DNA from: Oscillospiraceae bacterium
Lineage (GTDB): Bacteria; Bacillota; Clostridia; Oscillospirales; Oscillospiraceae
Assembly (NCBI GenBank): GCA_024697625.1
Contig: JAILFJ010000181.1
Coordinates: forward strand, 22,500 to 86,499
Length of the DNA: 64,000 bases
Direction of reading: 5' to 3'
Translations under genes and position numbers: made by a program
The notes under the pieces: generated by a model
Databases searched by the model: none
What the model was told of the DNA's origin: nothing
Seen by the model: only the letters and a program-made list of their open reading frames with translations
In this document: positions 1 to 64,000 of the stretch, one piece after another
How positions within the stretch are numbered: the stretch's first letter is position 1
How the letters are laid out: each line of letters starts with the position of its first letter

Positions 1-1199
1 TCTGTCAAGGTGTTCCTGCCGTCCAGGATGATACCGAGGTCCTCATGTGCCGCATATACTCCGGTGTCCAGCACCGCCACGGTGATCTCCGGCCGCCCCA
101 TTGTGATGCCCCAGGCCGCATAGCTGTTCACAGTATCGTGCATCCACTGATAGTTCCAGCTTGGATCCTGTATATAGGTGTCGTTCAGGCCCAGGCTCCT
201 GACCCAGTCATACCAGTCCAGAGGCTCATCTGCTGTTGCGGCCTGGGCGGAATACACCGAGAAGCTCCCATAACCCGGCTCCAGCCCCACCAGCCAGTCC
301 GGTTCGACTGCCGGCAGCCGCAGGCTCAGATCCGCTGCCGCGGTGACGGCTTCGGCAACCGTTGCGCCCTCCGGAAGACCCAGCCGGGCGAAAAAGCCGT
401 CGAAGGAGAGGACCTGTGCTCCGAAAGCCTCCGCTGCCATCTCGGCGTATTCCGGGCTCTCGGTCACAAGCAGGACGACGCCCTCCTCAAAGGCGCAGCC
501 CGCCAGCGCATCAACGGTCCCGTGCATGGTTAGGCCCTGCTTTGCCGCAAGCTCGGCTGCCGACAGCTCATAGCCCTCCGGAAATCCCGGGAAAATCGTC
601 TCGGTCTCCTCATCTTTGGAATCGTCAGAGTCAGCGTCCTCCGCCTTCTCCTCTTCCGGATCCTCCGGCTCTCTGTCCGGGTCGCTCTCTTCGTCTTTCC
701 CTGGTTCCCGGTCTTCGTCCGATTCTCCCTCTTCGTCCGGATCCGGATCCGTCGGGTCAGTCTCTGTTCCGGGCGCACCCGGCTCTTCGCCCGCTTCTGT
801 CTCCGGTTCCGCAGTCGGTTCCGGGGTGGAAGTTTCATCTTCATCTCTGCCCTCCGGGGCTTCCGTCGGTTCTGCAAGCTCATTCTCCGTCTCCGGCAGC
901 GCCGGTTCCGTCTCCGCTCCGGTCGGATCCTGCCCTGCGGGGTCCGCTGCCGGTTCCGGATCTTCTTCCGGTACTGCTGCCGGCTCATCCGGTTCTGCCG
1001 CCGCTCTCATCCCTGCTTCGCCCGGAACGTCCGCTTCAGAGAAGTCCGCCGTCTCAACGTCGGTACTCACCGCCGCTTTCTGCGCGTCTTCCTGCCACAG
1101 GTCTTCCGCGTGCGCTGCAGGAAACAGCGATGCACACATCGCCAGCACCAGCAAAAGGCTCAGAATTTTCGTTTTTGCACGTTTCCGTCCGGTCTTCAT
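1..1199 (-). CDS. Secreted subtilisin-like serine peptidase (S8-like), paralog 0; only the N-terminal ~399 codons are in the window (gene continues past the left edge)
   Basis: Open at the window edge, so absent from the supplied ORF track. My minus-strand translation from ATG 1199 reads MKTGRKRAKTKILSLLLVLAMCASLFPAAHAED (signal peptide), then a long E/P/D/T-rich acidic stretch, FPGFPEGYELSAAELAAKQ, prodomain-like EAVTAAADLSLRLPAVEPDWLVGLEP, and the S8 Asp box ITVAVLDTGVYAAHEDL. It is collinear with the complete paralogs at 1514-16315. GAGGA lies a few nt upstream of the ATG. Confidence 0.8.
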   Translation of the reverse strand, partial: MKTGRKRAKTKILSLLLVLAMCASLFPAAHAEDLWQEDAQKAAVSTDVETADFSEADVPGEAGMRAAAEPDEPAAVPEEDPEPAADPAGQDPTGAETEPALPETENELAEPTEAPEGRDEDETSTPEPTAEPETEAGEEPGAPGTETDPTDPDPDEEGESDEDREPGKDEESDPDREPEDPEEEKAEDADSDDSKDEETETIFPGFPEGYELSAAELAAKQGLTMHGTVDALAGCAFEEGVVLLVTESPEYAEMAAEAFGAQVLSFDGFFARLGLPEGATVAEAVTAAADLSLRLPAVEPDWLVGLEPGYGSFSVYSAQAATADEPLDWYDWVRSLGLNDTYIQDPSWNYQWMHDTVNSYAAWGITMGRPEITVAVLDTGVYAAHEDLGIILDGRNTLT

Positions 1200-1318
1200 G
1201 TCATCCTCACAAATCTTCTGTAGGTATTCTTTACGGTATATGCCCTTTGTTTTCATCTGTTCTTCTCACCCAGGTTTCACACAGGTTTTTCCGCATATCT
1301 GTCCAATTGTCTCATAAT

Positions 1319-1347
1319 TATACCTGTTATCTGAGCCGCTGTCGAGG
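1319..1347 (-). promoter_or_regulatory. Candidate sigma-70-type promoter for S8 paralog 0
   Basis: On the minus strand: TCGACA (1347-1342), 17-nt spacer, TATAAT (1324-1319), about 120 nt upstream of ATG 1199. Confidence 0.35.
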
Positions 1348-1431
1348 CTGTCTCCCCGCAGTTTATAAAAAATTAAGAGAATTAAGGTGAAACGCGCCGG
1401 AATCGGAAGCCCTGATCCGTGAGCAAGCTGC

Positions 1432-1470
1432 AGCCTGTGCGGTCCGGACGATTTCCAGACCGCACAGGCT
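1432..1470. terminator. Perfect 13-bp stem-loop between S8 paralog 1 (stop 1514) and S8 paralog 0; probable terminator/insulator
   Basis: agcctgtgcggtc (1432-1444) pairs perfectly with gaccgcacaggct (1458-1470), with a 13-nt loop. The T-rich run (gttttcc) follows only in plus orientation, so the orientation and role are uncertain. Confidence 0.4.
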
Positions 1471-1513
1471 GTTTTCCTGTTGATTGTGTTATGCTGTCTT
1501 ATTGTACCAGCTG

Positions 1514-4500
1514 CTACTTCACCTGTATTGTGATGCTTGCGCTCTTGTTGGTACCGTCCGTGGTCTTAACGGTGATCTTTGCTGTGCCTTTCTTTCCGGT
1601 GGCATTACGGTAAACTGTCAGGATTGCGTACCAGCCATATTCCTCATCAAAGCCGTAACTCATGGTACCGCCCGCCACATCGGGATTGCTGGATGTTACG
1701 GAGAAGTTGGGCAGCTCGCGGTAATAATATTTCCCGTACTTGCTGAGGCCAACGACTTCATAGCTCAGAGTTCCTTCTCCCCAGCTCTGATAGATGATGT
1801 CTTTCTTTGCTAGATAGCCGCTGTTATTAATGATCTCAACCTTAACGATCTGCGGGATCGGCCGGTAATAGACCGAGTGCATGAGATTCGTCCCATCCGT
1901 GGTCCTGGCGGTGACGCGGATATAATAGTTGTAATTATAACGCACAGCCTGCTCCAGTTTTGGCTTTACAGAGAGGTTACCGGAGTTATTGATGCTGACG
2001 TATCTATTCCGGGCAGCATAGTCAGTCAGCGAACTGTTGGCAACATAATTCCCGCTGTCATTGAGGACTCCCATATCCCAGCTCCAGGACACCTTTTTGA
2101 CGGTCGGCGTTCCGTAGGTTGTACCCAGAACCGCCGTATTGCCCTGGCTCTTTCCGTAGCCAATCGGAACATAATTATTGGCAGCTTTATCGATTCCGTC
2201 ATGCCACCGGTTGTCCAGAGTTTTGGGGATCACCGTGATGGAAGAGGCTGGTACCGTGACATTGACGTTCACACGGATGGACTTGTTGCTGCCGTCCAGG
2301 GCCTTTGCCGTCAGGGTGCACTTTCCGCCATGGCTCGCGCGGATGATGAGGGAAAGATTATCGCTCTGGTCGTATTCGTACCAAAGATCCGCCACTTCCC
2401 ATTTGTTGACCGTCCATTCAATCCCTTCTCCGGCATAGCTTCCGCCGTTTACACGGACCGCCTTCAGAGTCGCTGTATTATCCCGCCTGCTCGTTGACGG
2501 GATGTCTGCCGAATTCAGGGTCAGGGTCTGGCCGTTTTTCACCGGCTGTCCGTTCCAGTACAGATCAACGCCTGTCGCCTTCGGAGCCACTCTCACATAA
2601 TGCTGGTAACAGTAGGCCGAACCCAACTCCGGCTGAGCATAGACATAGAAGCGCGTTCCCACACTGACCCAGGATTCTACCGTAACCTTCCCGTTCATCG
2701 GGTTGATACTCACACCGTAAGGAGGTGCCGAACCTCCGGAAGAATGTACCGACCAGACCAGCTTTTTGTTCGTCGCGTTCTTCGGTGACAGTGTCGCCTT
2801 GAAAGTCGCGGAAGTTCCCGGCGCCATGATCTCCTGCCCTGTGATCATGATATCCTGCAGGCTGGCATTCACCGAGACCGTGAAGCTTAGCAGCTCCTCC
2901 GAGCCATCCGTCGGCATACCGGTGACGGTCACACTGCCCTCGGTCTTCGCGCTGAGTATAAGGCTGCTCTCGCCAGTCTGTTCATCGTACTGTGTCGTCG
3001 CATTCAGGACACTCTCATCGCTGACGTTCCAGCGGAAATCCGCATTCTCAGGGTTCAGAAGCTTGCCCTCGGCATCTTTGATCTCAAAGGGGATGCTCCA
3101 TTTGGTATTTGGCTTCAGTTCCGGAATCTCACCGTTCAGGCGCACGGTCGCGGCACGGACCCTTGTTTCGTTTCTGGCCTCGCCACCGGATTCGCCTTCC
3201 GTATTCTCAGGCTCCGTGATCCGGAGCTCCAGGCAGCTGACTTCGCCCGCCATACCGGCTTCGTTCAGCTCCATGATGCGCAGCTCCACCGTCCGGCCCG
3301 GCTCAAACTCTGAGAGCGGCAGGACGAAGCAGCCCTGCTCCGCGTCATAATGCCCCTTGTCCGACACCTCAGCCCCGTGGACGACCGCTCCGTTCAGCAC
3401 TGCAGGATTCTGTCCGTCCGTGCTGTAGAGGAAGCGGGCTGTGGAGGACGTCCCGCCTGCAGACCGCAGTGTGATATAGCCGTTAGCCGGAACCGTTCCG
3501 TCCGTGATCTCCGTGCCGTTGGCTTTGAAGACGCGGGAATAATATCCGCCCTTCGTCACCCCGAACAGCTTCGCGGCATCAATGACGCCGGCGCCCATGC
3601 CTTTTCCGCTGATTTTGTTGCAGGCTTTCATCAGGATACTGCGCATATAGGGTGGAAAGGATTGGTCGAAGACGGGATTTCCGTAATAACTGAGATAATA
3701 ACTAAGATAAAGCGCTGCGACACCGGAGACCACCGGGGTCGCCATGGAGGTGCCGTTCCAGCATACATACGTACTCCCTGTCGTTGTTGACCAGGTCGTT
3801 GACCAGATCGCCGAGCCGGGGGCTGACACATCGCACCAGTCGCCGTAGTTGGAATACGGTGCGCGGGCGCCGCTGATGTCGGTTGCAGCCACTGCGATTA
3901 CTTCGTCGAAGTAAGCCGGAGCGGCCTTGATATTCGATGCATCATTCCCCATGGATACAATGACTGTCGCACCGGCAACAGTGGCCCTGCGGATAGCACC
4001 ATGTATCTGGCTTGGATAGTTTTTGCTGTTGATGCTCATGTTGATGATCTTCGCACCGTGCTTCCAGGCATAATCAATCCCCTGGGAAATCGCATACTCA
4101 TTGCCACCTCCATTTTCATCCATGACTCGCACCGCCAGGATACTGACACCCGGGGCGATGCCGGCGCCGCCCTTGCCGTTACCCATGGTGGCGGCGATGA
4201 TTCCGGCCACATGGGTACCGTGTCCGTTCTCGTCCATCGGGTCGTTGTCGCCGTCTACATAGTCATCGCCCTTGATTACCTTTCCGGCCAGATCAGGATG
4301 GTTATAATCGACGCCGGTGTCCACAACGGCCACGATGACATTGGACGAGCCTGTCGTGACACCCCATGCGCCATAGCTGTGGACGATATCATGCTGATAC
4401 TGATAGCTGCCTGCAGGATTTCTCAGCAGCGAATCCGGATTAGCCGTGTTGTCGATCCAGTCCTGCCACATGAGCCCGCTGTAAGCGGCGGCCTGCATCT

Positions 4501-5713
4501 GTGTGTCAAAGCTCACACCCTCGGAGAGCATGACAGGATCCACGCTGACAATCCAGTTCGGCTCCACCGCCGGGAGAGGCATTTCCATATCCGCCGCACA
4601 CTCCACGGCTTCGGCTACGGTAGCATCCGTCAGCAGGAGCTTACCTATATAACCGGAGAACTCCGCGAGCTCCGCGTTATACGCCTCGGCGACCATCCGG
4701 GCGTACTCCTCAGACTCTGCGCTGAACAGCACTTCGCCCTCGACGTACTCTCCCGCACCGCTCTGTACCGCCGCGAGGATTCCCTCGTCGGTCAGGACGC
4801 GCTTCTCCTCCAGCTGTTCTTCGCTGAGCTCGTAGTCCTCCGGCAGGCCTTTGAACCCGTAGGGCAGGGCCTCCTTCATGCTGACTGTCACGGTGACCGG
4901 CTCAGAGCCCGCCGCCACTTCCAGTGGGACGTTTTCCTTTGCGCGGAAGCCATCCGCTGTCGCAGACCAGACGTACACACCCGGTGTGAGCAGATAGACC
5001 GCACGGAATACGGTCTCCTCTGCGCCGTCCGGAGCTTCTTCGGCATCAGATGCTGTCGCGTCTGTCTCGGCTCCCTCCGCCATTGCGGCCATCGCTGCCG
5101 TCTCGTCCTCGGCCGGATCTTCTGCCGTTTCCGTAGCAGTCGCCTCTGCAAGCTCCGCTTCCTCGGCAGGGGCCACAGGTGTCTCGCCGGCATACACCGT
5201 AAGGCGGATCTCCTGCGCAGAGACGAATGTCACACAGACAGACTCTGCCTGGGCATCGTCCTCATCCTCGGATTCTTCTTCGCTCTCTTCCGCAACAGCG
5301 GCCTCTTCGTCCGCGGGGGGTTCCGCAGGGTCGCCCTCACCGTCTGTCGGAGTTTCTGCGGGTTCTTCCGCCGGTTCCTCAGGAATCTCTGGCGCCTCTT
5401 CCGCGGGCTCTTCAGGCACTTCTCCGAGCTCCTCTGCGGGCTCCGCCGTCTCTTCCTGCGGTGCTTCGGTCAGCGTCGCATCCCCGGTCGCATCTTCCGC
5501 TGACGGGTCCTCTTCCGGGCTCTCCCCTATCTCGGGGGATTCGCTCTCTTCGCCGAGTTCCTCCCCGAACAGGCTGTCCGCCGCAACGGTCTCACCGAGT
5601 GCTGCCTCTTCCCCTTCCGCCAGCACGGCCGGGAACATCGAGACCAGCATCGTGAAAACCAGCAGCAGGGAAAGCAGCTTTTTCATGCTGTTGTTCTTCA
5701 TTCCTGTCTTCAT
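1514..5713 (-). CDS. Secreted subtilisin-like serine peptidase (S8) with acidic spacer and bacterial Ig-like (Big_2-type) repeats, paralog 1
   Basis: 1399-aa ORF. Signal peptide MKKLLSLLLVFTMLVSMFPAVLA, then an E/P-rich acidic spacer. S8 triad motifs: VAVVDTGVDYNHPDL (Asp), HGTHVAGIIAA (His), NGTSMATPVVSGVAAL (Ser). A prodomain-like segment ends LPLPAVEPNWIVSVDP. Also a CHB_HEX_C-like motif FLYSTDGQNPAV and repeated Big_2-like units ending ...ITVKTTDGTNKSASITIQVK. Confidence 0.93.
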   Translation of the reverse strand: MKTGMKNNSMKKLLSLLLVFTMLVSMFPAVLAEGEEAALGETVAADSLFGEELGEESESPEIGESPEEDPSAEDATGDATLTEAPQEETAEPAEELGEVPEEPAEEAPEIPEEPAEEPAETPTDGEGDPAEPPADEEAAVAEESEEESEDEDDAQAESVCVTFVSAQEIRLTVYAGETPVAPAEEAELAEATATETAEDPAEDETAAMAAMAEGAETDATASDAEEAPDGAEETVFRAVYLLTPGVYVWSATADGFRAKENVPLEVAAGSEPVTVTVSMKEALPYGFKGLPEDYELSEEQLEEKRVLTDEGILAAVQSGAGEYVEGEVLFSAESEEYARMVAEAYNAELAEFSGYIGKLLLTDATVAEAVECAADMEMPLPAVEPNWIVSVDPVMLSEGVSFDTQMQAAAYSGLMWQDWIDNTANPDSLLRNPAGSYQYQHDIVHSYGAWGVTTGSSNVIVAVVDTGVDYNHPDLAGKVIKGDDYVDGDNDPMDENGHGTHVAGIIAATMGNGKGGAGIAPGVSILAVRVMDENGGGNEYAISQGIDYAWKHGAKIINMSINSKNYPSQIHGAIRRATVAGATVIVSMGNDASNIKAAPAYFDEVIAVAATDISGARAPYSNYGDWCDVSAPGSAIWSTTWSTTTGSTYVCWNGTSMATPVVSGVAALYLSYYLSYYGNPVFDQSFPPYMRSILMKACNKISGKGMGAGVIDAAKLFGVTKGGYYSRVFKANGTEITDGTVPANGYITLRSAGGTSSTARFLYSTDGQNPAVLNGAVVHGAEVSDKGHYDAEQGCFVLPLSEFEPGRTVELRIMELNEAGMAGEVSCLELRITEPENTEGESGGEARNETRVRAATVRLNGEIPELKPNTKWSIPFEIKDAEGKLLNPENADFRWNVSDESVLNATTQYDEQTGESSLILSAKTEGSVTVTGMPTDGSEELLSFTVSVNASLQDIMITGQEIMAPGTSATFKATLSPKNATNKKLVWSVHSSGGSAPPYGVSINPMNGKVTVESWVSVGTRFYVYAQPELGSAYCYQHYVRVAPKATGVDLYWNGQPVKNGQTLTLNSADIPSTSRRDNTATLKAVRVNGGSYAGEGIEWTVNKWEVADLWYEYDQSDNLSLIIRASHGGKCTLTAKALDGSNKSIRVNVNVTVPASSITVIPKTLDNRWHDGIDKAANNYVPIGYGKSQGNTAVLGTTYGTPTVKKVSWSWDMGVLNDSGNYVANSSLTDYAARNRYVSINNSGNLSVKPKLEQAVRYNYNYYIRVTARTTDGTNLMHSVYYRPIPQIVKVEIINNSGYLAKKDIIYQSWGEGTLSYEVVGLSKYGKYYYRELPNFSVTSSNPDVAGGTMSYGFDEEYGWYAILTVYRNATGKKGTAKITVKTTDGTNKSASITIQVK

Positions 5714-5766
5714 TTCCTTTCTGTGTTGTTATCCGTTTCCCGTAAATATCTGGACCGTCTAGATAC

Positions 5767-5795
5767 AGAATACCATATTCAGGGAGTGGTTGCAA
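5767..5795 (-). promoter_or_regulatory. Candidate promoter of S8 paralog 1 (conserved cassette)
   Basis: Minus strand: TTGCAA (5795-5790), 17 nt, TATTCT (5772-5767) preceded by TGg. The same -35/-10 and flanking block (acagaataccatat on the plus strand) recurs upstream of paralog 2. Confidence 0.45.
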
Positions 5796-5912
5796 CCGGT
5801 GATTCGTTCTTCAGCGCCGTGATTGGCACAATCAGCACGCCGTCCGGTGCGATCCGCCGCGGTTTCTCCGCCCGTACGGATCCGGTCTGTTCTGTAATTT
5901 CGCTGTTTCGCG

Positions 5913-6790
5913 TCACCTGGTGAAGAGCTGATAGCTGCTGTACTCCGGATAGCGCTTGACAGTCTGATAGCCTGTCTGGATATTCCCGTATTTATCATAG
6001 TAGCTGATCGGAGTGTTGTCCCCTACCGCGCTGATGTACCGGTACAGCTCTTCCAGCGTCACAATCCCGTCCTTATTGCCGCCGTACTGCATATCCGCCG
6101 GAAAATTTCCGCTCGTACCGACGCCGTTCGTCAGCCATTTGGTGAAATTGTTATAGGAATCCGAAGCGCTGCTTCCTTCCCTGCCGAAACTCAGCTGCTG
6201 AAGCGCAGAAGCTGTCAGGACATAGAACTTGTTGGCGACACGGAGCTCTCCGGTTTGGGCAACGACCTCCTTGGTTTCCTCATCCGCACTCGCGAAGGCA
6301 TCGATCAGAGCCTGGGTAAACTGATCGTCCGCCATCCCCTCGGTTTCGGCCCCGTTGTTCGCGCTGTTGGCATAAACCGCCGCACCTGAGCCGCAGGACT
6401 CCACAATGACGATCACCTTGCCGGGCACCGCCTTCAGCCAGGATGCCAGATCCCGGAAGTAAATAAACTCTCCGTTCGCTGTCGCCAAAGCCCCTGCATA
6501 GGCGGAACCCGCTCCGTTGGAGACGTCGCCGTGGGTTGCGATGAAGAACAGCGAGACGTCCTGTTCCGTGGCATCGGCAAAGGTCGCTGCAATGGCATTT
6601 CTGATCTGGCTGGGACTGTAGTCCTTCCCCCCGTAGATGTTTCCGTCGTATGGGTTGCCGTCCGGGCCTTTAACACTTCTCAGCATCCCTGTCATCAGCA
6701 GTACGTCGCCCCAGTTGCGATTGCACACATCGCCGTCGCTGAAGTTCACTTCGCCAAACAGCAGCGCACGGTATTTTGTCGAAGCTGACC
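5913..6790 (-). other. Clan-CD (caspase/legumain/metacaspase-like) peptidase-like domain plus one EF-hand-like loop at the C-terminus of paralog 2
   Basis: The translation is KYRALLFGEVNF...DVSLFFIATHGD (beta-strand + His-Gly, DNA ~6521-6545) ...PGKVIVIVESCGSGAAV (hydrophobic strand + E-S-C-x-S-G, DNA ~6380-6405). This is the His/Cys dyad layout of legumain (EACESG) and metacaspases (DSCHSG). The tail has GGNKDGIVTLEELYRYI, an EF-hand/dockerin-like Ca loop (DNA ~6040-6085). Confidence 0.65.
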
Positions 6791-9700
6791 TGACATAGAG
6801 GGTAGCACTGTTGCTGTAAACCGCGACCCCGTCATTTCCGGTCACCCGACAGCGGAACTCGTAATTGTTGTATGCGGACGTGGCCGTAAAGCTCAGGGTG
6901 CTCGTCTTATTTCCGTTCAGGGAACTGTTCTGCCAGGTCTCACTCCCGGGTGCTTTCATCTCCCACTGGTAGCTCAGGCTGTGTCCCGTTGCCGTCACCC
7001 GGAAGGTCGCCGTCGCATTCGGGTCCACAGTAAGATTCGCCGGATGTGTCGTAATGTCGGCATCGTGGAAGTTTGCGCTCAGTACAAGACGGATGGTTCC
7101 GGTGGTGTCAGAGCTGTAATATCTCACCTCAAAGAAGTAAGTCGTTCCGGCAGCAAAGTCATAGGTAATGCTGAAGTTGTTGCTTTCCCCGCCATCGTCG
7201 TCGTAGGCAAGCTGATTTTCCGAGGCATCGTAGAGATAGCCGTAGGTGTCGTCGGACCCGGTGGATGTCAGAGTGTAGCTGCCCGACAGCGTGGGTACAA
7301 ATCGGAACCTGACTCTCTCCCCGCCGGCACTGATCACCGCCGTAGTTGTGCCGGGAGAAATAGATGCTATTACTCTTAGCCGAGCTGTGTCACTGTAGAC
7401 TGGGACCCCGTCATTTCCGGTCACCCGACAGCGAAACTCGTAATTGTTGTATGCGGACGTGGCCGTAAAGCTCAGGGTGCTCGTCTTATTTCCGTTCAGG
7501 GAACTGTTCTGCCAGGTCTCACTCCCGGGTGCTTTCATCTCCCACTGGTAGCTCAGGCTGTGTCCCGTCGCCGTCACCCGGAAGGTCGCCGTCGCATTCG
7601 GGGCCACAGTAAGATTCGCCGGATGTGTCGTAATGTCGGCATCGTGGAAGTTTGCGCTCAGTACAAGACAGATGGTTCCGGTGGTGTCAGAGCTGTAATA
7701 TCTCACCTCAAAGAAGTAAGTCGTTCCGGCAGCAAAGTCATAGGTAATGCTGAAGTTGTTGCTTTCCCCGCCGTCATCGTCGTAGTCAAGCTGATTGTCC
7801 GAGGCATCATAGAGATATCCGCAGGTGTCGTCGGACCCGGTGGATGTCAGGGTGTAGCTGCCCGACAGGGTGGGTACAAATCGGAACCGAACGCTCTCCC
7901 CGCCGGTGCTGATCACCGCCGTAGTTGTGCCGGGTACAATCGTACGAACCTGTTTCGCATTTACGGTCAGAGTCGCTGCGTTGCTTATGGCACTGTTCGA
8001 ATCTGCCCCTCGCACCAGACAGCGGAACTGCCAGCTGTTATATCGGGTATCGCCGGGAACGCGCAGCGTGCTTGTATCATGTCCCTCAAAACCGGCCGAT
8101 ACCCAGACGCTCTCGCCTCTCCTCTTCATCTGCCACTCATAATATACACTCGTGCCGGATGCCGTAATGGAAAAACTTGCCGCCGTCCCCTCTGCCACGG
8201 TCACGTTCGCAGGGTGTCTTGTAATTGAGACGGCAGTGGGGGCACTGTCATTGATGACCTTCACGCTGATCTTTGCGCTCTTGTTGCTGCCATCGGTGGT
8301 CTTGACGGTGATGGTCGCGCTTCCTGCCTTGCCGCTGCTGTTTCGGACAACATCCAGCATTCCGTAGTATCCGTAGCTGTCGTCATATCCTATGAAGACA
8401 ATACCGCTCGCCACGTTCGGGTCGCTGGAGCTTACGGAGAAGTTGGGCAGACTGCGGAAATAGGTTCTGCCGCTCTTTCCATAGCCGAGGATTTCAAATC
8501 TCTGTCTTCCCTCGCCCCAGCTTGTGCGGAGCTCGGTCTTCTTCACCTCATGGCCGTAGCCGTCCTCGATCATGACCTTGTTGATCTGCGGGATCGGCCG
8601 GTAGTAGACCTCATCACGCAGGCCTGTCCCATCAGTGGTTGAGGCATACACACGGATGGCATAGTCATAGCCCAGCGCGAGCTCTGCATTCGCCTTCAGA
8701 GTGAGGTTGCCGGAGGCGTTGATACTGACATATCTCTTTGAGGCAGCATTGTGTGTCAGCGACCAGTCGGTATAATACTCTCCGTATTCGTTGAAGCCGC
8801 CCAGGTCAACACCCCATGCCACCTTCCTGACACTCGGGGTACCGTAGGTCGCGCCAAGAACCGCTGTGTTCCCCTGGCTCTTGCCGTAAGCTATGGGAAT
8901 ATAGTGAAGGCCGTTGTCAAGTCCGTAAAAGAAATCTTTGTCCTGTGACTTGGAAATAACTGTAATGGAGGATGCCGGAACCGTGACCCTGATCTTCACA
9001 TTGGCGGTCTTGTTCGACCCGTCCATGGCCTTTGCCGTCAGGGTGGCCGTGCCTGCGTTGTGGGCATTCACCCGAATTCCGCCCTGACCGTTGTCCTCAT
9101 CGATGCTGACGATGGCGGCATTGCTGGTTGTCCATTGGATTCCGGCCCAACGGTCATAGATGCTCCCGGTTTTCCCGGCCACACGCCAGGCATCCAGCCA
9201 CGCGCTTCTGTCGTTGGCGCTTGTTCCGGGTAGGTTGGCGCTCTGCAGGGTGATCGTGGCGCTGTTTTTCAGTTCCGCAGCGTTGTTCAGCTTCAGGCCA
9301 ACGGCCCCGGCTTTGTTGTCAACCGTGACATCAATCCTGTTACTCCAGACATTGCCTCCGTCGGTCGAATTTGCCAGAACAGAGAATGTTGCCCCCAGCG
9401 GTGCTGTACGATCTACCGTGACTTTTCCCGATGTCGGGTTGCAGGTCACCCAAACGGAAACGGGATCGACAGCCCAGGTCACTTTTTTATTCTTTGTGTT
9501 CTTCGGAAGAACCAGGCTGGCCTTATAGGTAGCGCTGGTTCCGGGGGCGACGATGCTCTGGCCGGTGATGGTGATGCTGCTGACAAGGTTGGATACCGAC
9601 ACACTGACAGAGATCGGCTCGACGGACTCGTCCTCGACAGTGCCGCTCAGCCTGGCAGTTCCGACCTTCCTCGCATAAACCAGGACCTCATACTCCCCGG

Positions 9701-12023
9701 TTTTCTCATTCTGCACCGTCTTCACCTCTGCAACCGTGGGGTCACTGCTGATCCAGGTGACGGAGACATCCTTCAGGCTCAGAGCCTCGCCATCCGTGTT
9801 GCGTATCTCCACCGGCAGAACCCTTGTCGCACCCACTGCCAGGGACGGGACCTCGCCATTCATGACGATGGAAGCAATCTTCGCTTTCCCGTCTTTCTCC
9901 TCCTCGGTTTGCTCCTCCGCGTCTTTATTATCCTCCGGCTCGGTAATCAGGAGCTCGACCCGGGTAACCTCGCCAGCCATGCCGGCTTCGTTCAGTTCCA
10001 TGATGCGCAGGTCCACTATCTGGCCCACCTCAAACTCCGTAAGCGGCAGCACAAAGCAACCCTGCTCCGAGTCAAACCGGCCGACTGCGGCAACTTCCGC
10101 ACCGTGTACCACGGCACCGTTCTGAACCGCCGGGTTCTTTCCGTCTGCGCTGTACAGGAAACGGGTTGTCGCCGCGGTGGCTCCCGCTGAACGCAGCGTC
10201 AGGTAACCGTCTGACGGTACCCTGCCGTCTGTGATCTCCGTGCCGTTGGCATTGAAAACCCTTGTATAGTGTCCGCCTTTCGTCACGCCGAACAGTTTCG
10301 CAGCATCAATGATACCGGCACCCATGTCTTTGCCGCTGATCCTGTTGCATGCACCCATCAGGCAGGCACGCATCTGTGAGGCGTTATAGTGGGTTCCGTA
10401 CTTGCTCATGAACAGAGCCGCCACACCGGAGACCACCGGGGCCGCCATGGAGGTACCGTTCCGGCATTCATAACCCCCGCCCGTAGTTGACCAGATGGCA
10501 GACCCTGGGGCCGATACATCGCACCATGCGCCATAGTTGGAATACGGTGCCCTGCCGCCGCTGATGTCCGTTGCGGCCACAGCTATAACTTCGTCAAATG
10601 CTGCCGGAAAGCACTTGATGTTCGTGCCGTTGTTTCCCATGGCGACGATAACTGTCGCTCCGCTGCTGACTGCCCTGCGGATCGCTGCCAGCTCAAGCGG
10701 GTTGTAATAGTTTCCACCCAGACTCAGGTTGATAATCTTTGCGCCGTTCTGCCAGGCATAGTCGATTCCCGAGGCAATGCTGTACTCACTGCCGTTGCCG
10801 TTTTTATCCAATACGCGCACGGGCAGGATGCTGACACCCGGGGCGATGCCGGCGCCGCCGATGCCATTACCCATGGAGGCAGCAATGATGCCCGCTACAC
10901 GGGTACCGTGGCCCTGCTCGTCCATCGGGTCGCTGTCGCCGTCTGCAAAGTCATAGCCGGGCAGAACATTCCCTGACAGATCCGGATGGGTATAATCCAC
11001 TCCGCTGTCCACCACGGCCACAATCACATCAGGGGAACCTGTGGTCACACCCCATGCTCCGTAGCTGTGGACGATGTCATGCTGATACTGATAAGCTCCG
11101 CCGGGATCGCTCATCAACTCGTCCGGCCAGGCAGTGTTGTCGATCCAGTCCTGCCACATCAGTCCGCTGTAAGCCGCAGCCTGCGCCTGGTTGTCAAACA
11201 CCGCGCCCACTGTGGGCATATCCGGATCCAGCGCTACCTTCCAGTTCGGACTCACAGCCGGGAGAGGCAGTTCCATGTCCGCTGCACACTCCACGGCCTC
11301 AGCTACAGTATTCTCTGTCAGCCGGAGTTTTCCCATATAGCCCGAGAACTCCGCCAGCTCCGCGTTGTACGCTTCTGCGACCATACGGGCGTACTCCACA
11401 GACTCTGCGCTGAACAGCACCTCGCCCGCAGCGTACTCTCCCACGCCGCTCTGCACCGCCGCAAGGATCCCCTCGTCTGTCAGGACGCGCTTCTCCTCCA
11501 GCTGCGCCTCGCTGAGCTCATAGTCCTCCGGCAGCCCCTTGAACCCGTAGGGCAACGCCTCCTTGCTGTCCTCCGACGCGTGCTCCTCTTCCTCGGCCTC
11601 CTCTTCGGCAGCTTCTCCCGCCTCGGGATCTTTCTCTTCTGCCGCTTCTTCGCTGCCTGTTTCTGTGGGTTCTTCCTCCGGCTCCTCTTCAGGTACCTCG
11701 GCCGGTTCTTCGGGCAGCTCTTCCGGTTCCTCCGCGGGCTTCGCCGTTTCCTCTGCCGGGAGCTCTGTCGGCGGTCCGGTCAGCACTTCATCCGCGGGCG
11801 CTCCCTCCGAGAGTTCCTCCTCCGGTTCCATCCCCTCCGGCATTCCTTCAAGCTCAGGGATCCCCGCCGGTTCTTCATCATCAATCTCAAGGATGTCGTC
11901 CGCAGTGATGATCCCGTCGGATGGCGCATCCTCCCCCTCGGCCAGTGCGGCAGGGAACAGGGAGACCAGCATCGCAAGGACCAGCAGCAGGGACAGCAGC
12001 TTCTTCATGCTGATGTTCTTCAT
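5913..12023 (-). CDS. Chimeric secreted peptidase: S8 subtilase + Big_2 array + (Ig-like/PPC) tandem modules + C-terminal clan-CD (caspase/legumain-like) peptidase domain, paralog 2
   Basis: 2036-aa ORF with signal peptide MKKLLSLLLVLAMLVSLFPAALA and an acidic spacer. S8 motifs: VAVVDSGVDYTHPDL, HGTRVAGIIAA (catalytic His kept, second His replaced by Arg), NGTSMAAPVVSGVAAL. The Big_2 repeats end ...ITVKTTDGSNKSAKISVKV, exactly where paralogs 1 and 3 stop. The protein then continues with Ig-like (ITTHPANLTV...YQWEMK...YEFRCRV) and PPC-like (GYLYDASENQLAYDDDGGESNNF...YFFEVRYY) modules and a His/Cys domain. Confidence 0.93.
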   Translation of the reverse strand: MKNISMKKLLSLLLVLAMLVSLFPAALAEGEDAPSDGIITADDILEIDDEEPAGIPELEGMPEGMEPEEELSEGAPADEVLTGPPTELPAEETAKPAEEPEELPEEPAEVPEEEPEEEPTETGSEEAAEEKDPEAGEAAEEEAEEEEHASEDSKEALPYGFKGLPEDYELSEAQLEEKRVLTDEGILAAVQSGVGEYAAGEVLFSAESVEYARMVAEAYNAELAEFSGYMGKLRLTENTVAEAVECAADMELPLPAVSPNWKVALDPDMPTVGAVFDNQAQAAAYSGLMWQDWIDNTAWPDELMSDPGGAYQYQHDIVHSYGAWGVTTGSPDVIVAVVDSGVDYTHPDLSGNVLPGYDFADGDSDPMDEQGHGTRVAGIIAASMGNGIGGAGIAPGVSILPVRVLDKNGNGSEYSIASGIDYAWQNGAKIINLSLGGNYYNPLELAAIRRAVSSGATVIVAMGNNGTNIKCFPAAFDEVIAVAATDISGGRAPYSNYGAWCDVSAPGSAIWSTTGGGYECRNGTSMAAPVVSGVAALFMSKYGTHYNASQMRACLMGACNRISGKDMGAGIIDAAKLFGVTKGGHYTRVFNANGTEITDGRVPSDGYLTLRSAGATAATTRFLYSADGKNPAVQNGAVVHGAEVAAVGRFDSEQGCFVLPLTEFEVGQIVDLRIMELNEAGMAGEVTRVELLITEPEDNKDAEEQTEEEKDGKAKIASIVMNGEVPSLAVGATRVLPVEIRNTDGEALSLKDVSVTWISSDPTVAEVKTVQNEKTGEYEVLVYARKVGTARLSGTVEDESVEPISVSVSVSNLVSSITITGQSIVAPGTSATYKASLVLPKNTKNKKVTWAVDPVSVWVTCNPTSGKVTVDRTAPLGATFSVLANSTDGGNVWSNRIDVTVDNKAGAVGLKLNNAAELKNSATITLQSANLPGTSANDRSAWLDAWRVAGKTGSIYDRWAGIQWTTSNAAIVSIDEDNGQGGIRVNAHNAGTATLTAKAMDGSNKTANVKIRVTVPASSITVISKSQDKDFFYGLDNGLHYIPIAYGKSQGNTAVLGATYGTPSVRKVAWGVDLGGFNEYGEYYTDWSLTHNAASKRYVSINASGNLTLKANAELALGYDYAIRVYASTTDGTGLRDEVYYRPIPQINKVMIEDGYGHEVKKTELRTSWGEGRQRFEILGYGKSGRTYFRSLPNFSVSSSDPNVASGIVFIGYDDSYGYYGMLDVVRNSSGKAGSATITVKTTDGSNKSAKISVKVINDSAPTAVSITRHPANVTVAEGTAASFSITASGTSVYYEWQMKRRGESVWVSAGFEGHDTSTLRVPGDTRYNSWQFRCLVRGADSNSAISNAATLTVNAKQVRTIVPGTTTAVISTGGESVRFRFVPTLSGSYTLTSTGSDDTCGYLYDASDNQLDYDDDGGESNNFSITYDFAAGTTYFFEVRYYSSDTTGTICLVLSANFHDADITTHPANLTVAPNATATFRVTATGHSLSYQWEMKAPGSETWQNSSLNGNKTSTLSFTATSAYNNYEFRCRVTGNDGVPVYSDTARLRVIASISPGTTTAVISAGGERVRFRFVPTLSGSYTLTSTGSDDTYGYLYDASENQLAYDDDGGESNNFSITYDFAAGTTYFFEVRYYSSDTTGTIRLVLSANFHDADITTHPANLTVDPNATATFRVTATGHSLSYQWEMKAPGSETWQNSSLNGNKTSTLSFTATSAYNNYEFRCRVTGNDGVAVYSNSATLYVRSASTKYRALLFGEVNFSDGDVCNRNWGDVLLMTGMLRSVKGPDGNPYDGNIYGGKDYSPSQIRNAIAATFADATEQDVSLFFIATHGDVSNGAGSAYAGALATANGEFIYFRDLASWLKAVPGKVIVIVESCGSGAAVYANSANNGAETEGMADDQFTQALIDAFASADEETKEVVAQTGELRVANKFYVLTASALQQLSFGREGSSASDSYNNFTKWLTNGVGTSGNFPADMQYGGNKDGIVTLEELYRYISAVGDNTPISYYDKYGNIQTGYQTVKRYPEYSSYQLFTR
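6811..7936. repeat. In-frame tandem direct repeat, period 579 bp (193 codons), two near-identical copies inside S8 paralog 2
   Basis: Position p aligns with p+579 without gaps. I counted 18 mismatches over 6825-7355 versus 7404-7934 by hand. Only 4 of them fall in the first ~365 nt. Each unit encodes one PPC-like plus one Ig-like module. A third, diverged Ig-like copy lies at ~7960-8230. Confidence 0.95.
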
Positions 12024-12097
12024 CTCCGTTATTTCGTCCTTTCTGTATTGCTTCTCAGCTTTTGTGATTCTGAGAAAAATTCACACTGTTTGAGGAC

Positions 12098-12126
12098 AGA
12101 ATACCATATCCCCAAGGGCATTGCAA
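12098..12126 (-). promoter_or_regulatory. Candidate promoter of S8 paralog 2 (conserved cassette)
   Basis: Minus strand: TTGCAA (12126-12121), 17 nt, TATTCT (12103-12098), with the same flanking block as upstream of paralog 1. Confidence 0.45.
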
Positions 12127-12188
12127 CCGAAATAAGCACCGGAAATGAAAGCAGTGAAAGTACAATACCCTGACAGCAGCCCTGACAA

Positions 12189-12218
12189 CTTCGGGCGGAG
12201 CTCCCGCTCCGTCCGAAG
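12189..12218 (-). terminator. Stem-loop downstream of S8 paralog 3 (weak terminator candidate)
   Basis: cttcgggcgga (12189-12199) pairs with tccgtccgaag (12208-12218) with one mismatch and an 8-nt loop. No clear U-tract in minus orientation. Confidence 0.3.
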
Positions 12219-12310
12219 GGAATTCTGTATTGAGCTGTGCCAACCGCCTCGCCTTCCATTACCTGGACATTGGATGGCTGCGCCGTGATCACAGTGGCCG
12301 GGACCGGCAG

Positions 12311-15300
12311 TTACTCCACTACCTTCACGTTGAAGCTCAGACTCCTGTTCGATCCGTCTGTGGTCTTCACCGTAATCTTCGCGGTGCCGGTTTCGGTGCT
12401 GGGATAGACCTCGACCCGGTCGCCTGATGCTATCGCCCCTGCGACTTCCGGCTTACTGCTGCTCACGGTGAAGCCGCTATACCAGCCGTCATAATCGACA
12501 TCGGCAATTCCCATATAGGAATCCAGCGCAAGCGTCATGGTGTTCTTCGTCTCGGAGAAGGAGTACACGTCCGGTTCTTTCGCACCGAAGGAAAAAACGT
12601 AGAAGCGGTCCGACAGGAAGGCCTTTGTCGTGGTTCTGTTAACATAATACCAGATGTCCGCCGAGGCCCCGCTCCCGTCCGTCGCGGTCGCGGTCACGCA
12701 GACAATGACAGCCTTGCCCCCGTCTTTGCTGACATAGACATCGGATCCCACCATATTCTCCCAGGCGTTCTGGAAACGCCTGTTGACTGTGAGCGTTCCG
12801 TTTTTCACGGTGATGTTGCTCCCCGGATCGAACTCCGTCATGGAAAGACGTACATTTCCCGCTCCGAATTCCGTAAGATAGCATTTGAGGCTCCAGGTGA
12901 CCTTGGTGTTCGTCGGTTTCCCGAAGGTGTCGCCGAAGATCACGCTGTTGCCGACGCTCCTGCCGATGCCGACCGCGTAATAACTCATGTTCTCTCGGCC
13001 GCAGTATAATGATTCCGGAAGCTTCGAGCGAATGATGAAGTGGGAGACGGGATTGACGACTCTGACGGTGATGCGGGCAGTTTTGTTGCTTCCGTCCGTC
13101 ACTTTCGCGGTGACGGTCGCGGTTCCGGTTTTCTTCGCCCTGACGGTCACCGCGCCGGATCCGTCCTCTTCCACCTTCGCCACCTCCGGCTTGCTGCTGG
13201 TCCAGACCACGCCGACGCCGCTGTCGTCATTGCCGCCTCCGACCAGGACCCGGCGCGCTGCGATCTCGGCGCGGTTATCCGCCCCGTCCGTCTCCGGCAG
13301 ATCCGCCGAGAACAGCGTCAGCGTCTTCGGTGCGGCGGCGGCGTTCATCCGAAGCTCCAGCTTCTGCGCCTTCGGGGCAACCATGCCCGCGCCCCCTGTG
13401 ACGGCCGCCTCCGCCCCCAACACGGGCTGCGCATAGACATAGAACGCCGTTTCCGCCGAGACCTCTGCCGGCACTGTCAGCTTTCCCTTGGAGTCGATGG
13501 TGATTCTTTCGTCCTCCGTGTAGACATACCACTTCACCGCTTTGTTCGCCGCGTCCTTCGGCGTGACCGCGCTCACTTTGTAGGTCGCGGACGTCCCCGG
13601 CGCAACAATCTTCTGGCCGGTGACTGTGAGCATCTCCACACCCGGCCTCACCGTCAGCTTCAGCGTGACCGTCTGGTTGGACCCATCCATCGTCCTGCCG
13701 GTCACGGTGGCGCTGCCCTTCCCGTTGGCGCAGAAGGTGGGAAGCCCGCTCTCGTCCCAGACAACGCTGACGACCTTCGTGTTGCTGCTGCTCCACTTCA
13801 GGGAGGCGTTTCGCGGATCCACCGGGTCGCCGTTTACATCCGTGATGGTCAGCGCCTCTGCCTCAAGTCGGTATTCCTCACCGGTATACAGCGTCCGCAG
13901 CTTCCCCGTGAATCGCATGCTCCTGACCGTCGGCAGCGACTCCACCCCGATGCTGCAATCCTTCTCTATGTCGTATGCCTCCGAGCGGGCCCGGATCACA
14001 ACGGCATCCCCCGCAAAGGACACCGGCACCGTCAGAAGCCCTGCAGAGGCGTTGATCCAGTTCTCGCCCGCCGGTTCGGCTACCGACCATACAACCGTCT
14101 GGTTTTCCGCCTTTTCGTCCAGCGTATACCCGTAGGCATCGTCAAAGCTGCCCCAGACCTCCGCCGTCAGTGTGACTGACGTTCCGCGCGTCACGCTTTT
14201 GGGTGCCTGAACATTGATGCGGAGGTTCTCCAGCTTATCCTGCGAAGGCGGCACGATCTGCACCTTCAGCGTGGATACCTTGCTCGGGATCGCCAGGCCG
14301 TTTACCTCCATGAACTTGAAGGTCAGGCTCTGGTCCGTCTCGAAGCCGCCCAGCGGAATACGGAAGCCGCCCAGCTCCTGCTCATACGCGTATACGCCGC
14401 TGACCAGGTAACCACAGGTCGGGTTTCCGTTCTTCACCGCCGGATTCTTTCCGTCCATGGTATACAGCAGGAAACTTGTCGCCTGGGTGATTCCCCTGCC
14501 GGACTGCACCAGCAGGTATCCCTGCGGGCTGACCTTTCCGCTCGCGGTCACTTCGGTACCGTCTGCCTCAAACAGACGGATCACCGGCGGTGTGGTATCC
14601 CCGGCGAAGAGCTTCGACGCATCGATGATGCCCGTTCCGGCACCTGCGGGACCTTTGCTGACCGCCTTTTTCAAAATCGCTTCCATGGCGGCAGGGTCAG
14701 TGTATCCGTAACGGCTCATGTACAGCGCCGCCACACCGGCCACCACCGGGGTCGCCATCGAGGTGCCGTCCCAGCATTCGTAGCTGCCGCCCGTCGTCGA
14801 CCAGATGCCCGAACCGGGGGCCGCTACATCGCACCAGGGGCCGTAATCCGAATAGTCGGCCAGACCGCCGCCGGCGTCTACCGCGGCAACGGCAACGACA
14901 CCGTCAAAGCCCGCGGGCCAGGTCCTGATGTTCGAACCGTCGTTTCCCATGGCGGCAACAACGGTTGCTTCTTTTTCCTCCACCGCGTAACGAATCGCTT
15001 CCTCCTCAATGGAGCTGTACCTAGTGCCGCCGAGACTCATGTTGATGATCTTCGCGCCGGAGTCCGCCGCATCATAATAACCTGCAATGATCCATTCATT
15101 ATAACCGAGGCCATCGGCATCCAGCACCCGCACCGCGTAGATTTTCGCGTCCGGCGCAATACCGGCGCCGCCCTCGCCGTTGCCCATCGCCGCGGCGATG
15201 ATCCCCGCCACATGGGTGCCGTGGCCGTCCTCATCCATCGGGTCGCCGTCTCCCTCGACATAGTCCCCGCCGGGGATGACCTTTCCGGCCAGATCCGGAT

Positions 15301-16315
15301 GGGTATAATCCACACCGCTGTCAACCACTGCCACGGTGACGCCCGCGCCGGTGGACACGCCCCAGGCCTCATAGGTGTTGACCATGTCGTGCTGGTACTG
15401 ATACGCGCCGCCCGGGTCGCTCATGTAGGGGTCGGGATCCGCGGTGCTGTCCATCCAGCTCTGCCAGTTCTGCTGCTCAAACAGTGCCTGTGCGGTGTTA
15501 AGGCCCTCGGCGGCGGGGAGGATCGGCACCGACACCCTCCAGTTCGGCTCCACCGCGGGCAGGGGCAGCCCCATGTCCGCCGCCGCGGTCACGGCCTCCT
15601 CCACCGTCGCCCCGGTCAGATACAGCTTGCCGAAGTGGCCGTTGAAGTACGCCAGCTCCGCGTTATATGCCTCCGCCACCAGCTCCGCGTATTCCCGCGT
15701 GGCCGCAGAGAACAGGACCTCACCCTCGGCGTACTCTCCGACAGCCAGATCCGCGACGACGCCGTTCTCCGTCAGGGCGCGCTTCGCCGCAAGCTCCGCC
15801 TCCGAGAATTCATAGTCCTCCGGCAAGCCTCTGAAGCCGCAGGGGAGCGCTTTGTCTTCGGTCTCTTCCTCCGACGGTTCCTCAGCTTCATCCGCCGATT
15901 CAAGAGTCCCCTCGTCGAGCTCCTCTTTCCCGGCCTCGGCTTCCGCCTCCGTATCCTCGTCTTTCCTTTCCTCAGGTTCCTCCGGCGTTTCCTCTGCGGC
16001 CTCTTCGGGTGCGGTCGGTGCTTCCTCCGCCGCTTCTTCGGGCGCCTCCCCCATCGACTCTTCCGCAGACTCCGTCCGTCCGGCATCGGGCGTCTCCGTC
16101 AGTTCCCCGGAGGCTTCCTCCTCCAGCCCGGCTTGCATGTCGTCCCCGAGGGCTCCCTCATAAGAGTCTTCCGGCATTCCATCTTCCAAAGTCTCTGCCA
16201 GAATCTCTTCTCCCGGGGCCGTCCCGTCCTCCGCCACTGCGGCGGGGAACAGGGCGATCAGCATGGCCAGAACCATGACCACTGCCAGGAGCTTTTTCAT
16301 GCCCTTGCTTTTCAT
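12311..16315 (-). CDS. Secreted subtilisin-like serine peptidase (S8) with Big_2 repeats, paralog 3
   Basis: The ORF is open to 16390, but I prefer ATG 16315 (MKSKGMKKLLAVVMVLAMLIALFPAAVA), which has GGAGAG 5-7 nt upstream. Acidic spacer follows. S8 motifs: VAVVDSGVDYTHPDL, HGTHVAGIIAA, DGTSMATPVVAGVAAL. Also LLYTMDGKNPAV and Big_2-like repeats ending ...ITVKTTDGSNRSLSFNVKVVE. Confidence 0.9.
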   Translation of the reverse strand: MKSKGMKKLLAVVMVLAMLIALFPAAVAEDGTAPGEEILAETLEDGMPEDSYEGALGDDMQAGLEEEASGELTETPDAGRTESAEESMGEAPEEAAEEAPTAPEEAAEETPEEPEERKDEDTEAEAEAGKEELDEGTLESADEAEEPSEEETEDKALPCGFRGLPEDYEFSEAELAAKRALTENGVVADLAVGEYAEGEVLFSAATREYAELVAEAYNAELAYFNGHFGKLYLTGATVEEAVTAAADMGLPLPAVEPNWRVSVPILPAAEGLNTAQALFEQQNWQSWMDSTADPDPYMSDPGGAYQYQHDMVNTYEAWGVSTGAGVTVAVVDSGVDYTHPDLAGKVIPGGDYVEGDGDPMDEDGHGTHVAGIIAAAMGNGEGGAGIAPDAKIYAVRVLDADGLGYNEWIIAGYYDAADSGAKIINMSLGGTRYSSIEEEAIRYAVEEKEATVVAAMGNDGSNIRTWPAGFDGVVAVAAVDAGGGLADYSDYGPWCDVAAPGSGIWSTTGGSYECWDGTSMATPVVAGVAALYMSRYGYTDPAAMEAILKKAVSKGPAGAGTGIIDASKLFAGDTTPPVIRLFEADGTEVTASGKVSPQGYLLVQSGRGITQATSFLLYTMDGKNPAVKNGNPTCGYLVSGVYAYEQELGGFRIPLGGFETDQSLTFKFMEVNGLAIPSKVSTLKVQIVPPSQDKLENLRINVQAPKSVTRGTSVTLTAEVWGSFDDAYGYTLDEKAENQTVVWSVAEPAGENWINASAGLLTVPVSFAGDAVVIRARSEAYDIEKDCSIGVESLPTVRSMRFTGKLRTLYTGEEYRLEAEALTITDVNGDPVDPRNASLKWSSSNTKVVSVVWDESGLPTFCANGKGSATVTGRTMDGSNQTVTLKLTVRPGVEMLTVTGQKIVAPGTSATYKVSAVTPKDAANKAVKWYVYTEDERITIDSKGKLTVPAEVSAETAFYVYAQPVLGAEAAVTGGAGMVAPKAQKLELRMNAAAAPKTLTLFSADLPETDGADNRAEIAARRVLVGGGNDDSGVGVVWTSSKPEVAKVEEDGSGAVTVRAKKTGTATVTAKVTDGSNKTARITVRVVNPVSHFIIRSKLPESLYCGRENMSYYAVGIGRSVGNSVIFGDTFGKPTNTKVTWSLKCYLTEFGAGNVRLSMTEFDPGSNITVKNGTLTVNRRFQNAWENMVGSDVYVSKDGGKAVIVCVTATATDGSGASADIWYYVNRTTTKAFLSDRFYVFSFGAKEPDVYSFSETKNTMTLALDSYMGIADVDYDGWYSGFTVSSSKPEVAGAIASGDRVEVYPSTETGTAKITVKTTDGSNRSLSFNVKVVE

Positions 16316-16365
16316 GGCTGCTCTCCGTCCTTCCTGCATTCTTAGTTTGTTTACTCTTTGTACGC

Positions 16366-16395
16366 AGTTTAGCATATCCGCAGAAAGCATTGCAA
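16366..16395 (-). promoter_or_regulatory. Candidate promoter of S8 paralog 3
   Basis: Minus strand: TTGCAA (16395-16390), 18 nt, TAAACT (16371-16366) preceded by TGc (extended -10-like). Confidence 0.4.
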
Positions 16396-16477
16396 TAAAA
16401 ATGCAGTCCGTCTCACCATGCTATACCGAGAAACTGCGGTATTCCCTGTGCTGCCGATGCCGATCGCCTGTAGGGTC

Positions 16478-16870
16478 TCAGGGCTCGGCGGTATTTGCTC
16501 CGTTCCAGTTCTGTGAGAAGACCGGGTCGTCAAGGGTGATCACATGGTTGATCTCCAGACTCGGCCAGCCCTTCTCTTCTCCGCGTCGGATCACCTCATA
16601 CGGATCCTCTTCGGTGTGAAATGCCGCCACGTGCTCTGAGCACTCCACCAGCTCGATCCCGTACAGAGAGGCGATCTCTTCCGCCTCCTCACGGGACTCC
16701 ACCGTGCAGATCAGCTCCTCACCTTCCGCGATCTGCCCTCTGAGGAAGTTGGAGGGAGGTGTACTGGCCCCGCCGTGCGGTGTTGCCGTCTCCCCACGTG
16801 TTCCGCCGCAGCCGGTCAGTACCGCCGCCGCGGCCAGAATCAGGGCGCCTATTGTCTTTGCTGTCCGCAT
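16478..16870 (-). CDS. Small lipoprotein resembling the prodomain segment of the adjacent S8 peptidases
   Basis: 130 aa. AAAGGAG lies 7 nt before ATG 16870. The signal peptide has lipobox LTGC (MRTAKTIGALILAAAAVLTGCGG). The mature part EGEELICTVESREEAEEIASLYGIELVECSEHVAAFHTEEDPYEVIRRGEEKGWPSLEINHVITLDDP aligns by eye with EGEVLFSAESEEYARMVAEAYNAELAEFSGYIGKLLLTDATVAEAVECAADMEMPLPAVEPNWIVSVDP of paralog 1. Confidence 0.8.
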   Translation of the reverse strand: MRTAKTIGALILAAAAVLTGCGGTRGETATPHGGASTPPSNFLRGQIAEGEELICTVESREEAEEIASLYGIELVECSEHVAAFHTEEDPYEVIRRGEEKGWPSLEINHVITLDDPVFSQNWNGANTAEP

Positions 16871-16940
16871 GTGACTGCTCCTTTCAAAAAACTGTTCTTC
16901 TGCTTCTTCCCTGCCGCTGCCATGTGCGGAGTTTTCCGTG

Positions 16941-19900
16941 TTACTTCAGGCTGATCTTCAGGCTCAGGGTGGCGTTCGGCACAGTGGTCCGATTGCCGCT
17001 GAGAAAAACCTTCAGCTGTACGTTTGCGCTCTTTAGCTTTGCAAAGCCCTGCGGGTTTTTCTGGATCTGCTCCTTTGCATAGCCGATGGCGTACTCGCCG
17101 CCGCCGAGCGGTGTCAGGCGGAAGAAGCCGCTTCTGTCCACAAGCTGTACGTCCGCCCCTCCGATGCCGGGGAGGCTCGGGTCGCTCAGGCTCAGAATCA
17201 CGCTCTTCCGGTCATATACGTCGTTCTTCGAGAGGCTGATCTCCTTCGTGCTCTGGCTGATCTGCGCCGATCCCATCTTCACGCCGATGGCGCCGTAGCT
17301 CTCCTTCGCGGCTCCGGTTATGCTCGCCGGGATTGCGACATAGGTTCTCGTTCTCGGGTTCAGGCCGGCATCCGGTCCCTTCACCTTCAGGGTATAACTG
17401 CCGCTCCCGCTGTCAAACTCCACCGTGAAGCGGTCGGTGATGTCGCGGTACGCGCTGTCATAGACATGCAGGTCCCCCGCCCCCAGGGGGCGCTGGTACC
17501 AGTTCTTTACGGTCGGTGTCACCGTGACTGAGGTCTCCGGGCGAAGGATATCGATGCTGCCGGACGTCCTATAGTTCACCGTCACCGCCGGGGCGCTCTT
17601 CGATGCTTTGATGCTGAGCTTCACCGGACGCGACTCCTCCGGGAAGCCTGAGCCCACCGCGATCCCGAACGCTGCCGAGAAGCTGTGTTTTTGATCCAGC
17701 TCCTGCTTCAGCGCCGCCCTGTCCGCCGCAGTCAGGGTGAAGACCGTGCCGTTCTGATCAACGCTGAAAAGACTGTCCCTCTCCGCGATGGACATGGCCT
17801 CTGTCACTCTTCCCGCCGTACGATACAGAACAAGTTCCAGCTCGTCGCCGGTCGCGTTGAAGTTCTTCACCTGTGCCGTCAGGGTGATGGGGCTTCCCGG
17901 CACTGCCGTGTCAATGGCGCCGACCGCCCGGGCGGTGACCGTGATCTTCTGGCTGTCCGCCAGGACCTTCACGGTCAGAGGGACACTGATCTTCTTGCTG
18001 CCGAGGCTCAGGACCGCGTTGGCTTTCAGGTTCTTCCCCTTCAGGCTGTCCTCGTCGATCCCGGGCTTCAGACTGACGTTCAGGGTCCCGTCCGCCTTCA
18101 TGTCCAGGCTGAGCCAGCGGTCCGAACTGTCCACGGCCTCCGCCTTGAAGGTATAGGTCCCTCCTGCAAAATCGGCAGGCGTCACAGTCAGGCGGCTCAC
18201 GGCGACGTCGTCGGTGCCGGGCTTCAGCGTCACGGTCGGGGCGCTGAGTTTCAGCGTCGGTTTCTTCTCTGTGCAGGTGACTCTGAGTTTCAGCTGCCAG
18301 GTACCGGCCCAGTTCTCCAGCCTGCACATCGCCGTCAGTGTTCCTCTCCCTGCCCCGTTCTGGGTCAGGGTCATGGTTTCCGGATCAAGGCGGACACAGG
18401 CAGGCTGCGTATATCTTACAATCTCCTGCACGGTCCCGCCGGTCATCTCGAGAGGCGCGCTGTCTCCCGGGATGAAGCTGTTGAGCTTTACGGCAGCCGC
18501 TCTCAGCGACGGGGTGGTTTTCTTTACCGCAACGGTCAGAGGCAGATCTTCAAACACCCTGCCGTTGGTCAGCGTGACGGTGATCAGCGCCTTATAACTG
18601 CTCTTTACCGCCTTCACCGCGGCTTCGCTCAGGTTTTTCGGTACAATCTCGGCATAGCGGTCGTCTATGCGCCGGAGCTCGAAGACCCCCGTGATATCGT
18701 TTTTATCCGCTGCTCTCCAGGTCACGTCCCGGATCACTTCTGCCGGGACTTCCGCCTCATTGGAACTCTGTTCGCCCTCCGGGGTCCCGATCTCCGCGGC
18801 AGTCACCCGGTTCTGCTCAAAATCGAGAATGATACCGACCCGGGTATAGTCCGTGCGGTACATCTCCACCGTGACCCTGTCCTCCGAGAGGGCGGCTGTG
18901 ACCTCCTGAAGCTCCTCTCCGTCGGGGATCACATCCACCCGGCAGCGGGCGCGGTAGTCGGTCCCGTCCCGCGTATACGTCGCCACAGCATAGGCTGTCC
19001 CTGCGCGAAGGGCGCTGACAGTGCCTTCCTCCACACGGATCACCGCATCCCCGGTCCCGTTTCCGGTCTCAGCTCCGTCTGCATCCTCCACGGTCCAGAC
19101 CAGGCGCCTCATCGCCGTTTCAGACAGGTTCGCCGTCAGGCGCTCGGACGCCCTGCCCTGTTCCAGGAGGAGATAGCTGCAGTTCAGCGTCAGGCGGAAA
19201 TCCTCCGACCAGGCCCTGAGCTCTTCGATCTCCTCTGCGGAGACAAAGCGCAATGGGCTCCGCTCTGAAAGCTCGCTGTCGAGGACAGTGTTCAGGTCCG
19301 CCGTGCGGAGGGAGAGCTCCCAGGCATACCAGCCCTCGCCGCTCTGCTCCATGAGCAGGCGGAGCCAGTCGCAGAGTTGTCTCTCCGTCTCGTCGGCCGT
19401 GCCGGCCGTGATGATCTCGGTCCGGGTCAGCGCGCCGCCTTCCGTATCGGCGCGATAGAGCAGCGCCCGCATGCCGCCGATGAGACTCTGGTCCCCGTCA
19501 AAATGCCAGACCGGCTCCGCTCCGCTGAAGTCCAGCCCCGTCGGTGTGGCCAGCCTGACGCGGGTCCCGGCGTAGGTCCAGACACTTGATTCCGCCGCCG
19601 GGCTGTCCTGGCAGGTTTCGCTGTCGGAGAGCGCCGTCACCCGGAAGAGGTATGCTCCCGCTTCCAGCTCCGCTGCATGTCCGGCAAAGTACCTGCTTGC
19701 GAACCTTGTGCCCTCCGTTTCGGTGCCGTCCGTCACCACGGTGTCGGTGGCCGCAGGCACCTCCGAGCCGTCCCGATACCAGTCGATCCGGTATCGGCTT
19801 CCGGTGCGCGCACCGGCCCGGAAGCTCACCGTACCGGAAGCGGCGTTCCCGTCCGCGTCCGTTCCCCAGCGCAGGTCAAAAGGCACTGAGAGCTGTTGCG

Positions 19901-21455
19901 GCTCCTCCGGTTCGATGGTGGTGTCCTCGAGATACGTGGCCTCCGACAGCGTCAGAAGTTCAGCATCAAACATTGCCAGCGCGTCATCGTCATAGGCATA
20001 GCTCACCGCTGTCTTGCCGATCAGGAAGGTATAGCCCTCCGCAGGGCTGCCCTCCGCACTTCCGATCAGGAACAGTCCGTTCTTACCCCCCAGCGCCGTG
20101 TCACTGTTGGTCACGTCGACCAGGTAGTTCTTCCCGTTCTCCATGCTGACGATGTTCCACATGTGGAAGCCCACACTTTTGTCGACGGTCATCGTCCCGG
20201 TCACCGTCCAGGCTCCGATCGGCGCGCTGAAGCTGGTCAGATCACAGAGGTAGACAAAGGCCTTCGCATAACCCTCGCAGACCACCCTTGTGGCCGCGTT
20301 CCCGTCAAAGACCCAGATGAGCTGCCAGGGGTTTCCGTAGGGGGTGGCGCTGTGCGTCGCCGCATAGTTGTTGTAATCCGTCATCTCACAGATCGTATCC
20401 TTGTAGCCCAGCAGCTTTTCGTAGTCGCTGCAGCCCCGATACTTCTCTACCACTGCGGCGGCATTCTTCAGGGCGGTGCTCACTGCGGCTCCCGTGGAGG
20501 TATCCACCGTATATTCGCCGGCGGAATACTCCTGCGCCACCGGAAACTTGAACCGGTATCCGGGCCCGATGACCCTGATCTTCGAAGGCAGACGCGAAGT
20601 CTTCTCCGCCCAGGCGATCTGGGTGGACACCGTCTTGTCGTGCCAGTACAGCTCCGACGGCAGATCCGTCAGCAGCGCCTGCATGAGGTCGGCACTGTTG
20701 CAGCGGAACAGCTCCCGCACCATCTCAAGAGCTTCCTCTGAATTCTCAGCGCCCAGCTCTGCGACGGTCCATTCCGTCTTAAGCCCGAGCTCCTCATAGG
20801 GGATCACAAAGGTGGTCGAGGTCTGCTCGCCGGCTGCCACAGCCCGGATCCGTGGAACCAGCGCATCATAGAGCTTTCTGTTCAGACCCGTCAGCGTCTC
20901 GCCCCGCAGCTCCTTCCAGTTCTGCGCCTCAACCGCTCCCGGCCGCAGCGAATCCAGCTGTTCCTGTGCGTAGGCGTTCAGCAGCACCTCCCTGTCTCTC
21001 TCTGTAACGGCTTCCGCCGAGAGGTACTCCTCCGCCTCGACGGCCTCGGTGATCTCTTCCTCCGGTGTGTCTTCCGTTGTTTCCGCCGCTGTGGTTTCGT
21101 CATCTGCAGCTTCGTCCTCTGCAGCCTCCGGCGCCTCGGGTTCTTCCGCTTCGGGAGCTTCCCCGGTTTCTCCGGACGGTGCGGGGCCGACTTCATCCCG
21201 TGCTTCCTCGGGGAGACTTTCACTCTCTTCCGTGACGGCTTCTTCCTCCGCCGCAGCGTCGGCGGCTGCGGCTTCCGTCGGGCTGCCCGTTTCCGCGGTG
21301 AAGTCTCCGTCCGCCGCAGCCGCGGCGGCAGTCTCTTCCGGGAGGAGGCCGGCGGATTCCGTACCGTCCTCGGCAAAAGCCCATGCCGGGGACAGCGTCA
21401 GGCACATCGCCAGACACAGCAGCACCGCTGTCAGCCTTTTTCTTCTCATCGTCAT
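16941..21455 (-). CDS. Giant secreted protein with transglutaminase-like (Cys-His-Asp) cysteine-peptidase-like core, FN3/Ig-like array (TG-1)
   Basis: 1504 aa. GGGAGGA lies 7 nt before ATG 21455. Signal peptide MTMRRKRLTAVLLCLAMCLTLSPAWAFA, then an acidic A/E-rich spacer. Core motif: YGNPWQLIWVFDGNAATRVVCEGYAKAFVYLC...GFHMWNIVSMENGKNYLVDVTNSD. A long series of beta-sandwich-like repeats ends ...NATLSLKISLK. Confidence 0.9.
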   Translation of the reverse strand: MTMRRKRLTAVLLCLAMCLTLSPAWAFAEDGTESAGLLPEETAAAAAADGDFTAETGSPTEAAAADAAAEEEAVTEESESLPEEARDEVGPAPSGETGEAPEAEEPEAPEAAEDEAADDETTAAETTEDTPEEEITEAVEAEEYLSAEAVTERDREVLLNAYAQEQLDSLRPGAVEAQNWKELRGETLTGLNRKLYDALVPRIRAVAAGEQTSTTFVIPYEELGLKTEWTVAELGAENSEEALEMVRELFRCNSADLMQALLTDLPSELYWHDKTVSTQIAWAEKTSRLPSKIRVIGPGYRFKFPVAQEYSAGEYTVDTSTGAAVSTALKNAAAVVEKYRGCSDYEKLLGYKDTICEMTDYNNYAATHSATPYGNPWQLIWVFDGNAATRVVCEGYAKAFVYLCDLTSFSAPIGAWTVTGTMTVDKSVGFHMWNIVSMENGKNYLVDVTNSDTALGGKNGLFLIGSAEGSPAEGYTFLIGKTAVSYAYDDDALAMFDAELLTLSEATYLEDTTIEPEEPQQLSVPFDLRWGTDADGNAASGTVSFRAGARTGSRYRIDWYRDGSEVPAATDTVVTDGTETEGTRFASRYFAGHAAELEAGAYLFRVTALSDSETCQDSPAAESSVWTYAGTRVRLATPTGLDFSGAEPVWHFDGDQSLIGGMRALLYRADTEGGALTRTEIITAGTADETERQLCDWLRLLMEQSGEGWYAWELSLRTADLNTVLDSELSERSPLRFVSAEEIEELRAWSEDFRLTLNCSYLLLEQGRASERLTANLSETAMRRLVWTVEDADGAETGNGTGDAVIRVEEGTVSALRAGTAYAVATYTRDGTDYRARCRVDVIPDGEELQEVTAALSEDRVTVEMYRTDYTRVGIILDFEQNRVTAAEIGTPEGEQSSNEAEVPAEVIRDVTWRAADKNDITGVFELRRIDDRYAEIVPKNLSEAAVKAVKSSYKALITVTLTNGRVFEDLPLTVAVKKTTPSLRAAAVKLNSFIPGDSAPLEMTGGTVQEIVRYTQPACVRLDPETMTLTQNGAGRGTLTAMCRLENWAGTWQLKLRVTCTEKKPTLKLSAPTVTLKPGTDDVAVSRLTVTPADFAGGTYTFKAEAVDSSDRWLSLDMKADGTLNVSLKPGIDEDSLKGKNLKANAVLSLGSKKISVPLTVKVLADSQKITVTARAVGAIDTAVPGSPITLTAQVKNFNATGDELELVLYRTAGRVTEAMSIAERDSLFSVDQNGTVFTLTAADRAALKQELDQKHSFSAAFGIAVGSGFPEESRPVKLSIKASKSAPAVTVNYRTSGSIDILRPETSVTVTPTVKNWYQRPLGAGDLHVYDSAYRDITDRFTVEFDSGSGSYTLKVKGPDAGLNPRTRTYVAIPASITGAAKESYGAIGVKMGSAQISQSTKEISLSKNDVYDRKSVILSLSDPSLPGIGGADVQLVDRSGFFRLTPLGGGEYAIGYAKEQIQKNPQGFAKLKSANVQLKVFLSGNRTTVPNATLSLKISLK
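20100..20345 (-). other. Transglutaminase-like core of TG-1 (candidate catalytic Cys, His, Asp)
   Basis: Cys codon at 20277-20279 (CEGY), His in FHMWNIV (~20155-20172), Asp in LVDVTNSD (~20100-20125). The spacing follows the Transglut_core pattern C...H.W...D.T. Confidence 0.7.
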
Positions 21456-21571
21456 ATCTGCGTCCTCCCGTTTTTCTTCTTGTTTCTCAACTCTTCCGGT
21501 GACAGCCGGCCGCTGCCCGTCCTTACGGGCGAAGCGGCGGCCCTGTCTGCACTGTTGTATCTGTCAGCTGC

Positions 21572-24500
21572 TTACTTCAGTGTGATCTTCACGCTCAGTC
21601 TCGCGTTCGGTGTGTCGGTGATATTACCGCCGAGGAACACCTGGAGCTGTACGTTCGCGCTCTTCATCTTCGTGACGTCAATTGTCCTGTCCTTCACAAA
21701 GCCGATGGCAAACTCGCCGTTTCCAAGGTGCACCGGCTGCGCAAAGCATCCGCTTTTATCCACCAGAACCACCCGCGCCTCGCCGATGTCGTACAGCGTC
21801 GGGTCATTCACGCTCAGAACCACGCTCTGCCGGTCATAGAGGTCATTCTTCGACAGGGTGATCGCCTTCGTGCTCTGGGCGATCTTCGCGGTGCCCATCT
21901 TTACAGTGAGGGCCTTGTAGACAGTGCTCTGGGCTCCCGTCACATCCTTCGGGACCGCTGCATAGTACTTCAGCTTCGGGTTCAGGGCTTCCTTCGGCGT
22001 CACCCGGTAGGCTGCGCCGTCAAAGCCCACTGTGAATTTATCCGTGATGTCTTTGTATGCGCTGTCATAGATGTGGAGATCGCCCTGCTCCAGGTCACGC
22101 TCGTACCAGTTCTTCACCGTCGGCGTAACCGTCACCGAGGTCCCCTGCCGCAGCACGTCAATGGTGCCGACGGTCTTATAGCTTACGTTGATGGTCACCT
22201 TTGCGGAGTTCTTCACCGTGATCTTTACGGGTTTGATCTCCGCAGCCGCTGTTTCGATCACCGCCGTGTACGCATCGCCCTTGTCAAAGACGTCCTTCAG
22301 GCTCTGCTTCAGCGCCGGGTCCCGCTTCTCCCGGAGGGTGATGACATCCCGGGTAATTTCAATATTGAAGAGATCTGTGACATCCAGGTCCTTCACACCC
22401 TGCTTCCTGTTGTTGCACAGGATATGAACATCGTAGTCCGTCACGGCGCCGGCATTGCAGTTTTTGCCGGTCAGGGTGATTGTCACCGGGCTGTTTGTCA
22501 TCTTCAGGTCGATCGCGCCTGCGGCTTTTGCCGTGATGCCGGTTTTTGCCGCCGCTGCCTGTACCTTGACCCTCAGCGTCGCGACCGGCTGTCCGTCCGC
22601 TTTCACGGTCACGGTGGCATTGCCCGCGGTGGCTTTTCCCTTCTCCACCGTGATCACGCCGGTCTCATCGTCGTAATCTGCAATCAGCCCGTTGTTTCCC
22701 ACAGCCTCGATACGGTGGGTCATGCCGGCCAGCGGCGTTACCGTCACGGCCGAGAAAGCCTTATCATTCCCGTTGCCGGAGTACAGATTCACAGAGGTAG
22801 GCTTCAGCGTCACTTTCGGCGCGTTCCAGGTGCTGCTGACCGTGAGGTTCAGCTTTGCCGTCACCGCCCAGTTCTCCAGGTCGCAGATCAGGCTGAACTT
22901 CGCGGAGCCGTTTTTGGTGTTTGCCGGGTTCAGCTTCACCGTCATCGGCAGCTCTTTGCTCAGCTCCGCCACCGTGTTTTTATAATTCCCGTTCTCCGGC
23001 CGGAATCCGGTCACATTGGCCCCGGTGACCGCGACCGGCACAACCTCGTCCGGGGTGAAGCGGTTCAGCTTCACCGCAGGAGCTGACAGCTTCGGAAGCG
23101 TCTTCTTCACCGTGACCGTGAGCGGCAGAGGATCCAGCTCGCGTCCGTTCTCCGTTCCGTCGTCCACCGTCACCAGGATGCTGGCCTTGTAACTGCCCTT
23201 TGTCGCCTTCACGGCGAGCGGGCTCAGATCCTTCGGTACAATCTGGACATAGCGGTCGTCCACCTGTTCCAGCTCGAAGAAGTCCGTGATCTTATTCTTG
23301 TCTGCGGCCTCCCAGGTCACCTTTTTCAGCACCGCCGAGACCGCCGGATCTGCAGGGCTATTGGTGTCTGCATCGGCGTCGGTCCCTGCCTCCCCGATGC
23401 TGGCAGCGCCGATCCGGTTCTGCTCGATGGCAAGGACGATGCCCACACGGGTGTAGTCCGTGCGGTAGAGCTCGACCGTGACCTTGTCCTCCGTGAGCGA
23501 CGCCTTCACCTCGCTGAGCTCTGTGATACTCTCCTGTATGTCCACGCGGCAGCGGGCCGTATAGACTGCATACCCCAGGTCCAGCGTCGCAACCGCATAG
23601 TCCGTCCCGACGCTCTTTGCCATCACGGCGCCGGTATTCCGATCCACCGCGATGATGTCTTCCCTGCCGCTCTCGGTGGTCCAGGTCAGGTACTTTTTCG
23701 TATAGTCGTTCAGACCCTCTGTTACATTCAGGCTGCTGTCTGTTCCGCCTTTCTGGATCAGCAGATACTCCTTGTTCAGCTTCAGGCCGCTGCTGTCCCC
23801 GGCACCAAACTGTGCCTTAAAGGCCTGCGTAAGGGCTTCGTTCCCTTCTGCGATCCGGATCCTGTTCCACTCGGCGGGTGTTCCGGCATAATTCACGGTC
23901 TTCAGTTCTTCACAGCCTGTGAAGCAGGCCTCCTCCACTGCGGTCAGGCTCTTCGGGACCGTGACCTCTGCGAGGCCTGTGCAGCCCATGAATCCGCCCT
24001 CCGGCAGTGCTGCCAGGCCCTCCGGCAGAACCATGCTCTCCAGCCCGCTGCCGTAGAAGACATATCTGCGCAGTTCCGTCAGTGTGGACGGAAGGTCGAT
24101 GCCGCGCAGACTGACGCAGTCCGTGAAGGCGTCCGCGTGGATGCTGACGAGCCCCTCCGGCAGGGAGACCTCTGTGAGGTTCGGCAGGTACGAGAAGGCA
24201 TAGCCGCCGATCACGGTGATCCCCGCTTCCACGACGACTTTGGTGATCTCGGCGCTCCGGGCTGCCCAGGGGAGCATCATGCCGTTCTCATAGTAATAAT
24301 CCCACATCGCCCCGGTGCCCGACAGGGTCAGAACCCCGTTGCTGACGGCCCAGCGAATATCGTTGCCGACATAACCCTCCGGGCGCTCGTACTGAACCCG
24401 GAAGCTGACCGCTCCTTCATTGCCCAGCTCGTCGGTGACCGTGCAGGTATAGACGCGGAAGGTATCCACCGGCTCCGTCACAAGTGAAGGACTGTTGTTC

Positions 24501-27500
24501 TCATAGTTTATGATCTGTGTCGATCCATCCTCTGTCCAGTCCGTCGCGCTGCTCCAGGCATAGCGGATGGCGCCGCCTCCCTGCGCGGGGACAGTCTCCA
24601 CCTCCAGCGTGACCGTCGTGCCGCAGGGGACAGCAATGGCAGTCTCTTTCCCGTCCTTAGGCTGAACTGCGAGGCCGTATTCACAGTAGAGCTTTGCTCC
24701 TGTCAGTGACTCATTTCCCTCTGCGATCCGGTCTTCCTTCCAGTCTGAAGAGAATCCGTTCAGCTCGATCCTCTGCAGGTTATCGCACTGGTCAAAGGCC
24801 CACTTGCCGACCCTGAGCCCCGCGGCAGAAGCCGAAACCGCCAGCGTCTCCAGCGCATTCATGCCGGCAAAGGCGTTCTGTCCGACTGCCGTCACCCCGG
24901 GATCCAGGGTTACGGTTTTGACCGTATCCTCATAATCTCCCCAGGGCGCGTCCGTCGTCCAGTTGACGCTTCCCCCGTCCGCCGGATAACCGACCTCGGT
25001 ATAGTCCCAGATGTCGCCTTCTCCGCTGATGGTCAGGGTGTCGCCGCTGACCGCCCACGTCAGTCTGTCGCCGCAGGCGTCCAGATCGAAGACCGCAGCA
25101 CTCAGTTCATAGCTGCCCTCTCCGGTCGCCTGGCCGGTGCGCTCTATCTCAAGCGGGAGGGTTTCTCCTGCTTTCATGGAATAGCGGTAAATCATTGTCT
25201 CGCCGTCCCATAGCACCTGGGAATCCGGCACGCGGCTGTTCGTCGCGCTCAGATGAATGCCCGGTCTTGCAGCGCTGTCGCTGAGCTTGCGGAGAGTTAT
25301 CACATAGAGGCCTTCCTCCTCTGCGACAAGTCGGAAACTGCTCTTCGGCTGTGCGGAGGACAGATCCAGCGTGAGCGTCTCTCCCGCCTTCAGAGCGGGA
25401 TTCCAGGTATAGATGTAGACACATTCCTTGTTGTCCGAATCCGTATGGCTTCTCTCGTAGTTTCTGAGATCGATCCCCGTGAAGTAGGTATCCGGATCCG
25501 CATCCGCAACATGGCCTTTCCCGATATGGTTTACATACAGCCGCCCGGTACCGGCGTAGCTGCCTGTCACCGTCACGGTTGCCATGGCGCCGTTGCCGTT
25601 GTGCAGGGCGAGCGTGCTGTTGTTGACCAGGGTACCGGCCACGGTGATGTCCTCCTGCAGGAGCAGACTACCGTTGAGCGTCAGGGTCTTTCCCGCCGGT
25701 ACCGTGACGCTGTTGTTGGGTGCCGGGAACCAGACCATCAGGTTCTCCGGGATGACGACGTCCTCCGTGAACTCGAAGGGCTCGTTCAGGCCAAAGCGGA
25801 TGCTGGTGATCGACGTATAGTTCTGTGCGCAGAATTTCTGAAGCTGCTTCAGGTTCCTGAATTCATTCGGTGCGTGGTATTCCGCGATCTGCTCTGCGGT
25901 GATCTGCGTCTCGGCAGACCAGTCGGACCACAGAGATTTGTCCACCGTGGCGGTGTCGTCACTCAGCAGCTTCACACGCCACTGATAGTATCCCGGACCC
26001 TGCTGCCGGACTCTCGCCATGAAGGACACCGCCGGGCTCTCATCCCCTGGCCCCATGGTACGGCGGATCAGCGTGGGATACCGCATGCCCTCGCCGGTCT
26101 GAGGATCTGAGAGACTCGCCCGGTACCGGTATTCCATCATGAAGCCCGTGTAATGATCCAGGTCTGCGGGCATGGTCCAGGTTGCCATACCGTCGGTGTC
26201 AATCCCGATATTCGTCACTGTTGCCATGCGGACCGCGGCCTTCTCATAGTGCCACGTCTCCGACTTCACCGGGTCGCTGTCGGCATATTTGTCCGGGTCC
26301 TTGGAGACGGCGGTCACCGTAAAGTAATAGTCGCCGCTCTCAAACTCATCGCTGGTCACAAAGACGTGGTTCCCGTCCCGGCCAGCACCGGGGACAGCGG
26401 TAAAATCGGTCCGTACCATCGTATCTGTACCATTTACGGTTCGATAGATCCTGTATTCATAGAAGCGCGTCGGATTCTCAGCCGCCTGAGCAAAGCTCAT
26501 GAACCCAATGACGTCGTGCCCTTCCTCGAACCTGTGCCAGGCAAGGTCCGTCGGCGGACTCAGCTTCAGCAGGTCGCCCAGGCAGCGGAGCTTCGCGCTC
26601 CGGAGGGGCTCATTACCGTCCGCGATGCTGACCGAAGACCAGTCGGTCTGCCGGCCGGCATACTTTACAAGCTCCAACGTGCCGCAGCCGCTGAAGCAGG
26701 CCAGCGGTACCGTATTCAGTGTCTTTGGCAGCGTGATCTCTTTCAGACCGGCACATCCCATAAAGGCCGCCGCACCGATTTCAGTCAAGCCTTCCGGCAG
26801 TACAACAGTCTCCAGTCCGCTGCCGTAAAAGGCGTAACTGCCGATCTTCCGCAGAGACGCCGGGAACTCGATGCTCTTCAGGCTCACGCTGTCAGAGAAG
26901 GCGTCTCTTCCGATCCGGGTAAGCGTTGTGGGCAGGGTCACCCTGGTCAGGTTCGGCATCTGGGTAAAGGCGTCGCCGCCGACGGCTGTGATCCCCTCTC
27001 CGACAATCACCTCGGTGATGCTGCCGTTCAGCCCCGTCCAGGGCGTCATAAAGCCGTCCTCGTAATAGTAGTCCCACATCTCCCCTGTGCCGGAGAGCGT
27101 CAGGACGCTTCCGCTGACACTCCAGCGGATGCTGTCTCCGGCAAAGCCGTCCTGCCGCCCATAGTCCAGCGTGAACGTCACCTGTGCCGAGTTGCCGTTC
27201 TGGTCCGACACGACACAGACGTACTGCAGCTGATCGGTGACAGGATCTGTCGTCAGACGGTTGGTGTTGCCGCTGGTGCTTCCATGTCCGACGAGGGTCT
27301 GAGCGACCCTGCCGTCCTCTGTCCTGCGGTTGACCGCATACCAGTCATAAGTCAGCGTATCGCCTTCCTTTGCCGGCGTCGCCCGGACGGTCAGGGTTGC
27401 GGTTGTCCCGCGTGCCACCGTCAGCCCGGTCTCGCCGACAGGCTCGAGCTTCAGCAACGGACGGTTGTCTATGTCACCATCAGTGCAGTGGATCAGAGCG

Positions 27501-30091
27501 GTTTTCAGGCAGTCATTCAGGTCGCCGATGCGGATCGCGCTCCACTGCGCCTTGGTGCCGGCATAGTTGACTGTTTTCAGGCTGTTGGCCGTCTCAAATG
27601 CCCCGTACTGTATGTCCGTCAGACTGACCGGGATGTCCAGCTCCTCCACGGCCGTGCCATTGAAGGCGGCCTGTCCGATGCTCTCCAGCTGATTTGGAAG
27701 CCTGACCTCCGTCAGAGCCCCGCAGCCTGAGAAGGTTGCGTATTCCAGCATCGCAATGCTGTCCGGAAGGCGGATCGAGGTCAGGCCGGTCGCCCGGAAG
27801 GCGTTGAGACCGAGGCTCTTCACGCTGTCGGGCAGGCTGACCTCCTTCAGGGCGCTCATCCCCATGAAGGCTGCCTCGCCGAGAGACGTGATGCCGTCGT
27901 CCACCGTCAGCTTTGACGCGGTCCCGGCATACTGTGTCCAAGGCGCATCCGTGCCCGTCTCCGTCCAGCTGCGGGGCCACATCTCACCCGTACCGGAAAT
28001 CGTCAGCTCGGCAGTCGCCGTGTCATAACTCCAGACAGCGGTCTCGCCGCAGGCGTCGGTCTCAAAGCTCTTCACGCTGATCCGGTATTTCCCGGTTCCG
28101 CTGCTCATGCGCTCGAGCGTGACCCGGTATTCCTGTCCCGCCGTCAGTGTAGACCGGACGCTGACTGTGCCGGTGGAGCTTGCCCACGTCGCCACCGTGC
28201 TGCCGTCCGCCGTCGTCAGCGTCACTCTGACCGGCGGGTATACCACATAGGGTGAGGCAGCTGTCACATTGCTGCCGCTGTTACTGATATCCTCAGCGGT
28301 GATTTCATATATCCTCGTCGCCAGGGGTTTAAAGATCAGTGTCCTGCTCGCCGAGGCCGTATTCTCACTGCCCAGCGTGATCTCGACGCCCTTTCCGTCC
28401 TCCAGCTCCGGGTCTGCCGGGGTCGGATCTGCATACGGCGTATAGTCCTTATTCGACAGCGTCAGAATGTCGCTGCCGTAGAGGTTTTTCGCCTCATCAT
28501 CATAGACGTAGGTCACCTGACTGGCAAAGCTGCCCGAGCCGCAGTTATACGTGTATCCGTTTGCGACTCCGCCGCCGGCACATCCCTTCATGAACAGCCA
28601 GTCCGGTGCGCCGATCGATCCCACGTCACAGTTGGTCACGTCGACAAGATAGTTTTTCCCATCCTCCATGCTGACGATGTTCCACATGTGATTTCCGGCC
28701 CCGGTACCGCCGCTCATCACGCCGCTGACCGAATAGACGCCGACCGCTCCCTGGAAACTCGTCAGCTCGCAGAGATACTGGAAGGCTTTGGAATAGCCTT
28801 CGCACACGACGTCCGTATCGATATCGCCGTCAAACACCCAGATCAGCTGCCACGGGTTTCCGTATGGCACAGTCTGATCCTGGGCTGCCTTGTCGTTGTA
28901 TGTGACATGGTCGCAGATCCAGGTTTTATAGGCGCTCAGCTTGTCAAAGTCACTCTTGGGTGCCGCACTGGTCACAACAGCGTTGGCGTTCTGTACCGCT
29001 GTCTTTACCGTTGTGCCGTATTTCGGGTCGACACCGGTCGGCTTTGTGACGGTATGTTCATCTCCGTATTCGTCTTCATACCGGTATGTGTATACGCTGC
29101 TTCCGTCCCAGTATTCCTGCACAACCGACATCCAGACGCAGAAGCCGTCTCCCTCTACCTTGATTGTATTTCCGGAGCCGCTCATGCTGTCATAGGGCTG
29201 ATACATGGTCCCGTCGGTCTTGTCATACCAGTACAGTGAGTAGCAGCAGTCCGCCAGCAGCGCGCCCAGCACTGCTCTGAAGCTGAAATCAAAGAAGCTG
29301 TCCACCATAGCAAAGCCGTCGTCAAAATTGGTTACACCCAGCTCATCAAAGGTATATGTTTTCTTCAGTCCCAGCTCCTCAAAGGGGATCACAAAGGCCG
29401 TGCTGGCAAGATCGCCGGATGCAACCTGTTGGATTCTCTTCCACAGCGCATCATAGATCTTTTTATCCAGTCCGGTCAGCAGTTCGCCGCGGTCGACCCT
29501 GTAGTTCTGCGGTGTGACCGCACCGGGGCGCAGCGAATCCAGCGCTGCCTGGGCATAGGCATCCAGCAGTGCTGCGTTATCCGTGCCGTCGTCGACCGTA
29601 ACCGTACAGATCCTTCCCGACATTTCGGCATAACCTTCATCCTCGTCTCCGAGGTCTGCCGTCTCTGTCGGCGCCTCATCTTCGGCTTCTTCAGGATCAT
29701 CGGCTTTCGGACCATCGTCCTTCGGCTCTTCCGAATCTGCAGGAGCTTCCGTCGGCTCTTCGGGCACGGCTTCCGAAGGTGCATCCTCCGGGGGCGCAGC
29801 TTCCGGGGTCTCTTCCTCTTCAACAGGCTCTTCCCCCGCAGCCTCCGGCGCCGCTTCCGCCCCGGGAAGCATCTCTTCTTCCCCGGAGAGCGCGGGATCC
29901 TCTGCCTCTCCCTGAGTCAGGAGATCTTCTTCCGCCTGGCTTCCCTCTTCCACAGAATAACCATCCGCTTCGCCGGCCTCTTCTGCCAGACCGGTACCGT
30001 CCCCACCCTCGGCAAAGGCCCAGGTCGGGAGCATCGAGGCGCACATTGCGATGCACAGCAGCACCGCCAGCAGCTTTCTGTAGTGTTTCAT
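21572..30091 (-). CDS. Giant secreted protein: transglutaminase-like core + PPC-like + four BspA-type LRR blocks + Ig/FN3-like array (TG-2)
   Basis: The ORF is open to 30178. I prefer ATG 30091 (MKHYRKLLAVLLCIAMCASMLPTWAFA), which has AAGGAGGA upstream. Acidic spacer follows. Core motif: YGNPWQLIWVFDGDIDTDVVCEGYSKAFQYLC...GNHMWNIVSMEDGKNYLVDVTNCD. LRR_5-like units (e.g. ITAVGGDAFTQMPNLTRVTLPTTLTRIGRDAFSDSVSLKSIEFPASLRKIGSYAFYGSGLETVVLPEGLTEIG) are each preceded by ...LTLSGTGEMWDYY. The C-terminal ~900 aa is collinear with TG-1 and ends ...NARLSVKITLK. Confidence 0.9.
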   Translation of the reverse strand: MKHYRKLLAVLLCIAMCASMLPTWAFAEGGDGTGLAEEAGEADGYSVEEGSQAEEDLLTQGEAEDPALSGEEEMLPGAEAAPEAAGEEPVEEEETPEAAPPEDAPSEAVPEEPTEAPADSEEPKDDGPKADDPEEAEDEAPTETADLGDEDEGYAEMSGRICTVTVDDGTDNAALLDAYAQAALDSLRPGAVTPQNYRVDRGELLTGLDKKIYDALWKRIQQVASGDLASTAFVIPFEELGLKKTYTFDELGVTNFDDGFAMVDSFFDFSFRAVLGALLADCCYSLYWYDKTDGTMYQPYDSMSGSGNTIKVEGDGFCVWMSVVQEYWDGSSVYTYRYEDEYGDEHTVTKPTGVDPKYGTTVKTAVQNANAVVTSAAPKSDFDKLSAYKTWICDHVTYNDKAAQDQTVPYGNPWQLIWVFDGDIDTDVVCEGYSKAFQYLCELTSFQGAVGVYSVSGVMSGGTGAGNHMWNIVSMEDGKNYLVDVTNCDVGSIGAPDWLFMKGCAGGGVANGYTYNCGSGSFASQVTYVYDDEAKNLYGSDILTLSNKDYTPYADPTPADPELEDGKGVEITLGSENTASASRTLIFKPLATRIYEITAEDISNSGSNVTAASPYVVYPPVRVTLTTADGSTVATWASSTGTVSVRSTLTAGQEYRVTLERMSSGTGKYRISVKSFETDACGETAVWSYDTATAELTISGTGEMWPRSWTETGTDAPWTQYAGTASKLTVDDGITSLGEAAFMGMSALKEVSLPDSVKSLGLNAFRATGLTSIRLPDSIAMLEYATFSGCGALTEVRLPNQLESIGQAAFNGTAVEELDIPVSLTDIQYGAFETANSLKTVNYAGTKAQWSAIRIGDLNDCLKTALIHCTDGDIDNRPLLKLEPVGETGLTVARGTTATLTVRATPAKEGDTLTYDWYAVNRRTEDGRVAQTLVGHGSTSGNTNRLTTDPVTDQLQYVCVVSDQNGNSAQVTFTLDYGRQDGFAGDSIRWSVSGSVLTLSGTGEMWDYYYEDGFMTPWTGLNGSITEVIVGEGITAVGGDAFTQMPNLTRVTLPTTLTRIGRDAFSDSVSLKSIEFPASLRKIGSYAFYGSGLETVVLPEGLTEIGAAAFMGCAGLKEITLPKTLNTVPLACFSGCGTLELVKYAGRQTDWSSVSIADGNEPLRSAKLRCLGDLLKLSPPTDLAWHRFEEGHDVIGFMSFAQAAENPTRFYEYRIYRTVNGTDTMVRTDFTAVPGAGRDGNHVFVTSDEFESGDYYFTVTAVSKDPDKYADSDPVKSETWHYEKAAVRMATVTNIGIDTDGMATWTMPADLDHYTGFMMEYRYRASLSDPQTGEGMRYPTLIRRTMGPGDESPAVSFMARVRQQGPGYYQWRVKLLSDDTATVDKSLWSDWSAETQITAEQIAEYHAPNEFRNLKQLQKFCAQNYTSITSIRFGLNEPFEFTEDVVIPENLMVWFPAPNNSVTVPAGKTLTLNGSLLLQEDITVAGTLVNNSTLALHNGNGAMATVTVTGSYAGTGRLYVNHIGKGHVADADPDTYFTGIDLRNYERSHTDSDNKECVYIYTWNPALKAGETLTLDLSSAQPKSSFRLVAEEEGLYVITLRKLSDSAARPGIHLSATNSRVPDSQVLWDGETMIYRYSMKAGETLPLEIERTGQATGEGSYELSAAVFDLDACGDRLTWAVSGDTLTISGEGDIWDYTEVGYPADGGSVNWTTDAPWGDYEDTVKTVTLDPGVTAVGQNAFAGMNALETLAVSASAAGLRVGKWAFDQCDNLQRIELNGFSSDWKEDRIAEGNESLTGAKLYCEYGLAVQPKDGKETAIAVPCGTTVTLEVETVPAQGGGAIRYAWSSATDWTEDGSTQIINYENNSPSLVTEPVDTFRVYTCTVTDELGNEGAVSFRVQYERPEGYVGNDIRWAVSNGVLTLSGTGAMWDYYYENGMMLPWAARSAEITKVVVEAGITVIGGYAFSYLPNLTEVSLPEGLVSIHADAFTDCVSLRGIDLPSTLTELRRYVFYGSGLESMVLPEGLAALPEGGFMGCTGLAEVTVPKSLTAVEEACFTGCEELKTVNYAGTPAEWNRIRIAEGNEALTQAFKAQFGAGDSSGLKLNKEYLLIQKGGTDSSLNVTEGLNDYTKKYLTWTTESGREDIIAVDRNTGAVMAKSVGTDYAVATLDLGYAVYTARCRVDIQESITELSEVKASLTEDKVTVELYRTDYTRVGIVLAIEQNRIGAASIGEAGTDADADTNSPADPAVSAVLKKVTWEAADKNKITDFFELEQVDDRYVQIVPKDLSPLAVKATKGSYKASILVTVDDGTENGRELDPLPLTVTVKKTLPKLSAPAVKLNRFTPDEVVPVAVTGANVTGFRPENGNYKNTVAELSKELPMTVKLNPANTKNGSAKFSLICDLENWAVTAKLNLTVSSTWNAPKVTLKPTSVNLYSGNGNDKAFSAVTVTPLAGMTHRIEAVGNNGLIADYDDETGVITVEKGKATAGNATVTVKADGQPVATLRVKVQAAAAKTGITAKAAGAIDLKMTNSPVTITLTGKNCNAGAVTDYDVHILCNNRKQGVKDLDVTDLFNIEITRDVITLREKRDPALKQSLKDVFDKGDAYTAVIETAAAEIKPVKITVKNSAKVTINVSYKTVGTIDVLRQGTSVTVTPTVKNWYERDLEQGDLHIYDSAYKDITDKFTVGFDGAAYRVTPKEALNPKLKYYAAVPKDVTGAQSTVYKALTVKMGTAKIAQSTKAITLSKNDLYDRQSVVLSVNDPTLYDIGEARVVLVDKSGCFAQPVHLGNGEFAIGFVKDRTIDVTKMKSANVQLQVFLGGNITDTPNARLSVKITLK
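28620..28870 (-). other. Transglutaminase-like core of TG-2 (candidate catalytic Cys, His, Asp)
   Basis: Cys codon at 28802-28804 (VVCEGYSKAF), His codon at 28688-28690 (NHMWNIV), Asp in LVDVTNCD (~28622-28648). Confidence 0.7.
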
Positions 30092-30143
30092 CCCGTGCAC
30101 ATCCTCCTTGATCAGAATGTATAATACCGCATAGATATCACCA

Positions 30144-30172
30144 TTATAATACGTCGGCGGTCTTCTTACAAG
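30144..30172 (-). promoter_or_regulatory. Candidate promoter of TG-2
   Basis: Minus strand: TTGTAA (30172-30167), 17 nt, TATAAT (30149-30144), about 50 nt upstream of ATG 30091. Confidence 0.45.
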
Positions 30173-30207
30173 CTGCATTTCTTAAGAATTTCCTAACAAT
30201 TCGGCAT

Positions 30208-30252
30208 AAAAACACCGCGAAAAGCGATTTTTGATCACTTTCCGCGGTGTTT
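30208..30252 (-). terminator. Intrinsic terminator after the suf genes
   Basis: aaacaccgcg (30210-30219) pairs with cgcggtgttt (30243-30252). In minus orientation the stem is followed by TTTTTAT. It lies 70 nt downstream of the sufB/D-like stop. Confidence 0.6.
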
Positions 30253-30323
30253 CAAAGGCGCTTGACATCATATCTTGAGGTCTGTGCCGCAGCCTCTTTC
30301 CATATCTTGTGTCAGAGGTTTTT

Positions 30324-31250
30324 TCAGCGCAGGAAGCCGTTGATGATCTGCTCCTCCGCCTCCTGCTCCGTGAGGCCCAGGGTCATGAGCTTCACCAGCT
30401 GCTCCCCGGCGATCTTGCCGATGGCTGCCTCGTGCACCAGCATGGCGTCCACATTGTTCGCTTCCAGCGAAGGGATCGCCAGGATCCGGCCCCTGTCCAT
30501 GATGATCGAGTCGCACTCGGTGTGTCCGCTGCAAGGGGCGTTGCCGGTAACACGGGCGTTGAAGGTCTGGCTGGAATCGTCCCGCGCCACTGACCGGGAC
30601 ACCACGTCCGCCGTGGCTCCCGCGCCGTTCAGGTTCACCTGATACCCGCTCACGGCATTCTGGCTGCCGTGGGTCATGAGGCGCTCCTTTACCACCAGCT
30701 TTGCTCCGGCCTTCAGCTCCGCCACGGTCTGACGGTCGGTGGAGTCCACGCCCTTGATCTGCTCCATCTCCATCTCCATGGAGCTGTTTTCGTCCATATA
30801 GACCTCGGTCACCGGGTTCAGAATCCGCTGTCCCTTCCCGTCCCCGGACCCGTAATGCTTCTCGACGTACTTCACCTTCGCGTTTCTGCCGATATGGAAG
30901 CGGTGGATGCCGTCGTGCTCCGAGTCCTGCGTACCGCAGTTGTCGATGCCGCAGCCGGCCACGATAACTACGTCGCTGTCCTCGCCGACATAAAAGTCGT
31001 TGTATACCGTCTCTTTGATGCCGCTCTCGGACAGCACCACGGGGATGTGTACGCTCTCCTTCTTCGTGCCCGGCCTGATCCGGATGTCGATGCCGCTTCC
31101 GTCCGGTTTCGAGATGATGTCGATGTTTGCCGTGGTGTTCCGCCCGGCCAGCCGGCTGTTGGCGCGGAAGTTATAAGCCCCCTCCGGCACGCTGTGGAGA
31201 TCGGCGATCTCCTCAATCAGCCGTTTCTGAATCGCGTCCAGCTTTACCAT
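30324..31250 (-). CDS. SufB/SufD-family Fe-S cluster assembly protein
   Basis: ATG 31250 is preceded by GAGGGAGGGGAGAG. The C-terminal signature ...MLVHEAAIGKIAGEQLVKLMTLGLTEQEAEEQIINGF is typical of SufB/SufD. The gene sits immediately downstream of sufC. Confidence 0.8.
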   Translation of the reverse strand: MVKLDAIQKRLIEEIADLHSVPEGAYNFRANSRLAGRNTTANIDIISKPDGSGIDIRIRPGTKKESVHIPVVLSESGIKETVYNDFYVGEDSDVVIVAGCGIDNCGTQDSEHDGIHRFHIGRNAKVKYVEKHYGSGDGKGQRILNPVTEVYMDENSSMEMEMEQIKGVDSTDRQTVAELKAGAKLVVKERLMTHGSQNAVSGYQVNLNGAGATADVVSRSVARDDSSQTFNARVTGNAPCSGHTECDSIIMDRGRILAIPSLEANNVDAMLVHEAAIGKIAGEQLVKLMTLGLTEQEAEEQIINGFLR

Positions 31251-31264
31251 GTCTCTCCCCTCCC

Positions 31265-31984
31265 TCACTGAAGCCGCTGGCACACGCTGCTCTGGCTGAC
31301 CAGCTTCGGCATGATCGTCTCCGGGCTGCCTTTGTCAATGATGCCGCCCGCAGAGAGGAGAACGATCTCGTCGGCGATGTTCAGGATGCGCTCCTGATGC
31401 GAGATGATGACGATGGAGCTGTCTTTGATCTCTTTCCGCATCTTCTCAAAGATCCGGATCAGGTTCTGGAAGCTCCAGAGGTCGATGCCGGCCTCCGGCT
31501 CGTCAAAGACCGAGAGCCGTGTGTGTCGCGCCAGCAGGGTCGCGATCTCGATCCGCTTGAGCTCGCCCCCGGAGAGGGAGGCGTTGATCTCGCGGTCGAT
31601 ATAGTCCCGGGCACAGAGCCCCACCTCGGAGAGGTATTCGCAGGCTGTGGATACGGAGAGATTCTTCCCGGATGCCAGCCGCAGCAGGTCCTTCACCCGG
31701 ATGCCCTTAAAGCGCACCGGCTGCTGGAAGGCAAAGCTGATGCCCAGTTTCGCCCTCTCGGTGATGTCCAGGTCCGTGATGTCTTTCCCGTCAAAGAGGA
31801 TCTGACCCTCGGAGGGCTTCTCGATCCCCATGATCAGCCGGGCCAGGGTGGACTTTCCGCTGCCGTTCGGTCCCGTGATGACAATAAACTTTCCGTCCTC
31901 GATCTTCAGGTCCAGATTGCGTAGGATCTCTTTCTGTTCTCCGTCTTCGTCGACGGAGAAGCTCAGGTTTCTGATTTCAAGCAT
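31265..31984 (-). CDS. sufC: Fe-S cluster assembly ATPase SufC
   Basis: I prefer ATG 31984 (MLEIRNLSF...), which has AGGAAA upstream. Walker A GPNGSGKST, ABC signature LSGGELKR, Walker B LSVFDEPEAGIDL, H-loop IISHQ. Confidence 0.88.
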   Translation of the reverse strand: MLEIRNLSFSVDEDGEQKEILRNLDLKIEDGKFIVITGPNGSGKSTLARLIMGIEKPSEGQILFDGKDITDLDITERAKLGISFAFQQPVRFKGIRVKDLLRLASGKNLSVSTACEYLSEVGLCARDYIDREINASLSGGELKRIEIATLLARHTRLSVFDEPEAGIDLWSFQNLIRIFEKMRKEIKDSSIVIISHQERILNIADEIVLLSAGGIIDKGSPETIMPKLVSQSSVCQRLQ

Positions 31985-32013
31985 GCCTGTTTCCTGTCCT
32001 GCCTTTTTCTGTG

Positions 32014-32655
32014 TTATGTTCGCTCTGTTCCGTTTTTCCGTCTGCTCTGTTCTGTCTGCATTGACGGCGTACCGGCCGCCTCGTTCTGCTCCCGGATTTT
32101 CTTTTTCCAGCACTGATGGCACATCGCCATGTAGCTGTCGTTGCCGCCCAGAAAAACCTGGGCTCCTTCGGTGATCACGCGGCCCCGTGCATCGATGCGC
32201 GCATTCACCGTGGCCTTGCGGCCGCAGGCGCAGACCGTCTTGATCTCGGTGATCGAGTCCGCCAGCTCCATGAGCCTCTGGGCCCCCGGAAAGAAGTGCG
32301 TCAGAAAATCCGTCCGCAGGCCGAAGCAGAGCACGGGCAGATCCTCCTCATCCACCAGGGTCCTGAGCTCGTCGATCTGTTCCGGGGTAAAGAACTGGGC
32401 CTCATCCGTGATGATCACGTCGTGTCTGCCCGCGGTCCGGTAGGCCTCCAGGATGCTCTGTTCCGGGGTGATAACCTCGGCGTGAGCCTCCAGACCGATG
32501 CGGCTGCGGATCAGATCCGCCCCGTCTCGGGTATCGGTGCTCGGCTTGATGAGCCAGACCGTCATCCCCAGTTCCTCGTAGTTGAACTTTGTGATCAGGG
32601 CCTGGGCAGATTTGGACGAGCCCATGGCGCCGTATTTGAAGTAGAGTTTTGCCAT
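32014..32655 (-). CDS. tdk: Thymidine kinase
   Basis: MAKLYFKYGAMGSSKSAQALITKFNYEELGM... (P-loop) and a C-terminal Cys-rich zinc motif (CACGRKAT...CHQCW). Typical Tdk layout. Confidence 0.9.
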   Translation of the reverse strand: MAKLYFKYGAMGSSKSAQALITKFNYEELGMTVWLIKPSTDTRDGADLIRSRIGLEAHAEVITPEQSILEAYRTAGRHDVIITDEAQFFTPEQIDELRTLVDEEDLPVLCFGLRTDFLTHFFPGAQRLMELADSITEIKTVCACGRKATVNARIDARGRVITEGAQVFLGGNDSYMAMCHQCWKKKIREQNEAAGTPSMQTEQSRRKNGTERT

Positions 32656-32723
32656 TGTTCCGATTTCTTCCTCTGTTTCTCTTTTTTCGCTTCCCGCAGG
32701 GCGGTCCTTATTGCTTCCGCCGG

Positions 32724-33341
32724 TCAGCGTTCCAGATGGGCCCGGACCCTCTCCATGATCATGTCCAGCGCCACCAGGTTGTGCCCGCCTTCGGGGATGA
32801 TGATGTCCGCGCGGCGCTTGGAGGGCTCCACATACTGCTCGTGCATGGGCTTGACCGTGGTCAGGTACTGGTTCACGACGCTCTCCAGGCTGCGGCCGCG
32901 GTCGCGCACGTCCCGCACGACGCGCCGCAGAATCCGCACGTCCGCATCCGCGTCGACAAAGAGCTTGATGTCCATCTCGTCGCAGAGCTCCTGGCTGGCA
33001 AAGATCAGGATCCCCTCCACCAGGATCACCTTCGCCGGTCTCACGGTCTTCGTCTGGTCCAGCCGGTCGTGTATCGCATAGTCATAGATGGGACACTGGA
33101 TGGTCTTCCCCGCCTTCAGCGCCCGCAGATCCCGCAGAAACAGATCCGTGTCGAAGGCGTCCGGATGGTCGTAGTTGACCCTGGCGCGTTCCTCAAAGGG
33201 TGTATCGTGCTGTGCCTTATAGTAGCTGTCATACGAAACCATGCTGACATCGCTGCCGAAACGCTGCATCAGCCGCCTGGTAATGGTGGTCTTGCCGCTG
33301 CCGCTGCCTCCGGCGATACCGATGACCATGACCTTTTGCAT
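32724..33341 (-). CDS. udk: Uridine kinase
   Basis: MQKVMVIGIAGGSGSGKTTITRRL..., YDSYYK, NYDHPDAFD, ILVEGIL. GGGAGGA lies 6 nt before the ATG. Confidence 0.9.
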   Translation of the reverse strand: MQKVMVIGIAGGSGSGKTTITRRLMQRFGSDVSMVSYDSYYKAQHDTPFEERARVNYDHPDAFDTDLFLRDLRALKAGKTIQCPIYDYAIHDRLDQTKTVRPAKVILVEGILIFASQELCDEMDIKLFVDADADVRILRRVVRDVRDRGRSLESVVNQYLTTVKPMHEQYVEPSKRRADIIIPEGGHNLVALDMIMERVRAHLER

Positions 33342-33400
33342 AGTCTGTCCTCCCGTCTCCGGTTTTTCTCTACTATATCACAGAAACGCCCCGCTTTCAA

Positions 33401-33429
33401 TTTGACTTTTTTCTTTTTGTACATTATAC
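33401..33429 (+). promoter_or_regulatory. Candidate promoter of deoD
   Basis: TTGACT (33401-33406), 17 nt, TATACT (33424-33429). Confidence 0.5.
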
Positions 33430-33461
33430 TTTTGTCATCAAACAATCTGGAGGAAACGACT

Positions 33462-34199
33462 ATGCCCATTCCCACTCCCCACATCAATGCCAGAAAAGAA
33501 GACATCGCAAAGACCGTCCTGATGCCGGGCGATCCTCTGCGTGCGAAGTTCATCGCCGAGACCTTTCTGACCGACCCCGTCCTGGTAAACAACGTCCGCG
33601 GTGTTCAGGGCCATACCGGCACCTGGAAGGGCGTCCCTGTGACGGTCATGGCCTCCGGCATGGGGATCCCATCCATCGGGATCTACAGCTGGGAGCTCTA
33701 CAACTTTTACGACGTGGATAATATCATCCGCATCGGCTCCGCCGGCGCGCTGCAGGACGACCTGAAGCTCCGCGACGTCGTCGCCGGGCAGGCCGCCTGC
33801 ACCAACTCCAACTACGTCCGCGGCTTCGGCCTCGGCGAGACCGCCACCTTCGCGCCGATCGCCGATTACACCCTCCTCAGCGCAGCAGTGGAGGCGGCGA
33901 AGGAGCTCGGCGTGGATCTTCGCGTCGGAAACATCCTCTCGTCTGATCCGTTCTACTCCCCCGAAGGCTGCGGAAAGAACGACCAGTGGAAGCGCATGGG
34001 TGTCCTGGCCGTCGAGATGGAGGCCGCCGGCCTCTACTGCAACGCCGCCTACGCCGGTAAGCGCGCCCTCTGCATCTGCACCATCTCGGACCATATCTAC
34101 CGCCCGGAGGACAACCTCTCTGCCGAGGAGCGCCAGAGCTCCTTCACCCAGATGATGGAGATCGCCCTCGACACCGCAGTGAAGATGTCGAAGCTCTGA
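33462..34199 (+). CDS. deoD: Purine nucleoside phosphorylase, DeoD type
   Basis: Only the last 245 codons of the 516-aa track ORF are real. GGAGGAAACGACT precedes ATG 33462. MPIPTPHINARKEDIAKTVLMPGDPLRAKFIAETFL...NNVRG...GMGIPS matches DeoD closely. Confidence 0.9.
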   Translation: MPIPTPHINARKEDIAKTVLMPGDPLRAKFIAETFLTDPVLVNNVRGVQGHTGTWKGVPVTVMASGMGIPSIGIYSWELYNFYDVDNIIRIGSAGALQDDLKLRDVVAGQAACTNSNYVRGFGLGETATFAPIADYTLLSAAVEAAKELGVDLRVGNILSSDPFYSPEGCGKNDQWKRMGVLAVEMEAAGLYCNAAYAGKRALCICTISDHIYRPEDNLSAEERQSSFTQMMEIALDTAVKMSKL

Positions 34200-34231
34200 G
34201 CTTAAAGCTCCCCGAATCTATAAGATTTCAA

Positions 34232-34276
34232 GACACCGCCCTCCGGTGAAAGCCGAAGGGCGGCGTCTCATTTTTT
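34232..34276 (+). terminator. Intrinsic terminator after deoD
   Basis: gacaccgccct (34232-34242) pairs with agggcggcgtc (34257-34267) with one mismatch, followed by tcaTTTTTT (34271-34276). Confidence 0.65.
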
Positions 34277-34288
34277 ACTGGTTTTCTG

Positions 34289-37200
34289 TTACTTCTTCAC
34301 GCTCAGGGTTAAGGTTACCGCCGTGGGCTTTCCGTCGGCCGCCATCCCGCTGGGGTATACATCCAGTGTAAGCTTGTAGCTCTTGCCTGCCTGCAGGACG
34401 CCGGGATTCTTAATCATAACTGCTGCAACTCCGTACGATGCCGGTACGCCTGTAATCAATTCATCCGTGGCCTCGTCGTATCCGGTAGCCCAGAGGATCT
34501 CCGCATCCTTGCCCAGCGCCTTCTGCAGAAGCTCAGGTGTCTTGCTGTTCAGCCGGACATCCTGAATTGCATACGGTTCTGCCACCTCCATAACTGCGCC
34601 GCAAAGCTGGTTTCCCGCTCCCTGAAATACTGTGACAAATTGTTGCCCCAGAGTGATTTTCAGCGTCCCCTGTTTTACCTTGATATTCAGCGTCTTGGTA
34701 AGGAACGGAGCATCGCGGTCTGCAACTGTGACAGCAAGCTGGATCTGATAGGTTTTCTTCACCGACAGCTGTTCCGGGTTCTTTACCATAAGGTAGGCCT
34801 GGTTGCTGTCTCCGGGATCGCCGTTGTAGTAGAGAGTGAAATGCTCTTCATCCGCGTTCTTTCCGCTCAGGCTGATCCCGGTGATCATGGGGTTCACAAG
34901 ATTCGGGATCTTTGTCACCTGACAGGTGATCACGCTGCCAGAGTTCAGCACGTCGATGGATCCGATTGTCTTCACAGTCGGGTTCACATTTTTTGTGGTG
35001 TTCACAACCTTGACCGTGAACGGCACAGTCTTCAGATCTGTCCTTTCGCCGTCTGCGACGAGAACCGGTGTCAGCGTATACTTGTAAGTTCCTGCCTTCA
35101 GGCCGCCCTCAGGAGAAGCACAGATCCTTCCGTGTACTCCGTCTTCTGATTCATACCAGACCTTCAGCCTGTCATATTCCTTATCGAACTTCACCTCGGC
35201 CAGCCGGTAGTTCCCGTCGCTCAGCGTCAGGGGCGCCACACTGGCTGCACCCGGGTAGGCCGCGTTCACTTGCACGCTGGCGGGGGCCACCTTCACGGTG
35301 GGGGCTTTCGTCGAGACATTCAGCTTCACCGAGAAGTCCATTGCCTCAGCCCAGAATACAAGCTGGATTCTGAACTTGACCGTGGTCGGTTTCGTGCCCT
35401 TCAGCTTCAGAAGGATTCCACCGTCAGAGACCGCAAGATCTGCTTCTCCGCTTAACAGGCTGACGTCTTCTTCATCCAGCTCCAGCGGTACGGTGTACGG
35501 CTGCCCGCTGTAAGGATCCTTGTCGGTCTGATTCACACGAACCATGACGGTCGTATCGTCACCCAGGGCGGTATTGATGTTAAAGCTGGTCGCAGAGGGC
35601 TTGACCGTCGGCTTCTTGTTCTCTGTCGCTACAGTGATCTGTTTTGTGATCTCATTCCTGAAGCCTTCTGCTTTTACCTTCAGGGTCCCCTTCGTGACGG
35701 GCTTTGCACCGGTTGAGTCAGCTTTTCGCTGAATATAGACGTCTCCGTATTCACCAAAAACCAGCAGAAGATCCTTTGTCTCGAATTCGGCGCTTTCGAT
35801 GGGGAATGATTCGGACCCGATGGCCGCCGTGATCTCCACGGGCACACCCTGTCTGTAGAAGGTATTGAGCTTGGTCGCCTGCTTTACGGTGATGGCGGGC
35901 ACAGCGTTTTTAACCGTGACGGTCAGCGGTGTCTCATAGATGCCAAAATCCGTTTCCCAGACCAGGGTCGTCTTATAGGTGCCGTTTTTCAGTTCCTGCT
36001 TTGCCTTGAGGCCTACGTAATTTTCTTCCCTGTCAATCTCCAGAGTGAAAGGATCTTTTTCATCCTTTATATGGATATCACTTACCAGGTTGTCATACGC
36101 TGCACCGGCATAGAGGTCAGTGCTTCTTTCATAGAGAGAATTCAGTGTAAGCTTATCGCTTTCCAGACGAGGGGCGTAGTCGCGGACATAAACCAGGACC
36201 GTGCCGCTGATCTTCTGAGACGTACCGGTGATGGTCGCAACGCCGTTTGCGCCGGCCTTCACCGTGACCGTCACACTGCCGTCCGCTTCAGCCTTTCCGA
36301 CTGCCGCGATCTTTGCGTCGTTGGAGCTGTACTTGATGCTGCTTTTGCTCACGGCGATCTCTTTGCCGTTCTCATCCTCAAACTGCGGACGGAGCTTGAA
36401 GGTATAGGCATCCTTTGCAACCCATGTGCAGTCAAGGCTGACCGCGTAGAACACGTCAGACACCAGCGTCTCTGTCTCTTCCGCATTGGCGTCTTTGAGC
36501 TCTACCCGGGGAAAATAATTATACACTCCGCTCTCTTCCACGGCTGCAGACGTGACAGCGCCTGTAATCGGGAGCAGCTTGAGGCGGGCTGCGGCATCCT
36601 CGCCCACCGCAGCCGCATACTCAAAGCTCGCCAGTCGGTAGTCTTCCGCCCACGGATAGCCCGTGACTGCCGGCAGCAGGCCATCCGCTTCCGTACCCGG
36701 GAGACGGACGACCGTGCCGATCGCCCACGTCTCTTCTATGGCCGCCATGCTGATGGCAACGTCCGGGACATTGAACGCGCAGTAGCCGAGCTGCAGGCCT
36801 TCTGCTGCCTTTGTAAAGTCAATTCTGCTCAGTTTCGGGCAGTTATAAAATGCAAATTCTCCAAGATCAACGCTGCCGGAAAACGCGAGACTGTGGAGGT
36901 TGTAATTCGTCGCAGCCGCGTAAGCCCGAACAGAAGCTGTCCCGGTCGGGATCGCGTAGCTGGTGTCGGTCTTTCCTCCGGGATAGAGGACGAGCTCAGA
37001 CAGGTCCGCCGTGAACAGGACGCCGTCCTTCACCGCAAAGACCGGGTTGCTGCCGGTCACAGTGATCGTACTCAGCCTGATGCAGCCGATAAAGGCACGT
37101 TCACCGATCTCCGTGACATCGGAGGTGAAGCTGACGGAGACGGCATTCGCAAGTTCCCTGAAAGCGCAGGAACCGATACGGGTCACTCCGGCCTCTATCA

Positions 37201-38356
37201 CAATGGCCCTGATCTCCCCGCTCTTCGCGTAGTACGTCGGCACGCTCTCCGGCGGATCAAAATCCCACATGGCGCCGGTGCCGGAGACGGTCAGGACACC
37301 GTTCTTCAGACTCCAGATGACGCTGTCGCCGCACTGCCCGCCGCTCCCGGGGTTTCTGGCCGGCGTGTACTCATACCATTCGTTGCTGCGCCCGCCCAGT
37401 TTCTTTTCATAGAGGCTGAGATTCAGGCCCTTCAGATGGCTGTCCGGCGCATCGGTATCTGTAACCGTAATGCTTCCGTTTAGATTAAATGTCCCGTTGT
37501 TGACAAAATCCGCGCAGATGCAGGTCGGGTCTGTGGGATTTGGCCTTCTCAGGGCAAGCAGACCGTTCACGTTAAAGACGCTGTTGTTGATTACAGTCGA
37601 GGTCTGTCCTGACGTCCAGGAAGACGTCTGGATCTCAAGCTGCGCTCCGACGGGCGGGTCGGCCAGGATGGTCAGCGGGGCATCGATGGTGATCGTCTCG
37701 ACCCCGACAAAATTAATCATCACGCCGGCCGGAACCTCCAACGGTTCATTAAACGAGAAGGAGCTTCCGGGCATATAGCGGAATTCCTCATTTCCGTTGG
37801 GATCATAGTACGCCGGTTGAACGGTGTTGGGGGTCTGCTCGGCGCAGATCTGCTTCAGTTCCGCCATTGTGGCGAAATACTTCGGGTCTTTCATTGTTGG
37901 TGCCGCCGCACTGACCTCGTCCTCATCCTCAAGGGATTCCTCCAGGTCCTCTTCATGCTCGTCCTCGTCCGGGACTTCTGCGTCTTCTCCGGATTCTTCA
38001 GCCTGGTCCTCGGGGTCCTCTTCCGAGGGCTCCTCAGTCTGGGCGTCCTCATCGGTTCCTTCCGCCGGGTCTTCAGGGGGTTCTTCCGTCGGAGCTGCCT
38101 CTTCCTCCTGCGCCTCCGGAGCAGCGGGAACTTCTTCCTCGGGTGCTTCCGGAGCTTCGTCGGAGTAATCCTCCGGAGCTTCCTCTGTGAAGGGTTCCTC
38201 TTCATCGAACACGTCCTCCGGCTCTGTGCCCGGTACCTCATCCGCAGCCAAAACCTCATCCGCGCCGTCATCGGCAACGGCCCAGGTCGGCAGCAGCGAA
38301 AAGCACATCACAAAGCAGAGCAACAGGCACAGCCATTTTTTACCTTGTCTTATCAT
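34289..38356 (-). CDS. Large secreted BspA-type LRR / Ig-like repeat protein related to TG-1/TG-2 (no recognisable catalytic core)
   Basis: 1355 aa. AGGAGGA lies 7 nt before ATG 38356. Signal peptide MIRQGKKWLCLLLCFVMCFSLLPTWAVA, then an acidic E/P/D spacer. A module FSFNEPLEVPAGVMINF... resembles FEFTEDVVIPENLMVWF... of TG-2. One LRR block follows CGDSVIWSLKNGVLTVSGTGAMWDF. A long beta-sandwich array ends ...AVTLTLSVKK. Confidence 0.88.
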   Translation of the reverse strand: MIRQGKKWLCLLLCFVMCFSLLPTWAVADDGADEVLAADEVPGTEPEDVFDEEEPFTEEAPEDYSDEAPEAPEEEVPAAPEAQEEEAAPTEEPPEDPAEGTDEDAQTEEPSEEDPEDQAEESGEDAEVPDEDEHEEDLEESLEDEDEVSAAAPTMKDPKYFATMAELKQICAEQTPNTVQPAYYDPNGNEEFRYMPGSSFSFNEPLEVPAGVMINFVGVETITIDAPLTILADPPVGAQLEIQTSSWTSGQTSTVINNSVFNVNGLLALRRPNPTDPTCICADFVNNGTFNLNGSITVTDTDAPDSHLKGLNLSLYEKKLGGRSNEWYEYTPARNPGSGGQCGDSVIWSLKNGVLTVSGTGAMWDFDPPESVPTYYAKSGEIRAIVIEAGVTRIGSCAFRELANAVSVSFTSDVTEIGERAFIGCIRLSTITVTGSNPVFAVKDGVLFTADLSELVLYPGGKTDTSYAIPTGTASVRAYAAATNYNLHSLAFSGSVDLGEFAFYNCPKLSRIDFTKAAEGLQLGYCAFNVPDVAISMAAIEETWAIGTVVRLPGTEADGLLPAVTGYPWAEDYRLASFEYAAAVGEDAAARLKLLPITGAVTSAAVEESGVYNYFPRVELKDANAEETETLVSDVFYAVSLDCTWVAKDAYTFKLRPQFEDENGKEIAVSKSSIKYSSNDAKIAAVGKAEADGSVTVTVKAGANGVATITGTSQKISGTVLVYVRDYAPRLESDKLTLNSLYERSTDLYAGAAYDNLVSDIHIKDEKDPFTLEIDREENYVGLKAKQELKNGTYKTTLVWETDFGIYETPLTVTVKNAVPAITVKQATKLNTFYRQGVPVEITAAIGSESFPIESAEFETKDLLLVFGEYGDVYIQRKADSTGAKPVTKGTLKVKAEGFRNEITKQITVATENKKPTVKPSATSFNINTALGDDTTVMVRVNQTDKDPYSGQPYTVPLELDEEDVSLLSGEADLAVSDGGILLKLKGTKPTTVKFRIQLVFWAEAMDFSVKLNVSTKAPTVKVAPASVQVNAAYPGAASVAPLTLSDGNYRLAEVKFDKEYDRLKVWYESEDGVHGRICASPEGGLKAGTYKYTLTPVLVADGERTDLKTVPFTVKVVNTTKNVNPTVKTIGSIDVLNSGSVITCQVTKIPNLVNPMITGISLSGKNADEEHFTLYYNGDPGDSNQAYLMVKNPEQLSVKKTYQIQLAVTVADRDAPFLTKTLNIKVKQGTLKITLGQQFVTVFQGAGNQLCGAVMEVAEPYAIQDVRLNSKTPELLQKALGKDAEILWATGYDEATDELITGVPASYGVAAVMIKNPGVLQAGKSYKLTLDVYPSGMAADGKPTAVTLTLSVKK

Positions 38357-38411
38357 TCTTTTTTCCTCCTGTGTATTCGTTTCCGGTTTTTTTTCGCACG
38401 ATATGGGATGT

Positions 38412-38439
38412 ATTATACAATATTCTTCCCGGTATTCAA
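38412..38439 (-). promoter_or_regulatory. Candidate promoter of the LRR protein gene
   Basis: Minus strand: TTGAAT (38439-38434), 16 nt, TATAAT (38417-38412). Confidence 0.45.
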
Positions 38440-38620
38440 GTTATTTCCGTCTTTTGAATTGTTTTTCGGTAAAACAGCACAGAACCGATCTGGAGTTTTA
38501 TTATATTTTGCTGAATCGTTCGGTGCAGAGCTGCAGCCCTGTGAATGGCAAGACCGGACGGGCAGGGTTTCTGCTCCATCCGGCTACTTTTCTGGTGCGT
38601 TCGGCGAGTACACCAGATGA

Positions 38621-38656
38621 CACAGCAGGGTTCCTGTTTTCAGGAACCCTGCTGTG
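38621..38656 (-). terminator. Perfect 16-bp hairpin downstream of nifJ
   Basis: cacagcagggttcctg (38621-38636), loop tttt, then caggaaccctgctgtg (38641-38656). It lies 40 nt after the PFOR stop. The U-tract is poor. Confidence 0.55.
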
Positions 38657-38695
38657 CTATGTTTACTTTCGCCGTTATGTTTCTGTATTCTGCAC

Positions 38696-42214
<3,519 letters not shown>

Positions 42215-42284
42215 TTTACAGGACTCCCTTCAAAACAGTGTTTTATTAAGAGTTGATTTATTTCACCGCAAGGCGGCTGATTGC

Positions 42285-42515
42285 TTACATTATCTCCTGA
42301 AGAAGATCAAAGAAGGCCATGTCGCTCTGTTTGACCCGGATCCCGCAGTTCTTGCTCTCACCGTCCGGATAGTGGACAAGGATCTCGAACTGCACGTCCT
42401 CTTTGATCCCCTTCCGAAACACGTCGTTCATAAAGGGCAGCACGTTCGGGTGGTTTTCCCGGAAGCCGTGCCAGGCGCCCTTTGCCTTCATCAGGGTCTG
42501 AATTCCGATTTTCAT
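42285..42515 (-). CDS. Small hypothetical protein (76 aa) at the tail of the kinase operon
   Basis: AAGGAG lies 8 nt before ATG 42515 (MKIGIQTLMKAKGAWHGFRENHPNVLPFMNDVFRKG...). No motif recognised. The longer track ORF (to 42635) lacks an RBS. Confidence 0.55.
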   Translation of the reverse strand: MKIGIQTLMKAKGAWHGFRENHPNVLPFMNDVFRKGIKEDVQFEILVHYPDGESKNCGIRVKQSDMAFFDLLQEIM

Positions 42516-42663
42516 ACGTTTTTTCTCCTTTATTCCTTTGATTGTATCGGTACTTTTTATGCTCCTGTCTCTCTGTCTCTTCCGGAAACTTTCGCTGCTG
42601 AAAAGCTCTTCTTCTCTGATCTCTGTTCCGCTCACTTCTCACTACCGGGCAGAATCCCGGCAT

Positions 42664-45600
42664 TCATTCCGGATAGAATTCCAGAATCTCGTCCTCCTGC
42701 AGCGCCGACTCCGCCGATCCGTTCTCATCTCCCTGATGATCCGCTGCTCCCTGCGCCGGCGGCTTTCCGTCTCCGCAGTTCTCCAGGATCACCTGCGATA
42801 TCGCGGCGTAGTCCGCAAGCAGCTTCTCATGCCCGGCCTCAATGTCCTGCACCCGGCCGTCGTCTGCCGCAGCTTCCAGATCGGCCGCCCGGTCAGCGAG
42901 CGCCGCCGCGCCGATCATTCGTGACGAGCTCTTGATGGCGTGAGCCAGGACCGAATAGTTCTTCCAGTCCCGCACCTCGTAGAAGCGCATGATCTCGCCG
43001 GCCTTTTCCTGCGCGCTCCCGGCGTATTCCTCCAGCAGCGAGAGATACAGGTCCCGGTCTCCCTGGCAGTAGCCCAGCCCGGTCTCCGGGTCGATCCCCG
43101 CCCTTCGCAGCGGCGCATACCCGTCTTCGGTCTCTGACGGGGTCGATCCATTATCCCCCGTCTCTCCATCTCTGACCACGGTCAGCTTTTCGGCCGGCAG
43201 ATACCGCAGCAGCATCTGTTCCAGCGCACGGCTGTCGATGGGCTTGGTCAGATAATTCGTAAAGCCCTCCGCGATATAGCGCTCCTTCGCTCCGATGACA
43301 GCGTCGGCGGTCAGGCAGATCACCGGGGTCTCTCTGTTTGCTCCGCCGGTCTGTTCCCGGATGTGGTGCAGCGCCTCCGATCCGTCCATCTTCGGCATGC
43401 GCTGGTCCATCAGGATGACGTCATAGGCGTTGTCCTTCGCGAGCGCGATGGCCTCCTCTCCGCCGGAGGCCGTGTCGATCCGAACAAGCGTATCCCGGAG
43501 CAGGCCGACGGCAACGGTCAGGTTCATCTTCGTGTCGTCTACGATCAGAATGCGCGCCTCCGGGGCCCGGAAGCTCTCGCGATAGGCCTCGGCCTCCTGC
43601 AGGTTCTTCCGGAACCGCGTGCGGAAATCCCCGACCGGCTCGACGGCGGCGATCTTCTGCGGAATCGTAACCGTGAAGACCGAGCCCTTGCCGTACTCAC
43701 TCTGCACCTCGATGCTGCCGCCCATCATCTCCAGCAGGCTGTGGGTGATGGCCAGCCCCAGACCGGTGCCCTCCACGGTGCTGTTTTGCTTCAGATCCAG
43801 TCTCTGGAATTTGTTGAACAGCTTGTCCATGTCTTCCTGGCGGATCCCGATGCCGGTATCCCGGACCGCCGCCTTCAGCACAATCGTCTGACCCGGCGCC
43901 ATCGGAGCTTCTCCCAGCAGTTCGCCGCTGACGGTCAGATGGACCGAACCCCGTACCGTGTACTTCACGGCGTTGTTGAGCACGTTGGTGATCACCTGGC
44001 GCACGCGGACCTCATCGCCGCACAGCCCGTCGGGCATCGTCTCATCCACATCGACGCTGAACTCCAGGTTCTTTTCCTTTGCCTTGAACCAGATCATGTT
44101 GCTCAGGTCGTTGAGTACCGAGCTGAGCTGATACTTCCCCTCTACGATGTCCATCCTCCCCGACTCGATCCTGGAGAGATCCAGAATGTCGTTGATGATG
44201 GCCAGCAGGTTGCTTCCGGCGCTCTCGATGTTCCTTGCACAGGAGGAGATACTGTCAAAGGCGTTCCTGACGGCGTTGGCATCACGGGCTTCCCTCTTCT
44301 GTGCACCGATGCTCTCGCGCAGGATCATCTCGTTCATGCCCAGCACGGCATTGATGGGGGTGCGGATCTCGTGGGACATGTCTGCCAGAAAGTCGCTTTT
44401 CGCCTGGTTTGCCCGGTCTGCGGCTTCCTTCTCCAGCTTCAGGACCTTTGCCTCATAGCTTTGCTTCTGTTCCTCCGCCCGCATCTCTTCGATGCGCCGG
44501 GAGTAGCGCTGTTCGTTCCTGCGGCCGAGCACATAGAAGAAGAGGATCAGCACAAAAATAAGGGTACAGATCAGGACATTGACCGCAAGCTGCTGCCGCA
44601 CCTCTGCGAGCAGCTCCCGGTTGCTCATGACGATGACCACATACCACTGGTCCATGATCTCCCGCACAAACACCGTCTGCTCTTCCCGGTCGGTCGTGAT
44701 CTCGAAGATCCCGTTCTTTGTTTCCAGGATGCCGTCCAGCAGCGCGAGCTGCTCTTCATCCCCGGTCAGATAGTGGCCCTTCTGCGCCTCCTCCTGATGG
44801 GCGATGATCATGCCGTCCCGGCTGACGACGAATCCGTAGCCTTTTCCTTTGATCTGCAGGTCGGAGACGATCTCCTGAATGTGGTCCATCATCAGGTCGA
44901 TGGAGAGCACATCGGTACCGTTGGAGAGCATGCGGCAGATCGAGATGATAACGCTGTCCGTCTGCGCGTCAACATACGGCAAAACAATGGCGATCTCGCC
45001 TTCCGCTTCGAGGGCCGTCATATACCAGTCTCTTCGGGTGGGGTCATAGTTCTCCGGGGGCACCCAGGCCAGACCGTCGAGATATTCGCCCATGACGTAG
45101 CCGTACAGGCCTGTGATGTTCACATCGAAGTACTGCTTCTGGTTTTCCGTCTCCTCCGTGATATAGTCCAGAATATCCTGGGGGGATGCTCCGCTGTGAG
45201 TCATGTGATCGACGCTGTCTGCCGTAACCCAGAGTGCGCTTTTCATCGTCCCCAGATAGTTTTCAAGCTGCGCGGCGCCGGCGGCGATTCTGTCTCCGCC
45301 CACCTCCTGAATATTGGTCACCGCCACGCTGTTGATCACGCGCGAGGTATAGAGCACCATACAGATCATCAGGAACAGGATGATCAGGATCGGTACCCGC
45401 AGGTTGATCCGCCCCGCATGTTCCATCAGGAGCTCTGCCGAAGATGCCGATGCACCCTCCTCTGAAGCTGCCGAAAGCGGATTTCGCTCTGTTTCATCCG
45501 ATGCATCCTGTCCCCGGTTCTCCAGATGCCTTACCTTTTCCTCATACTCCTGTCGCTGCAGCTTCAGCTTATCCAGCACATAGGCCAGAAAAACCGCCAT

Positions 45601-46560
45601 GCCTCCTCCGACCACGGCCGCAACCGCAGCCGCAATCACAAAGCCGCGCACCATCGGATTCAGACTGCTCATCAGCACGTCCCTGCTGATGGCAATGCCG
45701 ACATACCATCCTGTGTTCGTCATCTGCGAGACGGCAATACCGCGGGTGACGCCGTCATAGTCCTTCAGATAGACCGTCTCGTTTGAGCCTGAGCGGATCT
45801 TCGAGACCACCTCGTCATACGGTGCGCCCGGGATCTCCATCACGCCGTAGGGAACATCGTCAAAGGAGTAGGCTTCGTTGGGATGCACAATCATCCCCAG
45901 ATTCTGATCCACCAGGAAGGCATAGCTGTCCTCCGCGACGTCGGCCTCGCTGATGATGTCAACCAGTACATCCACAAAGATGTCCGCGGCGAGCACACCC
46001 TGCAGGACATTGTTCCTGTAAACCGCCTTCGAGATCGTGATGATCGGTTTTCCGGAATCCGAGTCCCGATAGGGGGTGGAATAGAACAGCTCCCCCGTCC
46101 CGGCCGCCGCAGTGAACCATTCCCGGTCATGTGCATAATCGACCGTCCCGTCCACCATAAAGTCGGAGGCACAGGCCATGCGGTTGTCCGGATAGGTAAA
46201 GTAGATGTCGAAGATATTGCCGTCCCGGTTCAGCATGCGGCAGTTCTCGGCAAGATAGCTGTGAAACGTCTCGTAGTCTTCGTCGTAGATCCCGCCGGTC
46301 GTAATCTCCGTCGCCAGGGTGTCAATGATCGTGGCGTTGGTATTGATCCAGGCGGTCAGCTCCTGCGCGTACCGGTCCGCCGTGACGCTGAGGTTGGTCT
46401 CGAGCTGCTCGGTCATGCTGCGGTTTGCCCGCTGATAACCGATCGTCATGAGCAGCCCGACGCTTACCAGCATCACAAGGACAACCATGGCTGTCGTCTT
46501 TACACGGTCGTTTTTTCCGGTTTCTCCGACCGGTTTTCTCTCCAGGTATGCCCCTCTCAT
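42664..46560 (-). CDS. Hybrid sensor histidine kinase (Cache-like sensor, HisKA, HATPase_c, REC, Hpt)
   Basis: 1298 aa. N-terminal TM helix plus extracytoplasmic Cache-like segments, H-box SHEIRTPINAVLGMNEM, G-boxes DTGIGI and GTGLGLAI, receiver ILIVDDTKMN...LMDQRMPKMDG, Hpt HAIKSSSRMIGA. The start overlaps the upstream stop (ATGA at 46557-46560). Confidence 0.9.
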   Translation of the reverse strand: MRGAYLERKPVGETGKNDRVKTTAMVVLVMLVSVGLLMTIGYQRANRSMTEQLETNLSVTADRYAQELTAWINTNATIIDTLATEITTGGIYDEDYETFHSYLAENCRMLNRDGNIFDIYFTYPDNRMACASDFMVDGTVDYAHDREWFTAAAGTGELFYSTPYRDSDSGKPIITISKAVYRNNVLQGVLAADIFVDVLVDIISEADVAEDSYAFLVDQNLGMIVHPNEAYSFDDVPYGVMEIPGAPYDEVVSKIRSGSNETVYLKDYDGVTRGIAVSQMTNTGWYVGIAISRDVLMSSLNPMVRGFVIAAAVAAVVGGGMAVFLAYVLDKLKLQRQEYEEKVRHLENRGQDASDETERNPLSAASEEGASASSAELLMEHAGRINLRVPILIILFLMICMVLYTSRVINSVAVTNIQEVGGDRIAAGAAQLENYLGTMKSALWVTADSVDHMTHSGASPQDILDYITEETENQKQYFDVNITGLYGYVMGEYLDGLAWVPPENYDPTRRDWYMTALEAEGEIAIVLPYVDAQTDSVIISICRMLSNGTDVLSIDLMMDHIQEIVSDLQIKGKGYGFVVSRDGMIIAHQEEAQKGHYLTGDEEQLALLDGILETKNGIFEITTDREEQTVFVREIMDQWYVVIVMSNRELLAEVRQQLAVNVLICTLIFVLILFFYVLGRRNEQRYSRRIEEMRAEEQKQSYEAKVLKLEKEAADRANQAKSDFLADMSHEIRTPINAVLGMNEMILRESIGAQKREARDANAVRNAFDSISSCARNIESAGSNLLAIINDILDLSRIESGRMDIVEGKYQLSSVLNDLSNMIWFKAKEKNLEFSVDVDETMPDGLCGDEVRVRQVITNVLNNAVKYTVRGSVHLTVSGELLGEAPMAPGQTIVLKAAVRDTGIGIRQEDMDKLFNKFQRLDLKQNSTVEGTGLGLAITHSLLEMMGGSIEVQSEYGKGSVFTVTIPQKIAAVEPVGDFRTRFRKNLQEAEAYRESFRAPEARILIVDDTKMNLTVAVGLLRDTLVRIDTASGGEEAIALAKDNAYDVILMDQRMPKMDGSEALHHIREQTGGANRETPVICLTADAVIGAKERYIAEGFTNYLTKPIDSRALEQMLLRYLPAEKLTVVRDGETGDNGSTPSETEDGYAPLRRAGIDPETGLGYCQGDRDLYLSLLEEYAGSAQEKAGEIMRFYEVRDWKNYSVLAHAIKSSSRMIGAAALADRAADLEAAADDGRVQDIEAGHEKLLADYAAISQVILENCGDGKPPAQGAADHQGDENGSAESALQEDEILEFYPE

Positions 46561-49250
46561 GGGTTCCCCCCCTGATTCTCCTCATCCTCCGGCAGAAACT
46601 CCAGGATTACTTCATCGTCATCGTTCTCGGGCACCCGGCCGTCCTCCGCAGCTACAGTCTGACGGATCGCCCGGATCAGGGATGCATACTGCGCCGCCGC
46701 ACTGCTGTGACCGCTTCGGATTTCTCCCTCCCGTCCCTCGTCCGCGGCTGCCTCCAGTTCTGCCTCTGCATCCGCCAGCGTCTCCGCTCCGATCATTCTG
46801 GACGTACTCTTGAGGGCGTGCGCCAGAATGCCGTAGGTTTTCCAGTCTCCGGCCCGGAGAGCGTCTTCCATACCCTGCATCTTCTCCGGGGTACTCTCGG
46901 CATATTCCCGCAGCAGGATCTCATAGACTTCCCGGCTGTCCTGGCTGAAGCGCAGGCCGACCTCTGGCTGGATTCCCGCGCTCCGCAGCGCCTCATAGCA
47001 GTCGCTTTCCGGTCTCTTCCCGGCTTCTGCGGCAGCGGTATCCACTGCCGGATCTTCGCTCCGTTTCGTCTTCAGCTTTTCGGCAGGCAGATAACGGATC
47101 AGCATCTGCTCCAGTGCGCGGCTGTCGATCGGCTTTGTCAGATAGTCCGTGAAGCCCTCCGCGAGATAGCGCTCCCTCGCTCCGCTGACCGCGTCGGCTG
47201 TGAGGCAGATAAAAGGCGTCTCACGGTTGGCGCCGTCCTCCTGTGCGCGGATGCGGCGCATGGCCTCGGTTCCGTCCATCTCCGGCATGCGCTGGTCCAT
47301 CAGGATCAGGTCATAGCGTACATCCCGGCAGAGTGCCAGGGCTTTTGCGCCGCTGTCGGCCGTATCGGTCTGAATCCCGGTCGCCTTCAGGAGATTGACG
47401 ACAACGATGATGTTCATACGGGTGTCATCCACAACCAGAATATGCGCATCCGGTGCATGGAAGGATTCGCGGTAGGCCGTGGTCTCCAGCATGCTCCGCT
47501 CAAACTTGTCGTGGAAGTCGCCCACCGGCTCTGAAGAGACGACCCGCTGGGGCAGGATGACGGTGAAGACGGAGCCCTCTCCGTAGACGCTTTCCGCCTC
47601 GATGCTGCCGCCCATCATATCCAGCAGGCTGCGGGTGATGGCAAGCCCCAGGCCGGTTCCTTCCACGGTGCTGTTTTTTTGGAGATCGACACGCTCGAAC
47701 TTCTCGAACAGCCGTCCCATATCCTCGGCGCGGATGCCGATGCCGGTGTCCTTTACCGTCACCTTCAGGCGGAGGCTGTCCCCCGTTTTTGGCGGAACAC
47801 CGTCTGCCGTGCCGACTGATAGATGCACGCTGCCTTCCTTCGTATATTTGACGGCATTCGTCAGAATGTTGGTGAAGATCTGCCGCACCCGCAGTTCGTC
47901 TCCGTGCAGGCCGTCCGGCAGGTCGGGGTCCACATCCACGTGAAAATCGATCCCCTTGTCCTGCGCCTTAAAGACGATCATGTTGCTGACATCGTTGAGT
48001 ACCGAGCTCAGCTTGTAATCCGCCTCCACAATGTCCAGTCTACCGGCCTCGATCTTTGAGAAGTCCAGAATGTCGTTGATGAGGGCGAGCAGGCTGTGAC
48101 CTGCGTTCCCGATGTTCCCGGCATAGCTTGAGATATCGCCGAAAACCCGCTTCGTCTCTTCCGTGCTCTCGGGCAGCTGCTCCCGCAGCGGGAGACTCTC
48201 CCGCAGGATCATCTCGTTCATGCCAAGGATCGCATTGATCGGAGTGCGGATCTCGTGGGACATATTGGCCAGAAAGTCGCTCTTTGCGGCGTTCGACTGT
48301 TCCGCGAGGGCCTTCTCCTGCCTCAGGATGTTCTGCTCCGCCTCCTTCTGCATCAGGCTGACGACCAGCATGATAGCGACAGAGAACACCACCAGAACCC
48401 ACGAGATGATAAACAGCACGACCGCAATGATCACATAGGGGTCCGCATCCCCGCCTCCCGCAAGCCCGGACCCGAGCACTGTGCGCATCCAGACCGCCAG
48501 AGCATAGCCGCCGACACAGCAGATGACAACCATCCCAATATAGATCGGCGGAAGAATGCGGCGCAGATGTTCAAACGTACTGTCCTCCGGCGAAATACCG
48601 TCTTCTGCGGACGGGTCGGTTTCCCGGCCGCTCTTCTGGACCGCGCGTACCAGAAAAAGCGGTATGGTGGCCGTGATGATCGCGGCATAGTAGTAAGGGT
48701 TGAGCCAATCGCTCGGCCAGCTGAAACACGAGGCCGTCCACATGACATATTCAAAGAAGATGTAAGCCAGCAGCGCCGCCGCCACAAGGGGCTTCCGGGC
48801 GCCGGCCGCGCGGTTCCTTCGGTAGATCAGGAGGCAGTTGAGGCTCAGGCAGGCCACGGCTGTGCAGAGCGCCCCCTCCCAGATATTGTTGAAGATCCCT
48901 CCGAACTGGTTGTACAGAAGCAGCTGAGCGAGGTTCAGGGGAATCGGCAGCAGTGCCAGCGGATGAAAAGAGCGCTCCCCCTTCTCCGCATGCACCCGGA
49001 GCGCCAGAAGGAGAAGCGCCGCATAGCTGATGTTCCAGCCGAAATAGGCAAGAAAAGACGAGAGATTCGGATCATCTCCCATCAGAAGGGTATACGCACC
49101 CCAGAAATAGCTGCTGAGAAGATTGCCGAGCAGAAAGATCAGCACATAGATCCACTCGCGGCACGGCCTTCTGACATGGTGCAGCAGTGCCAGCACCAGA
49201 CAGACGACGATCATCGCCAGCGTATAGAGATTCTCGATGTGTTCAAACAT
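46557..49250 (-). CDS. Hybrid sensor histidine kinase (polytopic membrane sensor, HisKA, HATPase_c, REC, Hpt)
   Basis: 897 aa. About 8 hydrophobic helices at the N-terminus, H-box SHEIRTPINAILGMNEM, DTGIGI and GTGLGLAI, receiver ILVVDDTRMN...LMDQRMPEMDG, Hpt HALKSTSRMIGA. Confidence 0.9.
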   Translation of the reverse strand: MFEHIENLYTLAMIVVCLVLALLHHVRRPCREWIYVLIFLLGNLLSSYFWGAYTLLMGDDPNLSSFLAYFGWNISYAALLLLALRVHAEKGERSFHPLALLPIPLNLAQLLLYNQFGGIFNNIWEGALCTAVACLSLNCLLIYRRNRAAGARKPLVAAALLAYIFFEYVMWTASCFSWPSDWLNPYYYAAIITATIPLFLVRAVQKSGRETDPSAEDGISPEDSTFEHLRRILPPIYIGMVVICCVGGYALAVWMRTVLGSGLAGGGDADPYVIIAVVLFIISWVLVVFSVAIMLVVSLMQKEAEQNILRQEKALAEQSNAAKSDFLANMSHEIRTPINAILGMNEMILRESLPLREQLPESTEETKRVFGDISSYAGNIGNAGHSLLALINDILDFSKIEAGRLDIVEADYKLSSVLNDVSNMIVFKAQDKGIDFHVDVDPDLPDGLHGDELRVRQIFTNILTNAVKYTKEGSVHLSVGTADGVPPKTGDSLRLKVTVKDTGIGIRAEDMGRLFEKFERVDLQKNSTVEGTGLGLAITRSLLDMMGGSIEAESVYGEGSVFTVILPQRVVSSEPVGDFHDKFERSMLETTAYRESFHAPDAHILVVDDTRMNIIVVVNLLKATGIQTDTADSGAKALALCRDVRYDLILMDQRMPEMDGTEAMRRIRAQEDGANRETPFICLTADAVSGARERYLAEGFTDYLTKPIDSRALEQMLIRYLPAEKLKTKRSEDPAVDTAAAEAGKRPESDCYEALRSAGIQPEVGLRFSQDSREVYEILLREYAESTPEKMQGMEDALRAGDWKTYGILAHALKSTSRMIGAETLADAEAELEAAADEGREGEIRSGHSSAAAQYASLIRAIRQTVAAEDGRVPENDDDEVILEFLPEDEENQGGNP

Positions 49251-49264
49251 CCCGCTTCTCCCTC

Positions 49265-50281
49265 TTACAGCTCTCTCAGCTTATACTCCGGATCCTCCGC
49301 CATGATCTCCAGCATGATATCGGCAAACACGGGGTCGAACTGGCTCCCCTTCCCGTTCTCGATCTCTCTGCGTACGGTCTCCTGCGGCAGGATGTCGCGG
49401 TAGCTGCGGCGGCTGGTCATGGCGTCATAGGCATCCGCCACCGCAATGATCCGGGCCTCCTCCAGGATCTCCTTCCCGGCAAGCCCGTCGGGATAGCCGC
49501 TGCCGTCGTAGCGCTCGTGATGCCATCGGGCGCCGACGGCAAGCTCCGGCATCTCCTTGATCTTTTTCAGGATCCTGTCGCCGAGCACCGGATGCTTTTT
49601 GATCTGCTCGTATTCCTCATCGGTCAGTCTCGACGTTTTGTTGATGATCGTGTCCGAGACGCCGATCTTTCCGACGTCATGCAGCAGCCCCATCATGTAG
49701 ATGTCATCCTGGTGTTTCTCGGTATAGCCGTAGCGCCTGGCGATCTCTCTGGAGTACTCTGCCACCCGTCCGGAATGGCCGTTTGTATAGGTATCCTTTG
49801 CGTCGATCGCCTCTGCAAGGGTCTGCACGACGTGGAGGGACAGAGTCTCGTTCTCCTTTGTCTTCCGCTCGACCTCGGCGGCAAGGTTGCGCTGCAGCCG
49901 CACCAGCTCGATGGTATGCCGGACCCGGAGCACCAGGACCTCCGGGACAAAGGGCTTCTTGATGAAGTCCATCGCTCCGAGCTGCAGACCTCTCGCCTCA
50001 GAGCCCTGCTTGTCGTCTCCGGTCAGAAAGATCACGGGGATGTCGGCCGCGAGGGAATTCTCCGCCCGCAGCTGTGCCAGCGTCTCAAAGCCGTCCAGTC
50101 CGGGCATCTTGATGTCCAGCAGGATCAGATCCGGATGGTTGGTCTTGACATATTCGATCAGCGCCGTTCCGGACTTCAGAGCAGTCACGCGCATGCTGTG
50201 CTTGCTCAGAATCATCCCGGCCATCTTCAGATTTGTTACATCGTCATCGACGACTGTGATCCAGTCCATTGCATCCTCCAC
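49265..50281 (-). CDS. Response regulator with HD-GYP (c-di-GMP phosphodiesterase-type) output domain
   Basis: REC (ITVVDDD...LLDIKMPGLDG) followed by HD-GYP motifs HSGRVAEY, LLHDVGKIGV and HHERYDGSGYPDGL. Confidence 0.88.
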   Translation of the reverse strand: MEDAMDWITVVDDDVTNLKMAGMILSKHSMRVTALKSGTALIEYVKTNHPDLILLDIKMPGLDGFETLAQLRAENSLAADIPVIFLTGDDKQGSEARGLQLGAMDFIKKPFVPEVLVLRVRHTIELVRLQRNLAAEVERKTKENETLSLHVVQTLAEAIDAKDTYTNGHSGRVAEYSREIARRYGYTEKHQDDIYMMGLLHDVGKIGVSDTIINKTSRLTDEEYEQIKKHPVLGDRILKKIKEMPELAVGARWHHERYDGSGYPDGLAGKEILEEARIIAVADAYDAMTSRRSYRDILPQETVRREIENGKGSQFDPVFADIMLEIMAEDPEYKLREL

Positions 50282-50289
50282 AGATAAAA

Positions 50290-51114
50290 TCAGTCCGCGA
50301 CCCGATAGACATCCTCACGCAGATGAAGGAAGGTAGGCAGCTGGGCCCGTACCTCCGCCACGCGTCCGGGGTCGATCTCCGCCAGCAGGAGCTGTTCCTT
50401 CTCATCCGCTGCGGCGAGCGGCGTCCCGAAGGGATCCAGAATCATCGAGTGTCCCCAGCATTCGTAAGAGAATCCCTCATATCTCGCAGCCGCTGCCCCG
50501 ACAAAGAAAACCTCGTTGTCCGTGGCCCGCATGCGGAGGCTCATCTCCCAGTGCGCCGGACCGGTCGTCATGTTGAACTGCGCCGGCAGGCAGATGAGCT
50601 CCGCCCCCCGCCGCGCCATCGCCCGGAAGAGCTCCGGAAAACGCACGTCAAAACAGACTGCCGCACCCATCCGGCCGAAGTCCGTGTCGAAGACCGTGAT
50701 GTCCGTGCCGGGCGTGAAGGTGTGTGATTCGTGAAACCGCATCCCGGGCAGATCTACGTCAAAGAGATGGATCTTCCGATGCCTGGCGATCTGGCGCCCT
50801 TCCGCGTCAAAGACAAAGCAGCTGTTGTAAAGCCGGTCTCCCTCCGTCTCAGGCACTGAGCCGCCTACCAGCAGCAGACGGTTCGCCTTCGCCCAGTCGG
50901 ACATCCGGTTCCAGGTGTCCTGATGGCCGCGGGAGGCAAACTCCCGGAAGTATTGACGGTCGTACGGGCACGAGAACATCTCCGGCAGCACCGCAACGTC
51001 CGCCCCCGAATCGGCCGCCTCACGGAGCATCCGCTCCGCCTTCTCCATCGTCTCCTCATACACGGTTTCCGTCCGGAGCTGGCAGACGGCAAGAGTGAAC
51101 TTTTTGTCCGACAT
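50290..51114 (-). CDS. Carbon-nitrogen hydrolase (nitrilase superfamily, omega-amidase-like)
   Basis: GAGGAGGA precedes ATG 51114 (MSDKKFTLAVCQL...). Glu-Lys-Cys pattern: VAVLPEMF, RKIHLFD, AAVCFDVRFPE. The stop is 9 nt before the HD-GYP regulator start. Confidence 0.8.
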   Translation of the reverse strand: MSDKKFTLAVCQLRTETVYEETMEKAERMLREAADSGADVAVLPEMFSCPYDRQYFREFASRGHQDTWNRMSDWAKANRLLLVGGSVPETEGDRLYNSCFVFDAEGRQIARHRKIHLFDVDLPGMRFHESHTFTPGTDITVFDTDFGRMGAAVCFDVRFPELFRAMARRGAELICLPAQFNMTTGPAHWEMSLRMRATDNEVFFVGAAAARYEGFSYECWGHSMILDPFGTPLAAADEKEQLLLAEIDPGRVAEVRAQLPTFLHLREDVYRVAD

Positions 51115-51248
51115 CAGGTTTCCTCCTCTTCTCTGCCCAGATGAACCGGTGCGCATGACGGTATGGCAGTCCGTCTCTGCTGTGTGACAGTTGCAGCATA
51201 TTTGTATCAGTATATCTCATTCCGTGTCCGGACGCAATGAAAAAATTC

Positions 51249-51277
51249 TTGACCTCGGTCGGTATTTGCGGTATAGA
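51249..51277 (+). promoter_or_regulatory. Candidate promoter of the EamA transporter gene
   Basis: TTGACC (51249-51254), 17 nt, TATAGA (51272-51277). Confidence 0.4.
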
Positions 51278-51313
51278 TACTTCCATCCTCATTCTCCGAA
51301 AGCGAGTTCCGAT

Positions 51314-52165
51314 ATGAAAAAAGAAACCGCCGGCATTCTTCAGATGATTCTCTGTGCCATGCTCTGGAGCATTGCAGGGATCTTTATCAAGCTGCTCCCC
51401 TGGAACGGCTTTGCCGTGGCAAGTCTGCGCAGCCTTCTGGCCGGCCTGACCATCGCGGTTTATATGATGATCCGGCGTTACCCCTTCTGCCTGAACCGGC
51501 ACACCCTGATCTCCGGCGTGCTGGCCGGCAGCGTCTACGTCTGCTTTGCCACGGCAAACAAGCTGACCACTGCCGCCAATGCCATTGTCCTGCAGTTCAC
51601 TGCCCCCGTGTTTATCGTGGTGTTTTCGGCGATTCTGTATAAGACAAGGATCCGCAGGGGCGATCTCGCAGTCGTACTCATCGTCCTCGCAGGGATCACG
51701 CTGTTCTTTTTCGATCAGCTCGGGCCATCCTCGGTGCTCGGCAACTTTGTCGCCATCGCCGCGGGGATGTTCATGGCCGGCATGTACATGACCATCGACC
51801 GGCTGGAACAGACCGAGCGCTTCAGTGCCATCGTCATCGGTCAGGCTTTTGCCTTTCTGGTCGGGCTGCCGGCAGTGATTGCAACACATCCGGTGCTCAG
51901 CACGGTCACCGTGCTCAGTATTCTGGCTCTGGGGATCTTTCAGCTCGGGATCTCGTATGTTCTCTACGTCCGGGCCTCGGAGAACTGTCCCGCTCTCGCC
52001 TGCTCGCTTCTGGGCGCGGTCGAGCCGCTGCTGAACCCGATCTGGGTTATGCTCTTCGATGGTGAGAAGCCGGGTATCTTCGCCCTTCTCGGCGGAGTCG
52101 TCGTCATCACCGCCGTCACCGCCTGGTGCATCTGGGACGGGAAGCAGAAGGCACAGCCTGCCTGA
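51314..52165 (+). CDS. DMT-superfamily (EamA-like) transporter
   Basis: ATG 51314 (MKKETAGILQMILCAMLWSIAGIFIKLL...). About 10 hydrophobic helices in two EamA-like halves. Confidence 0.75.
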   Translation: MKKETAGILQMILCAMLWSIAGIFIKLLPWNGFAVASLRSLLAGLTIAVYMMIRRYPFCLNRHTLISGVLAGSVYVCFATANKLTTAANAIVLQFTAPVFIVVFSAILYKTRIRRGDLAVVLIVLAGITLFFFDQLGPSSVLGNFVAIAAGMFMAGMYMTIDRLEQTERFSAIVIGQAFAFLVGLPAVIATHPVLSTVTVLSILALGIFQLGISYVLYVRASENCPALACSLLGAVEPLLNPIWVMLFDGEKPGIFALLGGVVVITAVTAWCIWDGKQKAQPA

Positions 52166-52251
52166 CCGGAAGCGCATTACTGAGGACAGAGCGGACACGC
52201 TGCAGACTCAGCCGCTCGAACGCGCAGGATCCCCGCCTGACCGGAAAACCG

Positions 52252-52293
52252 AACCCGGCAGTCTCCTCTCCGGTCGGGAGGGACTGCCGGGTT
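52252..52293. terminator. Bidirectional terminator between convergent EamA and ketopantoate-reductase-like genes
   Basis: aacccggcagtc (52252-52263) pairs perfectly with gactgccgggtt (52282-52293). It is A-rich upstream and T-containing downstream. Confidence 0.65.
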
Positions 52294-52313
52294 TGCTTAA
52301 ACTGGGTTCCGGA

Positions 52314-53297
52314 TCAGAACTGTCTGTCGTAGTTGTCCTGAATGGCGCGGACGATGGTGGAAAGAACGTCACAGGTGGGAGTGGGAATGCCCAGCTCCTT
52401 GCCGTACTCGGCGATCTTGCCGTTCAGAACGTCGATCTCGGTCTGGCGCTTGTTGAAGGCGTCCTGGCACATAGACGGATAGTAGTCTCCGACGTTGGTG
52501 ACAATGTCGTTGTGGTCGTGGGCGATGAACTCGTCCGCATCCAGAGCGGTGCCGCGGGCTGTGGCGACGGCGCAGGCCTCGCGGATGACGTCGTGGAACA
52601 GCTTCTGGCCGGCGGGATGCGCCTCGACCTCGCCGATCTTCAGGCGGAGGACATAGCAGACGGTGTTCACGGTGGAGTTGACGATGACTTTCTTCCAGAT
52701 GAACTTGTAGATGTCGTCCTTGCGCCAGTAGGCGTCACAGCCGCCGTCGCGGTAGCACTTGAGCATCTCTTCGCAGACCGCGTCGGTGCGCTCGTTGCGC
52801 TCGATGCCGCCGAAGTTCATCTGCACGCCGCCGGCCGGGGTGGAGACACAGTGGCCGGGTCCCTTCAGAGCGGTGCCCAGAACACCGGAGCCGATGACAC
52901 AGCGTCCCTTCGGATAGAACTTCAGGAGGTTGTCGTCATTGCCGAGGCCGTTGATCAGGGAGACAGCAACAGTGTTGTCATCGACGACCGGCTGAGAATC
53001 CTGGATCGCCTGGACCAGCTGGGTGGCCTTGGTCATGTAGATGATGGCATCGACCTTGCCCTCAGCCTCGAAAGCGGCCTCAGCGGAGGTATAGGTACGG
53101 AAGCCGGGCAGAACCTTGGTGATGTCGTGATACTCGCCGCCCTCCTGCAGGTGGATCGTGAAGGTCATGCCGTCCTCGGCAATCTTCTTCATATGCGCCT
53201 CATAGCGGTCGATGAGGATGATATCCGCACCGCCGTTGCGGAGGTAGGAAGCAAAAACGCTGCCGGCTGCGCCGGATCCGTACATTGCGAATTTCAT
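52314..53297 (-). CDS. Ketopantoate reductase (PanE/ApbA) family oxidoreductase
   Basis: 327 aa. N-terminal Rossmann motif MKFAMYGSGAAGSVFASYL. Length and layout fit the ApbA/PanE family. The exact substrate is unknown. Confidence 0.6.
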   Translation of the reverse strand: MKFAMYGSGAAGSVFASYLRNGGADIILIDRYEAHMKKIAEDGMTFTIHLQEGGEYHDITKVLPGFRTYTSAEAAFEAEGKVDAIIYMTKATQLVQAIQDSQPVVDDNTVAVSLINGLGNDDNLLKFYPKGRCVIGSGVLGTALKGPGHCVSTPAGGVQMNFGGIERNERTDAVCEEMLKCYRDGGCDAYWRKDDIYKFIWKKVIVNSTVNTVCYVLRLKIGEVEAHPAGQKLFHDVIREACAVATARGTALDADEFIAHDHNDIVTNVGDYYPSMCQDAFNKRQTEIDVLNGKIAEYGKELGIPTPTCDVLSTIVRAIQDNYDRQF

Positions 53298-53424
53298 GGG
53301 AATCGTCTCCTTTGTCTCTAATAAAAATAGCGCCGGTATTGTACCGCAGAACGCGGAAAAAGTACAGGTCTTTTCTAAAGTATCACAAGTTCTTTCGGAC
53401 TCGTGATACTGTTTTGCTGCAGAA

Positions 53425-54636
53425 TCAGGCTTTTTTGCCTTCGGCCTGGAGCTTTTTGATCTTGGGGATGCCCCAGATGAAAGCGGGGATCACGACGAAG
53501 ATCAGCGCGTAGTAGCCATCGTATCCGTAGAGCTTGGTGGTGATGGTGGTGAGGCCCAGCAGAGAGATGGAGAAGCAGATCGCGATGGCGATGCCCGCGA
53601 CCAGGATGCTGCGGAGCTTCTCGCTCTTGATGACGCTCGGGAAGAGCTTGCCCTGGAAACGCTGCACCATTGTGTAGATCAGGGTGACGCAGGTGGACAC
53701 AAAGGCGCAGAACAGCAGGATCGAGAAGAAGGCCAGCAGCCACTTGAGCCCGATGATGGTCAGGACCGTCTGATTCGGGATGTTGGTTGCGGTCAGGAAG
53801 CCTTCGATCTGGGCGGTCTGCAGACCCTGGAGCATGGGATACCACTTTGCCAGCATATAGCCGGAGAGGGACAGCGCAAAGCCGTTCATGATCCAGCCGA
53901 GGATGCAGGCGCGCTTGGTGCCGGTGGTGCCCATGTCGCCGGAGGCAGCGATCATCGGAGGAATCGAGACGCACTGGAACGCGGCATACACAAAGATGGC
54001 CCGGAACGGCGCCCAGTTCAGGAAGCCGCCTGAGAACTGATTGGAATACGTGGCCGCTTCCGCGCCGTACTCCTGAAGCATTCTCACCGCGTCGCCGTCC
54101 TTCGCGGCGACGAGGCCAGCCACGACGACCAGCCCGGTGCTGATCATGATCAGGATGGACAGAACCGTGGAAGCCGCGACAACGACCTTGACACCGAAGA
54201 TGCAGAGCAGGATCAGGATCGCGACGATGATCAGATTCATGATGATCTTGGTTGTGCCGACGTAGTCGATCCCGAGGAAGTTTGCCAGCGTATTGCCGGC
54301 GCCTGCGACTGCGGCAGCGACGGCGGCCAGAATGATGACGATGTAGAAGATCTCAAAGAAGACCTCCATCCAGGGCTGGGGATAGAGTGCGGAATAGGTG
54401 TCCTTGTAGTTCGTGAAGCCGTTGAGGCGGGCGAACTTCAGCATAATGTGCATGATGACTGCAAGCAGGCCCATCGCAAGCAGGGGATAAACCAGCGCGG
54501 CCACGGGGCCGAACTTGGCAAAATAGCCGATGACCTGGTTACCGGAGGCAAATCCGCCGCCGACATGGGTGCCGAACCATACAGATGCAACTGTAAAGCC
54601 GATGGCCCATGAGTTTTTCAGAGATTTGTTGTCCAT
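53425..54636 (-). CDS. Polytopic membrane transporter, YkvI-like (APC-superfamily-like)
   Basis: GGAGGG precedes ATG 54636 (MDNKSLKNSWAIGFTVASVWFGTHVGGGFASGNQ...). About 11-12 hydrophobic helices. The family assignment is tentative. Confidence 0.5.
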   Translation of the reverse strand: MDNKSLKNSWAIGFTVASVWFGTHVGGGFASGNQVIGYFAKFGPVAALVYPLLAMGLLAVIMHIMLKFARLNGFTNYKDTYSALYPQPWMEVFFEIFYIVIILAAVAAAVAGAGNTLANFLGIDYVGTTKIIMNLIIVAILILLCIFGVKVVVAASTVLSILIMISTGLVVVAGLVAAKDGDAVRMLQEYGAEAATYSNQFSGGFLNWAPFRAIFVYAAFQCVSIPPMIAASGDMGTTGTKRACILGWIMNGFALSLSGYMLAKWYPMLQGLQTAQIEGFLTATNIPNQTVLTIIGLKWLLAFFSILLFCAFVSTCVTLIYTMVQRFQGKLFPSVIKSEKLRSILVAGIAIAICFSISLLGLTTITTKLYGYDGYYALIFVVIPAFIWGIPKIKKLQAEGKKA

Positions 54637-54753
54637 AAAATCCCTCCTGTAAGAATCTGCTTTATCGGCGTTTCGATTCCGATAAAGTGTTCCATAATTT
54701 ATCATGCTTTTTTGAATCATGCAACATTTTTATTCATATTTTTTTAAGTTTTT

Positions 54754-55434
54754 TCACCAGACCCTCTTCAGAGCCCAGAGCAGCAGCAGATGCGCCGGAT
54801 AGAACACAAAGAAAAACCACTTGTGAAAGGGATGCCTGCTCCCGCTCTCTCCGTTGTAGCAGCCCCTCAGCAGGAAGGGTACTGCCAGAATGCCGGTCTG
54901 AAAGAGTGCGGTTCGTCCCTCGGTGACAAGCAGCCCCGCGATTTTCGCCGCTGCAACGGCGTAATATGCCCGCCACTTTCTGTCCTCATCCTCCCGGAAA
55001 ATAAAGAAGAACAGCGGCCACAGCACACCGGATACCGCCCAGTCCCCCGGCAGGGAGAGCAGGGAGAGCAGTACTGTCACCGCCGTCTTCGCGGAATACG
55101 GCCAGTCGCAGTGATCCCAGAAAGCGATTCCCAGAAGCCCGATCAGCAGCGTATAGATCACCCCGAAGTGCATCGTCGGCCATCGCCCGGTCTCAAACAG
55201 CGAAAAGGGGATCCATGAAATGAGCGCAAAAATACCGAGCCGCAGGGCATATCGTTTCACGCTGCGGGTATGGAGATAGCCCTCCGCCAGAAAAAAAGCC
55301 ATGGCAGGCCCGGTGAGCCTGCCTGCAAAATGTATGAGCTGTGCGGCGATGCTGTCCGTCGGCATGAAAGCCCACGCGATGTGGTCGGCCAGCATGGCCA
55401 GCGCGGCAAGGTACTTGATCTGATTCCGGTTCAT
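54754..55434 (-). CDS. TraX-family membrane protein
   Basis: MNRNQIKYLAALAMLADHIAWAF... matches the TraX N-terminal LK.IA...M..DH motif. Multi-pass membrane protein. The start overlaps the mtaB stop (ATGA at 55431-55434). Confidence 0.6.
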   Translation of the reverse strand: MNRNQIKYLAALAMLADHIAWAFMPTDSIAAQLIHFAGRLTGPAMAFFLAEGYLHTRSVKRYALRLGIFALISWIPFSLFETGRWPTMHFGVIYTLLIGLLGIAFWDHCDWPYSAKTAVTVLLSLLSLPGDWAVSGVLWPLFFFIFREDEDRKWRAYYAVAAAKIAGLLVTEGRTALFQTGILAVPFLLRGCYNGESGSRHPFHKWFFFVFYPAHLLLLWALKRVW

Positions 55435-56717
55435 GATTCCAGAATGCCGGTCAGGCCGTCTTCCTCCGTACCCAGGATTCTGACGCTTCTGAGCTGTCCG
55501 CGGAGACCTCGCTCCGGGACCCGTACCGGGAGATAGGTATCGCTGTGTCCCACCGAGCCCTCCTCTCCGCTCTCAAACAGCACCGGAAGGCTGCGTCCCA
55601 CGGAGGCCTCCCGAAAAGCCCTTCCCGTCTCCAGCGAGACCTCTTTGGCCTCATGTGCCCGGCGGTTCTTCACCGCGGCGGTCAGCTGATCCGGCATCCG
55701 GTCGGCCGGTGTACCCGGGCGCCGGGAATAGGGAAAGACGTGGAGCTCCGAGAACCCGCAGCGCCGTATGAACCGAAGCGTCTCAAGGTGGTCCTCCTCC
55801 GTCTCGCCGGGGAACCCGGCAATCAGGTCTCCCGTGAGCGCACAGCCCGGGAAGTACCGTCTCAGAAGTTCGGTCGTATGCAGGAAGAAGGCCGTGTCAT
55901 ATTTCCGGTTCATGCGTTTCAGGGTCCGGTCGCAGCCGGACTGCAGGGAAAGATGGAAGTGTCGGCAGACCTTCCCCGTCTCCGCAAGAGCGCGGCAGAA
56001 GTTCTCCGTGATCACCGTCGGCTCCAGTGAACCCAGACGGAGCCTCATCCCGCCCGACTCGGCCGCCACAGCGCGGATCAGATCTGCAAGCCCCGGCTGT
56101 TCCGGGAGATCAACCCCGTAGGATGCGATCTCGATCCCGGTCAGCACCAGCTCGAGGAAGCCCTCATCCCGCAGCCTGCGGGTCTCGGAAACAGCTTCGT
56201 CAACGGGCATGCTGCGGAGGCTTCCGCGCACGTAGGGGATAATGCAGTACGTGCAGAAGTTGCGGCAGCCGTCCTGTATCTTCAGCATCGCCCGGGTCCT
56301 TGCGGAGACTGCTCCTCCCGGCAGGGGCTCCAGCGTCGTCCGGGAGAACGGCCTGTCGACAGACCGGATATGCTCCCCTGCCTCCACCGCACGCTCCACG
56401 GCCTCGACAAAGGCCATCCGGTCGTCAGAGCCGAAGATCACCTCCGCGCCGATCTCCTCGTTTTCGTCCGGGCTCAGCTGGGCATAACAGCCGCAGACAG
56501 CGATCACCGCCCCGGGATTTTCCTTTTTCAGGCGGCGGATGGTCTGGCGGGACTTTCTCCCGCTCTCGGCCGTCACTGCGCAGGTATTCACGATCACCGC
56601 GTCCGCTGTCTCTCCGGGGCTCACCGGAAGATGACCGTCCTGCAGCAGACGGCTCTCCATAGCCTGCGTCTCGAACTGGTTGACCTTACAGCCCAGCGTT
56701 GCGATCAGATACTTCAT
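55431..56717 (-). CDS. mtaB: tRNA (t6A37) methylthiotransferase MtaB (radical SAM)
   Basis: MKYLIATLGCKVNQFETQ... (UPF0004 domain), radical SAM motif CRNFCTYCIIPYVRG, C-terminal TRAM-like region. Confidence 0.85.
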   Translation of the reverse strand: MKYLIATLGCKVNQFETQAMESRLLQDGHLPVSPGETADAVIVNTCAVTAESGRKSRQTIRRLKKENPGAVIAVCGCYAQLSPDENEEIGAEVIFGSDDRMAFVEAVERAVEAGEHIRSVDRPFSRTTLEPLPGGAVSARTRAMLKIQDGCRNFCTYCIIPYVRGSLRSMPVDEAVSETRRLRDEGFLELVLTGIEIASYGVDLPEQPGLADLIRAVAAESGGMRLRLGSLEPTVITENFCRALAETGKVCRHFHLSLQSGCDRTLKRMNRKYDTAFFLHTTELLRRYFPGCALTGDLIAGFPGETEEDHLETLRFIRRCGFSELHVFPYSRRPGTPADRMPDQLTAAVKNRRAHEAKEVSLETGRAFREASVGRSLPVLFESGEEGSVGHSDTYLPVRVPERGLRGQLRSVRILGTEEDGLTGILES

Positions 56718-58110
56718 CTGCTTTGACTTCCTCAGCCCTGCCGGTTTTTTCCGTCTCTCCGTTTTTTTCCGTCTTTCCGGTTCTGTCCGTCTCTCCGGTT
56801 TTCTCAGCCTTTCCGGCTTTCATAGCCTTCTCCCGGGCGATCTCGGCTTTGCGGACGCTCGCCTTCTTGACAATCTGGAAGGTTGCCGGTTCGATGTAAT
56901 CGATCTCCTTGTAGGCATCCAGCTCTGTCGGCAGATCGTTCCGTTTCAGCTTTTTGACGATCAGGTTGGTCACGGCGTTATATACCACCACAAACACCGG
57001 TACACCGAGCAGCATGCCCCAGAATCCGAACAGTCCACCGCCGAGGATGATGGAGAACATGACCCAGAATCCGGTGATGCCTGTGGAGTTTCCGAGGATG
57101 CGCGGCCCGATGATGTTCCCGTCAATCTGCTGGAGAATGATGATAAACACGATAAAAACCAGGCACTTGACCGGATTGACCATCAGGATGATCAGTGCGC
57201 TGGGCACCGCGCCGATCAGAGGCCCGAAGAAGGGAATGATATTTGTCACACCGATGATAACGCTGACCAGCAGCGCGTACGGCATCTGCAGGATGGCGCA
57301 GACGATATAGCAGATAATGCCGATGATCAGCGAATCCAGCAGCTTTCCGTTCAGGAAGCCCATAAAGGTTCTGTTGACAAAGTTGAGGCCGCTGCGCAGA
57401 CGTTCCGCAGTTTCGAGGCTGAAGAGGGTATAGCTCAGACGTTTGACCGCCGCGAGAAAATTCTCCCGGTCTCCGAGGAGGTAGATCGAAACGATAATGC
57501 CGATGATCAGATTATAGACGCCCTTCGCCACACCGTAAACACCGGTGGAGACCGACGTTACAATATTCCCGAGCCTCGGCAGAATGGTGTTTTCCAGCCA
57601 GGTCCCGATGTTGGCATTGAGGTTGCCCAGCCAGTTGCTGGCATATTCTTCCAGGGTCGGGTAGTTGGCCAGCAGTTTTTCCAGCCACTCGCTGAGGTTG
57701 TTTGCATAGGTGTTGCTGTTGGCCACCAGCATCTGGATACTGGTCAGCATCTGCGGCAGAATCAGCGAGACCAAAGCGACCAGAACGAGGAGCAGGACGA
57801 TCTCACACAGCAGCACCGCAATGCCTCTTGCAACCTTTCTGCCATTGTCCTTTTTGCGGTTTCGGCAGAGCTTCTCCATCAGCGGAATCAGCAGCTTCTC
57901 CTCCGTTGTTCTCATCAGCGGGGTGAGCAGGTAGCTGATCACAAGCCCCCAGATAAACGGCGCCAGAATCCCGAGCAGTCTGGAAACACCGTTTCTGATG
58001 GTGGGGAGATTACCGACGGCAAAATAAAGCAGCAGAGACGCTGCAATCACGCAGAATGCCGTCATGCCCCAGTACAGATATTTCCGATCCCAATTGAAAC
58101 GACGTCTCAT
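56686..58110 (-). CDS. AI-2E family transporter (PerM/UPF0118) with repetitive charged C-terminal tail
   Basis: ...GVTNIIPFFGPLIGAVPSALIILM...ILQQIDGNIIGPRILGNSTGITGFWVMFSIILGGGLFGFWGMLLGVPVF is the AI-2E signature region. The tail is KAGKAEKTGETDRTGKTEKNGETEKTGRAEE. The last 32 nt overlap the mtaB start. Confidence 0.8.
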   Translation of the reverse strand: MRRRFNWDRKYLYWGMTAFCVIAASLLLYFAVGNLPTIRNGVSRLLGILAPFIWGLVISYLLTPLMRTTEEKLLIPLMEKLCRNRKKDNGRKVARGIAVLLCEIVLLLVLVALVSLILPQMLTSIQMLVANSNTYANNLSEWLEKLLANYPTLEEYASNWLGNLNANIGTWLENTILPRLGNIVTSVSTGVYGVAKGVYNLIIGIIVSIYLLGDRENFLAAVKRLSYTLFSLETAERLRSGLNFVNRTFMGFLNGKLLDSLIIGIICYIVCAILQMPYALLVSVIIGVTNIIPFFGPLIGAVPSALIILMVNPVKCLVFIVFIIILQQIDGNIIGPRILGNSTGITGFWVMFSIILGGGLFGFWGMLLGVPVFVVVYNAVTNLIVKKLKRNDLPTELDAYKEIDYIEPATFQIVKKASVRKAEIAREKAMKAGKAEKTGETDRTGKTEKNGETEKTGRAEEVKADEVSDRNAGL

Positions 58111-58525
58111 CGCACTCTCCTTCCGGGTCTGTGACCGCTTCAGTCCGTATGCCGCAGGTGGCCTGATGTGTTATTTTACTATTCGCATCCGCTTCCGTCA
58201 AGCTTTTTGCTCTGCTTCTGTTCCTCTGCAGCCGGCATTCTGCGGTCTCCCGGACATCGGCGCTCCTGTGAAAGCCAGAATCTCCCCTCCGGGCCCATGA
58301 CCGGCTTCCAAAATCGCTTTTATGCATTTTCTTCCTGTCGAAAACTCTGTTCAAAAAGTTGAAAACCTCCCTGTTCTGGGGGGATTTTTTCCAAATTGAA
58401 ATCATTTATTCATTTTTTCTTCAAAAAATATGCAGCAGTATACACAATTCTGTAATCCGACATGTCCAAACTGTGAACAGCGGCTCCTCGGGACTTCTTC
58501 TCAGCAGTTCCGCTCAATTCTGTTA

Positions 58526-58553
58526 TTGATTTCTCGAACGAAATCTATATAAT
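58526..58553 (+). promoter_or_regulatory. Candidate promoter of pgi
   Basis: TTGATT (58526-58531), 16 nt, TATAAT (58548-58553). AGGAGG lies 8 nt before ATG 58586. Confidence 0.5.
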
Positions 58554-58585
58554 AGTATTATCATAAAAAACAGGAGGTTTCATCC

Positions 58586-59863
58586 ATGGTAAAGCTTGAT
58601 CTTTCCGGCGCACAGCGCTTTTTCACCCAGGCGGGTCCCGACTATGCCGCGGCCGCCAGAGCACATGAGGTCCTCGCCTCCGGCACCGGGCTGGGTTCCG
58701 ACTTCACCGGATGGCTCGGTCTTCCCCAGAAGGTAAAGGGCACCGAGCTCGACCGTATTGTGGCTGCTGCCGAGACCATTCGCTCCCGCTCCCGGGCCCT
58801 GGTTGTCATCGGCATCGGCGGTTCCTATCTGGGTGCCCGCGGCGCAATCGAGCTGCTCCGTCCGGTCCCCGCCGAGGACGATCCCGCGGTCTACTTTGTC
58901 GGCAACGGTCTCTCCGCTGACGCCCTGTGCGACACACTGGCGAAGCTCGGCGACAGGGACTTTGACGTGAATGTCATTTCCAAGTCCGGTACCACCCTCG
59001 AACCCGCCGTCTCCTTCCGGATCTTCCGTGAGCTTCTGGAGAAGAAGTACGGCGCAGAGGCCGACTCTCACATCTTTGCCACTACAGATGCCCGCCGCGG
59101 TGTCCTGAAGTCCCTGGCTGACGCAAAGGGCTGGGAGAGCTTCGTGGTTCCCGACGACGTCGGCGGCCGCTTCAGCGTCTTCTCTGCGGTCGGCCTGCTT
59201 CCGATGGCCGTCGCCGGGATCGACGTGCGCAAGGTCATCGACGCCGCCATCTGCGAGTTTAAGGCACTGGACGAGCGCAGCGAATCCAACCCCGCCTGGC
59301 AGTATGCCGCTGCCCGGCAGAACCTGTACAACAAGGGCTACGGCGTCGAGATTCTGGGCTGCTACGAACCCAGCTTCCGCTTCATGGCCGAGTGGTGGAA
59401 GCAGCTCTACGGCGAGAGCGAAGGCAAGGACCTGAAGGGCATCTTCCCCGCCTCCGTCGAGTTTACCGCAGACCTGCACTCCATGGGCCAGTACATCCAG
59501 CAGGGACAGCGCTTCCTTCAGGAGACCATCGTCCGCTTCGACCGTTCCCGCTTTGCCTATCCCGTCCCCGGTTCCGAGGACAACGCCGACGGCCTGGACT
59601 ACATCGCCGGCCGTGATCTTGCGGAGATCTGCACGGTGGCTGCCGATGCCGTCCGCGAGGCGCACATCGACGGCGGCGTTCCCAACATCGTCGTCCACTG
59701 CTCTGCGCGGGACGAAGAGGGACTGGCGGAGCTTGTCTGCTTCTTCGAGCTCGCCTGTGCGCTCTCCGGCTACATGTCCGGCGTCAATCCCTTCGACCAG
59801 CCCGGCGTCGAGGCGTATAAGAAGAACATGTTCCGCATGCTGGGCAAGCCCGGCGCGGTCTGA
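58586..59863 (+). CDS. pgi: Glucose-6-phosphate isomerase
   Basis: 425 aa. ...LVVIGIGGSYLGARG..., ISKSGTTLEP, FDQPGVEAYK are PGI hallmarks. Confidence 0.9.
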   Translation: MVKLDLSGAQRFFTQAGPDYAAAARAHEVLASGTGLGSDFTGWLGLPQKVKGTELDRIVAAAETIRSRSRALVVIGIGGSYLGARGAIELLRPVPAEDDPAVYFVGNGLSADALCDTLAKLGDRDFDVNVISKSGTTLEPAVSFRIFRELLEKKYGAEADSHIFATTDARRGVLKSLADAKGWESFVVPDDVGGRFSVFSAVGLLPMAVAGIDVRKVIDAAICEFKALDERSESNPAWQYAAARQNLYNKGYGVEILGCYEPSFRFMAEWWKQLYGESEGKDLKGIFPASVEFTADLHSMGQYIQQGQRFLQETIVRFDRSRFAYPVPGSEDNADGLDYIAGRDLAEICTVAADAVREAHIDGGVPNIVVHCSARDEEGLAELVCFFELACALSGYMSGVNPFDQPGVEAYKKNMFRMLGKPGAV

Positions 59864-59879
59864 TCAGCTCCCATATACA

Positions 59880-59989
59880 GGCCGGAATCCGGACAGATCC
59901 CGGCACGCCGGCAGACCCGGTAATATCCCGGCGGACCCGGTGACATCCCGGCTGGCCCGATAATATCCCGGCAGGCCCGATGTTATCCC
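59880..59989. repeat. Degenerate ~20-nt tandem repeat (4 clear + 1-2 degenerate units) in the pgi / I42 convergent intergenic region
   Basis: Units: ggcagacccggtaatatccc (59910-59929), ggcggacccggtgacatccc (59930-59949), ggctggcccgataatatccc (59950-59969), ggcaggcccgatgttatccc (59970-59989). They are preceded by ggccggaatccggacagatccc and ggcacgcc. Confidence 0.85.
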
Positions 59990-60023
59990 CCAACCCCCGC
60001 AAACATAATACTTTCTTACTGAA

Positions 60024-60055
60024 AGGACAGGCCCCCCGATTTGGGAGCCTGTCCT
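60024..60055. terminator. Hairpin shared by convergent pgi and I42-inhibitor genes
   Basis: aggacaggc (60024-60032) pairs with gcctgtcct (60047-60055), with a 14-nt loop. It abuts the minus-strand stop at 60057. Confidence 0.45.
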
Positions 60056-60056
60056 C

Positions 60057-60491
60057 TCAGTCTGTCACTTCTTCTGTCTGTATTTCCGGGGCGGGGGTCG
60101 TGACCGGTTCCTCGGTTCCGAGGCTGTAGGCGTCGGTCATCTCGACCTGCAGGTTTCGGTCCACCGTAAAGGTGTAGATCACCTGGTCGGCGGTCTCCCC
60201 GCCTTCCAAGGGTCTGGCATAGCTGAGCGTCACCACGGTCTTTCCCGGTTTCACAGGCGTCAGCGTGATGGTTTCCTTTCCGCCGCTACCTGCCGTGCCT
60301 TCAGGCCGCTCGTCCGCCGTATAGACCTTGTCAACCTGAAACAGCTCCTCCGACTGCTCCACCTGCCAGCTGAATCCTGTCGTCGGATTTGAATCCAGGG
60401 TCAGGGTTACGCTCTGTACCGGGAGCTCCTCCTTGCTGCATGCGGATAATATAAACATGGCTGCAAGCACCATGACAATCAGTTTTTTCAC
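60057..60491 (-). CDS. Lipoprotein, chagasin-family (MEROPS I42) cysteine-peptidase inhibitor-like
   Basis: GTG start at 60491 with GGAGGG 7 nt upstream. Lipobox LSAC (MKKLIVMVLAAMFILSACSKE). The three I42 loop motifs are present: DSNPTTGFSWQ, GSGGKETITL, SYARPLEGG. Confidence 0.7.
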   Translation of the reverse strand: MKKLIVMVLAAMFILSACSKEELPVQSVTLTLDSNPTTGFSWQVEQSEELFQVDKVYTADERPEGTAGSGGKETITLTPVKPGKTVVTLSYARPLEGGETADQVIYTFTVDRNLQVEMTDAYSLGTEEPVTTPAPEIQTEEVTD

Positions 60492-60730
60492 AGGTCATCC
60501 CTCCTTGTGCGGCGCATTCTACTCTGCGCAGGGAGCAATTTCAATGAAAAAGCTGTGAATTCAGAATTCTTCAGAAACCCCGTCTCCGGATCTTCGGGAG
60601 CAGCCGCCCCCGTAAACCGGGCCTTTTGGATCCCCCGGCCATTTTCCCTCCACTGCTCTGCTCTGCTTTGTACTGTTCCGCTTCTTCAAACCGGTCTTCC
60701 AAAAAACTTCAAAAAACTTTTCAAATTTAC

Positions 60731-60759
60731 TTGACAGCGCTTCCCTTCAGCGCTATAAT
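60731..60759 (+). promoter_or_regulatory. Consensus sigma-70 promoter driving the T-box leader
   Basis: TTGACA (60731-60736), exactly 17 nt, TATAAT (60754-60759). Confidence 0.75.
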
Positions 60760-60765
60760 GCGCTA

Positions 60766-61040
60766 AACCGTTGAAGAAGAGTGAGTAGGCGATGTCAGGG
60801 CCTCCACAGAGAGCTGCCGTCCGGTGAAAGGCAGTGTGGTCTCCACCGCTGAATGGACTTCCGAGGGCAATCAGAAACGGCGTATGCCGGAGTATGTGCG
60901 ACGGGCCGGTCCCCCGTGAACAGGATCAGCATATGTCAGTATGCGCAAAGTGGGCGTCGTGTTACGTCAAGCCGGGTGGCACCGCAGGATCTGTTGTCCT
61001 GTCCCAGCAGAAACAGCTTCGGGACAGGGCTTTTTTCTGT
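60766..61040 (+). promoter_or_regulatory. T-box riboswitch leader, tryptophan specifier (UGG)
   Basis: Stem I elements: AGTA (gtgAGTAggcg), AGAGAG and GGTGAAAG. The specifier context is GAA-TGG-A with TGG at 60854-60856. The T-box sequence AAgccGGGTGGcACCGCa lies at 60969-60986. It is followed by a terminator, and a Trp-pathway gene lies downstream. Confidence 0.85.
60998..61037 (+). terminator. T-box terminator helix
   Basis: cctgtccc (60998-61005) pairs with gggacagg (61021-61028), with additional inner agc/gct pairs. It is followed by gcTTTTTTc. Confidence 0.75.
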
Positions 61041-61088
61041 CCCGGTACAGAGATGCGGGCGAAGGCCCGAAAGAAAGGAGCCGCAACA

Positions 61089-62465
61089 ATGGCAAACGAA
61101 AAAAAGATCCCGTACAAAATCTATCTGGAAGAGAACGAGATGCCCAAGGCCTGGTACAACGTCCGGGCAGACATGAAGAACAAGCCCGCTCCCATGCTGA
61201 ATCCCGGCACGCATCAGCCCATGACCGCGGAGGAGCTCGGCGGCGTGTTCTGCGCGGAGCTTGTACAGCAGGAGCTGGACAACGACACTGCGTTTTTTGA
61301 GATTCCGCAGGAGATCCGCGACTTCTATAAGATGTACCGGCCCTCCCCCCTCGTACGGGCCTACTGCCTGGAGGAAAAGCTCCAGACCCCGGCAAAGATC
61401 TATTACAAATTCGAAGGCAACAACACCAGCGGCAGCCATAAGCTGAATTCCGCCATCGCCCAGGCCTACTATGCCAAGAATCAGGGTCTGAAGGGCGTCA
61501 CCACCGAGACCGGCGCCGGTCAGTGGGGCACGGCGCTCTCCATGGCCTGCAGCTATCTCGGTCTGGACTGCAAGGTCTATATGGTCAAGGTCAGTTACGA
61601 GCAGAAGCCCTTCCGCCGCGAGGTCATGCGCACCTACGGTGCCTCCGTCGTCCCCTCTCCCTCCGACACCACCCAGATCGGCCGCAAGATCCTCGCGGAG
61701 CACCCCGGTACCACGGGCTCTCTCGGCTGCGCGATCTCGGAGGCGGTCGAGGTCGCGACCTCGACACCCGGATACCGGTACGTGCTGGGCAGCGTTCTGA
61801 ACCAGGTGCTTCTGCATCAGTCCGTGATCGGTCTCGAGGTCAAGGCTGCGATGGACAAATACGGCATCAAGCCCGACATGATTATCGGCTGTGCCGGCGG
61901 CGGCTCCAACCTGGGCGGCCTGATCGCCCCCTTCATGGGAGAGAAGCTCCGCGGCGAGGCGGATTATGACATCGTCGCCGTCGAGCCCGCCTCCTGCCCC
62001 AGCCTGACGCGCGGCGTCTATGCCTACGACTTCTGCGACACCGGCATGGTCTGCCCCCTCGCCAAGATGTACACCCTCGGCTGTGACTTCATCCCGGCCC
62101 CCAACCACGCCGGCGGACTGCGCTACCACGGGATGAGCCCCGTTCTGTCCCAGCTCTATGACGACGGACTGATGCGGGCGGTCTCCGTCCCCCAGACCTC
62201 GGTGTTCGAGGCGGCCGAGGAGTTTGCCCGCGTCGAAGGCATCCTGCCCGCACCGGAGAGCTCTCACGCCATCCGCGTCGCCCTCGATGAGGCCAAGCGC
62301 TGCCGCGAGACCGGCGAGGAGAAGACCATCCTCTTCGGCCTCACCGGAACGGGATACTTCGACCTGGTGGCATACCAGAAGTATCACGACGGCCTGATGG
62401 ACGACTACATCCCGACGGATGAGGAGCTGGCCCTCTATCGTGCGAAGCTCCCGAAGATAGACTGA
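61089..62465 (+). CDS. TrpB-like PLP-dependent enzyme (tryptophan synthase beta, TrpB2 class), no trpA in window
   Basis: AAAGGAG precedes ATG 61089 (MANEKKIPYKIYLEENEMPKAWYNVRADM...). PLP-lysine context EGNNTSGSHKLNSA, also TETGAGQWG and GCAGGGSN. The length of 458 aa fits TrpB2. Confidence 0.85.
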   Translation: MANEKKIPYKIYLEENEMPKAWYNVRADMKNKPAPMLNPGTHQPMTAEELGGVFCAELVQQELDNDTAFFEIPQEIRDFYKMYRPSPLVRAYCLEEKLQTPAKIYYKFEGNNTSGSHKLNSAIAQAYYAKNQGLKGVTTETGAGQWGTALSMACSYLGLDCKVYMVKVSYEQKPFRREVMRTYGASVVPSPSDTTQIGRKILAEHPGTTGSLGCAISEAVEVATSTPGYRYVLGSVLNQVLLHQSVIGLEVKAAMDKYGIKPDMIIGCAGGGSNLGGLIAPFMGEKLRGEADYDIVAVEPASCPSLTRGVYAYDFCDTGMVCPLAKMYTLGCDFIPAPNHAGGLRYHGMSPVLSQLYDDGLMRAVSVPQTSVFEAAEEFARVEGILPAPESSHAIRVALDEAKRCRETGEEKTILFGLTGTGYFDLVAYQKYHDGLMDDYIPTDEELALYRAKLPKID

Positions 62466-62510
62466 GACGGCGGATTACAGAAACACCCCATCAACAGAAA
62501 ACCGATTAAG

Positions 62511-62547
62511 GCACAGATTACGGTCATGTAAACTGTGCCGTTTTTTG
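62511..62547 (+). terminator. Intrinsic terminator after the TrpB2-type gene
   Basis: ggcacagattac (62511-62522) pairs with gtaaactgtgcc (62529-62540) with one mismatch and a 6-nt loop, followed by gTTTTTTg. Confidence 0.75.
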
Positions 62548-62649
62548 TTCCCTGACCCGGAGATATCGCCGTTTTTCGTTAACTCAACCACCTGTTCGTG
62601 TTCATTTCGGTAATCAGCGATTATTTTGTTCTCCGAAATGAGGCGCCCG

Positions 62650-62748
62650 ATGTGGTTCAGATTAAAAATCGGAATATTCATAGCATCATGCCGAAAAGAA
62701 CAGGGCGTGACGCAGGCAAACCTTGCCGAAAAGTTCGGCATCAGTTGA
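62650..62748 (+). pseudogene. Truncated XRE-family helix-turn-helix remnant (32 codons)
   Basis: My translation is MWFRLKIGIFIASCRKEQGVTQANLAEKFGIS-stop. RKEQGVTQANLAEKFGIS matches the helix 2-3 region of XRE HTH domains, but the frame ends before the domain is complete. Confidence 0.35.
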
Positions 62749-62752
62749 TGAT

Positions 62753-63976
62753 TTACCGGTCATACAGTTCCGCATCGGAGAGAACCTTGGACAACTCTCC
62801 TTCAGCGATATTGATCTGAGCGTACTCTTCGTCCAGACAGTGAATCTCAAATTTCAGAAGTTTCACATCGGTCACATTCAACTCAAATTCAAAAGCTTCC
62901 GTTTCCCGGTCAACAGCTCTCGAGTGAAAGACTTCCACGCCGTCTGCATATATAACAAGTTCCGCACGGCCAAAGTTTCTTGGATCATGGCTGCCGAAAT
63001 TATTTCGCGAACTGGAAAAACACACGGCTTTGAAGCGGGAATACTTTCTGTCCAGACTCATTACAACATAGGGATTTTCGTCCCCTCGACAACCCCGAAG
63101 CAGGAAGGATCCGCTATACTCGTTACCGTAGTCGTCCCATCTTTGTCCATTGATACTGAAACCTTTCTTACTCTCTGAAAAAACCATTTTTGTCTTCTTG
63201 TCTTTCAGTTTTATCGTGACACAGGAACGGTATTTTTCCTCGTATCTTAACAAGTCCTCGTCTTCAGGCAGGACGGTGAGACCATCCTGAATAATGGACA
63301 GCGCTGCATCAGAACCGTGATCTTTGTAAGCGGAGATCGAGTTTTCAATGATCGTTGTACGGTATTTCGAACGCAGCTCCGTATACAAAGAAGCAATCTC
63401 CGCCGGGATGGAAGTACCCTGATTCAGTGCTTTCTGATAAGCACCATTCATGCCGATGAAATCATTGTTTTTCGCATACTGTATCATCTCCGCCTGAAAT
63501 CGGGCATCCGACAGTTCACTTTCCAGAATATGCAGCTCGGGATGCCAGTAGCCGATAGTTTCTTCGGCAGAGATCAGAAGCGTCTCCGCAATATCATACT
63601 CTCCATTCTGGATCGCCGTGTGTATGCTCTGAGTGATCTCTTCGAGATAGTATTCCGCCGCCTGGTCAAATTTCTCAAGTGCATCTGCGTAGTTTTTTGT
63701 GTCTTCCGGGATGACTCTGTCAAACGCTGCGAGTGCGTATTCATAATGATGCGCCTCAAGCTCTCGGATTCCTTCCTGATAATATGCTTTTGAAAGTGCA
63801 ATATCCGAAAACACCCATCGAATTGCCTGAATCTCAGCCCACAGCAGCCCCAGTTGCAAGTCCATTTTTTCCAGCGTCTGGAGGACGGATTCCATCTTCG
63901 ATTCGCTGACTGTTTCCGCCAGATAACCAGCCCAGGTTTCATCCAGGTAGTTGACTAACTGTTCTCTGCACTCCAT
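62753..63976 (-). CDS. Hypothetical protein, helical N-terminal region + NPCBM-like beta-sandwich C-terminus; may start beyond the window
   Basis: 407-aa ORF in visibly lower-GC DNA. The C-terminus ...YVVMSLDRKYSRFKAVCFSS...GRAELVIYADGVEVFHSRAVDRETEAFEFELNVTDVKLLKFEI resembles NPCBM/NEW2-type modules. The frame stays open upstream of ATG 63976 to the window end (VDGNSYSE). Confidence 0.6.
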   Translation of the reverse strand: MECREQLVNYLDETWAGYLAETVSESKMESVLQTLEKMDLQLGLLWAEIQAIRWVFSDIALSKAYYQEGIRELEAHHYEYALAAFDRVIPEDTKNYADALEKFDQAAEYYLEEITQSIHTAIQNGEYDIAETLLISAEETIGYWHPELHILESELSDARFQAEMIQYAKNNDFIGMNGAYQKALNQGTSIPAEIASLYTELRSKYRTTIIENSISAYKDHGSDAALSIIQDGLTVLPEDEDLLRYEEKYRSCVTIKLKDKKTKMVFSESKKGFSINGQRWDDYGNEYSGSFLLRGCRGDENPYVVMSLDRKYSRFKAVCFSSSRNNFGSHDPRNFGRAELVIYADGVEVFHSRAVDRETEAFEFELNVTDVKLLKFEIHCLDEEYAQINIAEGELSKVLSDAELYDR

Positions 63977-64000
63977 CTCACTGTACGAGTTTCCGTCAAC

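Follow-up and report, generated by a model that had tools for sequence, protein, structure and literature searches.

A lipoprotein family related to subtilase prodomains is paired with large S8 genes in Clostridia, here within a lineage-specific array of duplicated genes for large secreted proteins

Across gut and rumen Clostridia, a small lipoprotein gene and a large S8 subtilase gene form a conserved unit. One such pair is present in the stretch of DNA analyzed here (64 kb at full length, referred to as the window), where it lies inside a 30-kb array of genes for mostly very large proteins. The array is an accumulation of duplicates specific to this lineage and is therefore not to be pursued as one system. 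We consider it fairly probable that the region is an island of tandem duplicates of two large secreted families, with the lipoprotein, g4, as a guard acting in trans on the S8 proteases.

Seven genes in a row were found on the minus strand between positions 1 and 30178 of the open reading frame (ORF) listing, separated by gaps of 70–314 bp according to the ORF coordinates. This agrees with the original prediction of seven co-directional genes with short gaps in an array running past the left edge of the window, where the ORF of g0 is open. The seven genes, and an eighth located further on, are:

1 to 1199, minus strand: g0, a fourth S8 paralogue, of which the N-terminal 399 aa are present and the remainder lies beyond the left edge
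1514 to 5713, minus strand: g1, a predicted secreted, thermitase-like S8 subtilase of 1399 aa
5913 to 12023, minus strand: g2, an S8 subtilase of 2036 aa with a C-terminal caspase-like domain
12311 to 16315, minus strand: g3, an S8 subtilase; the ORF reaches 16390, but the Met at 16315 is the likelier start
16478 to 16870, minus strand: g4, a lipoprotein of 130 aa
16941 to 21455, minus strand: g5, a predicted secreted protein of 1504 aa with an N-terminal transglutaminase (TGase)-like domain
21572 to 30091, minus strand: g6, a giant paralogue of g5; the ORF reaches 30178 and a start at 30091 is plausible
34289 to 38356, minus strand: g7, a predicted secreted LRR_5/Ig-like protein of 1355 aa

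Because almost every gene of the window is on the minus strand (with a GC skew that is negative nearly throughout), the co-directionality of the array is uninformative. The host, with ~59% GC, is an uncultured member of the Clostridia and probably Oscillospiraceae-like. Pairwise protein comparison showed paralogy among the array genes far beyond chance. All seven large proteins have one common design with a signal peptide carrying an AxA site and an acidic linker, and no retention motif was found in them, which makes their export plausible. Catalytic residues of the S8 proteins and g6 are numbered from the ORF starts.

The g4 protein carries the lipobox LTGC with Cys21, a propeptide-like βαββαβ domain at residues ~45–115 and then a tail containing DDPV. 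It was originally described as an orphan, prodomain-like lipoprotein. The likeness to prodomains proved to be homology to those of S8 proteases, but g4 is no orphan: its family, with a median length of 120 aa, counts at least 445 representative clusters and is the conserved partner of large S8 genes. A lipobox-like motif was found in 110 of 150 family members, and the family has cultured carriers in Butyrivibrio sp. MC2021 and AE3009 and Pseudoflavonifractor sp. MSJ-30. A literature search gave nothing relevant on a described propeptide-like lipoprotein of this type.

When the g4 family was aligned to S8 pro-regions with hhalign, a probability of 90% was obtained (E 1.5e-6, 73 columns), and the family HMM also matched the N-terminal regions of many partner S8 proteins, for instance that of genome L011 at 1e-12. 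The AF2 model of g4 has a core pLDDT of 97–98 and a βαββαβ topology, and the predicted fold resembles that of subtilase prodomains. Its top match in Foldseek was 3wqb_B, the ASP chaperone ORF2, followed by chains of the PC1/3 prodomain, two of which come from furin complexes, and by prosubtilisin and fervidolysin; the E-values were weak (0.01–0.2 overall, 0.01–0.14 for ORF2, PC1/3 and prosubtilisin), and the generic βαββαβ folds HMA, RRM, and UreE were also among the matches. No Pfam family was found for g4. Eleven of 61 family members weakly matched Pfam ORF_2_N (best E 0.005), while I9 (PF05922) and PF22148 were absent from the 61 members at E<=1. A PDB sequence search with the family profile returned lipoprotein signal peptides only.

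The C-terminus of family members lies exactly 6 residues past a conserved Asn in 48% and 6–9 residues past it in 73%, and the C-terminal residue is often Tyr or Phe. The prosegment of subtilisin BPN' ends 6 residues past the Asp of its VEED motif, at the P1 Tyr. Equating the Asn of the g4 family with this Asp is based on motif resemblance, because the hhalign comparison of the family with the BPN' prosegment was not significant. The g4 protein itself is a long-tailed variant whose C-terminus departs from the modal position of its family.

In 23 of 28 Clostridia genomes (L002–L029), the g4-family gene has a large S8 gene as its direct neighbor, no more than ~110 bp away and in the same orientation. 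The 28 genomes are carriers of the g4 family more distant than L001, a relative of ~95% identity, and were scanned with a closer g4-family alignment. The pair is likewise contiguous and co-oriented in the window and in L001. Among the five loci where the S8 gene is not adjacent, one was at a contig edge and one lay beside a giant with Lipase_3. The window holds four S8 genes and a single g4.

Since g4 is homologous to the S8 pro-region, and gene decay does occur in the array (a relic of coding sequence is listed below), g4 might be seen as the decayed, functionless 5' end of a broken S8 gene. We find this extremely improbable. Its lipoprotein signal differs from the SPase-I leaders of the S8 proteins, and with only ~30% identity to the neighboring prodomain it is not a recent fragment. 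A fragment is also contradicted by the conservation of the family, whose at least 445 clusters share a similar small size at 40–60% identity across families of Clostridia and keep their position and orientation beside intact S8 genes.

Four paralogues with an S8 triad had been predicted. The triad was found complete in three of them, g1 (D465/H498/S656), g2 (D339/H372/S525), and g3 (D357/H390/S544, counted from 16390), whereas only the Asp of g0 is inside the window, because g0 ends at its VAVLDTG motif (D378). The part of g0 inside the window runs from a signal peptide through an acidic linker and a prodomain-like region to this Asp motif, and it is 44–48% identical to g1–g3. Pfam Peptidase_S8 matched g1, g2, and g3 with E-values of 1e-52 to 1e-54, and the Asp-His-Ser order, the motifs D[ST]G, HG[TS] and G[TS]S and the oxyanion Asn place these three among the thermitase-like S8A enzymes. 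The catalytic domains align to thermitase (1thm) and Ak.1 protease (1dbi) at 1e-55 to 1e-59 across the Asp, His, oxyanion Asn and Ser; g3 aligned to 1dbi through the triad, including the GN and GTSMA motifs, at 2e-59. In contrast to these mature enzymes of ~280 aa, the array proteins add acidic linkers (100–170 aa in g0–g3) and 700–1500 aa of Ig-like, PA14 and caspase-like modules.

A prodomain-like region of its own was found in g1, together with a Big_2/Rib-like tail, and in g3, at residues ~205–325, together with a Big_2 tail; the pro-region of g1 weakly matches PF22148 (fervidolysin prodomain). In g2 the modules are Ig_3, I-set and PA14, followed by the caspase-like domain. The Pfam matches for Big_2, Ig_3, I-set, and PA14 are near or just above the cut-offs. 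Of the binding modules originally predicted for the array, Big_2/Ig (at this level) and BspA-type leucine-rich repeats (LRR_5, below) were recovered; PPC (PF04151) was not, giving no match in the array proteins even at E<=1. Nothing relevant was found in the literature on an earlier description of such S8 giants in Clostridia. A reading of the S8 proteins as part of a defense system or as mycosins of a T7SS was rejected, as the NCBIfam matches were far below the cut-offs and Sec signal peptides are present.

A candidate for the predicted clan-CD His/Cys domain lies at the C-terminus of g2:

5916 to 6806, minus strand: putative C14 (clan CD) caspase-like domain of g2, with the motifs FIATHGD and ESCGSG

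This C-terminus (residues ~1740–2036) has 63 homologues, most of which carry a precomputed PF00656 assignment, and the His-Gly and Cys motifs are invariant across 29 of the homologues in a family alignment. By itself g2 reaches no Pfam threshold for a clan-CD domain, and NCBIfam gave a weak caspase match (9e-6, below the model cut-off) and CHAT at 0.15. Searched against PDB, the family profile aligned HG and sCxSG to metacaspase-4 at an E-value of 0.024 only, and the C-terminus as a single sequence returned spurious antibody matches only.

Several known proteases have a small partner comparable to g4. Subtilisin propeptides and inhibitors of the I9 type (BPN' prosegment, 1spb_P) have the βαββαβ fold, as does g4; yeast PBI2 and Pleurotus POIA1 are free-standing I9-type inhibitors. 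The g4 family is homologous to the prodomain of the neighboring protease, and its modal C-terminus is where a cleaved propeptide ends, but it lacks a Pfam I9 match, and a lipid anchor is no feature of known I9 inhibitors. Spi of Streptococcus pyogenes, the inhibitor of SpeB, is a propeptide homologue encoded beside its protease; it belongs to a cysteine protease system, whereas g4 pairs with S8 serine proteases. Lactococcal PrtP is a large surface S8 protease with the lipoprotein maturase PrtM (a PrsA-type isomerase), and Treponema dentilisin is a complex of PrtP with the lipoprotein PrcB. In both cases, as for g4, a large surface S8 protease goes with a small adjacent lipoprotein, there for maturation or stability; PrtM is an isomerase and PrcB is unrelated, and, unlike g4, neither is a propeptide homologue. 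The array S8 proteins gave a weak match to NCBIfam denti_PrtP, far below the cut-off.

The closest structural parallel is ASP-ORF2 of Aeromonas sobria (PDB 3wqb). ORF2, whose gene neighbors asp, is required for ASP to mature and inhibits the protease temporarily, its C-terminal tail being placed in the active site (PMC5638518). Like ORF2, g4 is small, separately encoded and directly beside an S8 gene. However, ASP is a kexin-like, Gram-negative enzyme that lacks a propeptide, whereas the array S8 proteins are thermitase-like, have their own prodomain and reach 1000–2000 aa with Ig-like tails; g0–g3 and many partner S8 proteins have an N-terminus homologous to g4. Unlike ORF2, g4 is a lipoprotein of a Gram-positive lineage, and its sequence similarity to ORF2 is marginal.

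The S8 family (g0–g3, g0 being seen in its N-terminal part) consists of thermitase-like S8A proteases with a cleavable signal peptide, an acidic linker, their own prodomain, a catalytic domain and a long Ig-like tail, and g4 is the free-standing prodomain homologue that is its conserved partner. We infer the following role for g4. A lipid anchor would hold it to the membrane's outer face, at the site where S8 zymogens come out and acquire their fold. There g4 may bind the catalytic domain in the manner of a cleaved propeptide, the β-sheet lying against the enzyme and the C-terminal tail reaching into the substrate cleft, a placement of the tail to which the C-terminus positions of the family lend indirect support. 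It would thereby serve as a temporary inhibitor, possibly also as a folding aid, and spare the bacterium's envelope from attack while the proteases are still close by. Against this role count the prodomains that the array S8 proteins retain, which leave a second one without evident need, the ratio of four S8 genes to one g4 in the window, the loci with no adjacent S8 gene, the long tail of g4 and its possible co-transcription with g5.

Alternatively, g4 could be an obligatory external foldase of the adjacent S8 protein, as PrtM would be by analogy for lactococcal PrtP and as ORF2 is for ASP, and not a protective inhibitor; the S8 proteins would then be inactive without it. ORF2 being the top structural match of g4, the weak ORF_2_N matches in the family, the conserved S8 adjacency and the dependence of ASP maturation on ORF2 (PMC5638518) all fit such a role. 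We nevertheless regard it as rather unlikely, since ASP has no propeptide whereas the array S8 proteins keep a homologous prodomain, a single g4 would have to serve four paralogues, and the modal C-terminus of the family mimics the cleaved propeptide, which is the inhibitory form in subtilisins. The foldase and inhibitor roles are compatible with each other.

The second family of the array is represented by g5 and g6, for which a TGase-like Cys/His/Asp core had been predicted:

19896 to 21038, minus strand: predicted TGase-like domain of g5, residues 140–520, with C393, H431, and D447
28424 to 29596, minus strand: predicted TGase-like domain of g6, with C459, H497, and D513 (numbered from 30178)

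The three residues are invariant in 49 sequences and align with those of S. pyogenes TglA (PDB 9crn), in keeping with the prediction. The domain matched 9crn both by sequence profile (E 8e-8) and by fold (E 1e-7, from a model with pLDDT 90.6), and the fold matches further included 4xz7, TgpA, LapG, and vasohibin. The protein of 4xz7 (“a TGase”) is probably SsTGase of S. suis (Yu et al., 2015). TglA and 4xz7 were the best matches in both profile and fold, with Cys, His and Asp aligned, but identity is only 15–17% and global TM-scores are low (0.26–0.30). With 14.1 bits, g6 stays below the Transglut_core (PF01841) gathering cut-off of 23, and no match was obtained for g5; among the matches listed, no precomputed Pfam entry corresponds to the N-terminal TGase-like domain. 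No relevant paper on S. pyogenes TglA was found in the literature.

Unlike the streptococcal proteins, g5 and g6 reach 1500–2900 aa with LRR_5 and Ig-like modules. The Ig-like C-terminal region of g5 is paralogous to g6, and g6 holds large BspA-type LRR_5 insertions (E 1.9e-85, four stretches). Both g6 and g7 (E 1.2e-13) match LRR_5 above threshold. In these two presumed surface giants, an enzyme domain with the transglutaminase fold of streptococcal TglA is joined to LRR/Ig-like binding modules, and their probable action is to cleave proteins of other surfaces or to cross-link them. What the eighth gene, g7, predicted to be a relative 4 kb away, has in common with the array is limited to the leader, the acidic linker and the LRR_5 and Ig-like regions; a domain search found no catalytic domain in it, and Suf-like, thymidine-kinase and uridine-kinase genes separate it from the array.

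Consensus scans and folding of the sequence gave the following signals, together with the relic downstream of the g3 stop:

1317 to 1345, minus strand: promoter-like site TCGACA-17-TATAAT (11/12) upstream of g0
5765 to 5778, minus strand: ATATGGTATTCTGT, 52 bp upstream of g1
12096 to 12109, minus strand: ATATGGTATTCTGT repeated identically, 73 bp upstream of g2
12243 to 12310, minus strand: relic of a coding sequence beyond the g3 stop
30143 to 30171, minus strand: promoter-like site TTGTAA-17-TATAAT upstream of g6

The 14-nt repeat upstream of g1 and g2 probably represents a promoter element that was duplicated. The promoter-like site of g0 is preceded by a strong hairpin behind the g1 stop, that of g6 by a classic hairpin and T-run terminator at ~30214–30260, and hairpins follow g6, g4, and g1. 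The promoter-like sites, the repeat and the hairpins suggest that the array is split into several transcription units. Because a hairpin with a T-run follows g4 and the gap between g5 and g4 is 70 bp, g4 may be co-transcribed with g5 and not with g3.

In L001 the equivalent of the relic reads in frame into an Ig-like and caspase-like module that is lost from g3 of the window; module shuffling between relatives of ~95% identity is rapid.

The original prediction saw a dedicated extracellular toolkit for proteolysis and adhesion, perhaps aimed at surface proteins of a host or competitor. In such a toolkit, all seven or eight genes would be co-regulated and would direct serine, caspase-like and TGase-like chemistries at a common target. 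The domain calls largely stand, as does the plausible export, and the genes are physically clustered with short gaps. All seven large proteins also have the common leader and acidic-linker design, and caspase-like, LRR_5 and Ig modules are swapped among the families (protein P0090 has the TGase-like domain together with PF00656). The proposed synteny check gave the order S8, lipoprotein, TGase-like in L001, identical to that of the window, and nowhere at greater distance. TGase-like neighbors are essentially absent from the g4-family loci of the 28 more distant genomes, and the three nearest TGase-like/LRR giants elsewhere (P0003, P0004, P0006) have housekeeping surroundings in which no S8 or lipoprotein genes were found. 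Synteny therefore does not support one machine. As individual promoter-like elements and hairpins intervene between the genes, housekeeping genes part g7 from the array and the window-wide strand bias accounts for the co-directionality, we judge a single toolkit to be quite unlikely. Our preferred explanation would instead have a fast-evolving island of tandem duplicates of two independent Sec-exported families, with the S8 and TGase-like families being neighbors in this lineage only.

The large proteases that gut and rumen Clostridia secrete are almost uncharacterized, yet they likely influence how protein is broken down, how host surfaces are contacted and how members of these communities compete. 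The TGase-like N-terminal domain, present in more than 2000 proteins, and the g4 family, with its at least 445 clusters, are both without a Pfam model. The pairing of g4 with S8 genes is conserved across many genera and offers a testable idea of how dangerous proteases are handled at a cell's own surface. That the g4 family as a whole consists of widespread, undescribed membrane-anchored propeptides acting in trans, each dedicated to the adjacent giant S8 protein as a product-mimicking guard, is a tentative proposal to which we give somewhat less than an even chance. If true, the family would be a lipid-tethered Gram-positive counterpart of ASP-ORF2 and SpeB-Spi.

The row of minus-strand genes in the original prediction was borne out by the list of open reading frames (ORFs). 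The genes, and the two domains discussed below, are located as follows:

g0, 1-1199, minus strand, S8 subtilase; frame open to the left edge, starts with a signal peptide
g1, 1514-5713, minus strand, S8 subtilase, ORF of 1399 aa
g2, 5913-12023, minus strand, S8 subtilase, ORF of 2036 aa
g3, 12311-16390, minus strand, S8 subtilase, ORF of 1359 aa
g4, 16478-16870, minus strand, small lipoprotein, ORF of 130 aa
g5, 16941-21455, minus strand, TGase-like giant, ORF of 1504 aa
TGase-like domain of g5, 19896-21038, N-terminal, ~370 aa
g6, 21572-30178, minus strand, TGase-like giant with LRRs, ORF of 2868 aa
TGase-like domain of g6, 28424-29596, N-terminal, ~370 aa
g7, 34289-38356, minus strand, LRR_5/Ig-like protein beyond the array, ORF of 1355 aa

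The later starts originally predicted for g3 (16315) and g6 (30091) appear more plausible than the longer ORF starts, because each directly precedes a signal peptide. Nearly the whole window is coded on the minus strand, and co-directionality is therefore uninformative about an operon. Promoters and terminators were assessed by consensus scans only. Upstream of g6 these found a classic terminator followed by a promoter-like site, and in the gap between g1 and g0 a strong hairpin with a promoter-like site (11/12 consensus match). A hairpin with a T-run lies 3' of g4. The identical 14-nt motif ATATGGTATTCTGT was found at 5765-5778 (52 bp upstream of g1) and 12096-12109 (73 bp upstream of g2). 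Its match count was reached in 0/100 shuffles, and the pair is probably a duplicated promoter element.

Peptidase_S8 (Pfam) was matched in g1, g2 and g3 at E 1e-52 to 1e-54, and the predicted Asp/His/Ser triad was confirmed as intact in g1 (D465/H498/S656), g2 (D339/H372/S525) and g3 (D357/H390/S544). The catalytic region of g3 aligned with both Ak.1 protease (1dbi, E 2e-59) and thermitase via Asp, His, the oxyanion Asn and Ser. Since g0 is cut at VAVLDTG by the window edge, Asp is its only visible triad residue; its pro-region is 44-48% identical to those of g1-g3.

The lipoprotein g4 (lipobox LTGC) aligns with the region of g0-g3 immediately upstream of the catalytic domain. An exhaustive HMMER search gave a family of 445 representative clusters at E<=1e-3, which no Pfam model covers. 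Among the best 150 of these, nearly all are 100-130 aa long and 110 carry a lipobox-like motif. Profile-profile comparison of the family with the S8 pro-regions gave a probability of 90% (E 1.5e-6, 73 columns), and the g1 pro-region weakly matched the fervidolysin prodomain model. The AF2 model of g4 has a βαββαβ core (pLDDT 97-98). Its best PDB match was 3wqb chain B, which is ORF2, an external chaperone that serves Aeromonas sobria serine protease (ASP), followed by PC1/3 prodomain chains (two in furin complexes), prosubtilisin and fervidolysin; E-values were weak (0.01-0.2) and generic ferredoxin-like folds were mixed in. Pfam ORF_2_N was weakly matched by 11/61 family members.

When one genome per GTDB species was scanned with the g4 family, 28 loci emerged, spanning Lachnospiraceae, Oscillospiraceae, Faecousia, Butyrivibrio, Pseudoflavonifractor and Erysipelotrichaceae. 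In 23 of the 28 an S8 gene of 950-1800 aa is the immediate same-strand neighbour of the g4 homologue, no more than about 110 bp away and on one flank or the other or on both, and in many loci the N-terminal region of the partner S8 itself matches the g4 HMM. TGase-like neighbours were essentially absent from the 28 loci, and the three nearest TGase-like/LRR giants elsewhere have housekeeping-gene surroundings. The conserved unit is therefore g4 plus S8, not the entire array. The order g6, g5, g4, S8, S8 was identical in the ~95%-identical relative L001 but was not kept in the 28 loci. The reading of the array as one dedicated extracellular toolkit thus has only partial support. Five loci lacked an adjacent S8, one being at a contig edge and one beside a Lipase_3 giant. 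In locus L012 (2-6743) the gene after the g4-family member encodes a 2106-aa protein with Lipase_3 and Flg_new_2 domains instead of an S8; subtilases may not be the only partners of the family. Locus L024 (1544-5975) has g4-like and S8 genes on a contig binned to a Muribaculaceae (Bacteroidota) MAG, as a result of horizontal transfer or else of a binning error.

The ORF2 gene adjoins asp. ASP needs ORF2 in order to mature and is also inhibited by it, the C-terminal tail of ORF2 occupying the active site (PMC5638518). The C-terminus of g4-family proteins is exactly six residues past a conserved Asn in 48%, and six to nine residues past it in 73%; Tyr or Phe is frequent at the final position. 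The BPN' prosegment ends six residues past the Asp of VEED, at the P1 Tyr. As hhalign could not align the g4 family with the subtilisin BPN' prosegment, we only infer that the two residues are equivalent. From the ORF2 precedent and these C-terminal positions we propose that g4-type lipoproteins may be membrane-tethered mimics of a cleaved propeptide, which would keep S8 molecules in the vicinity in an inactive state or assist S8 folding. Unlike ASP, the S8s here retain their own prodomains, and the g4-S8 pair thus misses this defining feature of ASP-ORF2.

The giants g5 and g6 are paralogous at both ends, and a Pfam search gave no catalytic-domain match in either. Residues ~150-515 of g5 match the N-termini of >2000 proteins, which bear a wide variety of wall-binding or adhesin modules (LRR_5, choline-binding, SLH, Flg_new or Big_2). 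No Pfam model corresponds to this ~370-aa domain. The predicted TGase-like core was upheld: Cys, His and Asp (C393, H431, D447 in g5; C459, H497, D513 in g6) are invariant in 49 aligned sequences, and the profile matched S. pyogenes TglA (PDB 9crn, E 8e-8) via all three. The confident domain model (pLDDT 90.6) had fold matches to 9crn, 4xz7, TgpA, LapG and vasohibins.

For the proposed clan-CD domain the candidate is the caspase-like C-terminus of g2 (residues ~1740-2036), which has 63 homologues, most with precomputed PF00656. His-Gly and Cys are invariant in the family alignment, and the family profile aligned weakly (E 0.024) with the HG and CxSG motifs of metacaspase-4. Elsewhere the module is fused to LRR_5 and Big_2 proteins and to a TGase-like domain (P0090); it seems to be mobile among such surface proteins, as a C-terminal module, and might act in self-processing.

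As to the predicted binding modules, LRR_5 was matched in g6 (E 2e-85), Ig_3, I-set, PA14 and Big_2 matches were near threshold, and a PPC domain was not found. LRR_5 was also matched in g7 (E 1e-13), which has no catalytic domain; Suf-like, ABC ATPase, thymidine kinase and uridine kinase genes lie between g7 and the array. Further downstream, 42664-50281 encodes two hybrid histidine kinases of large size, with Cache, HisKA, HATPase, receiver and Hpt domains, together with a response regulator that carries an HD-GYP-type domain. The seven large proteins (g0-g3, g5-g7) share one layout: a single hydrophobic segment at the N-terminus, with an AxA site, and after this signal peptide an acidic linker of 100-170 aa (30-41% Asp+Glu). 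None has a C-terminal membrane segment or LPXTG near the C-terminus, and no known wall anchor was found.

As comparison with L001 shows, the array is undergoing reshuffling on a short timescale. An extra LRR-coding block of 880 bp inside g6 (26567-27447) is absent from L001, so that the number of repeats in this surface protein has changed. The L001 gene at the g3 position continues in frame into an Ig-like and caspase-like module where g3 stops (GAG TAA in the window, GCG AGA in L001), so the g3 of the window has lost a C-terminal module; a 68-bp relic homologous to the in-frame L001 coding sequence lies 3' of the g3 stop (12243-12310).

Altogether, the original domain calls were mostly right. 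The components of the array are further members of already known enzyme kinds, and the conserved lipoprotein-S8 pair is a fresh variation on a known theme, in which a propeptide-like partner has a gene of its own.

Follow-up and report, generated by a model that had tools for sequence, protein, structure and literature searches.

Bacterial caspase homologs have mostly been discussed as intracellular proteases of cell death, toxin-antitoxin systems or defence. Secreted clan CD proteases do occur in gut and oral anaerobes, e.g., gingipains and other members of families C25 and C11, which have Arg/Lys specificity and carry Ig-like or adhesin modules. However, these enzymes are not C14 peptidases, they use other secretion and anchoring routes, and none is known to be joined to a serine protease. 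Among orthocaspases, a single one has been studied biochemically (PMC5756287). Metacaspases are cytoplasmic, and the paracaspase MALT1 is a protease of intracellular signalling in eukaryotes, whose caspase-like domain packs beside an Ig domain (caspase-Ig3) and whose acidic S1 pocket has Asp365, Asp462 and Glu500 (PMC4357240). GSU0716 of Geobacter sulfurreducens (PDB 3bij) has a C14-like fold and is bacterial; it stands alone, without secretion or binding modules, and its function is undemonstrated. Among secreted subtilases and collagenases, Tk-SP of Thermococcus kodakarensis (3afg), KP-43 (1wmd) and ColG/ColH stop after a beta-jelly-roll or PPC-type domain, and none has a second protease domain.

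The window that we analysed is a stretch of 64,000 nucleotides from an Oscillospiraceae bacterium (contig JAILFJ010000181.1), and it contains three tandem S8 genes; these and all features given below lie on its minus strand. Paralog 2 (5913..12023) is a single ORF of 2036 residues without interruption. It is identical to MCR5138510.1, titled by NCBI 'MAG: S8 family serine peptidase [Oscillospiraceae bacterium]'. Its N-terminus has a basic n-region, a hydrophobic core and A-L-A, and by eye we predict a Sec signal peptide at residues 1-28 (MKNISMKKLLSLLLVLAMLVSLFPAALA, followed by EGE; 11940..12023). No LPXTG-type anchor motif is present in any of the three paralogs, and the paralog 2 protein is predicted to be Sec-exported and non-anchored. 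The Peptidase_S8 catalytic domain (residues 332-559; 10347..11030) matches PF00082 above threshold (178.8 bits, E=1.9e-52), with its triad intact (Asp339, His372 and Ser525 in VAVVD339SG, GH372GT and GTS525M) and the oxyanion Asn464/465 present. A small lipoprotein ORF was considered as kin of the subtilase pro-region and rejected, as the similarity is not significant (E=0.14).

A Big_2/Ig-like stalk (8256..10223) is common to paralogs 1-3 and ends with ITVKTTDGSNKSAKISVKV, the point at which paralogs 1 and 3 stop. Paralog 1 (1514..5713; S8, 1399 residues) terminates with KITVKTTDGTNKSASITIQVK and has neither an extension nor a remnant of one, and a hairpin follows it; paralog 3 (12311..16390; 1359 residues, with an S8 match) terminates with KITVKTTDGSNRSLSFNVKVVE. 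In paralog 2, ITVKTTDGSNKSAKISVKV occupies residues 1238-1256 (nt 8256-8312), and the frame then runs for 780 more residues without a stop. A previous reading of this DNA from its sequence alone (hereafter the sequence-only reading) had rightly seen that paralog 2 reads past the end of the other paralogs, but had placed that end at about 8250-8276. By alignment the fusion junction falls between nt 8256 and 8255, and the sequence spanning it is …KISVKVINDSAPTAV….

The extension begins with five modules, in the order Ig, PPC-like, Ig, PPC-like, Ig, as had been proposed. Ig-like module 1 (residues 1257-1358; 7950..8255) is delimited by I-set/Ig_3 matches and the junction alignment, Ig-like module 2 (1461-1552; 7368..7643) has weak matches to K319L-like PKD, Ig_3 and I-set, and Ig-like module 3 (1654-1745; 6789..7064) matches Ig_3 at residues 1657-1728; the I-set/Ig_3 scores of these modules range from sub-threshold to threshold. 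Between them lie PPC-like module 1 (1359-1460; 7644..7949), a beta-sandwich resembling collagen-binding domains, and PPC-like module 2 (1553-1653; 7065..7367), which is 92% identical to it. The assignment of these two modules to PPC fails by profile but succeeds by fold. Neither copy in paralog 2 matches Pfam PF04151, and in related copies this profile gives weak matches in 8 of 27 (best E=0.0024), with PA14 scoring equally or better. On the other hand, the AF2 model of module 1 (pLDDT 95.4) matches ColH s3 (TM 0.75), ColG s3b (TM 0.73) and the PPC domain of a B. anthracis collagenase (5sv5, TM 0.74) in Foldseek, as well as the subtilisin Tk-SP (3afg), and the matches of this repeated module of about 100 residues to Tk-SP, KP-43 and ColG/ColH together span TM 0.64-0.75. 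The modelled module thus has the PPC/collagen-binding-domain beta-sandwich fold. Such domains terminate other secreted subtilases and collagenases, and the caspase-less S8 relatives P0116 and P0182 likewise terminate in a PPC-like module. One PPC-Ig unit is duplicated in tandem (6804..7934), with 95.5% identity over 552 nt (7383-7934 versus 6804-7355) at a period of 579 nt; judged by this identity, the duplication that produced the second Ig-PPC unit is recent.

The last 291 residues (1746-2036; 5916..6788) form the second candidate catalytic domain. Its AF2 model (pLDDT 86.6, pTM 0.86) finds AtMC9, MALT1 (second), AtMC4, GSU0716 and caspases 1/3/6/7/8 as its best Foldseek matches (probability 1.00, TM 0.5-0.6, E~5e-9), and a profile search of the PDB matches AtMC4 at E=2.6e-6. 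These profile and structure searches supersede a single-sequence PDB search that yielded only spurious antibody matches and a direct Pfam scan that returned only CHAT (E=0.16). PF00656 gives no match even at E<=10, and no NCBIfam cut-off is reached, the nearest approach being NF047832 ('caspase, EACC1-associated type') with 33.1 bits and E=3.8e-8 against a cut-off of 140 bits. However, relatives tied to the domain at E<=1e-80 pass the PF00656 gathering threshold of 21.4 bits (P0311 with 27.8, P0315 with 36.7, P0254 with 37.1 and P0324 with 39.6 bits), so its membership in C14 is transitive and structural. On the predicted structure, then, the domain is a clan CD peptidase of family C14 with the caspase-haemoglobinase fold. 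The 'caspase/legumain-like' label of the sequence-only reading is retained for the clan and for its caspase side, but not for legumain (C13): PF01650 does not match the domain, no legumain is among the 50 best Foldseek matches, and precomputed PF01650 matches occur only in a few distant relatives, alongside PF00656.

The predicted catalytic dyad lies in two motifs that had been picked out from the sequence and that we recovered as described, FFIATHGD (residues 1826-1833; nt 6525-6548) and VIVESCGSGA (residues 1872-1881; nt 6381-6410). Based on conservation and alignment, His1831 (codon 6531..6533, in FFIATHG) and Cys1877 (codon 6393..6395, in ESCGSG) are the likely catalytic residues. Each follows a hydrophobic strand, and the positions H86/G87 and C132/G135 of the domain, which include this His and Cys, are invariant in 58 of 58 relatives. 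In the profile alignment, His1831 aligns with the His of HYSGHG in metacaspase-4, and Cys1877 aligns with Cys139 of AtMC4, a column in which the chain of the C139A mutant shows Ala. The clan CD dyad proposed earlier is therefore upheld, as is the broader claim that a single ORF joins a complete S8 subtilase, with its triad intact, to a clan CD fold with the His and Cys correctly placed. The C14 head is apparently catalytic, insofar as these residues are conserved.

We also examined likely determinants of specificity. Asp1773 (codon 6705..6707), in the motif RNWGDV of helix alpha1, is the predicted S1-pocket acid; it is invariant and aligns with the Asp of CxNDV in AtMC4 and TbMCA2; in TbMCA2 this is Asp95, which corresponds to Asp365 of MALT1 (PMC4357240). 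Two positions ahead of the Cys stands Glu1875 here and E/G/Q/S/D across the family, which makes conservation of the S1 pocket partial. The invariant Asp1773, and a putative acidic S1 pocket formed by it with Glu1875, point to Arg or Lys as the P1 residue, which would match the specificity that PMC4357240 and PMC6426788 give for metacaspases. A disordered linker of 36 residues (1888-1923; 6255..6362; domain residues 143-178, pLDDT <50) separates the p20-like and p10-like halves, and after it comes a conserved GELR motif whose Arg1928 (domain R183) is nearly invariant. An EF-hand-like loop (residues 1977-1993; 6045..6095) includes the segment GGNKDGIVTLEEL (residues 1981-1993; nt 6045-6083) that had been recognised earlier. 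In a canonical EF-hand the loop has 12 residues, of which those at positions 1, 3, 5 and 12 are acidic or polar ligands and that at position 6 is Gly. The family consensus, ADxNxDGxxTLxEL, is canonical and has weak profile matches to EF-hand proteins (E 0.004-0.01). In paralog 2 an insertion of 4 residues sets a Gly at position 1 (GGNKDGIVTLEE), and the Glu at position 12 is invariant.

Metacaspases (AtMC4/AtMC9 of Arabidopsis and TbMCA2 of Trypanosoma brucei) and prokaryotic orthocaspases (MaOC1), all of MEROPS family C14B, are among the closest described systems, having the same fold and the best Foldseek and HMM matches. Like the paralog 2 domain, they have His-Gly and Cys-x-Ser-Gly motifs after equivalent strands, the S1 Asp in alpha1, and a flexible linker between the p20-like and p10-like halves. 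However, sequence identity to them is only 12-15%, the family of the paralog 2 domain does not conserve the acid two residues ahead of the Cys, and the paralog 2 domain adds the EF-hand-like loop and a small C-terminal beta-sheet, seen in the AF2 model. The context differs as well, in that the C14 domain ends a predicted secreted subtilase of 2036 residues, behind Ig and PPC-like modules. MALT1 shares the caspase-like domain beside an Ig domain and has the acidic S1 pocket that is predicted for paralog 2, but in paralog 2 the Ig module is N-terminal to the protease and the setting is probably extracellular.

The C14 domain belongs to a family of at least 847 clusters at E<=1e-30, found in MAGs of Clostridia from the rumen and ruminant gut. 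Nearly all members start with a signal peptide, and in most relatives the C14 domain lies at the extreme C-terminus of a secreted adhesin-like protein. Most of the scanned members have no other catalytic domain that can be recognised, and the usual partners of the C14 domain are Ig, LRR or PPC binding modules rather than other proteases. By these sequence features, it is a large, uncharacterised, secreted family of ruminant-gut Clostridia. Fusion to S8 is rare: among about 350 members examined only two are fused, no S8 domain was found in about 260 other caspase-family proteins, none shares an ORF with the family C14 domain at 79 genome loci, and none occurs in the family C14 proteins of 18 metagenome loci. 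In the reverse direction, the other 119 closest S8 relatives have no caspase domain. A first JGI metagenome scan with exact peptides of the paralog 2 protein detected no relative, and literature searches found no description of an S8-caspase fusion or of secreted rumen caspase homologs. The sequence-only reading had considered that the architecture might prove common and already annotated; instead there are two instances, and the NCBI label mentions only the S8 peptidase.

The second instance is informative about history. A syntenic contig from another sample (L001) encodes an S8-Ig-caspase protein of 1715 residues that is the ortholog of paralog 3, the latter being 95.5% identical to its residues 1-1333. 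Its fusion has the same junction register as that of paralog 2, after the terminal Big_2 motif, and its dyad is intact in a C14 domain 76% identical to that of paralog 2. Just past the stop of paralog 3 in our window, we found a remnant of 23 codons (LPVPATVITAQPSNVQVMEGEAV; 12243..12310), colinear with the L001 coding sequence, which represents a lost Ig-caspase extension; a deletion of about 1.1 kb follows this piece of Ig module. No such remnant follows paralog 1 or P0113. The extension on the ortholog, together with the stop, remnant and deletion at paralog 3, implies that the fused state is older than the present short gene. On this comparison, at least one of the 'short' paralogs, paralog 3, is a secondary loss of the module, and the simple stop-loss in paralog 2 that had been suggested is contradicted. 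The fusion itself, as far as two assemblies can tell, is rare but real, not an assembly artefact. Because paralog 3 has lost the module by deletion and the 119 S8 relatives lack it, it is dispensable for the subtilase; because it normally sits on binding modules and not on proteases, no specific coupling between S8 and C14 is indicated. Gain, duplication and loss specific to individual paralogs show quick shuffling of cassettes among tandem surface-protease genes.

With moderate confidence, we propose that paralog 2 is a two-class secreted protease encoded by a single gene of a bacterium of ruminant-gut type, in which an S8 head, a Big_2 stalk, an Ig-PPC-Ig-PPC-Ig cassette and a C14 head serve extracellular protein degradation or processing. 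The Ig/PPC-C14 cassette would have become joined to the subtilase end in this lineage. Since the predicted Arg/Lys cleavage by the C14 head would complement the broad specificity of the subtilase, the most likely role is to degrade or process extracellular proteins by means of two specificities that share a scaffold. The C14 head would then act in trans on other proteins, and it may activate itself by cleavage in the disordered p20/p10 linker. It was suggested earlier that one head activates the other, or that the pair widens the substrate range; this is speculation. An elaborated form, which we regard as unlikely, holds that the heads constitute an extracellular proteolytic relay, with an Arg/Lys-specific and possibly Ca2+-gated C14 head, mutual processing or a shared substrate held by the Ig/PPC modules, and that the family of about 850 clusters comprises unrecognised active secreted metacaspase-like proteases of rumen protein breakdown or surface-protein processing.

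Alternatively, the C14 domain might serve mainly for self-processing or release, and not as a second head for degradation: cuts in cis, for example within the linker or the stalk, would mature the subtilase or shed it. The clan CD cysteine protease domains of MARTX and large clostridial toxins, which cut their own proteins, offer a model. The extreme C-terminal position of the domain in most relatives, and the disordered internal linker of 36 residues with its nearly invariant Arg beyond, are compatible with this idea, as is the autoprocessing of caspases, type II metacaspases and the orthocaspase MaOC1 (PMC5756287). However, several relatives have the domain at the N-terminus or internally (P0298, P0300, P0291), some proteins have two copies (P0232, P0233), and there is no similarity to C80 domains; an exclusively cis role is therefore doubtful in our view. 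It should be noted that autoprocessing usually activates a trans-acting enzyme, so the cis and trans readings are not mutually exclusive.

It is less probable that the C14 module is idle, either as a passenger in the course of loss or as a binding or structural domain without catalytic activity, which would leave the protein in effect a subtilase. Such a module might well be deleted, as happened in paralog 3, and be missing from the closest S8 relatives, and the 4-residue insertion does disrupt the EF-hand-like loop in this sub-branch. Yet both S8-linked copies retain all invariant family positions (among them the His, the Cys, both Gly and the S1 Asp) despite being only 76% identical, the ORF is intact over 2.3 kb, and a recent duplication enlarged the cassette instead of eroding it.

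We consider it very improbable that the long ORF is a MAG assembly chimera or sequencing error concealing two genes. A single contig of one MAG is the only known source of the exact protein, and short reads would poorly resolve the near-identical 552-nt repeat in the extension. However, in the independent L001 assembly the S8 and Ig-C14 parts meet at this position within one ORF, and a remnant of this join persists behind paralog 3. Around the junction the paralogs are only ~75% identical and have no long exact repeat in common, and the window holds no further copy of the extension that could seed a chimera. There is also no compositional break (GC3 is equal across the junction, 0.69 versus 0.68), and nowhere in the extension does a start codon precede a signal peptide. 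Finally, an origin in an intracellular conflict or anti-phage system (EACC1-associated or gasdermin-type) is effectively refuted by the secreted modular architecture, with signal peptides and extracellular Ig/LRR/PPC modules on the protein and nearly all relatives: NF047832 is the sole curated sequence model touched, far under its cut-off, PADLOC has no match for the domain, and no NTPase or gasdermin gene is nearby.

Here, the caspase fold would be the catalytic end of a very large secreted modular family of ruminant-gut Clostridia, welded in this lineage to a subtilase. If active, these proteins would give an abundant gut group extracellular cysteine proteases with Arg/Lys specificity, with a bearing on ruminal protein degradation and on how bacterial surface proteins are processed. 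As a natural protease of two classes, the S8-C14 protein would offer a test of how two specificities cooperate on one scaffold.

Three large S8 subtilases are encoded in tandem on the minus strand, namely paralog 1 (1514..5713, 1399 aa), paralog 2 (5913..12023, 2036 aa) and paralog 3 (12311..16390, 1359 aa). In paralogs 1 and 3, a stop codon lies within a few residues after the Big_2-type motif KITVKTTDG(T/S)N(K/R)S...VK. The sequence-only reading held that paralog 2 runs past this end point, and this is indeed the case: its equivalent motif (aa 1238-1256) is followed by 780 more residues in a stop-free frame, although the motif is at nt 8256-8312, a few bases from where it had been placed. 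The other motifs quoted in that reading were also located, i.e., FFIATHGD at nt 6525-6548, VIVESCGSGA at nt 6381-6410 and GGNKDGIVTLEEL at nt 6045-6083. The S8 head of paralog 2 is complete (178.8 bits in Pfam; Asp339, His372, Asn464/465 and Ser525 are present). Judged by eye from the sequence, the N-terminus resembles a Sec signal peptide.

The extension ends in a domain of 291 residues (aa 1746-2036). Searched alone, this domain matched only CHAT in Pfam (E=0.16, with no curated threshold reached) and only "caspase, EACC1-associated type" in NCBIfam (33 bits, with a cut-off of 140 bits), and a single-sequence search of the PDB gave no genuine match. A homolog search found 111 relatives, the majority of which have precomputed Peptidase_C14 matches. 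In a 58-sequence alignment, the invariant residues of the domain are His86 and Cys132 (His1831 and Cys1877 of the full protein), the glycines after both, Asp28 (Asp1773), Asp77 and Glu247. An AlphaFold model based on this alignment (pLDDT 86.6, pTM 0.86) is confident except for domain residues 143-178, which are disordered. Its best PDB matches all belong to family C14 (Arabidopsis metacaspases 9 and 4, MALT1 paracaspase, Geobacter GSU0716 and animal caspases; E ~5e-9, TM 0.5-0.6). A trimmed family profile matches metacaspase-4 with E=2.6e-6, placing His1831 under the His of HYSGHG and Cys1877 under Cys139; the C139A mutant chain has its Ala in the very column of Cys1877. The invariant Asp1773 aligns with the Asp of the metacaspase CxNDV motif. 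This Asp is Asp95 in TbMCA2 and its MALT1 equivalent is Asp365; in either enzyme the residue lies on helix alpha1 and belongs to the S1 pocket (PMC4357240). By contrast, the counterparts of Asp211 of TbMCA2 and Asp462 of MALT1, represented here by Glu1875 two residues before Cys1877, are variable in the family. Given the fold, the dyad alignment and the S1 Asp, the domain is a divergent C14 member with a pocket that is probably of metacaspase type. The proposal of a clan CD peptidase was thus correct, but its likeness to legumain was not: legumain is absent from the 50 best structural matches. The EF-hand-like loop is a trait of the family (consensus ADxNxDGxxTLxEL, with weak matches to EF-hand proteins), and in paralog 2 it is perturbed by a four-residue insertion.

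Between the Big_2 motif and the C14 domain are Ig-like modules, with weak to moderate matches to I-set, Ig_3 and PKD, that alternate with PPC-like modules of ~100 aa. In Pfam, the latter have only weak PA14 and GLEYA matches and none to PPC; among 27 related copies, PPC is weakly matched in 8 and PA14 is matched in 11. However, the label "PPC-like" is correct at the level of fold. A model built from an alignment of related copies (pLDDT 95.4) has among its best PDB matches the C-terminal jelly-roll of subtilisin Tk-SP, the C-terminal domain of subtilase KP-43 and the collagen-binding domains of clostridial collagenases ColH and ColG (TM 0.73-0.75), and it matches a Bacillus anthracis collagenase domain deposited as "pre-peptidase C-terminal domain" (TM 0.74). 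The second PPC-Ig unit arose recently by tandem duplication (552 nt, 95.5% identity, period 579 nt). One or two PPC-like modules also terminate two S8 relatives that lack the caspase domain, P0116 (aa 1156-1351) and P0182 (aa 1443-1537), so pieces of the cassette join subtilases independently.

A syntenic contig, L001, in the Logan assembly of run DRR507854, carries the nearest relative of the S8 part. That contig encodes an S8 protein of 1715 aa; its residues 1-1333 share 95.5% identity with paralog 3, after which come a single Ig module and a caspase-like domain. The latter is 76% identical to the C14 domain of paralog 2, with the dyad and lineage-specific insertions in common, and its junction is at the same site, a few residues past the terminal ...VKV. 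Two independent assemblies therefore contain the fused architecture, each on a different paralog. Paralog 3 DNA is colinear with L001 up to the end of the Big_2 motif, where paralog 3 has TAA (12311-12313) and L001 stays open. Behind this stop codon remain 23 codons of the Ig module (LPVPATVITAQPSNVQVMEGEAV, nt 12243-12310, minus strand), beyond which ~1.1 kb is missing relative to L001, exactly the rest of the Ig-caspase module and its stop codon. The stop, the remnant and the gap, set beside the intact L001 fusion, show that paralog 3 formerly bore the extension and lost it secondarily. The fusion had been attributed to a simple event in paralog 2, an origin that this colinearity and remnant contradict, as the fusion predates paralog 2.

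Overall, the evidence best supports a secreted protease with two heads, whose function we infer as follows. The protein would leave the cell by Sec export. A stalk of ~1200 residues, built of Big_2, Ig and PPC-like modules, would separate the subtilase head from the C14 head; these modules probably attach to substrate or to the cell surface. An LPXTG motif was not found, and Pfam reported no S-layer-homology or dockerin domains. The predicted acidic pocket of the C14 head is probably directed to Arg/Lys, the specificity of metacaspases, paracaspases and orthocaspases (PMC6426788; PMC4357240). The disordered linker precedes a nearly invariant Arg (GELR), and together these would be a plausible site of self-activation, for which caspases, type II metacaspases and MaOC1 offer an analogy (PMC5756287). 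That the C14 domain is instead a purely cis-acting processing module is possible, though we consider it improbable. Somewhat less probable still is that it is an idle module in the course of being lost. Both S8-linked copies keep the dyad, the glycines and the alpha1 Asp although the two are only 76% identical, which argues for a constrained and catalytically competent enzyme. Mutual dependence of the two heads is not indicated, since the C14 cassette usually occurs with binding modules alone and subtilases usually occur without the cassette.

It is important to consider whether the long ORF could be a chimera or an assembly artefact, as the exact protein (MCR5138510.1) is known from one 87-kb contig only. 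However, the S8-Ig-caspase join recurs at the same place in the independent L001 assembly, the paralogs have no long exact repeat in common at the junction, and the window has no further copy of the extension. Moreover, GC3 is equal on either side of the junction, and no start codon within the extension is followed by a signal peptide. We therefore regard an artefact as very unlikely.

The tandem S8 genes are mosaic (window 1514-16390 versus L001 4616-18420), with three genes in the window and two in L001. In the S8 relative P0113, the 5' end, including the signal peptide, is ~100% identical to that of paralog 2, and the 3' flank, with its hairpin, is that of paralog 1. Per 100 aa, identity ranges from 22% to 91%, with the fastest divergence in the Big_2 tails. 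These patterns suggest recombination and diversification of surface-exposed parts. The intergenic regions upstream of paralogs 1 and 2 (5714-5912 and 12024-12242, minus strand) have a common block, …GGTTGCAA…N17…TATGGTATTCTGT…CAATACAGAAAGGA…, that looks like a promoter with a ribosome-binding site; separate promoters for the individual paralogs are probable.

Upstream of the array, also on the minus strand, is a secreted-looking protein of 1504 aa (16941-21455) that has no Pfam domains and occupies the same position in L001. Between it and paralog 3 is a 130-aa ORF (16478-16870, minus strand) with a lipoprotein-type signal (MRTAKTIGALILAAAAVLTGC...), which is conserved in L001. Its similarity to the subtilase pro-region is faint and non-significant (E=0.14); if this resemblance means anything, the product may act as a propeptide-like inhibitor or chaperone. 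Two giant BspA-type LRR proteins adjoin the array (21572-30178, 2868 aa; 34289-38356, 1355 aa; minus strand). BspA-LRR is the commonest partner of the caspase domain elsewhere, and neither of these two proteins has such a domain. Two adjoining hybrid histidine kinases (Cache/HisKA/HATPase/REC/Hpt; 42664-49250, minus strand) have no evident link to the fusion.

When 1.84 billion representative proteins were searched exhaustively with a profile, 847 clusters scored E<=1e-30 and 3714 scored E<=1e-10. Nearly all members of the family start with a signal peptide, and we give almost no credence to the idea that the domain is an intracellular conflict-system caspase. It is at the extreme C-terminus in most members and N-terminal or internal in some, a few have two copies, and several reach the Pfam C14 cut-off. 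Partners are Ig/I-set, Big_2, BspA-type LRR, fn3, PKD and PPC-like modules (in tandem, up to eight copies), as well as a transglutaminase-like core in one member. The 79 loci from species-representative genomes are almost all from rumen or ruminant-gut Clostridia MAGs (Oscillospiraceae, Ruminococcaceae, Lachnospiraceae and Christensenellales), often with several copies per genome. Single proteins with two caspase-like domains, and tandem arrays of caspase-family genes in several genomes, were noted for P0232, P0233 and P0234 and for loci L029, L057, L059, L061 and L064.

None of ~260 other family proteins has an S8 domain. Likewise, S8 is never in the same ORF as the caspase domain at the 79 genome loci, no S8 domain is found at 18 metagenome loci, and the caspase domain is absent from all 119 other closest S8 relatives. 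The L001 fusion was concealed within a 90% cluster whose representative is the shorter paralog 3, so clustering may mask further fusions. In two Ruminococcaceae MAGs, an S8 gene is ~600 nt downstream of a caspase-family gene (L018, 10001-12147; L020, 10001-12142), the only such proximity among 97 loci. Subtilases are not among the partners listed in a 2012 survey of caspase homologs in prokaryotes, which found Firmicutes to be poor in such genes, and our literature search found no description of an S8-caspase fusion or of the secreted caspase-like family. The fusion is rare and lineage-restricted, and joins two well-known protease families. The enclosing family of secreted caspase homologs is large and uncharacterised, and may merit more attention than the S8-C14 fusion alone.

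What the first reader, a model, noticed from the sequence alone, without database searches (positions are those of the whole stretch)
16941..30091. Two giant paralogs with an intact transglutaminase-like Cys-His-Asp core on a huge modular scaffold
**Seen in sequence**
- TG-1 (1504 aa) and TG-2 (~2839 aa) share an N-terminal ~450-aa unit: ...LLNAYAQEQLDSLRPGAV / LLDAYAQAALDSLRPGAV ... YGNPWQLIWVFDG...VVCEGY(A/S)KAF.YLC...HMWNIVSME(N/D)GKNYLVDVTN.D.
- They also share a collinear C-terminal ~900-aa repeat array.
- TG-2 carries an extra ~1300 aa of PPC-like, LRR, Ig and beta-helix-like modules between the two.

**Established knowledge**
- The C...H.W...D.T spacing is the papain-like transglutaminase-core triad. 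It is used by transglutaminases and by bacterial transglutaminase-like cysteine proteinases.

**Inference**
- These are surface-exposed cysteine peptidases or protein cross-linking enzymes delivered on adhesin-like stalks.
- Which of the two activities applies cannot be told from sequence.
Basis: partly seen in the sequence, partly recalled or inferred. Interest (0 to 1): 0.7.

Follow-up and report, generated by a model that had tools for sequence, protein, structure and literature searches.

The report
Secreted giant proteins with transglutaminase-like heads
Two neighbouring giant secreted proteins of an uncultured gut or rumen Oscillospiraceae bacterium each carry, at the outer end of a long Ig-like stalk, a divergent transglutaminase-fold domain with an intact Cys-His-Asp active site; this domain defines a large family that no one has characterised or named, but it is not a new kind of enzyme.

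Summary
TG-1 (16941..21455, minus strand, 1504 aa) and TG-2 (21572..30091, minus strand, 2839 aa) are real paralogs. They are 41% identical over the N-terminal unit, 33% over a middle unit and 43% over a 750-aa C-terminal array.

- A profile of the N-terminal unit matches the solved Streptococcus pyogenes TglA (PDB 9crn) at E 5.6e-11, with Cys, His and Asp aligned. The aligned 121-residue TglA segment scores above threshold for Pfam Transglut_core.
- An AlphaFold model (pLDDT 92) finds only transglutaminase-fold proteins. It places the Cys at a helix N-terminus and the His and Asp on or at the end of the following strands.
- The triad is kept in 245-246 of 246 relatives.

The unit defines a family of at least 2,300 clusters at 50% identity. 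Its members are almost always N-terminal, secreted and fused to varied modules (SLH, dockerin, LRR_5, choline-binding). Pfam does not recognise it and NCBI calls TG-1 hypothetical.

The C-terminal part is a rare stalk of tandem Ig-like domains with no known anchor.

Whether the enzyme hydrolyses or cross-links cannot be decided from sequence; I lean towards hydrolysis. This is a new member of a known kind and of moderate interest.

The parts
21572..30091 (-). TG-2 gene (2839 aa from the ATG at 30091; the mechanical ORF extends to 30178)
   Evidence: RBS AAGGAGGA; promoter-like site upstream
30143..30171 (-). Promoter-like site (TTGTAA, 17 nt spacer, TATAAT; 10 of 12 matches) upstream of the TG-2 start
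   Evidence: a consensus match only
30011..30091 (-). TG-2 signal peptide MKHYRKLLAVLLCIAMCASMLPTWAFA
   Evidence: the only hydrophobic segment; cleavage site judged by eye
29591..30010 (-). TG-2 polyacidic low-complexity linker (E+D 36%, K+R 2%)
28406..29590 (-). TG-2 transglutaminase-like head domain
   Evidence: Transglut_core E 0.041; family HMM 445 bits
28802..28804 (-). TG-2 catalytic Cys codon (VVCEGYS)
28688..28690 (-). TG-2 catalytic His codon (NHMWN)
28640..28642 (-). TG-2 catalytic Asp codon (LVDVTN)
26567..28405 (-). TG-2 insert 1: beta-rich module, then BspA-type LRR_5, an Ig-like unit and LRR_5
25856..26566 (-). TG-2 middle unit shared with TG-1 (33% identity)
23786..25855 (-). 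TG-2 insert 2: unassigned segment followed by a duplicate of the insert-1 module set
21575..23785 (-). TG-2 C-terminal stalk of tandem beta-sandwich (Ig-like) domains
21456..21571 (-). TG-2/TG-1 spacer with a GC-rich hairpin (-37.7 kcal/mol, z -2.5, no U tract) and the TG-1 RBS GGGAGGA
16941..21455 (-). TG-1 gene (1504 aa), identical to NCBI MCR5138513.1, a hypothetical protein of an Oscillospiraceae MAG
21372..21455 (-). TG-1 signal peptide MTMRRKRLTAVLLCLAMCLTLSPAWAFA
21006..21371 (-). TG-1 polyacidic linker (E+D 36%, K+R 1%)
19887..21005 (-). TG-1 transglutaminase-like head domain (residues 151-523): N-terminal cap, papain-like core and C-terminal beta subdomain
20277..20279 (-). TG-1 Cys393 codon
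   Evidence: 245 of 246 relatives
20163..20165 (-). TG-1 His431 codon
   Evidence: 246 of 246
20115..20117 (-). TG-1 Asp447 codon
   Evidence: 246 of 246
19194..19886 (-). TG-1 middle unit (residues 521/524-754), no Pfam match
16944..19193 (-). TG-1 C-terminal 750-aa stalk: all-beta, several tandem Ig-like domains, no known anchor

Best explanation
TG-1 and TG-2 are Sec-exported modular proteins. After the signal peptide is cleaved, each has a roughly 120-140-aa polyacidic, probably disordered, linker. Next comes a head domain of about 370 aa, and then a long rod of beta-sandwich domains. In TG-2 the rod also carries two sets of BspA-type LRR_5 modules, which probably bind something.

The head is a divergent transglutaminase-fold (papain-like, Pfam clan Peptidase_CA) cysteine enzyme. 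Cys393 at a helix N-terminus is the nucleophile. His431 on the next strand is the general base. Asp447 orients the His. The numbering is that of TG-1.

The enzyme would attack a peptide or Gln side-chain carbonyl of an extracellular protein and form a thioester acyl-enzyme. My committed guess is that water resolves this intermediate, making the enzyme a peptidase, isopeptidase or deamidase. These would then be stalk-displayed hydrolases acting beside the three giant subtilases encoded next to them.

Shown here: the genes, the paralogy, export signals, the fold, triad position and conservation, and the stalk fold. Inferred: catalysis, the nature of the substrate, hydrolysis rather than transamidation, and retention at the cell surface.
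For: - Fold and triad: PDB 9crn (TglA) matches at E 9e-5 with the single sequence and 5.6e-11 with the family profile, with Cys, His and Asp aligned. The aligned TglA segment is a bona fide Pfam Transglut_core match (41 bits, cut-off 23).
- Structure: AlphaFold2 gives pLDDT 92.2 and pTM 0.87, with the Cys at the start of a helix and the His and Asp on or just after the next strands. Foldseek top hits are TglA, a TGase (4xz7), TgpA, LapG, vasohibins and TG3.
- Weak direct family hits: Transglut_core E 0.041 for TG-2; 9 of 53 relatives match it, best E 2.6e-4; NCBIfam MAG6410 transglutaminase-related lipoprotein E 1e-6.
- Selection on catalysis: Cys in 245 of 246, His in 246 of 246 and Asp in 246 of 246 relatives. 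W377, Q378, D384, E394, K398, W433 and N434 are also nearly invariant.
- Export: one N-terminal hydrophobic segment in each protein. 223 of 244 relatives look signal-bearing and the domain starts at median residue 57.
- Display: relatives fuse the same head to SLH, dockerin, choline-binding, LRR_5, fn3 and Big_2 modules.
- Lean towards hydrolysis: the genes sit in a row with three giant S8 subtilases. LapG and the vasohibins, both among the structural hits, are known proteases (my own knowledge). Rincon et al. counted dockerin-borne transglutaminase-like proteins of Ruminococcus flavefaciens among peptidases (PMC2930009).
Against: - No enzyme assay exists for any member of this family.
- From my own memory, not checked here, two of the nearest structural neighbours have been reported to have transamidase activity in vitro: TgpA, and 4xz7 if that entry is the Streptococcus suis SsTGase. 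Proximity therefore does not favour hydrolysis.
- The adjacency to S8 proteases is not conserved. No S8 gene lies within 10 kb of the family member in nine related loci, and the neighbours vary.
- Neither protein reaches the Pfam Transglut_core cut-off.
- No cell-wall anchor of a known type is present. The proteins could simply be released.
Confidence: 0.5

Rival explanations
1. The heads are true transglutaminases. An amine (a protein Lys or a polyamine) resolves the thioester intermediate, so the proteins cross-link the bacterium's own surface or matrix proteins. Alternatively they couple the cell covalently to dietary or host proteins that the LRR_5 modules have bound.
For: The fold and triad evidence is the same as for the main explanation. 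The nearest structural hits after TglA are '4xz7 Crystal structure of a TGase' and TgpA. S. suis SsTGase is cited as a secreted transglutaminase that helps resist killing by neutrophils (PMC13656463 ref. 145). Binding modules next to the enzyme in TG-2 fit a bind-then-couple logic.
Against: Nothing in the sequence separates transfer from hydrolysis. No candidate substrate or partner gene is conserved next to family members. Reported in vitro transamidase activities of bacterial Transglut_core proteins are, as far as I know, weak.
Confidence: 0.3
2. The head hydrolyses an amide bond that is not in a protein backbone. Candidates are a glycan-asparagine or sugar-amide bond (as with PNGase or WbmE) or a cell-wall peptide or isopeptide bond (as with the pseudomurein endoisopeptidases PeiW and PeiP). 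It would then act on glycoproteins or on neighbouring microbes' walls.
For: PNGase, WbmE and PeiW/PeiP are members of the same superfamily with the same triad (my own knowledge; Makarova et al. 1999 as summarised in PMC10318531). The family is fused to cell-wall-binding modules (SLH, choline-binding) and to cellulosomal dockerins.
Against: None of these enzymes appears among the sequence or structure hits. There is no carbohydrate-binding module in TG-1 or TG-2.
Confidence: 0.12
3. The head is a non-catalytic binding or structural module, a pseudoenzyme. The proteins would be plain adhesins or S-layer-like structural proteins.
For: The stalk resembles adhesin extenders and the Bacillus anthracis Sap S-layer assembly domain. 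Neither protein reaches the Pfam Transglut_core cut-off.
Against: Cys, His and Asp are kept in 245-246 of 246 relatives that are only about 40-50% identical overall. That is hard to explain without catalysis.
Confidence: 0.05

Closest known systems
Streptococcus pyogenes TglA (PDB 9crn, 'Transglutaminase-like domain-containing protein')
   Same: It is the best sequence and structure match: profile E 5.6e-11 and Foldseek E 2.8e-7 over 277 columns. Cys, His and Asp align, with similar spacing (about 38-40 residues and about 15-16 residues).
   Different: Identity is only about 19%. TglA is a 379-aa chain, not the head of a giant stalked protein. Its aligned segment passes Pfam Transglut_core, while TG-1 and TG-2 do not. 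I found no paper on its function.
Dockerin-borne 'transglutaminase-like' proteins of Ruminococcus flavefaciens FD-1 (ORF01263-01266 and others; PMC2930009)
   Same: They are secreted proteins with the layout signal peptide, transglutaminase-like domain, display module, from a rumen fibre-degrading Ruminococcus. They are encoded head-to-tail in tandem next to an LRR protein. Six of 53 sampled relatives of TG-1 also carry dockerins.
   Different: I could not test whether the FD-1 proteins belong to the same family as TG-1 and TG-2. Here the display module is an Ig-like stalk, not a dockerin. Their function is also unknown.
PDB 4xz7 'Crystal structure of a TGase' and Streptococcus suis SsTGase
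   Same: 4xz7 is the second structural hit (Foldseek E 2.3e-3, probability 1.00). SsTGase is a secreted transglutaminase of a Gram-positive bacterium (PMC13656463).
   Different: Identity is 14%. That 4xz7 is SsTGase is from my memory and was not verified, because the paper is not held.
LapG / BTLCP (bacterial transglutaminase-like cysteine proteinase, Pfam PF06035)
   Same: The core fold and Cys-His-Asp triad are the same, and it is an extracytoplasmic enzyme that acts on a giant adhesin (Foldseek probability 0.99, TM 0.45 relative to LapG).
   Different: There is no sequence-profile match. LapG is a small periplasmic protease of Gram-negative bacteria that cleaves an adhesin. Here the enzyme is itself part of the giant protein.
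Pseudomonas aeruginosa TgpA periplasmic domain (PDB 6g49, 6g4h)
   Same: It has a transglutaminase-like core with accessory subdomains and is the third and fourth structural hit.
   Different: It is an inner-membrane protein of a Gram-negative bacterium. Identity is 14-15%.

Membership tests
Transglutaminase-like superfamily (papain-like fold; Pfam clan Peptidase_CA) | Alpha+beta papain-like core with the nucleophilic Cys at the N-terminus of a helix and the His and Asp on the following beta-strands | tested here: met
   In the AlphaFold2 model (pLDDT 92), Cys243 opens helix 243-256, His281 lies in strand 277-287 and Asp297 follows strand 293-296. Foldseek hits are all transglutaminase-fold proteins.
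Transglutaminase-like superfamily (papain-like fold; Pfam clan Peptidase_CA) | Cys, His and Asp in that order, aligned with the catalytic residues of an accepted member | tested here: met
   HMMER alignments to 9crn put Cys on Cys, His on His and Asp on Asp. The aligned 9crn segment is a Transglut_core match. The triad is kept in 245-246 of 246 relatives.
Transglutaminase-like superfamily (papain-like fold; Pfam clan Peptidase_CA) | Active-site geometry (Cys S to His N and His N to Asp O within bonding distance) | not testable with these tools
   Model coordinates are not returned by the tools.
Pfam Transglut_core (PF01841) | Score at or above the curated gathering cut-off (23 bits) | tested here: not met
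   TG-1 has no hit. The TG-2 domain scores 14.6 bits, E 0.041. Nine of 53 relatives match at E <= 1, best 2.6e-4. The unit is a distinct family within the superfamily, not a PF01841 member by Pfam's rule.
BTLCP / LapG (PF06035) | Profile match to PF06035 | tested here: not met
   No PF06035 hit even at E <= 10. Only fold-level similarity is seen.
NCBIfam MAG6410 family transglutaminase-related lipoprotein (NF045980) | Score at or above the cut-off (450 bits) and a lipoprotein signal | tested here: not met
   Scores are 24-27 bits, covering the core only. Neither signal peptide contains a lipobox (by eye).
Transglutaminase (EC 2.3.2.13) or cysteine peptidase, as an activity | Cys-dependent transamidation or hydrolysis | not testable with these tools
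   This needs biochemistry.
BspA-type leucine-rich repeat surface proteins (Pfam LRR_5) | LRR_5 profile match above the cut-off | tested here: met
   TG-2 only: E 1.9e-85, four stretches. TG-1 has none.
Covalently or non-covalently wall-anchored Gram-positive surface proteins | LPXTG sorting signal, SLH, CWB2, choline-binding, LysM or a C-terminal membrane segment | tested here: not met
   No such Pfam domain is present. There is no LPXTG-like motif in the last 80 residues and no hydrophobic segment beyond the signal peptide.

The most novel reading that the evidence does not exclude
The family, at least 2,300 clusters at 50% identity and unnamed in Pfam and NCBI, could be a widespread class of extracellular protein-coupling enzymes of gut and rumen Gram-positive anaerobes. 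In this reading the stalk-mounted transglutaminase head bonds the cell, or its cellulosome or S-layer, covalently to dietary, host or neighbouring-cell proteins that adjacent LRR or other modules have captured. This would be an enzymatic form of covalent adhesion. The near-orphan Ig-like C-terminal array would be a new, anchor-free way of holding such proteins on the cell.
Probability: 0.15. Interest if true: 0.7.

Novelty: new member of a known kind. Interest (0 to 1): 0.4.

Why it matters
If the heads are active, thousands of large secreted proteins of gut and rumen Clostridia now labelled 'hypothetical' would gain a testable chemistry: a thiol acyl-enzyme acting on extracellular proteins. 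That bears on how these bacteria process dietary and host proteins, build or remodel their surfaces, and attach to substrates. It also bears on the debate about microbial transglutaminases in the gut.

In practical terms, the family deserves its own profile. Pfam Transglut_core misses it, so automated annotation does too. TG-1 151-523 gives a confident model and is a sensible construct for biochemistry.

Tried and rejected
- Pfam on the full proteins gave no Transglut_core or BTLCP hit. Only the isolated TG-2 domain gave a sub-threshold hit.
- Exact look-ups of TG-1 and of the thymidine kinase ORF in the contig index found nothing. The source organism was instead identified through the cluster of a 94%-identical representative.
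- Literature searches for 9CRN and TglA found no paper on the S. pyogenes protein. The S. suis TGase paper is not held.
- Mobile-element origin is rejected. There is no plasmid match. Only two small unannotated 'Bacteriophage sp.' contigs from human faeces and two IMG/VR contigs carry the domain.
- A conserved operon with S8 proteases is rejected. No S8 gene lies near the domain in nine related loci, and the neighbours are unrelated housekeeping genes.
- The acidic N-terminal stretch as a transglutaminase-specific propeptide is rejected as the simplest reading. All six giant secreted proteins in the window, whatever their head, have such a stretch.
- 'PPC-like' (TG-2 592-700) and 'beta-helix-like' (TG-2 1442-1600) are not supported by Pfam at E <= 1.
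- A first self-BLAST for internal repeats returned nothing, because the identity hit masks the others. It was redone with masked windows.
- A search for homologs of the C-terminal array found a single protein. I ran no further search on a profile of it.
Full report
**What is there**

The window's minus strand carries a row of very large genes. Three are S8 subtilases (1514..5713, 5913..12023, 12311..16390). Then come TG-1 (16941..21455, 1504 aa) and TG-2 (21572..30178 as a mechanical ORF).

An AAGGAGGA ribosome-binding site lies 11 nt upstream. A promoter-like TTGTAA-17-TATAAT at 30171..30143 sits inside the upstream extension of the ORF. TG-1 has its own GGGAGGA site. It is separated from TG-2 by 116 nt that contain a strong GC-rich hairpin without a U tract.

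TG-1 is residue-for-residue identical to NCBI MCR5138513.1, 'MAG: hypothetical protein K6C12_15700 [Oscillospiraceae bacterium]'. The source is therefore an uncultured Oscillospiraceae bacterium, and the protein is currently unannotated.

**Checking the observation**

BLASTP gives three collinear shared blocks (TG-2 residues in ORF numbering from 30178):
- TG-1 6-520 vs TG-2 34-591: 41% identity.
- TG-1 521-754 vs TG-2 1205-1441: 33% identity.
- TG-1 755-1504 vs TG-2 2132-2868: 43% identity.

The additional 1303 aa of TG-2 form two blocks, 592-1204 and 1442-2131, on either side of the middle unit. The two blocks are partly duplicates of each other, each with the module order beta-rich module, LRR_5, Ig-like unit, LRR_5. 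The LRR_5 assignment is solid (E 1.9e-85). The 'PPC-like' and 'beta-helix-like' labels have no significant Pfam support.

A sister strain's TG-2 ortholog (87% identity) is about 300 aa shorter, with one repeat unit lost or gained. The scaffold is therefore plastic.

**Is the N-terminal unit a transglutaminase-like domain with the triad in place?**

Pfam does not call it at its curated cut-off. TG-1 has no hit and the isolated TG-2 domain gives Transglut_core at E 0.041. NCBIfam gives a weak hit to the 'MAG6410 family transglutaminase-related lipoprotein' (E about 1e-6).

The decisive evidence is indirect but consistent.
- The single domain matches PDB 9crn (Streptococcus pyogenes TglA) at E 9e-5, and a 53-sequence family profile matches it at E 5.6e-11. 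VVCEGYsKAF aligns with VCNGYAQAF, HMWN with HAWN, and YlVDVT with YGVDVT.
- The aligned 121-residue TglA segment scores 41 bits against Pfam Transglut_core, whose cut-off is 23. The family therefore links to the canonical family through an accepted member.
- AlphaFold2 with the family alignment gives a confident model (pLDDT 92.2, pTM 0.87). The Cys opens a helix, the His lies in the next long strand and the Asp follows the strand after that. This is the papain-like arrangement.
- Foldseek against the PDB returns TglA (E 2.8e-7), '4xz7 a TGase', TgpA, LapG, vasohibins and TG3. The top six hits are all transglutaminase-fold proteins; the few unrelated entries further down (for example MyTH4-FERM domains) have low probability.
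- In 246 aligned relatives the Cys is present in 245 and the His and Asp in 246. W377, Q378, D384, E394, G395, K398, W433, N434, N450 and D452 are also nearly invariant.

**The family**

A full HMMER scan of 1.84 billion representatives (50% identity clusters) finds 3594 proteins at E <= 1e-3 and 2304 at E <= 1e-30.
- The domain starts at median residue 57.
- 223 of 244 sampled proteins have a signal-like N-terminus.
- 63 of the 245 sampled domain-bearing proteins exceed 1000 aa, and the longest is 4517 aa.
- The sources that name an organism give Oscillospiraceae, Lachnospiraceae, other Clostridia, Erysipelotrichaceae, Atopobiaceae and Eggerthellaceae, all as 'hypothetical protein'.
- The same head is fused to SLH, dockerin, choline-binding repeats, LRR_5, fn3 and Big_2 modules. 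This is the pattern expected of an extracellular catalytic module displayed in different ways.
- It is essentially absent from plasmids and phages.
- It has no conserved gene neighbour, and in particular no S8 protease in nine related loci.
- Only TG-1 and TG-2 carry it in this window.

**The rest of the proteins**

Each protein has a single hydrophobic segment, the signal peptide. A polyacidic linker follows (E+D 36%, K+R 1-2%). The three subtilases and the LRR_5 giant at 34289..38356 have the same kind of linker, so it is a habit of this organism's giant secreted proteins and not a transglutaminase propeptide.

The 750-aa C-terminal block has no Pfam match. The word-indexed search of 5.8 billion proteins found only one homolog. 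Two more turned up among the family hits.

In the metagenomic scaffold L010 the same block follows a different head, made of PMP-like beta-helix repeats. It therefore behaves as an independent stalk module.

AlphaFold predicts it as all-beta (pLDDT 70), and the strand pattern suggests several tandem beta-sandwich domains. Foldseek finds titin, cadherins, RTX adhesin extenders, PrgB Ig-like domains and the Bacillus anthracis Sap S-layer assembly domain.

There is no LPXTG, SLH, choline-binding, LysM or membrane anchor. How, or whether, the proteins stay on the cell is open.

**Mechanism**

The evidence supports a secreted cysteine enzyme that forms a thioester acyl-enzyme through Cys393, His431 and Asp447. 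Sequence cannot say whether water or an amine resolves the intermediate.

I lean towards hydrolysis (peptidase, isopeptidase or deamidase) for three reasons:
- The genes lie in a block of extracellular proteases.
- Well-studied members of this fold, such as LapG and the vasohibins, are proteases.
- Rumen workers have counted dockerin-borne transglutaminase-like proteins among the peptidases (PMC2930009).

The lean is weak. The protease adjacency is not conserved. Two close structural neighbours, TgpA and the Streptococcus suis SsTGase if 4xz7 is that protein, have reported transamidase activity; this is from my memory, although SsTGase is cited as a secreted transglutaminase in PMC13656463.

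My estimates:
- Transglutaminase fold with a competent triad: about 0.9.
- Hydrolase: about 0.5.
- Cross-linking enzyme: about 0.3.
- Hydrolase of a non-protein amide bond: about 0.12.
- Pseudoenzyme: about 0.05.

**Comparison with what is known, and novelty**

The superfamily has been known since 1999 (summarised in PMC10318531). Secreted transglutaminase-like proteins encoded in tandem were noted in Ruminococcus flavefaciens in 2010, next to an LRR protein and displayed through dockerins. A relative from S. pyogenes has a solved structure.

What is new here is modest:
- A large, sharply conserved and unnamed family within that superfamily, which curated profiles miss.
- A characteristic N-terminal cap on the domain.
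- In this organism, mounting on a rare Ig-like stalk that lacks any recognised anchor.

I file it as a new member of a known kind, with moderate interest.

Noticed in passing
window 1514..16390 (-): Three giant paralogous S8 subtilases (1399, 2036 and 1359 aa) lie directly downstream of TG-1. They share their own long C-terminal array (37-59% identity). With TG-1 and TG-2 they form a 29-kb block of five secreted giants.
   Followed up: partly
window 1514..38356 (-), the six giant ORFs: All six giant secreted proteins (three S8, TG-1, TG-2 and the LRR_5 protein at 34289..38356) have a signal peptide followed by a 110-250-aa polyacidic linker (E+D 31-50%, K+R 0-4%). None has a known anchor. Five of the six end in a similar short beta-strand-like basic tail such as LSLKISLK, LSVKITLK, ITIQVK or LTLSVKK; S8b (5913..12023) does not.
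   Followed up: partly
window 16478..16870 (-): A 130-aa predicted lipoprotein (lipobox LTGC) lies between TG-1 and the third subtilase. It is weakly similar (E 0.004, 30% over 88 aa) to the segment just before that subtilase's catalytic domain, so it may be a free-standing propeptide-like inhibitor. It has no Pfam hit.
   Followed up: partly
L010 1..5419 (ENA metagenome scaffold): The same roughly 750-aa C-terminal Ig-like array (32% identity) follows a different head made of PMP-like beta-helix repeats, across a run of Ns. An ORF that looks like a phage portal protein (by eye) comes next.
   Followed up: partly
window 21456..21571 (-): The TG-2/TG-1 spacer holds a GC-rich hairpin (-37.7 kcal/mol, z -2.5 against shuffles) without a U tract. 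It may be a processing, stabilising or attenuating element.
   Followed up: partly
window 23786..28405 (-), TG-2 inserts: The two inserts of TG-2 are duplicates of one another (30-52% identity). A sister strain's ortholog (87% identity) is about 300 aa shorter, which suggests recent recombination between the repeats.
   Followed up: yes
window 20244..20246 (TG-1 Cys404) and the codon after the TN of the VDVTN motif in TG-1 and TG-2: A second Cys (YLC, 230 of 246 relatives) is conserved, and the family consensus has TNCD after the catalytic Asp. TG-2 has both Cys residues, while TG-1 has Ser at the second position. This may be a disulfide that TG-1 has lost.
   Followed up: no
window 42664..49250 (-): Two adjacent hybrid histidine kinases are present. 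One has dCache, HisKA, HATPase, REC and Hpt domains; the other has HisKA, HATPase, REC and Hpt. They lie downstream of a pyruvate:ferredoxin oxidoreductase gene (38696..42214).
   Followed up: no
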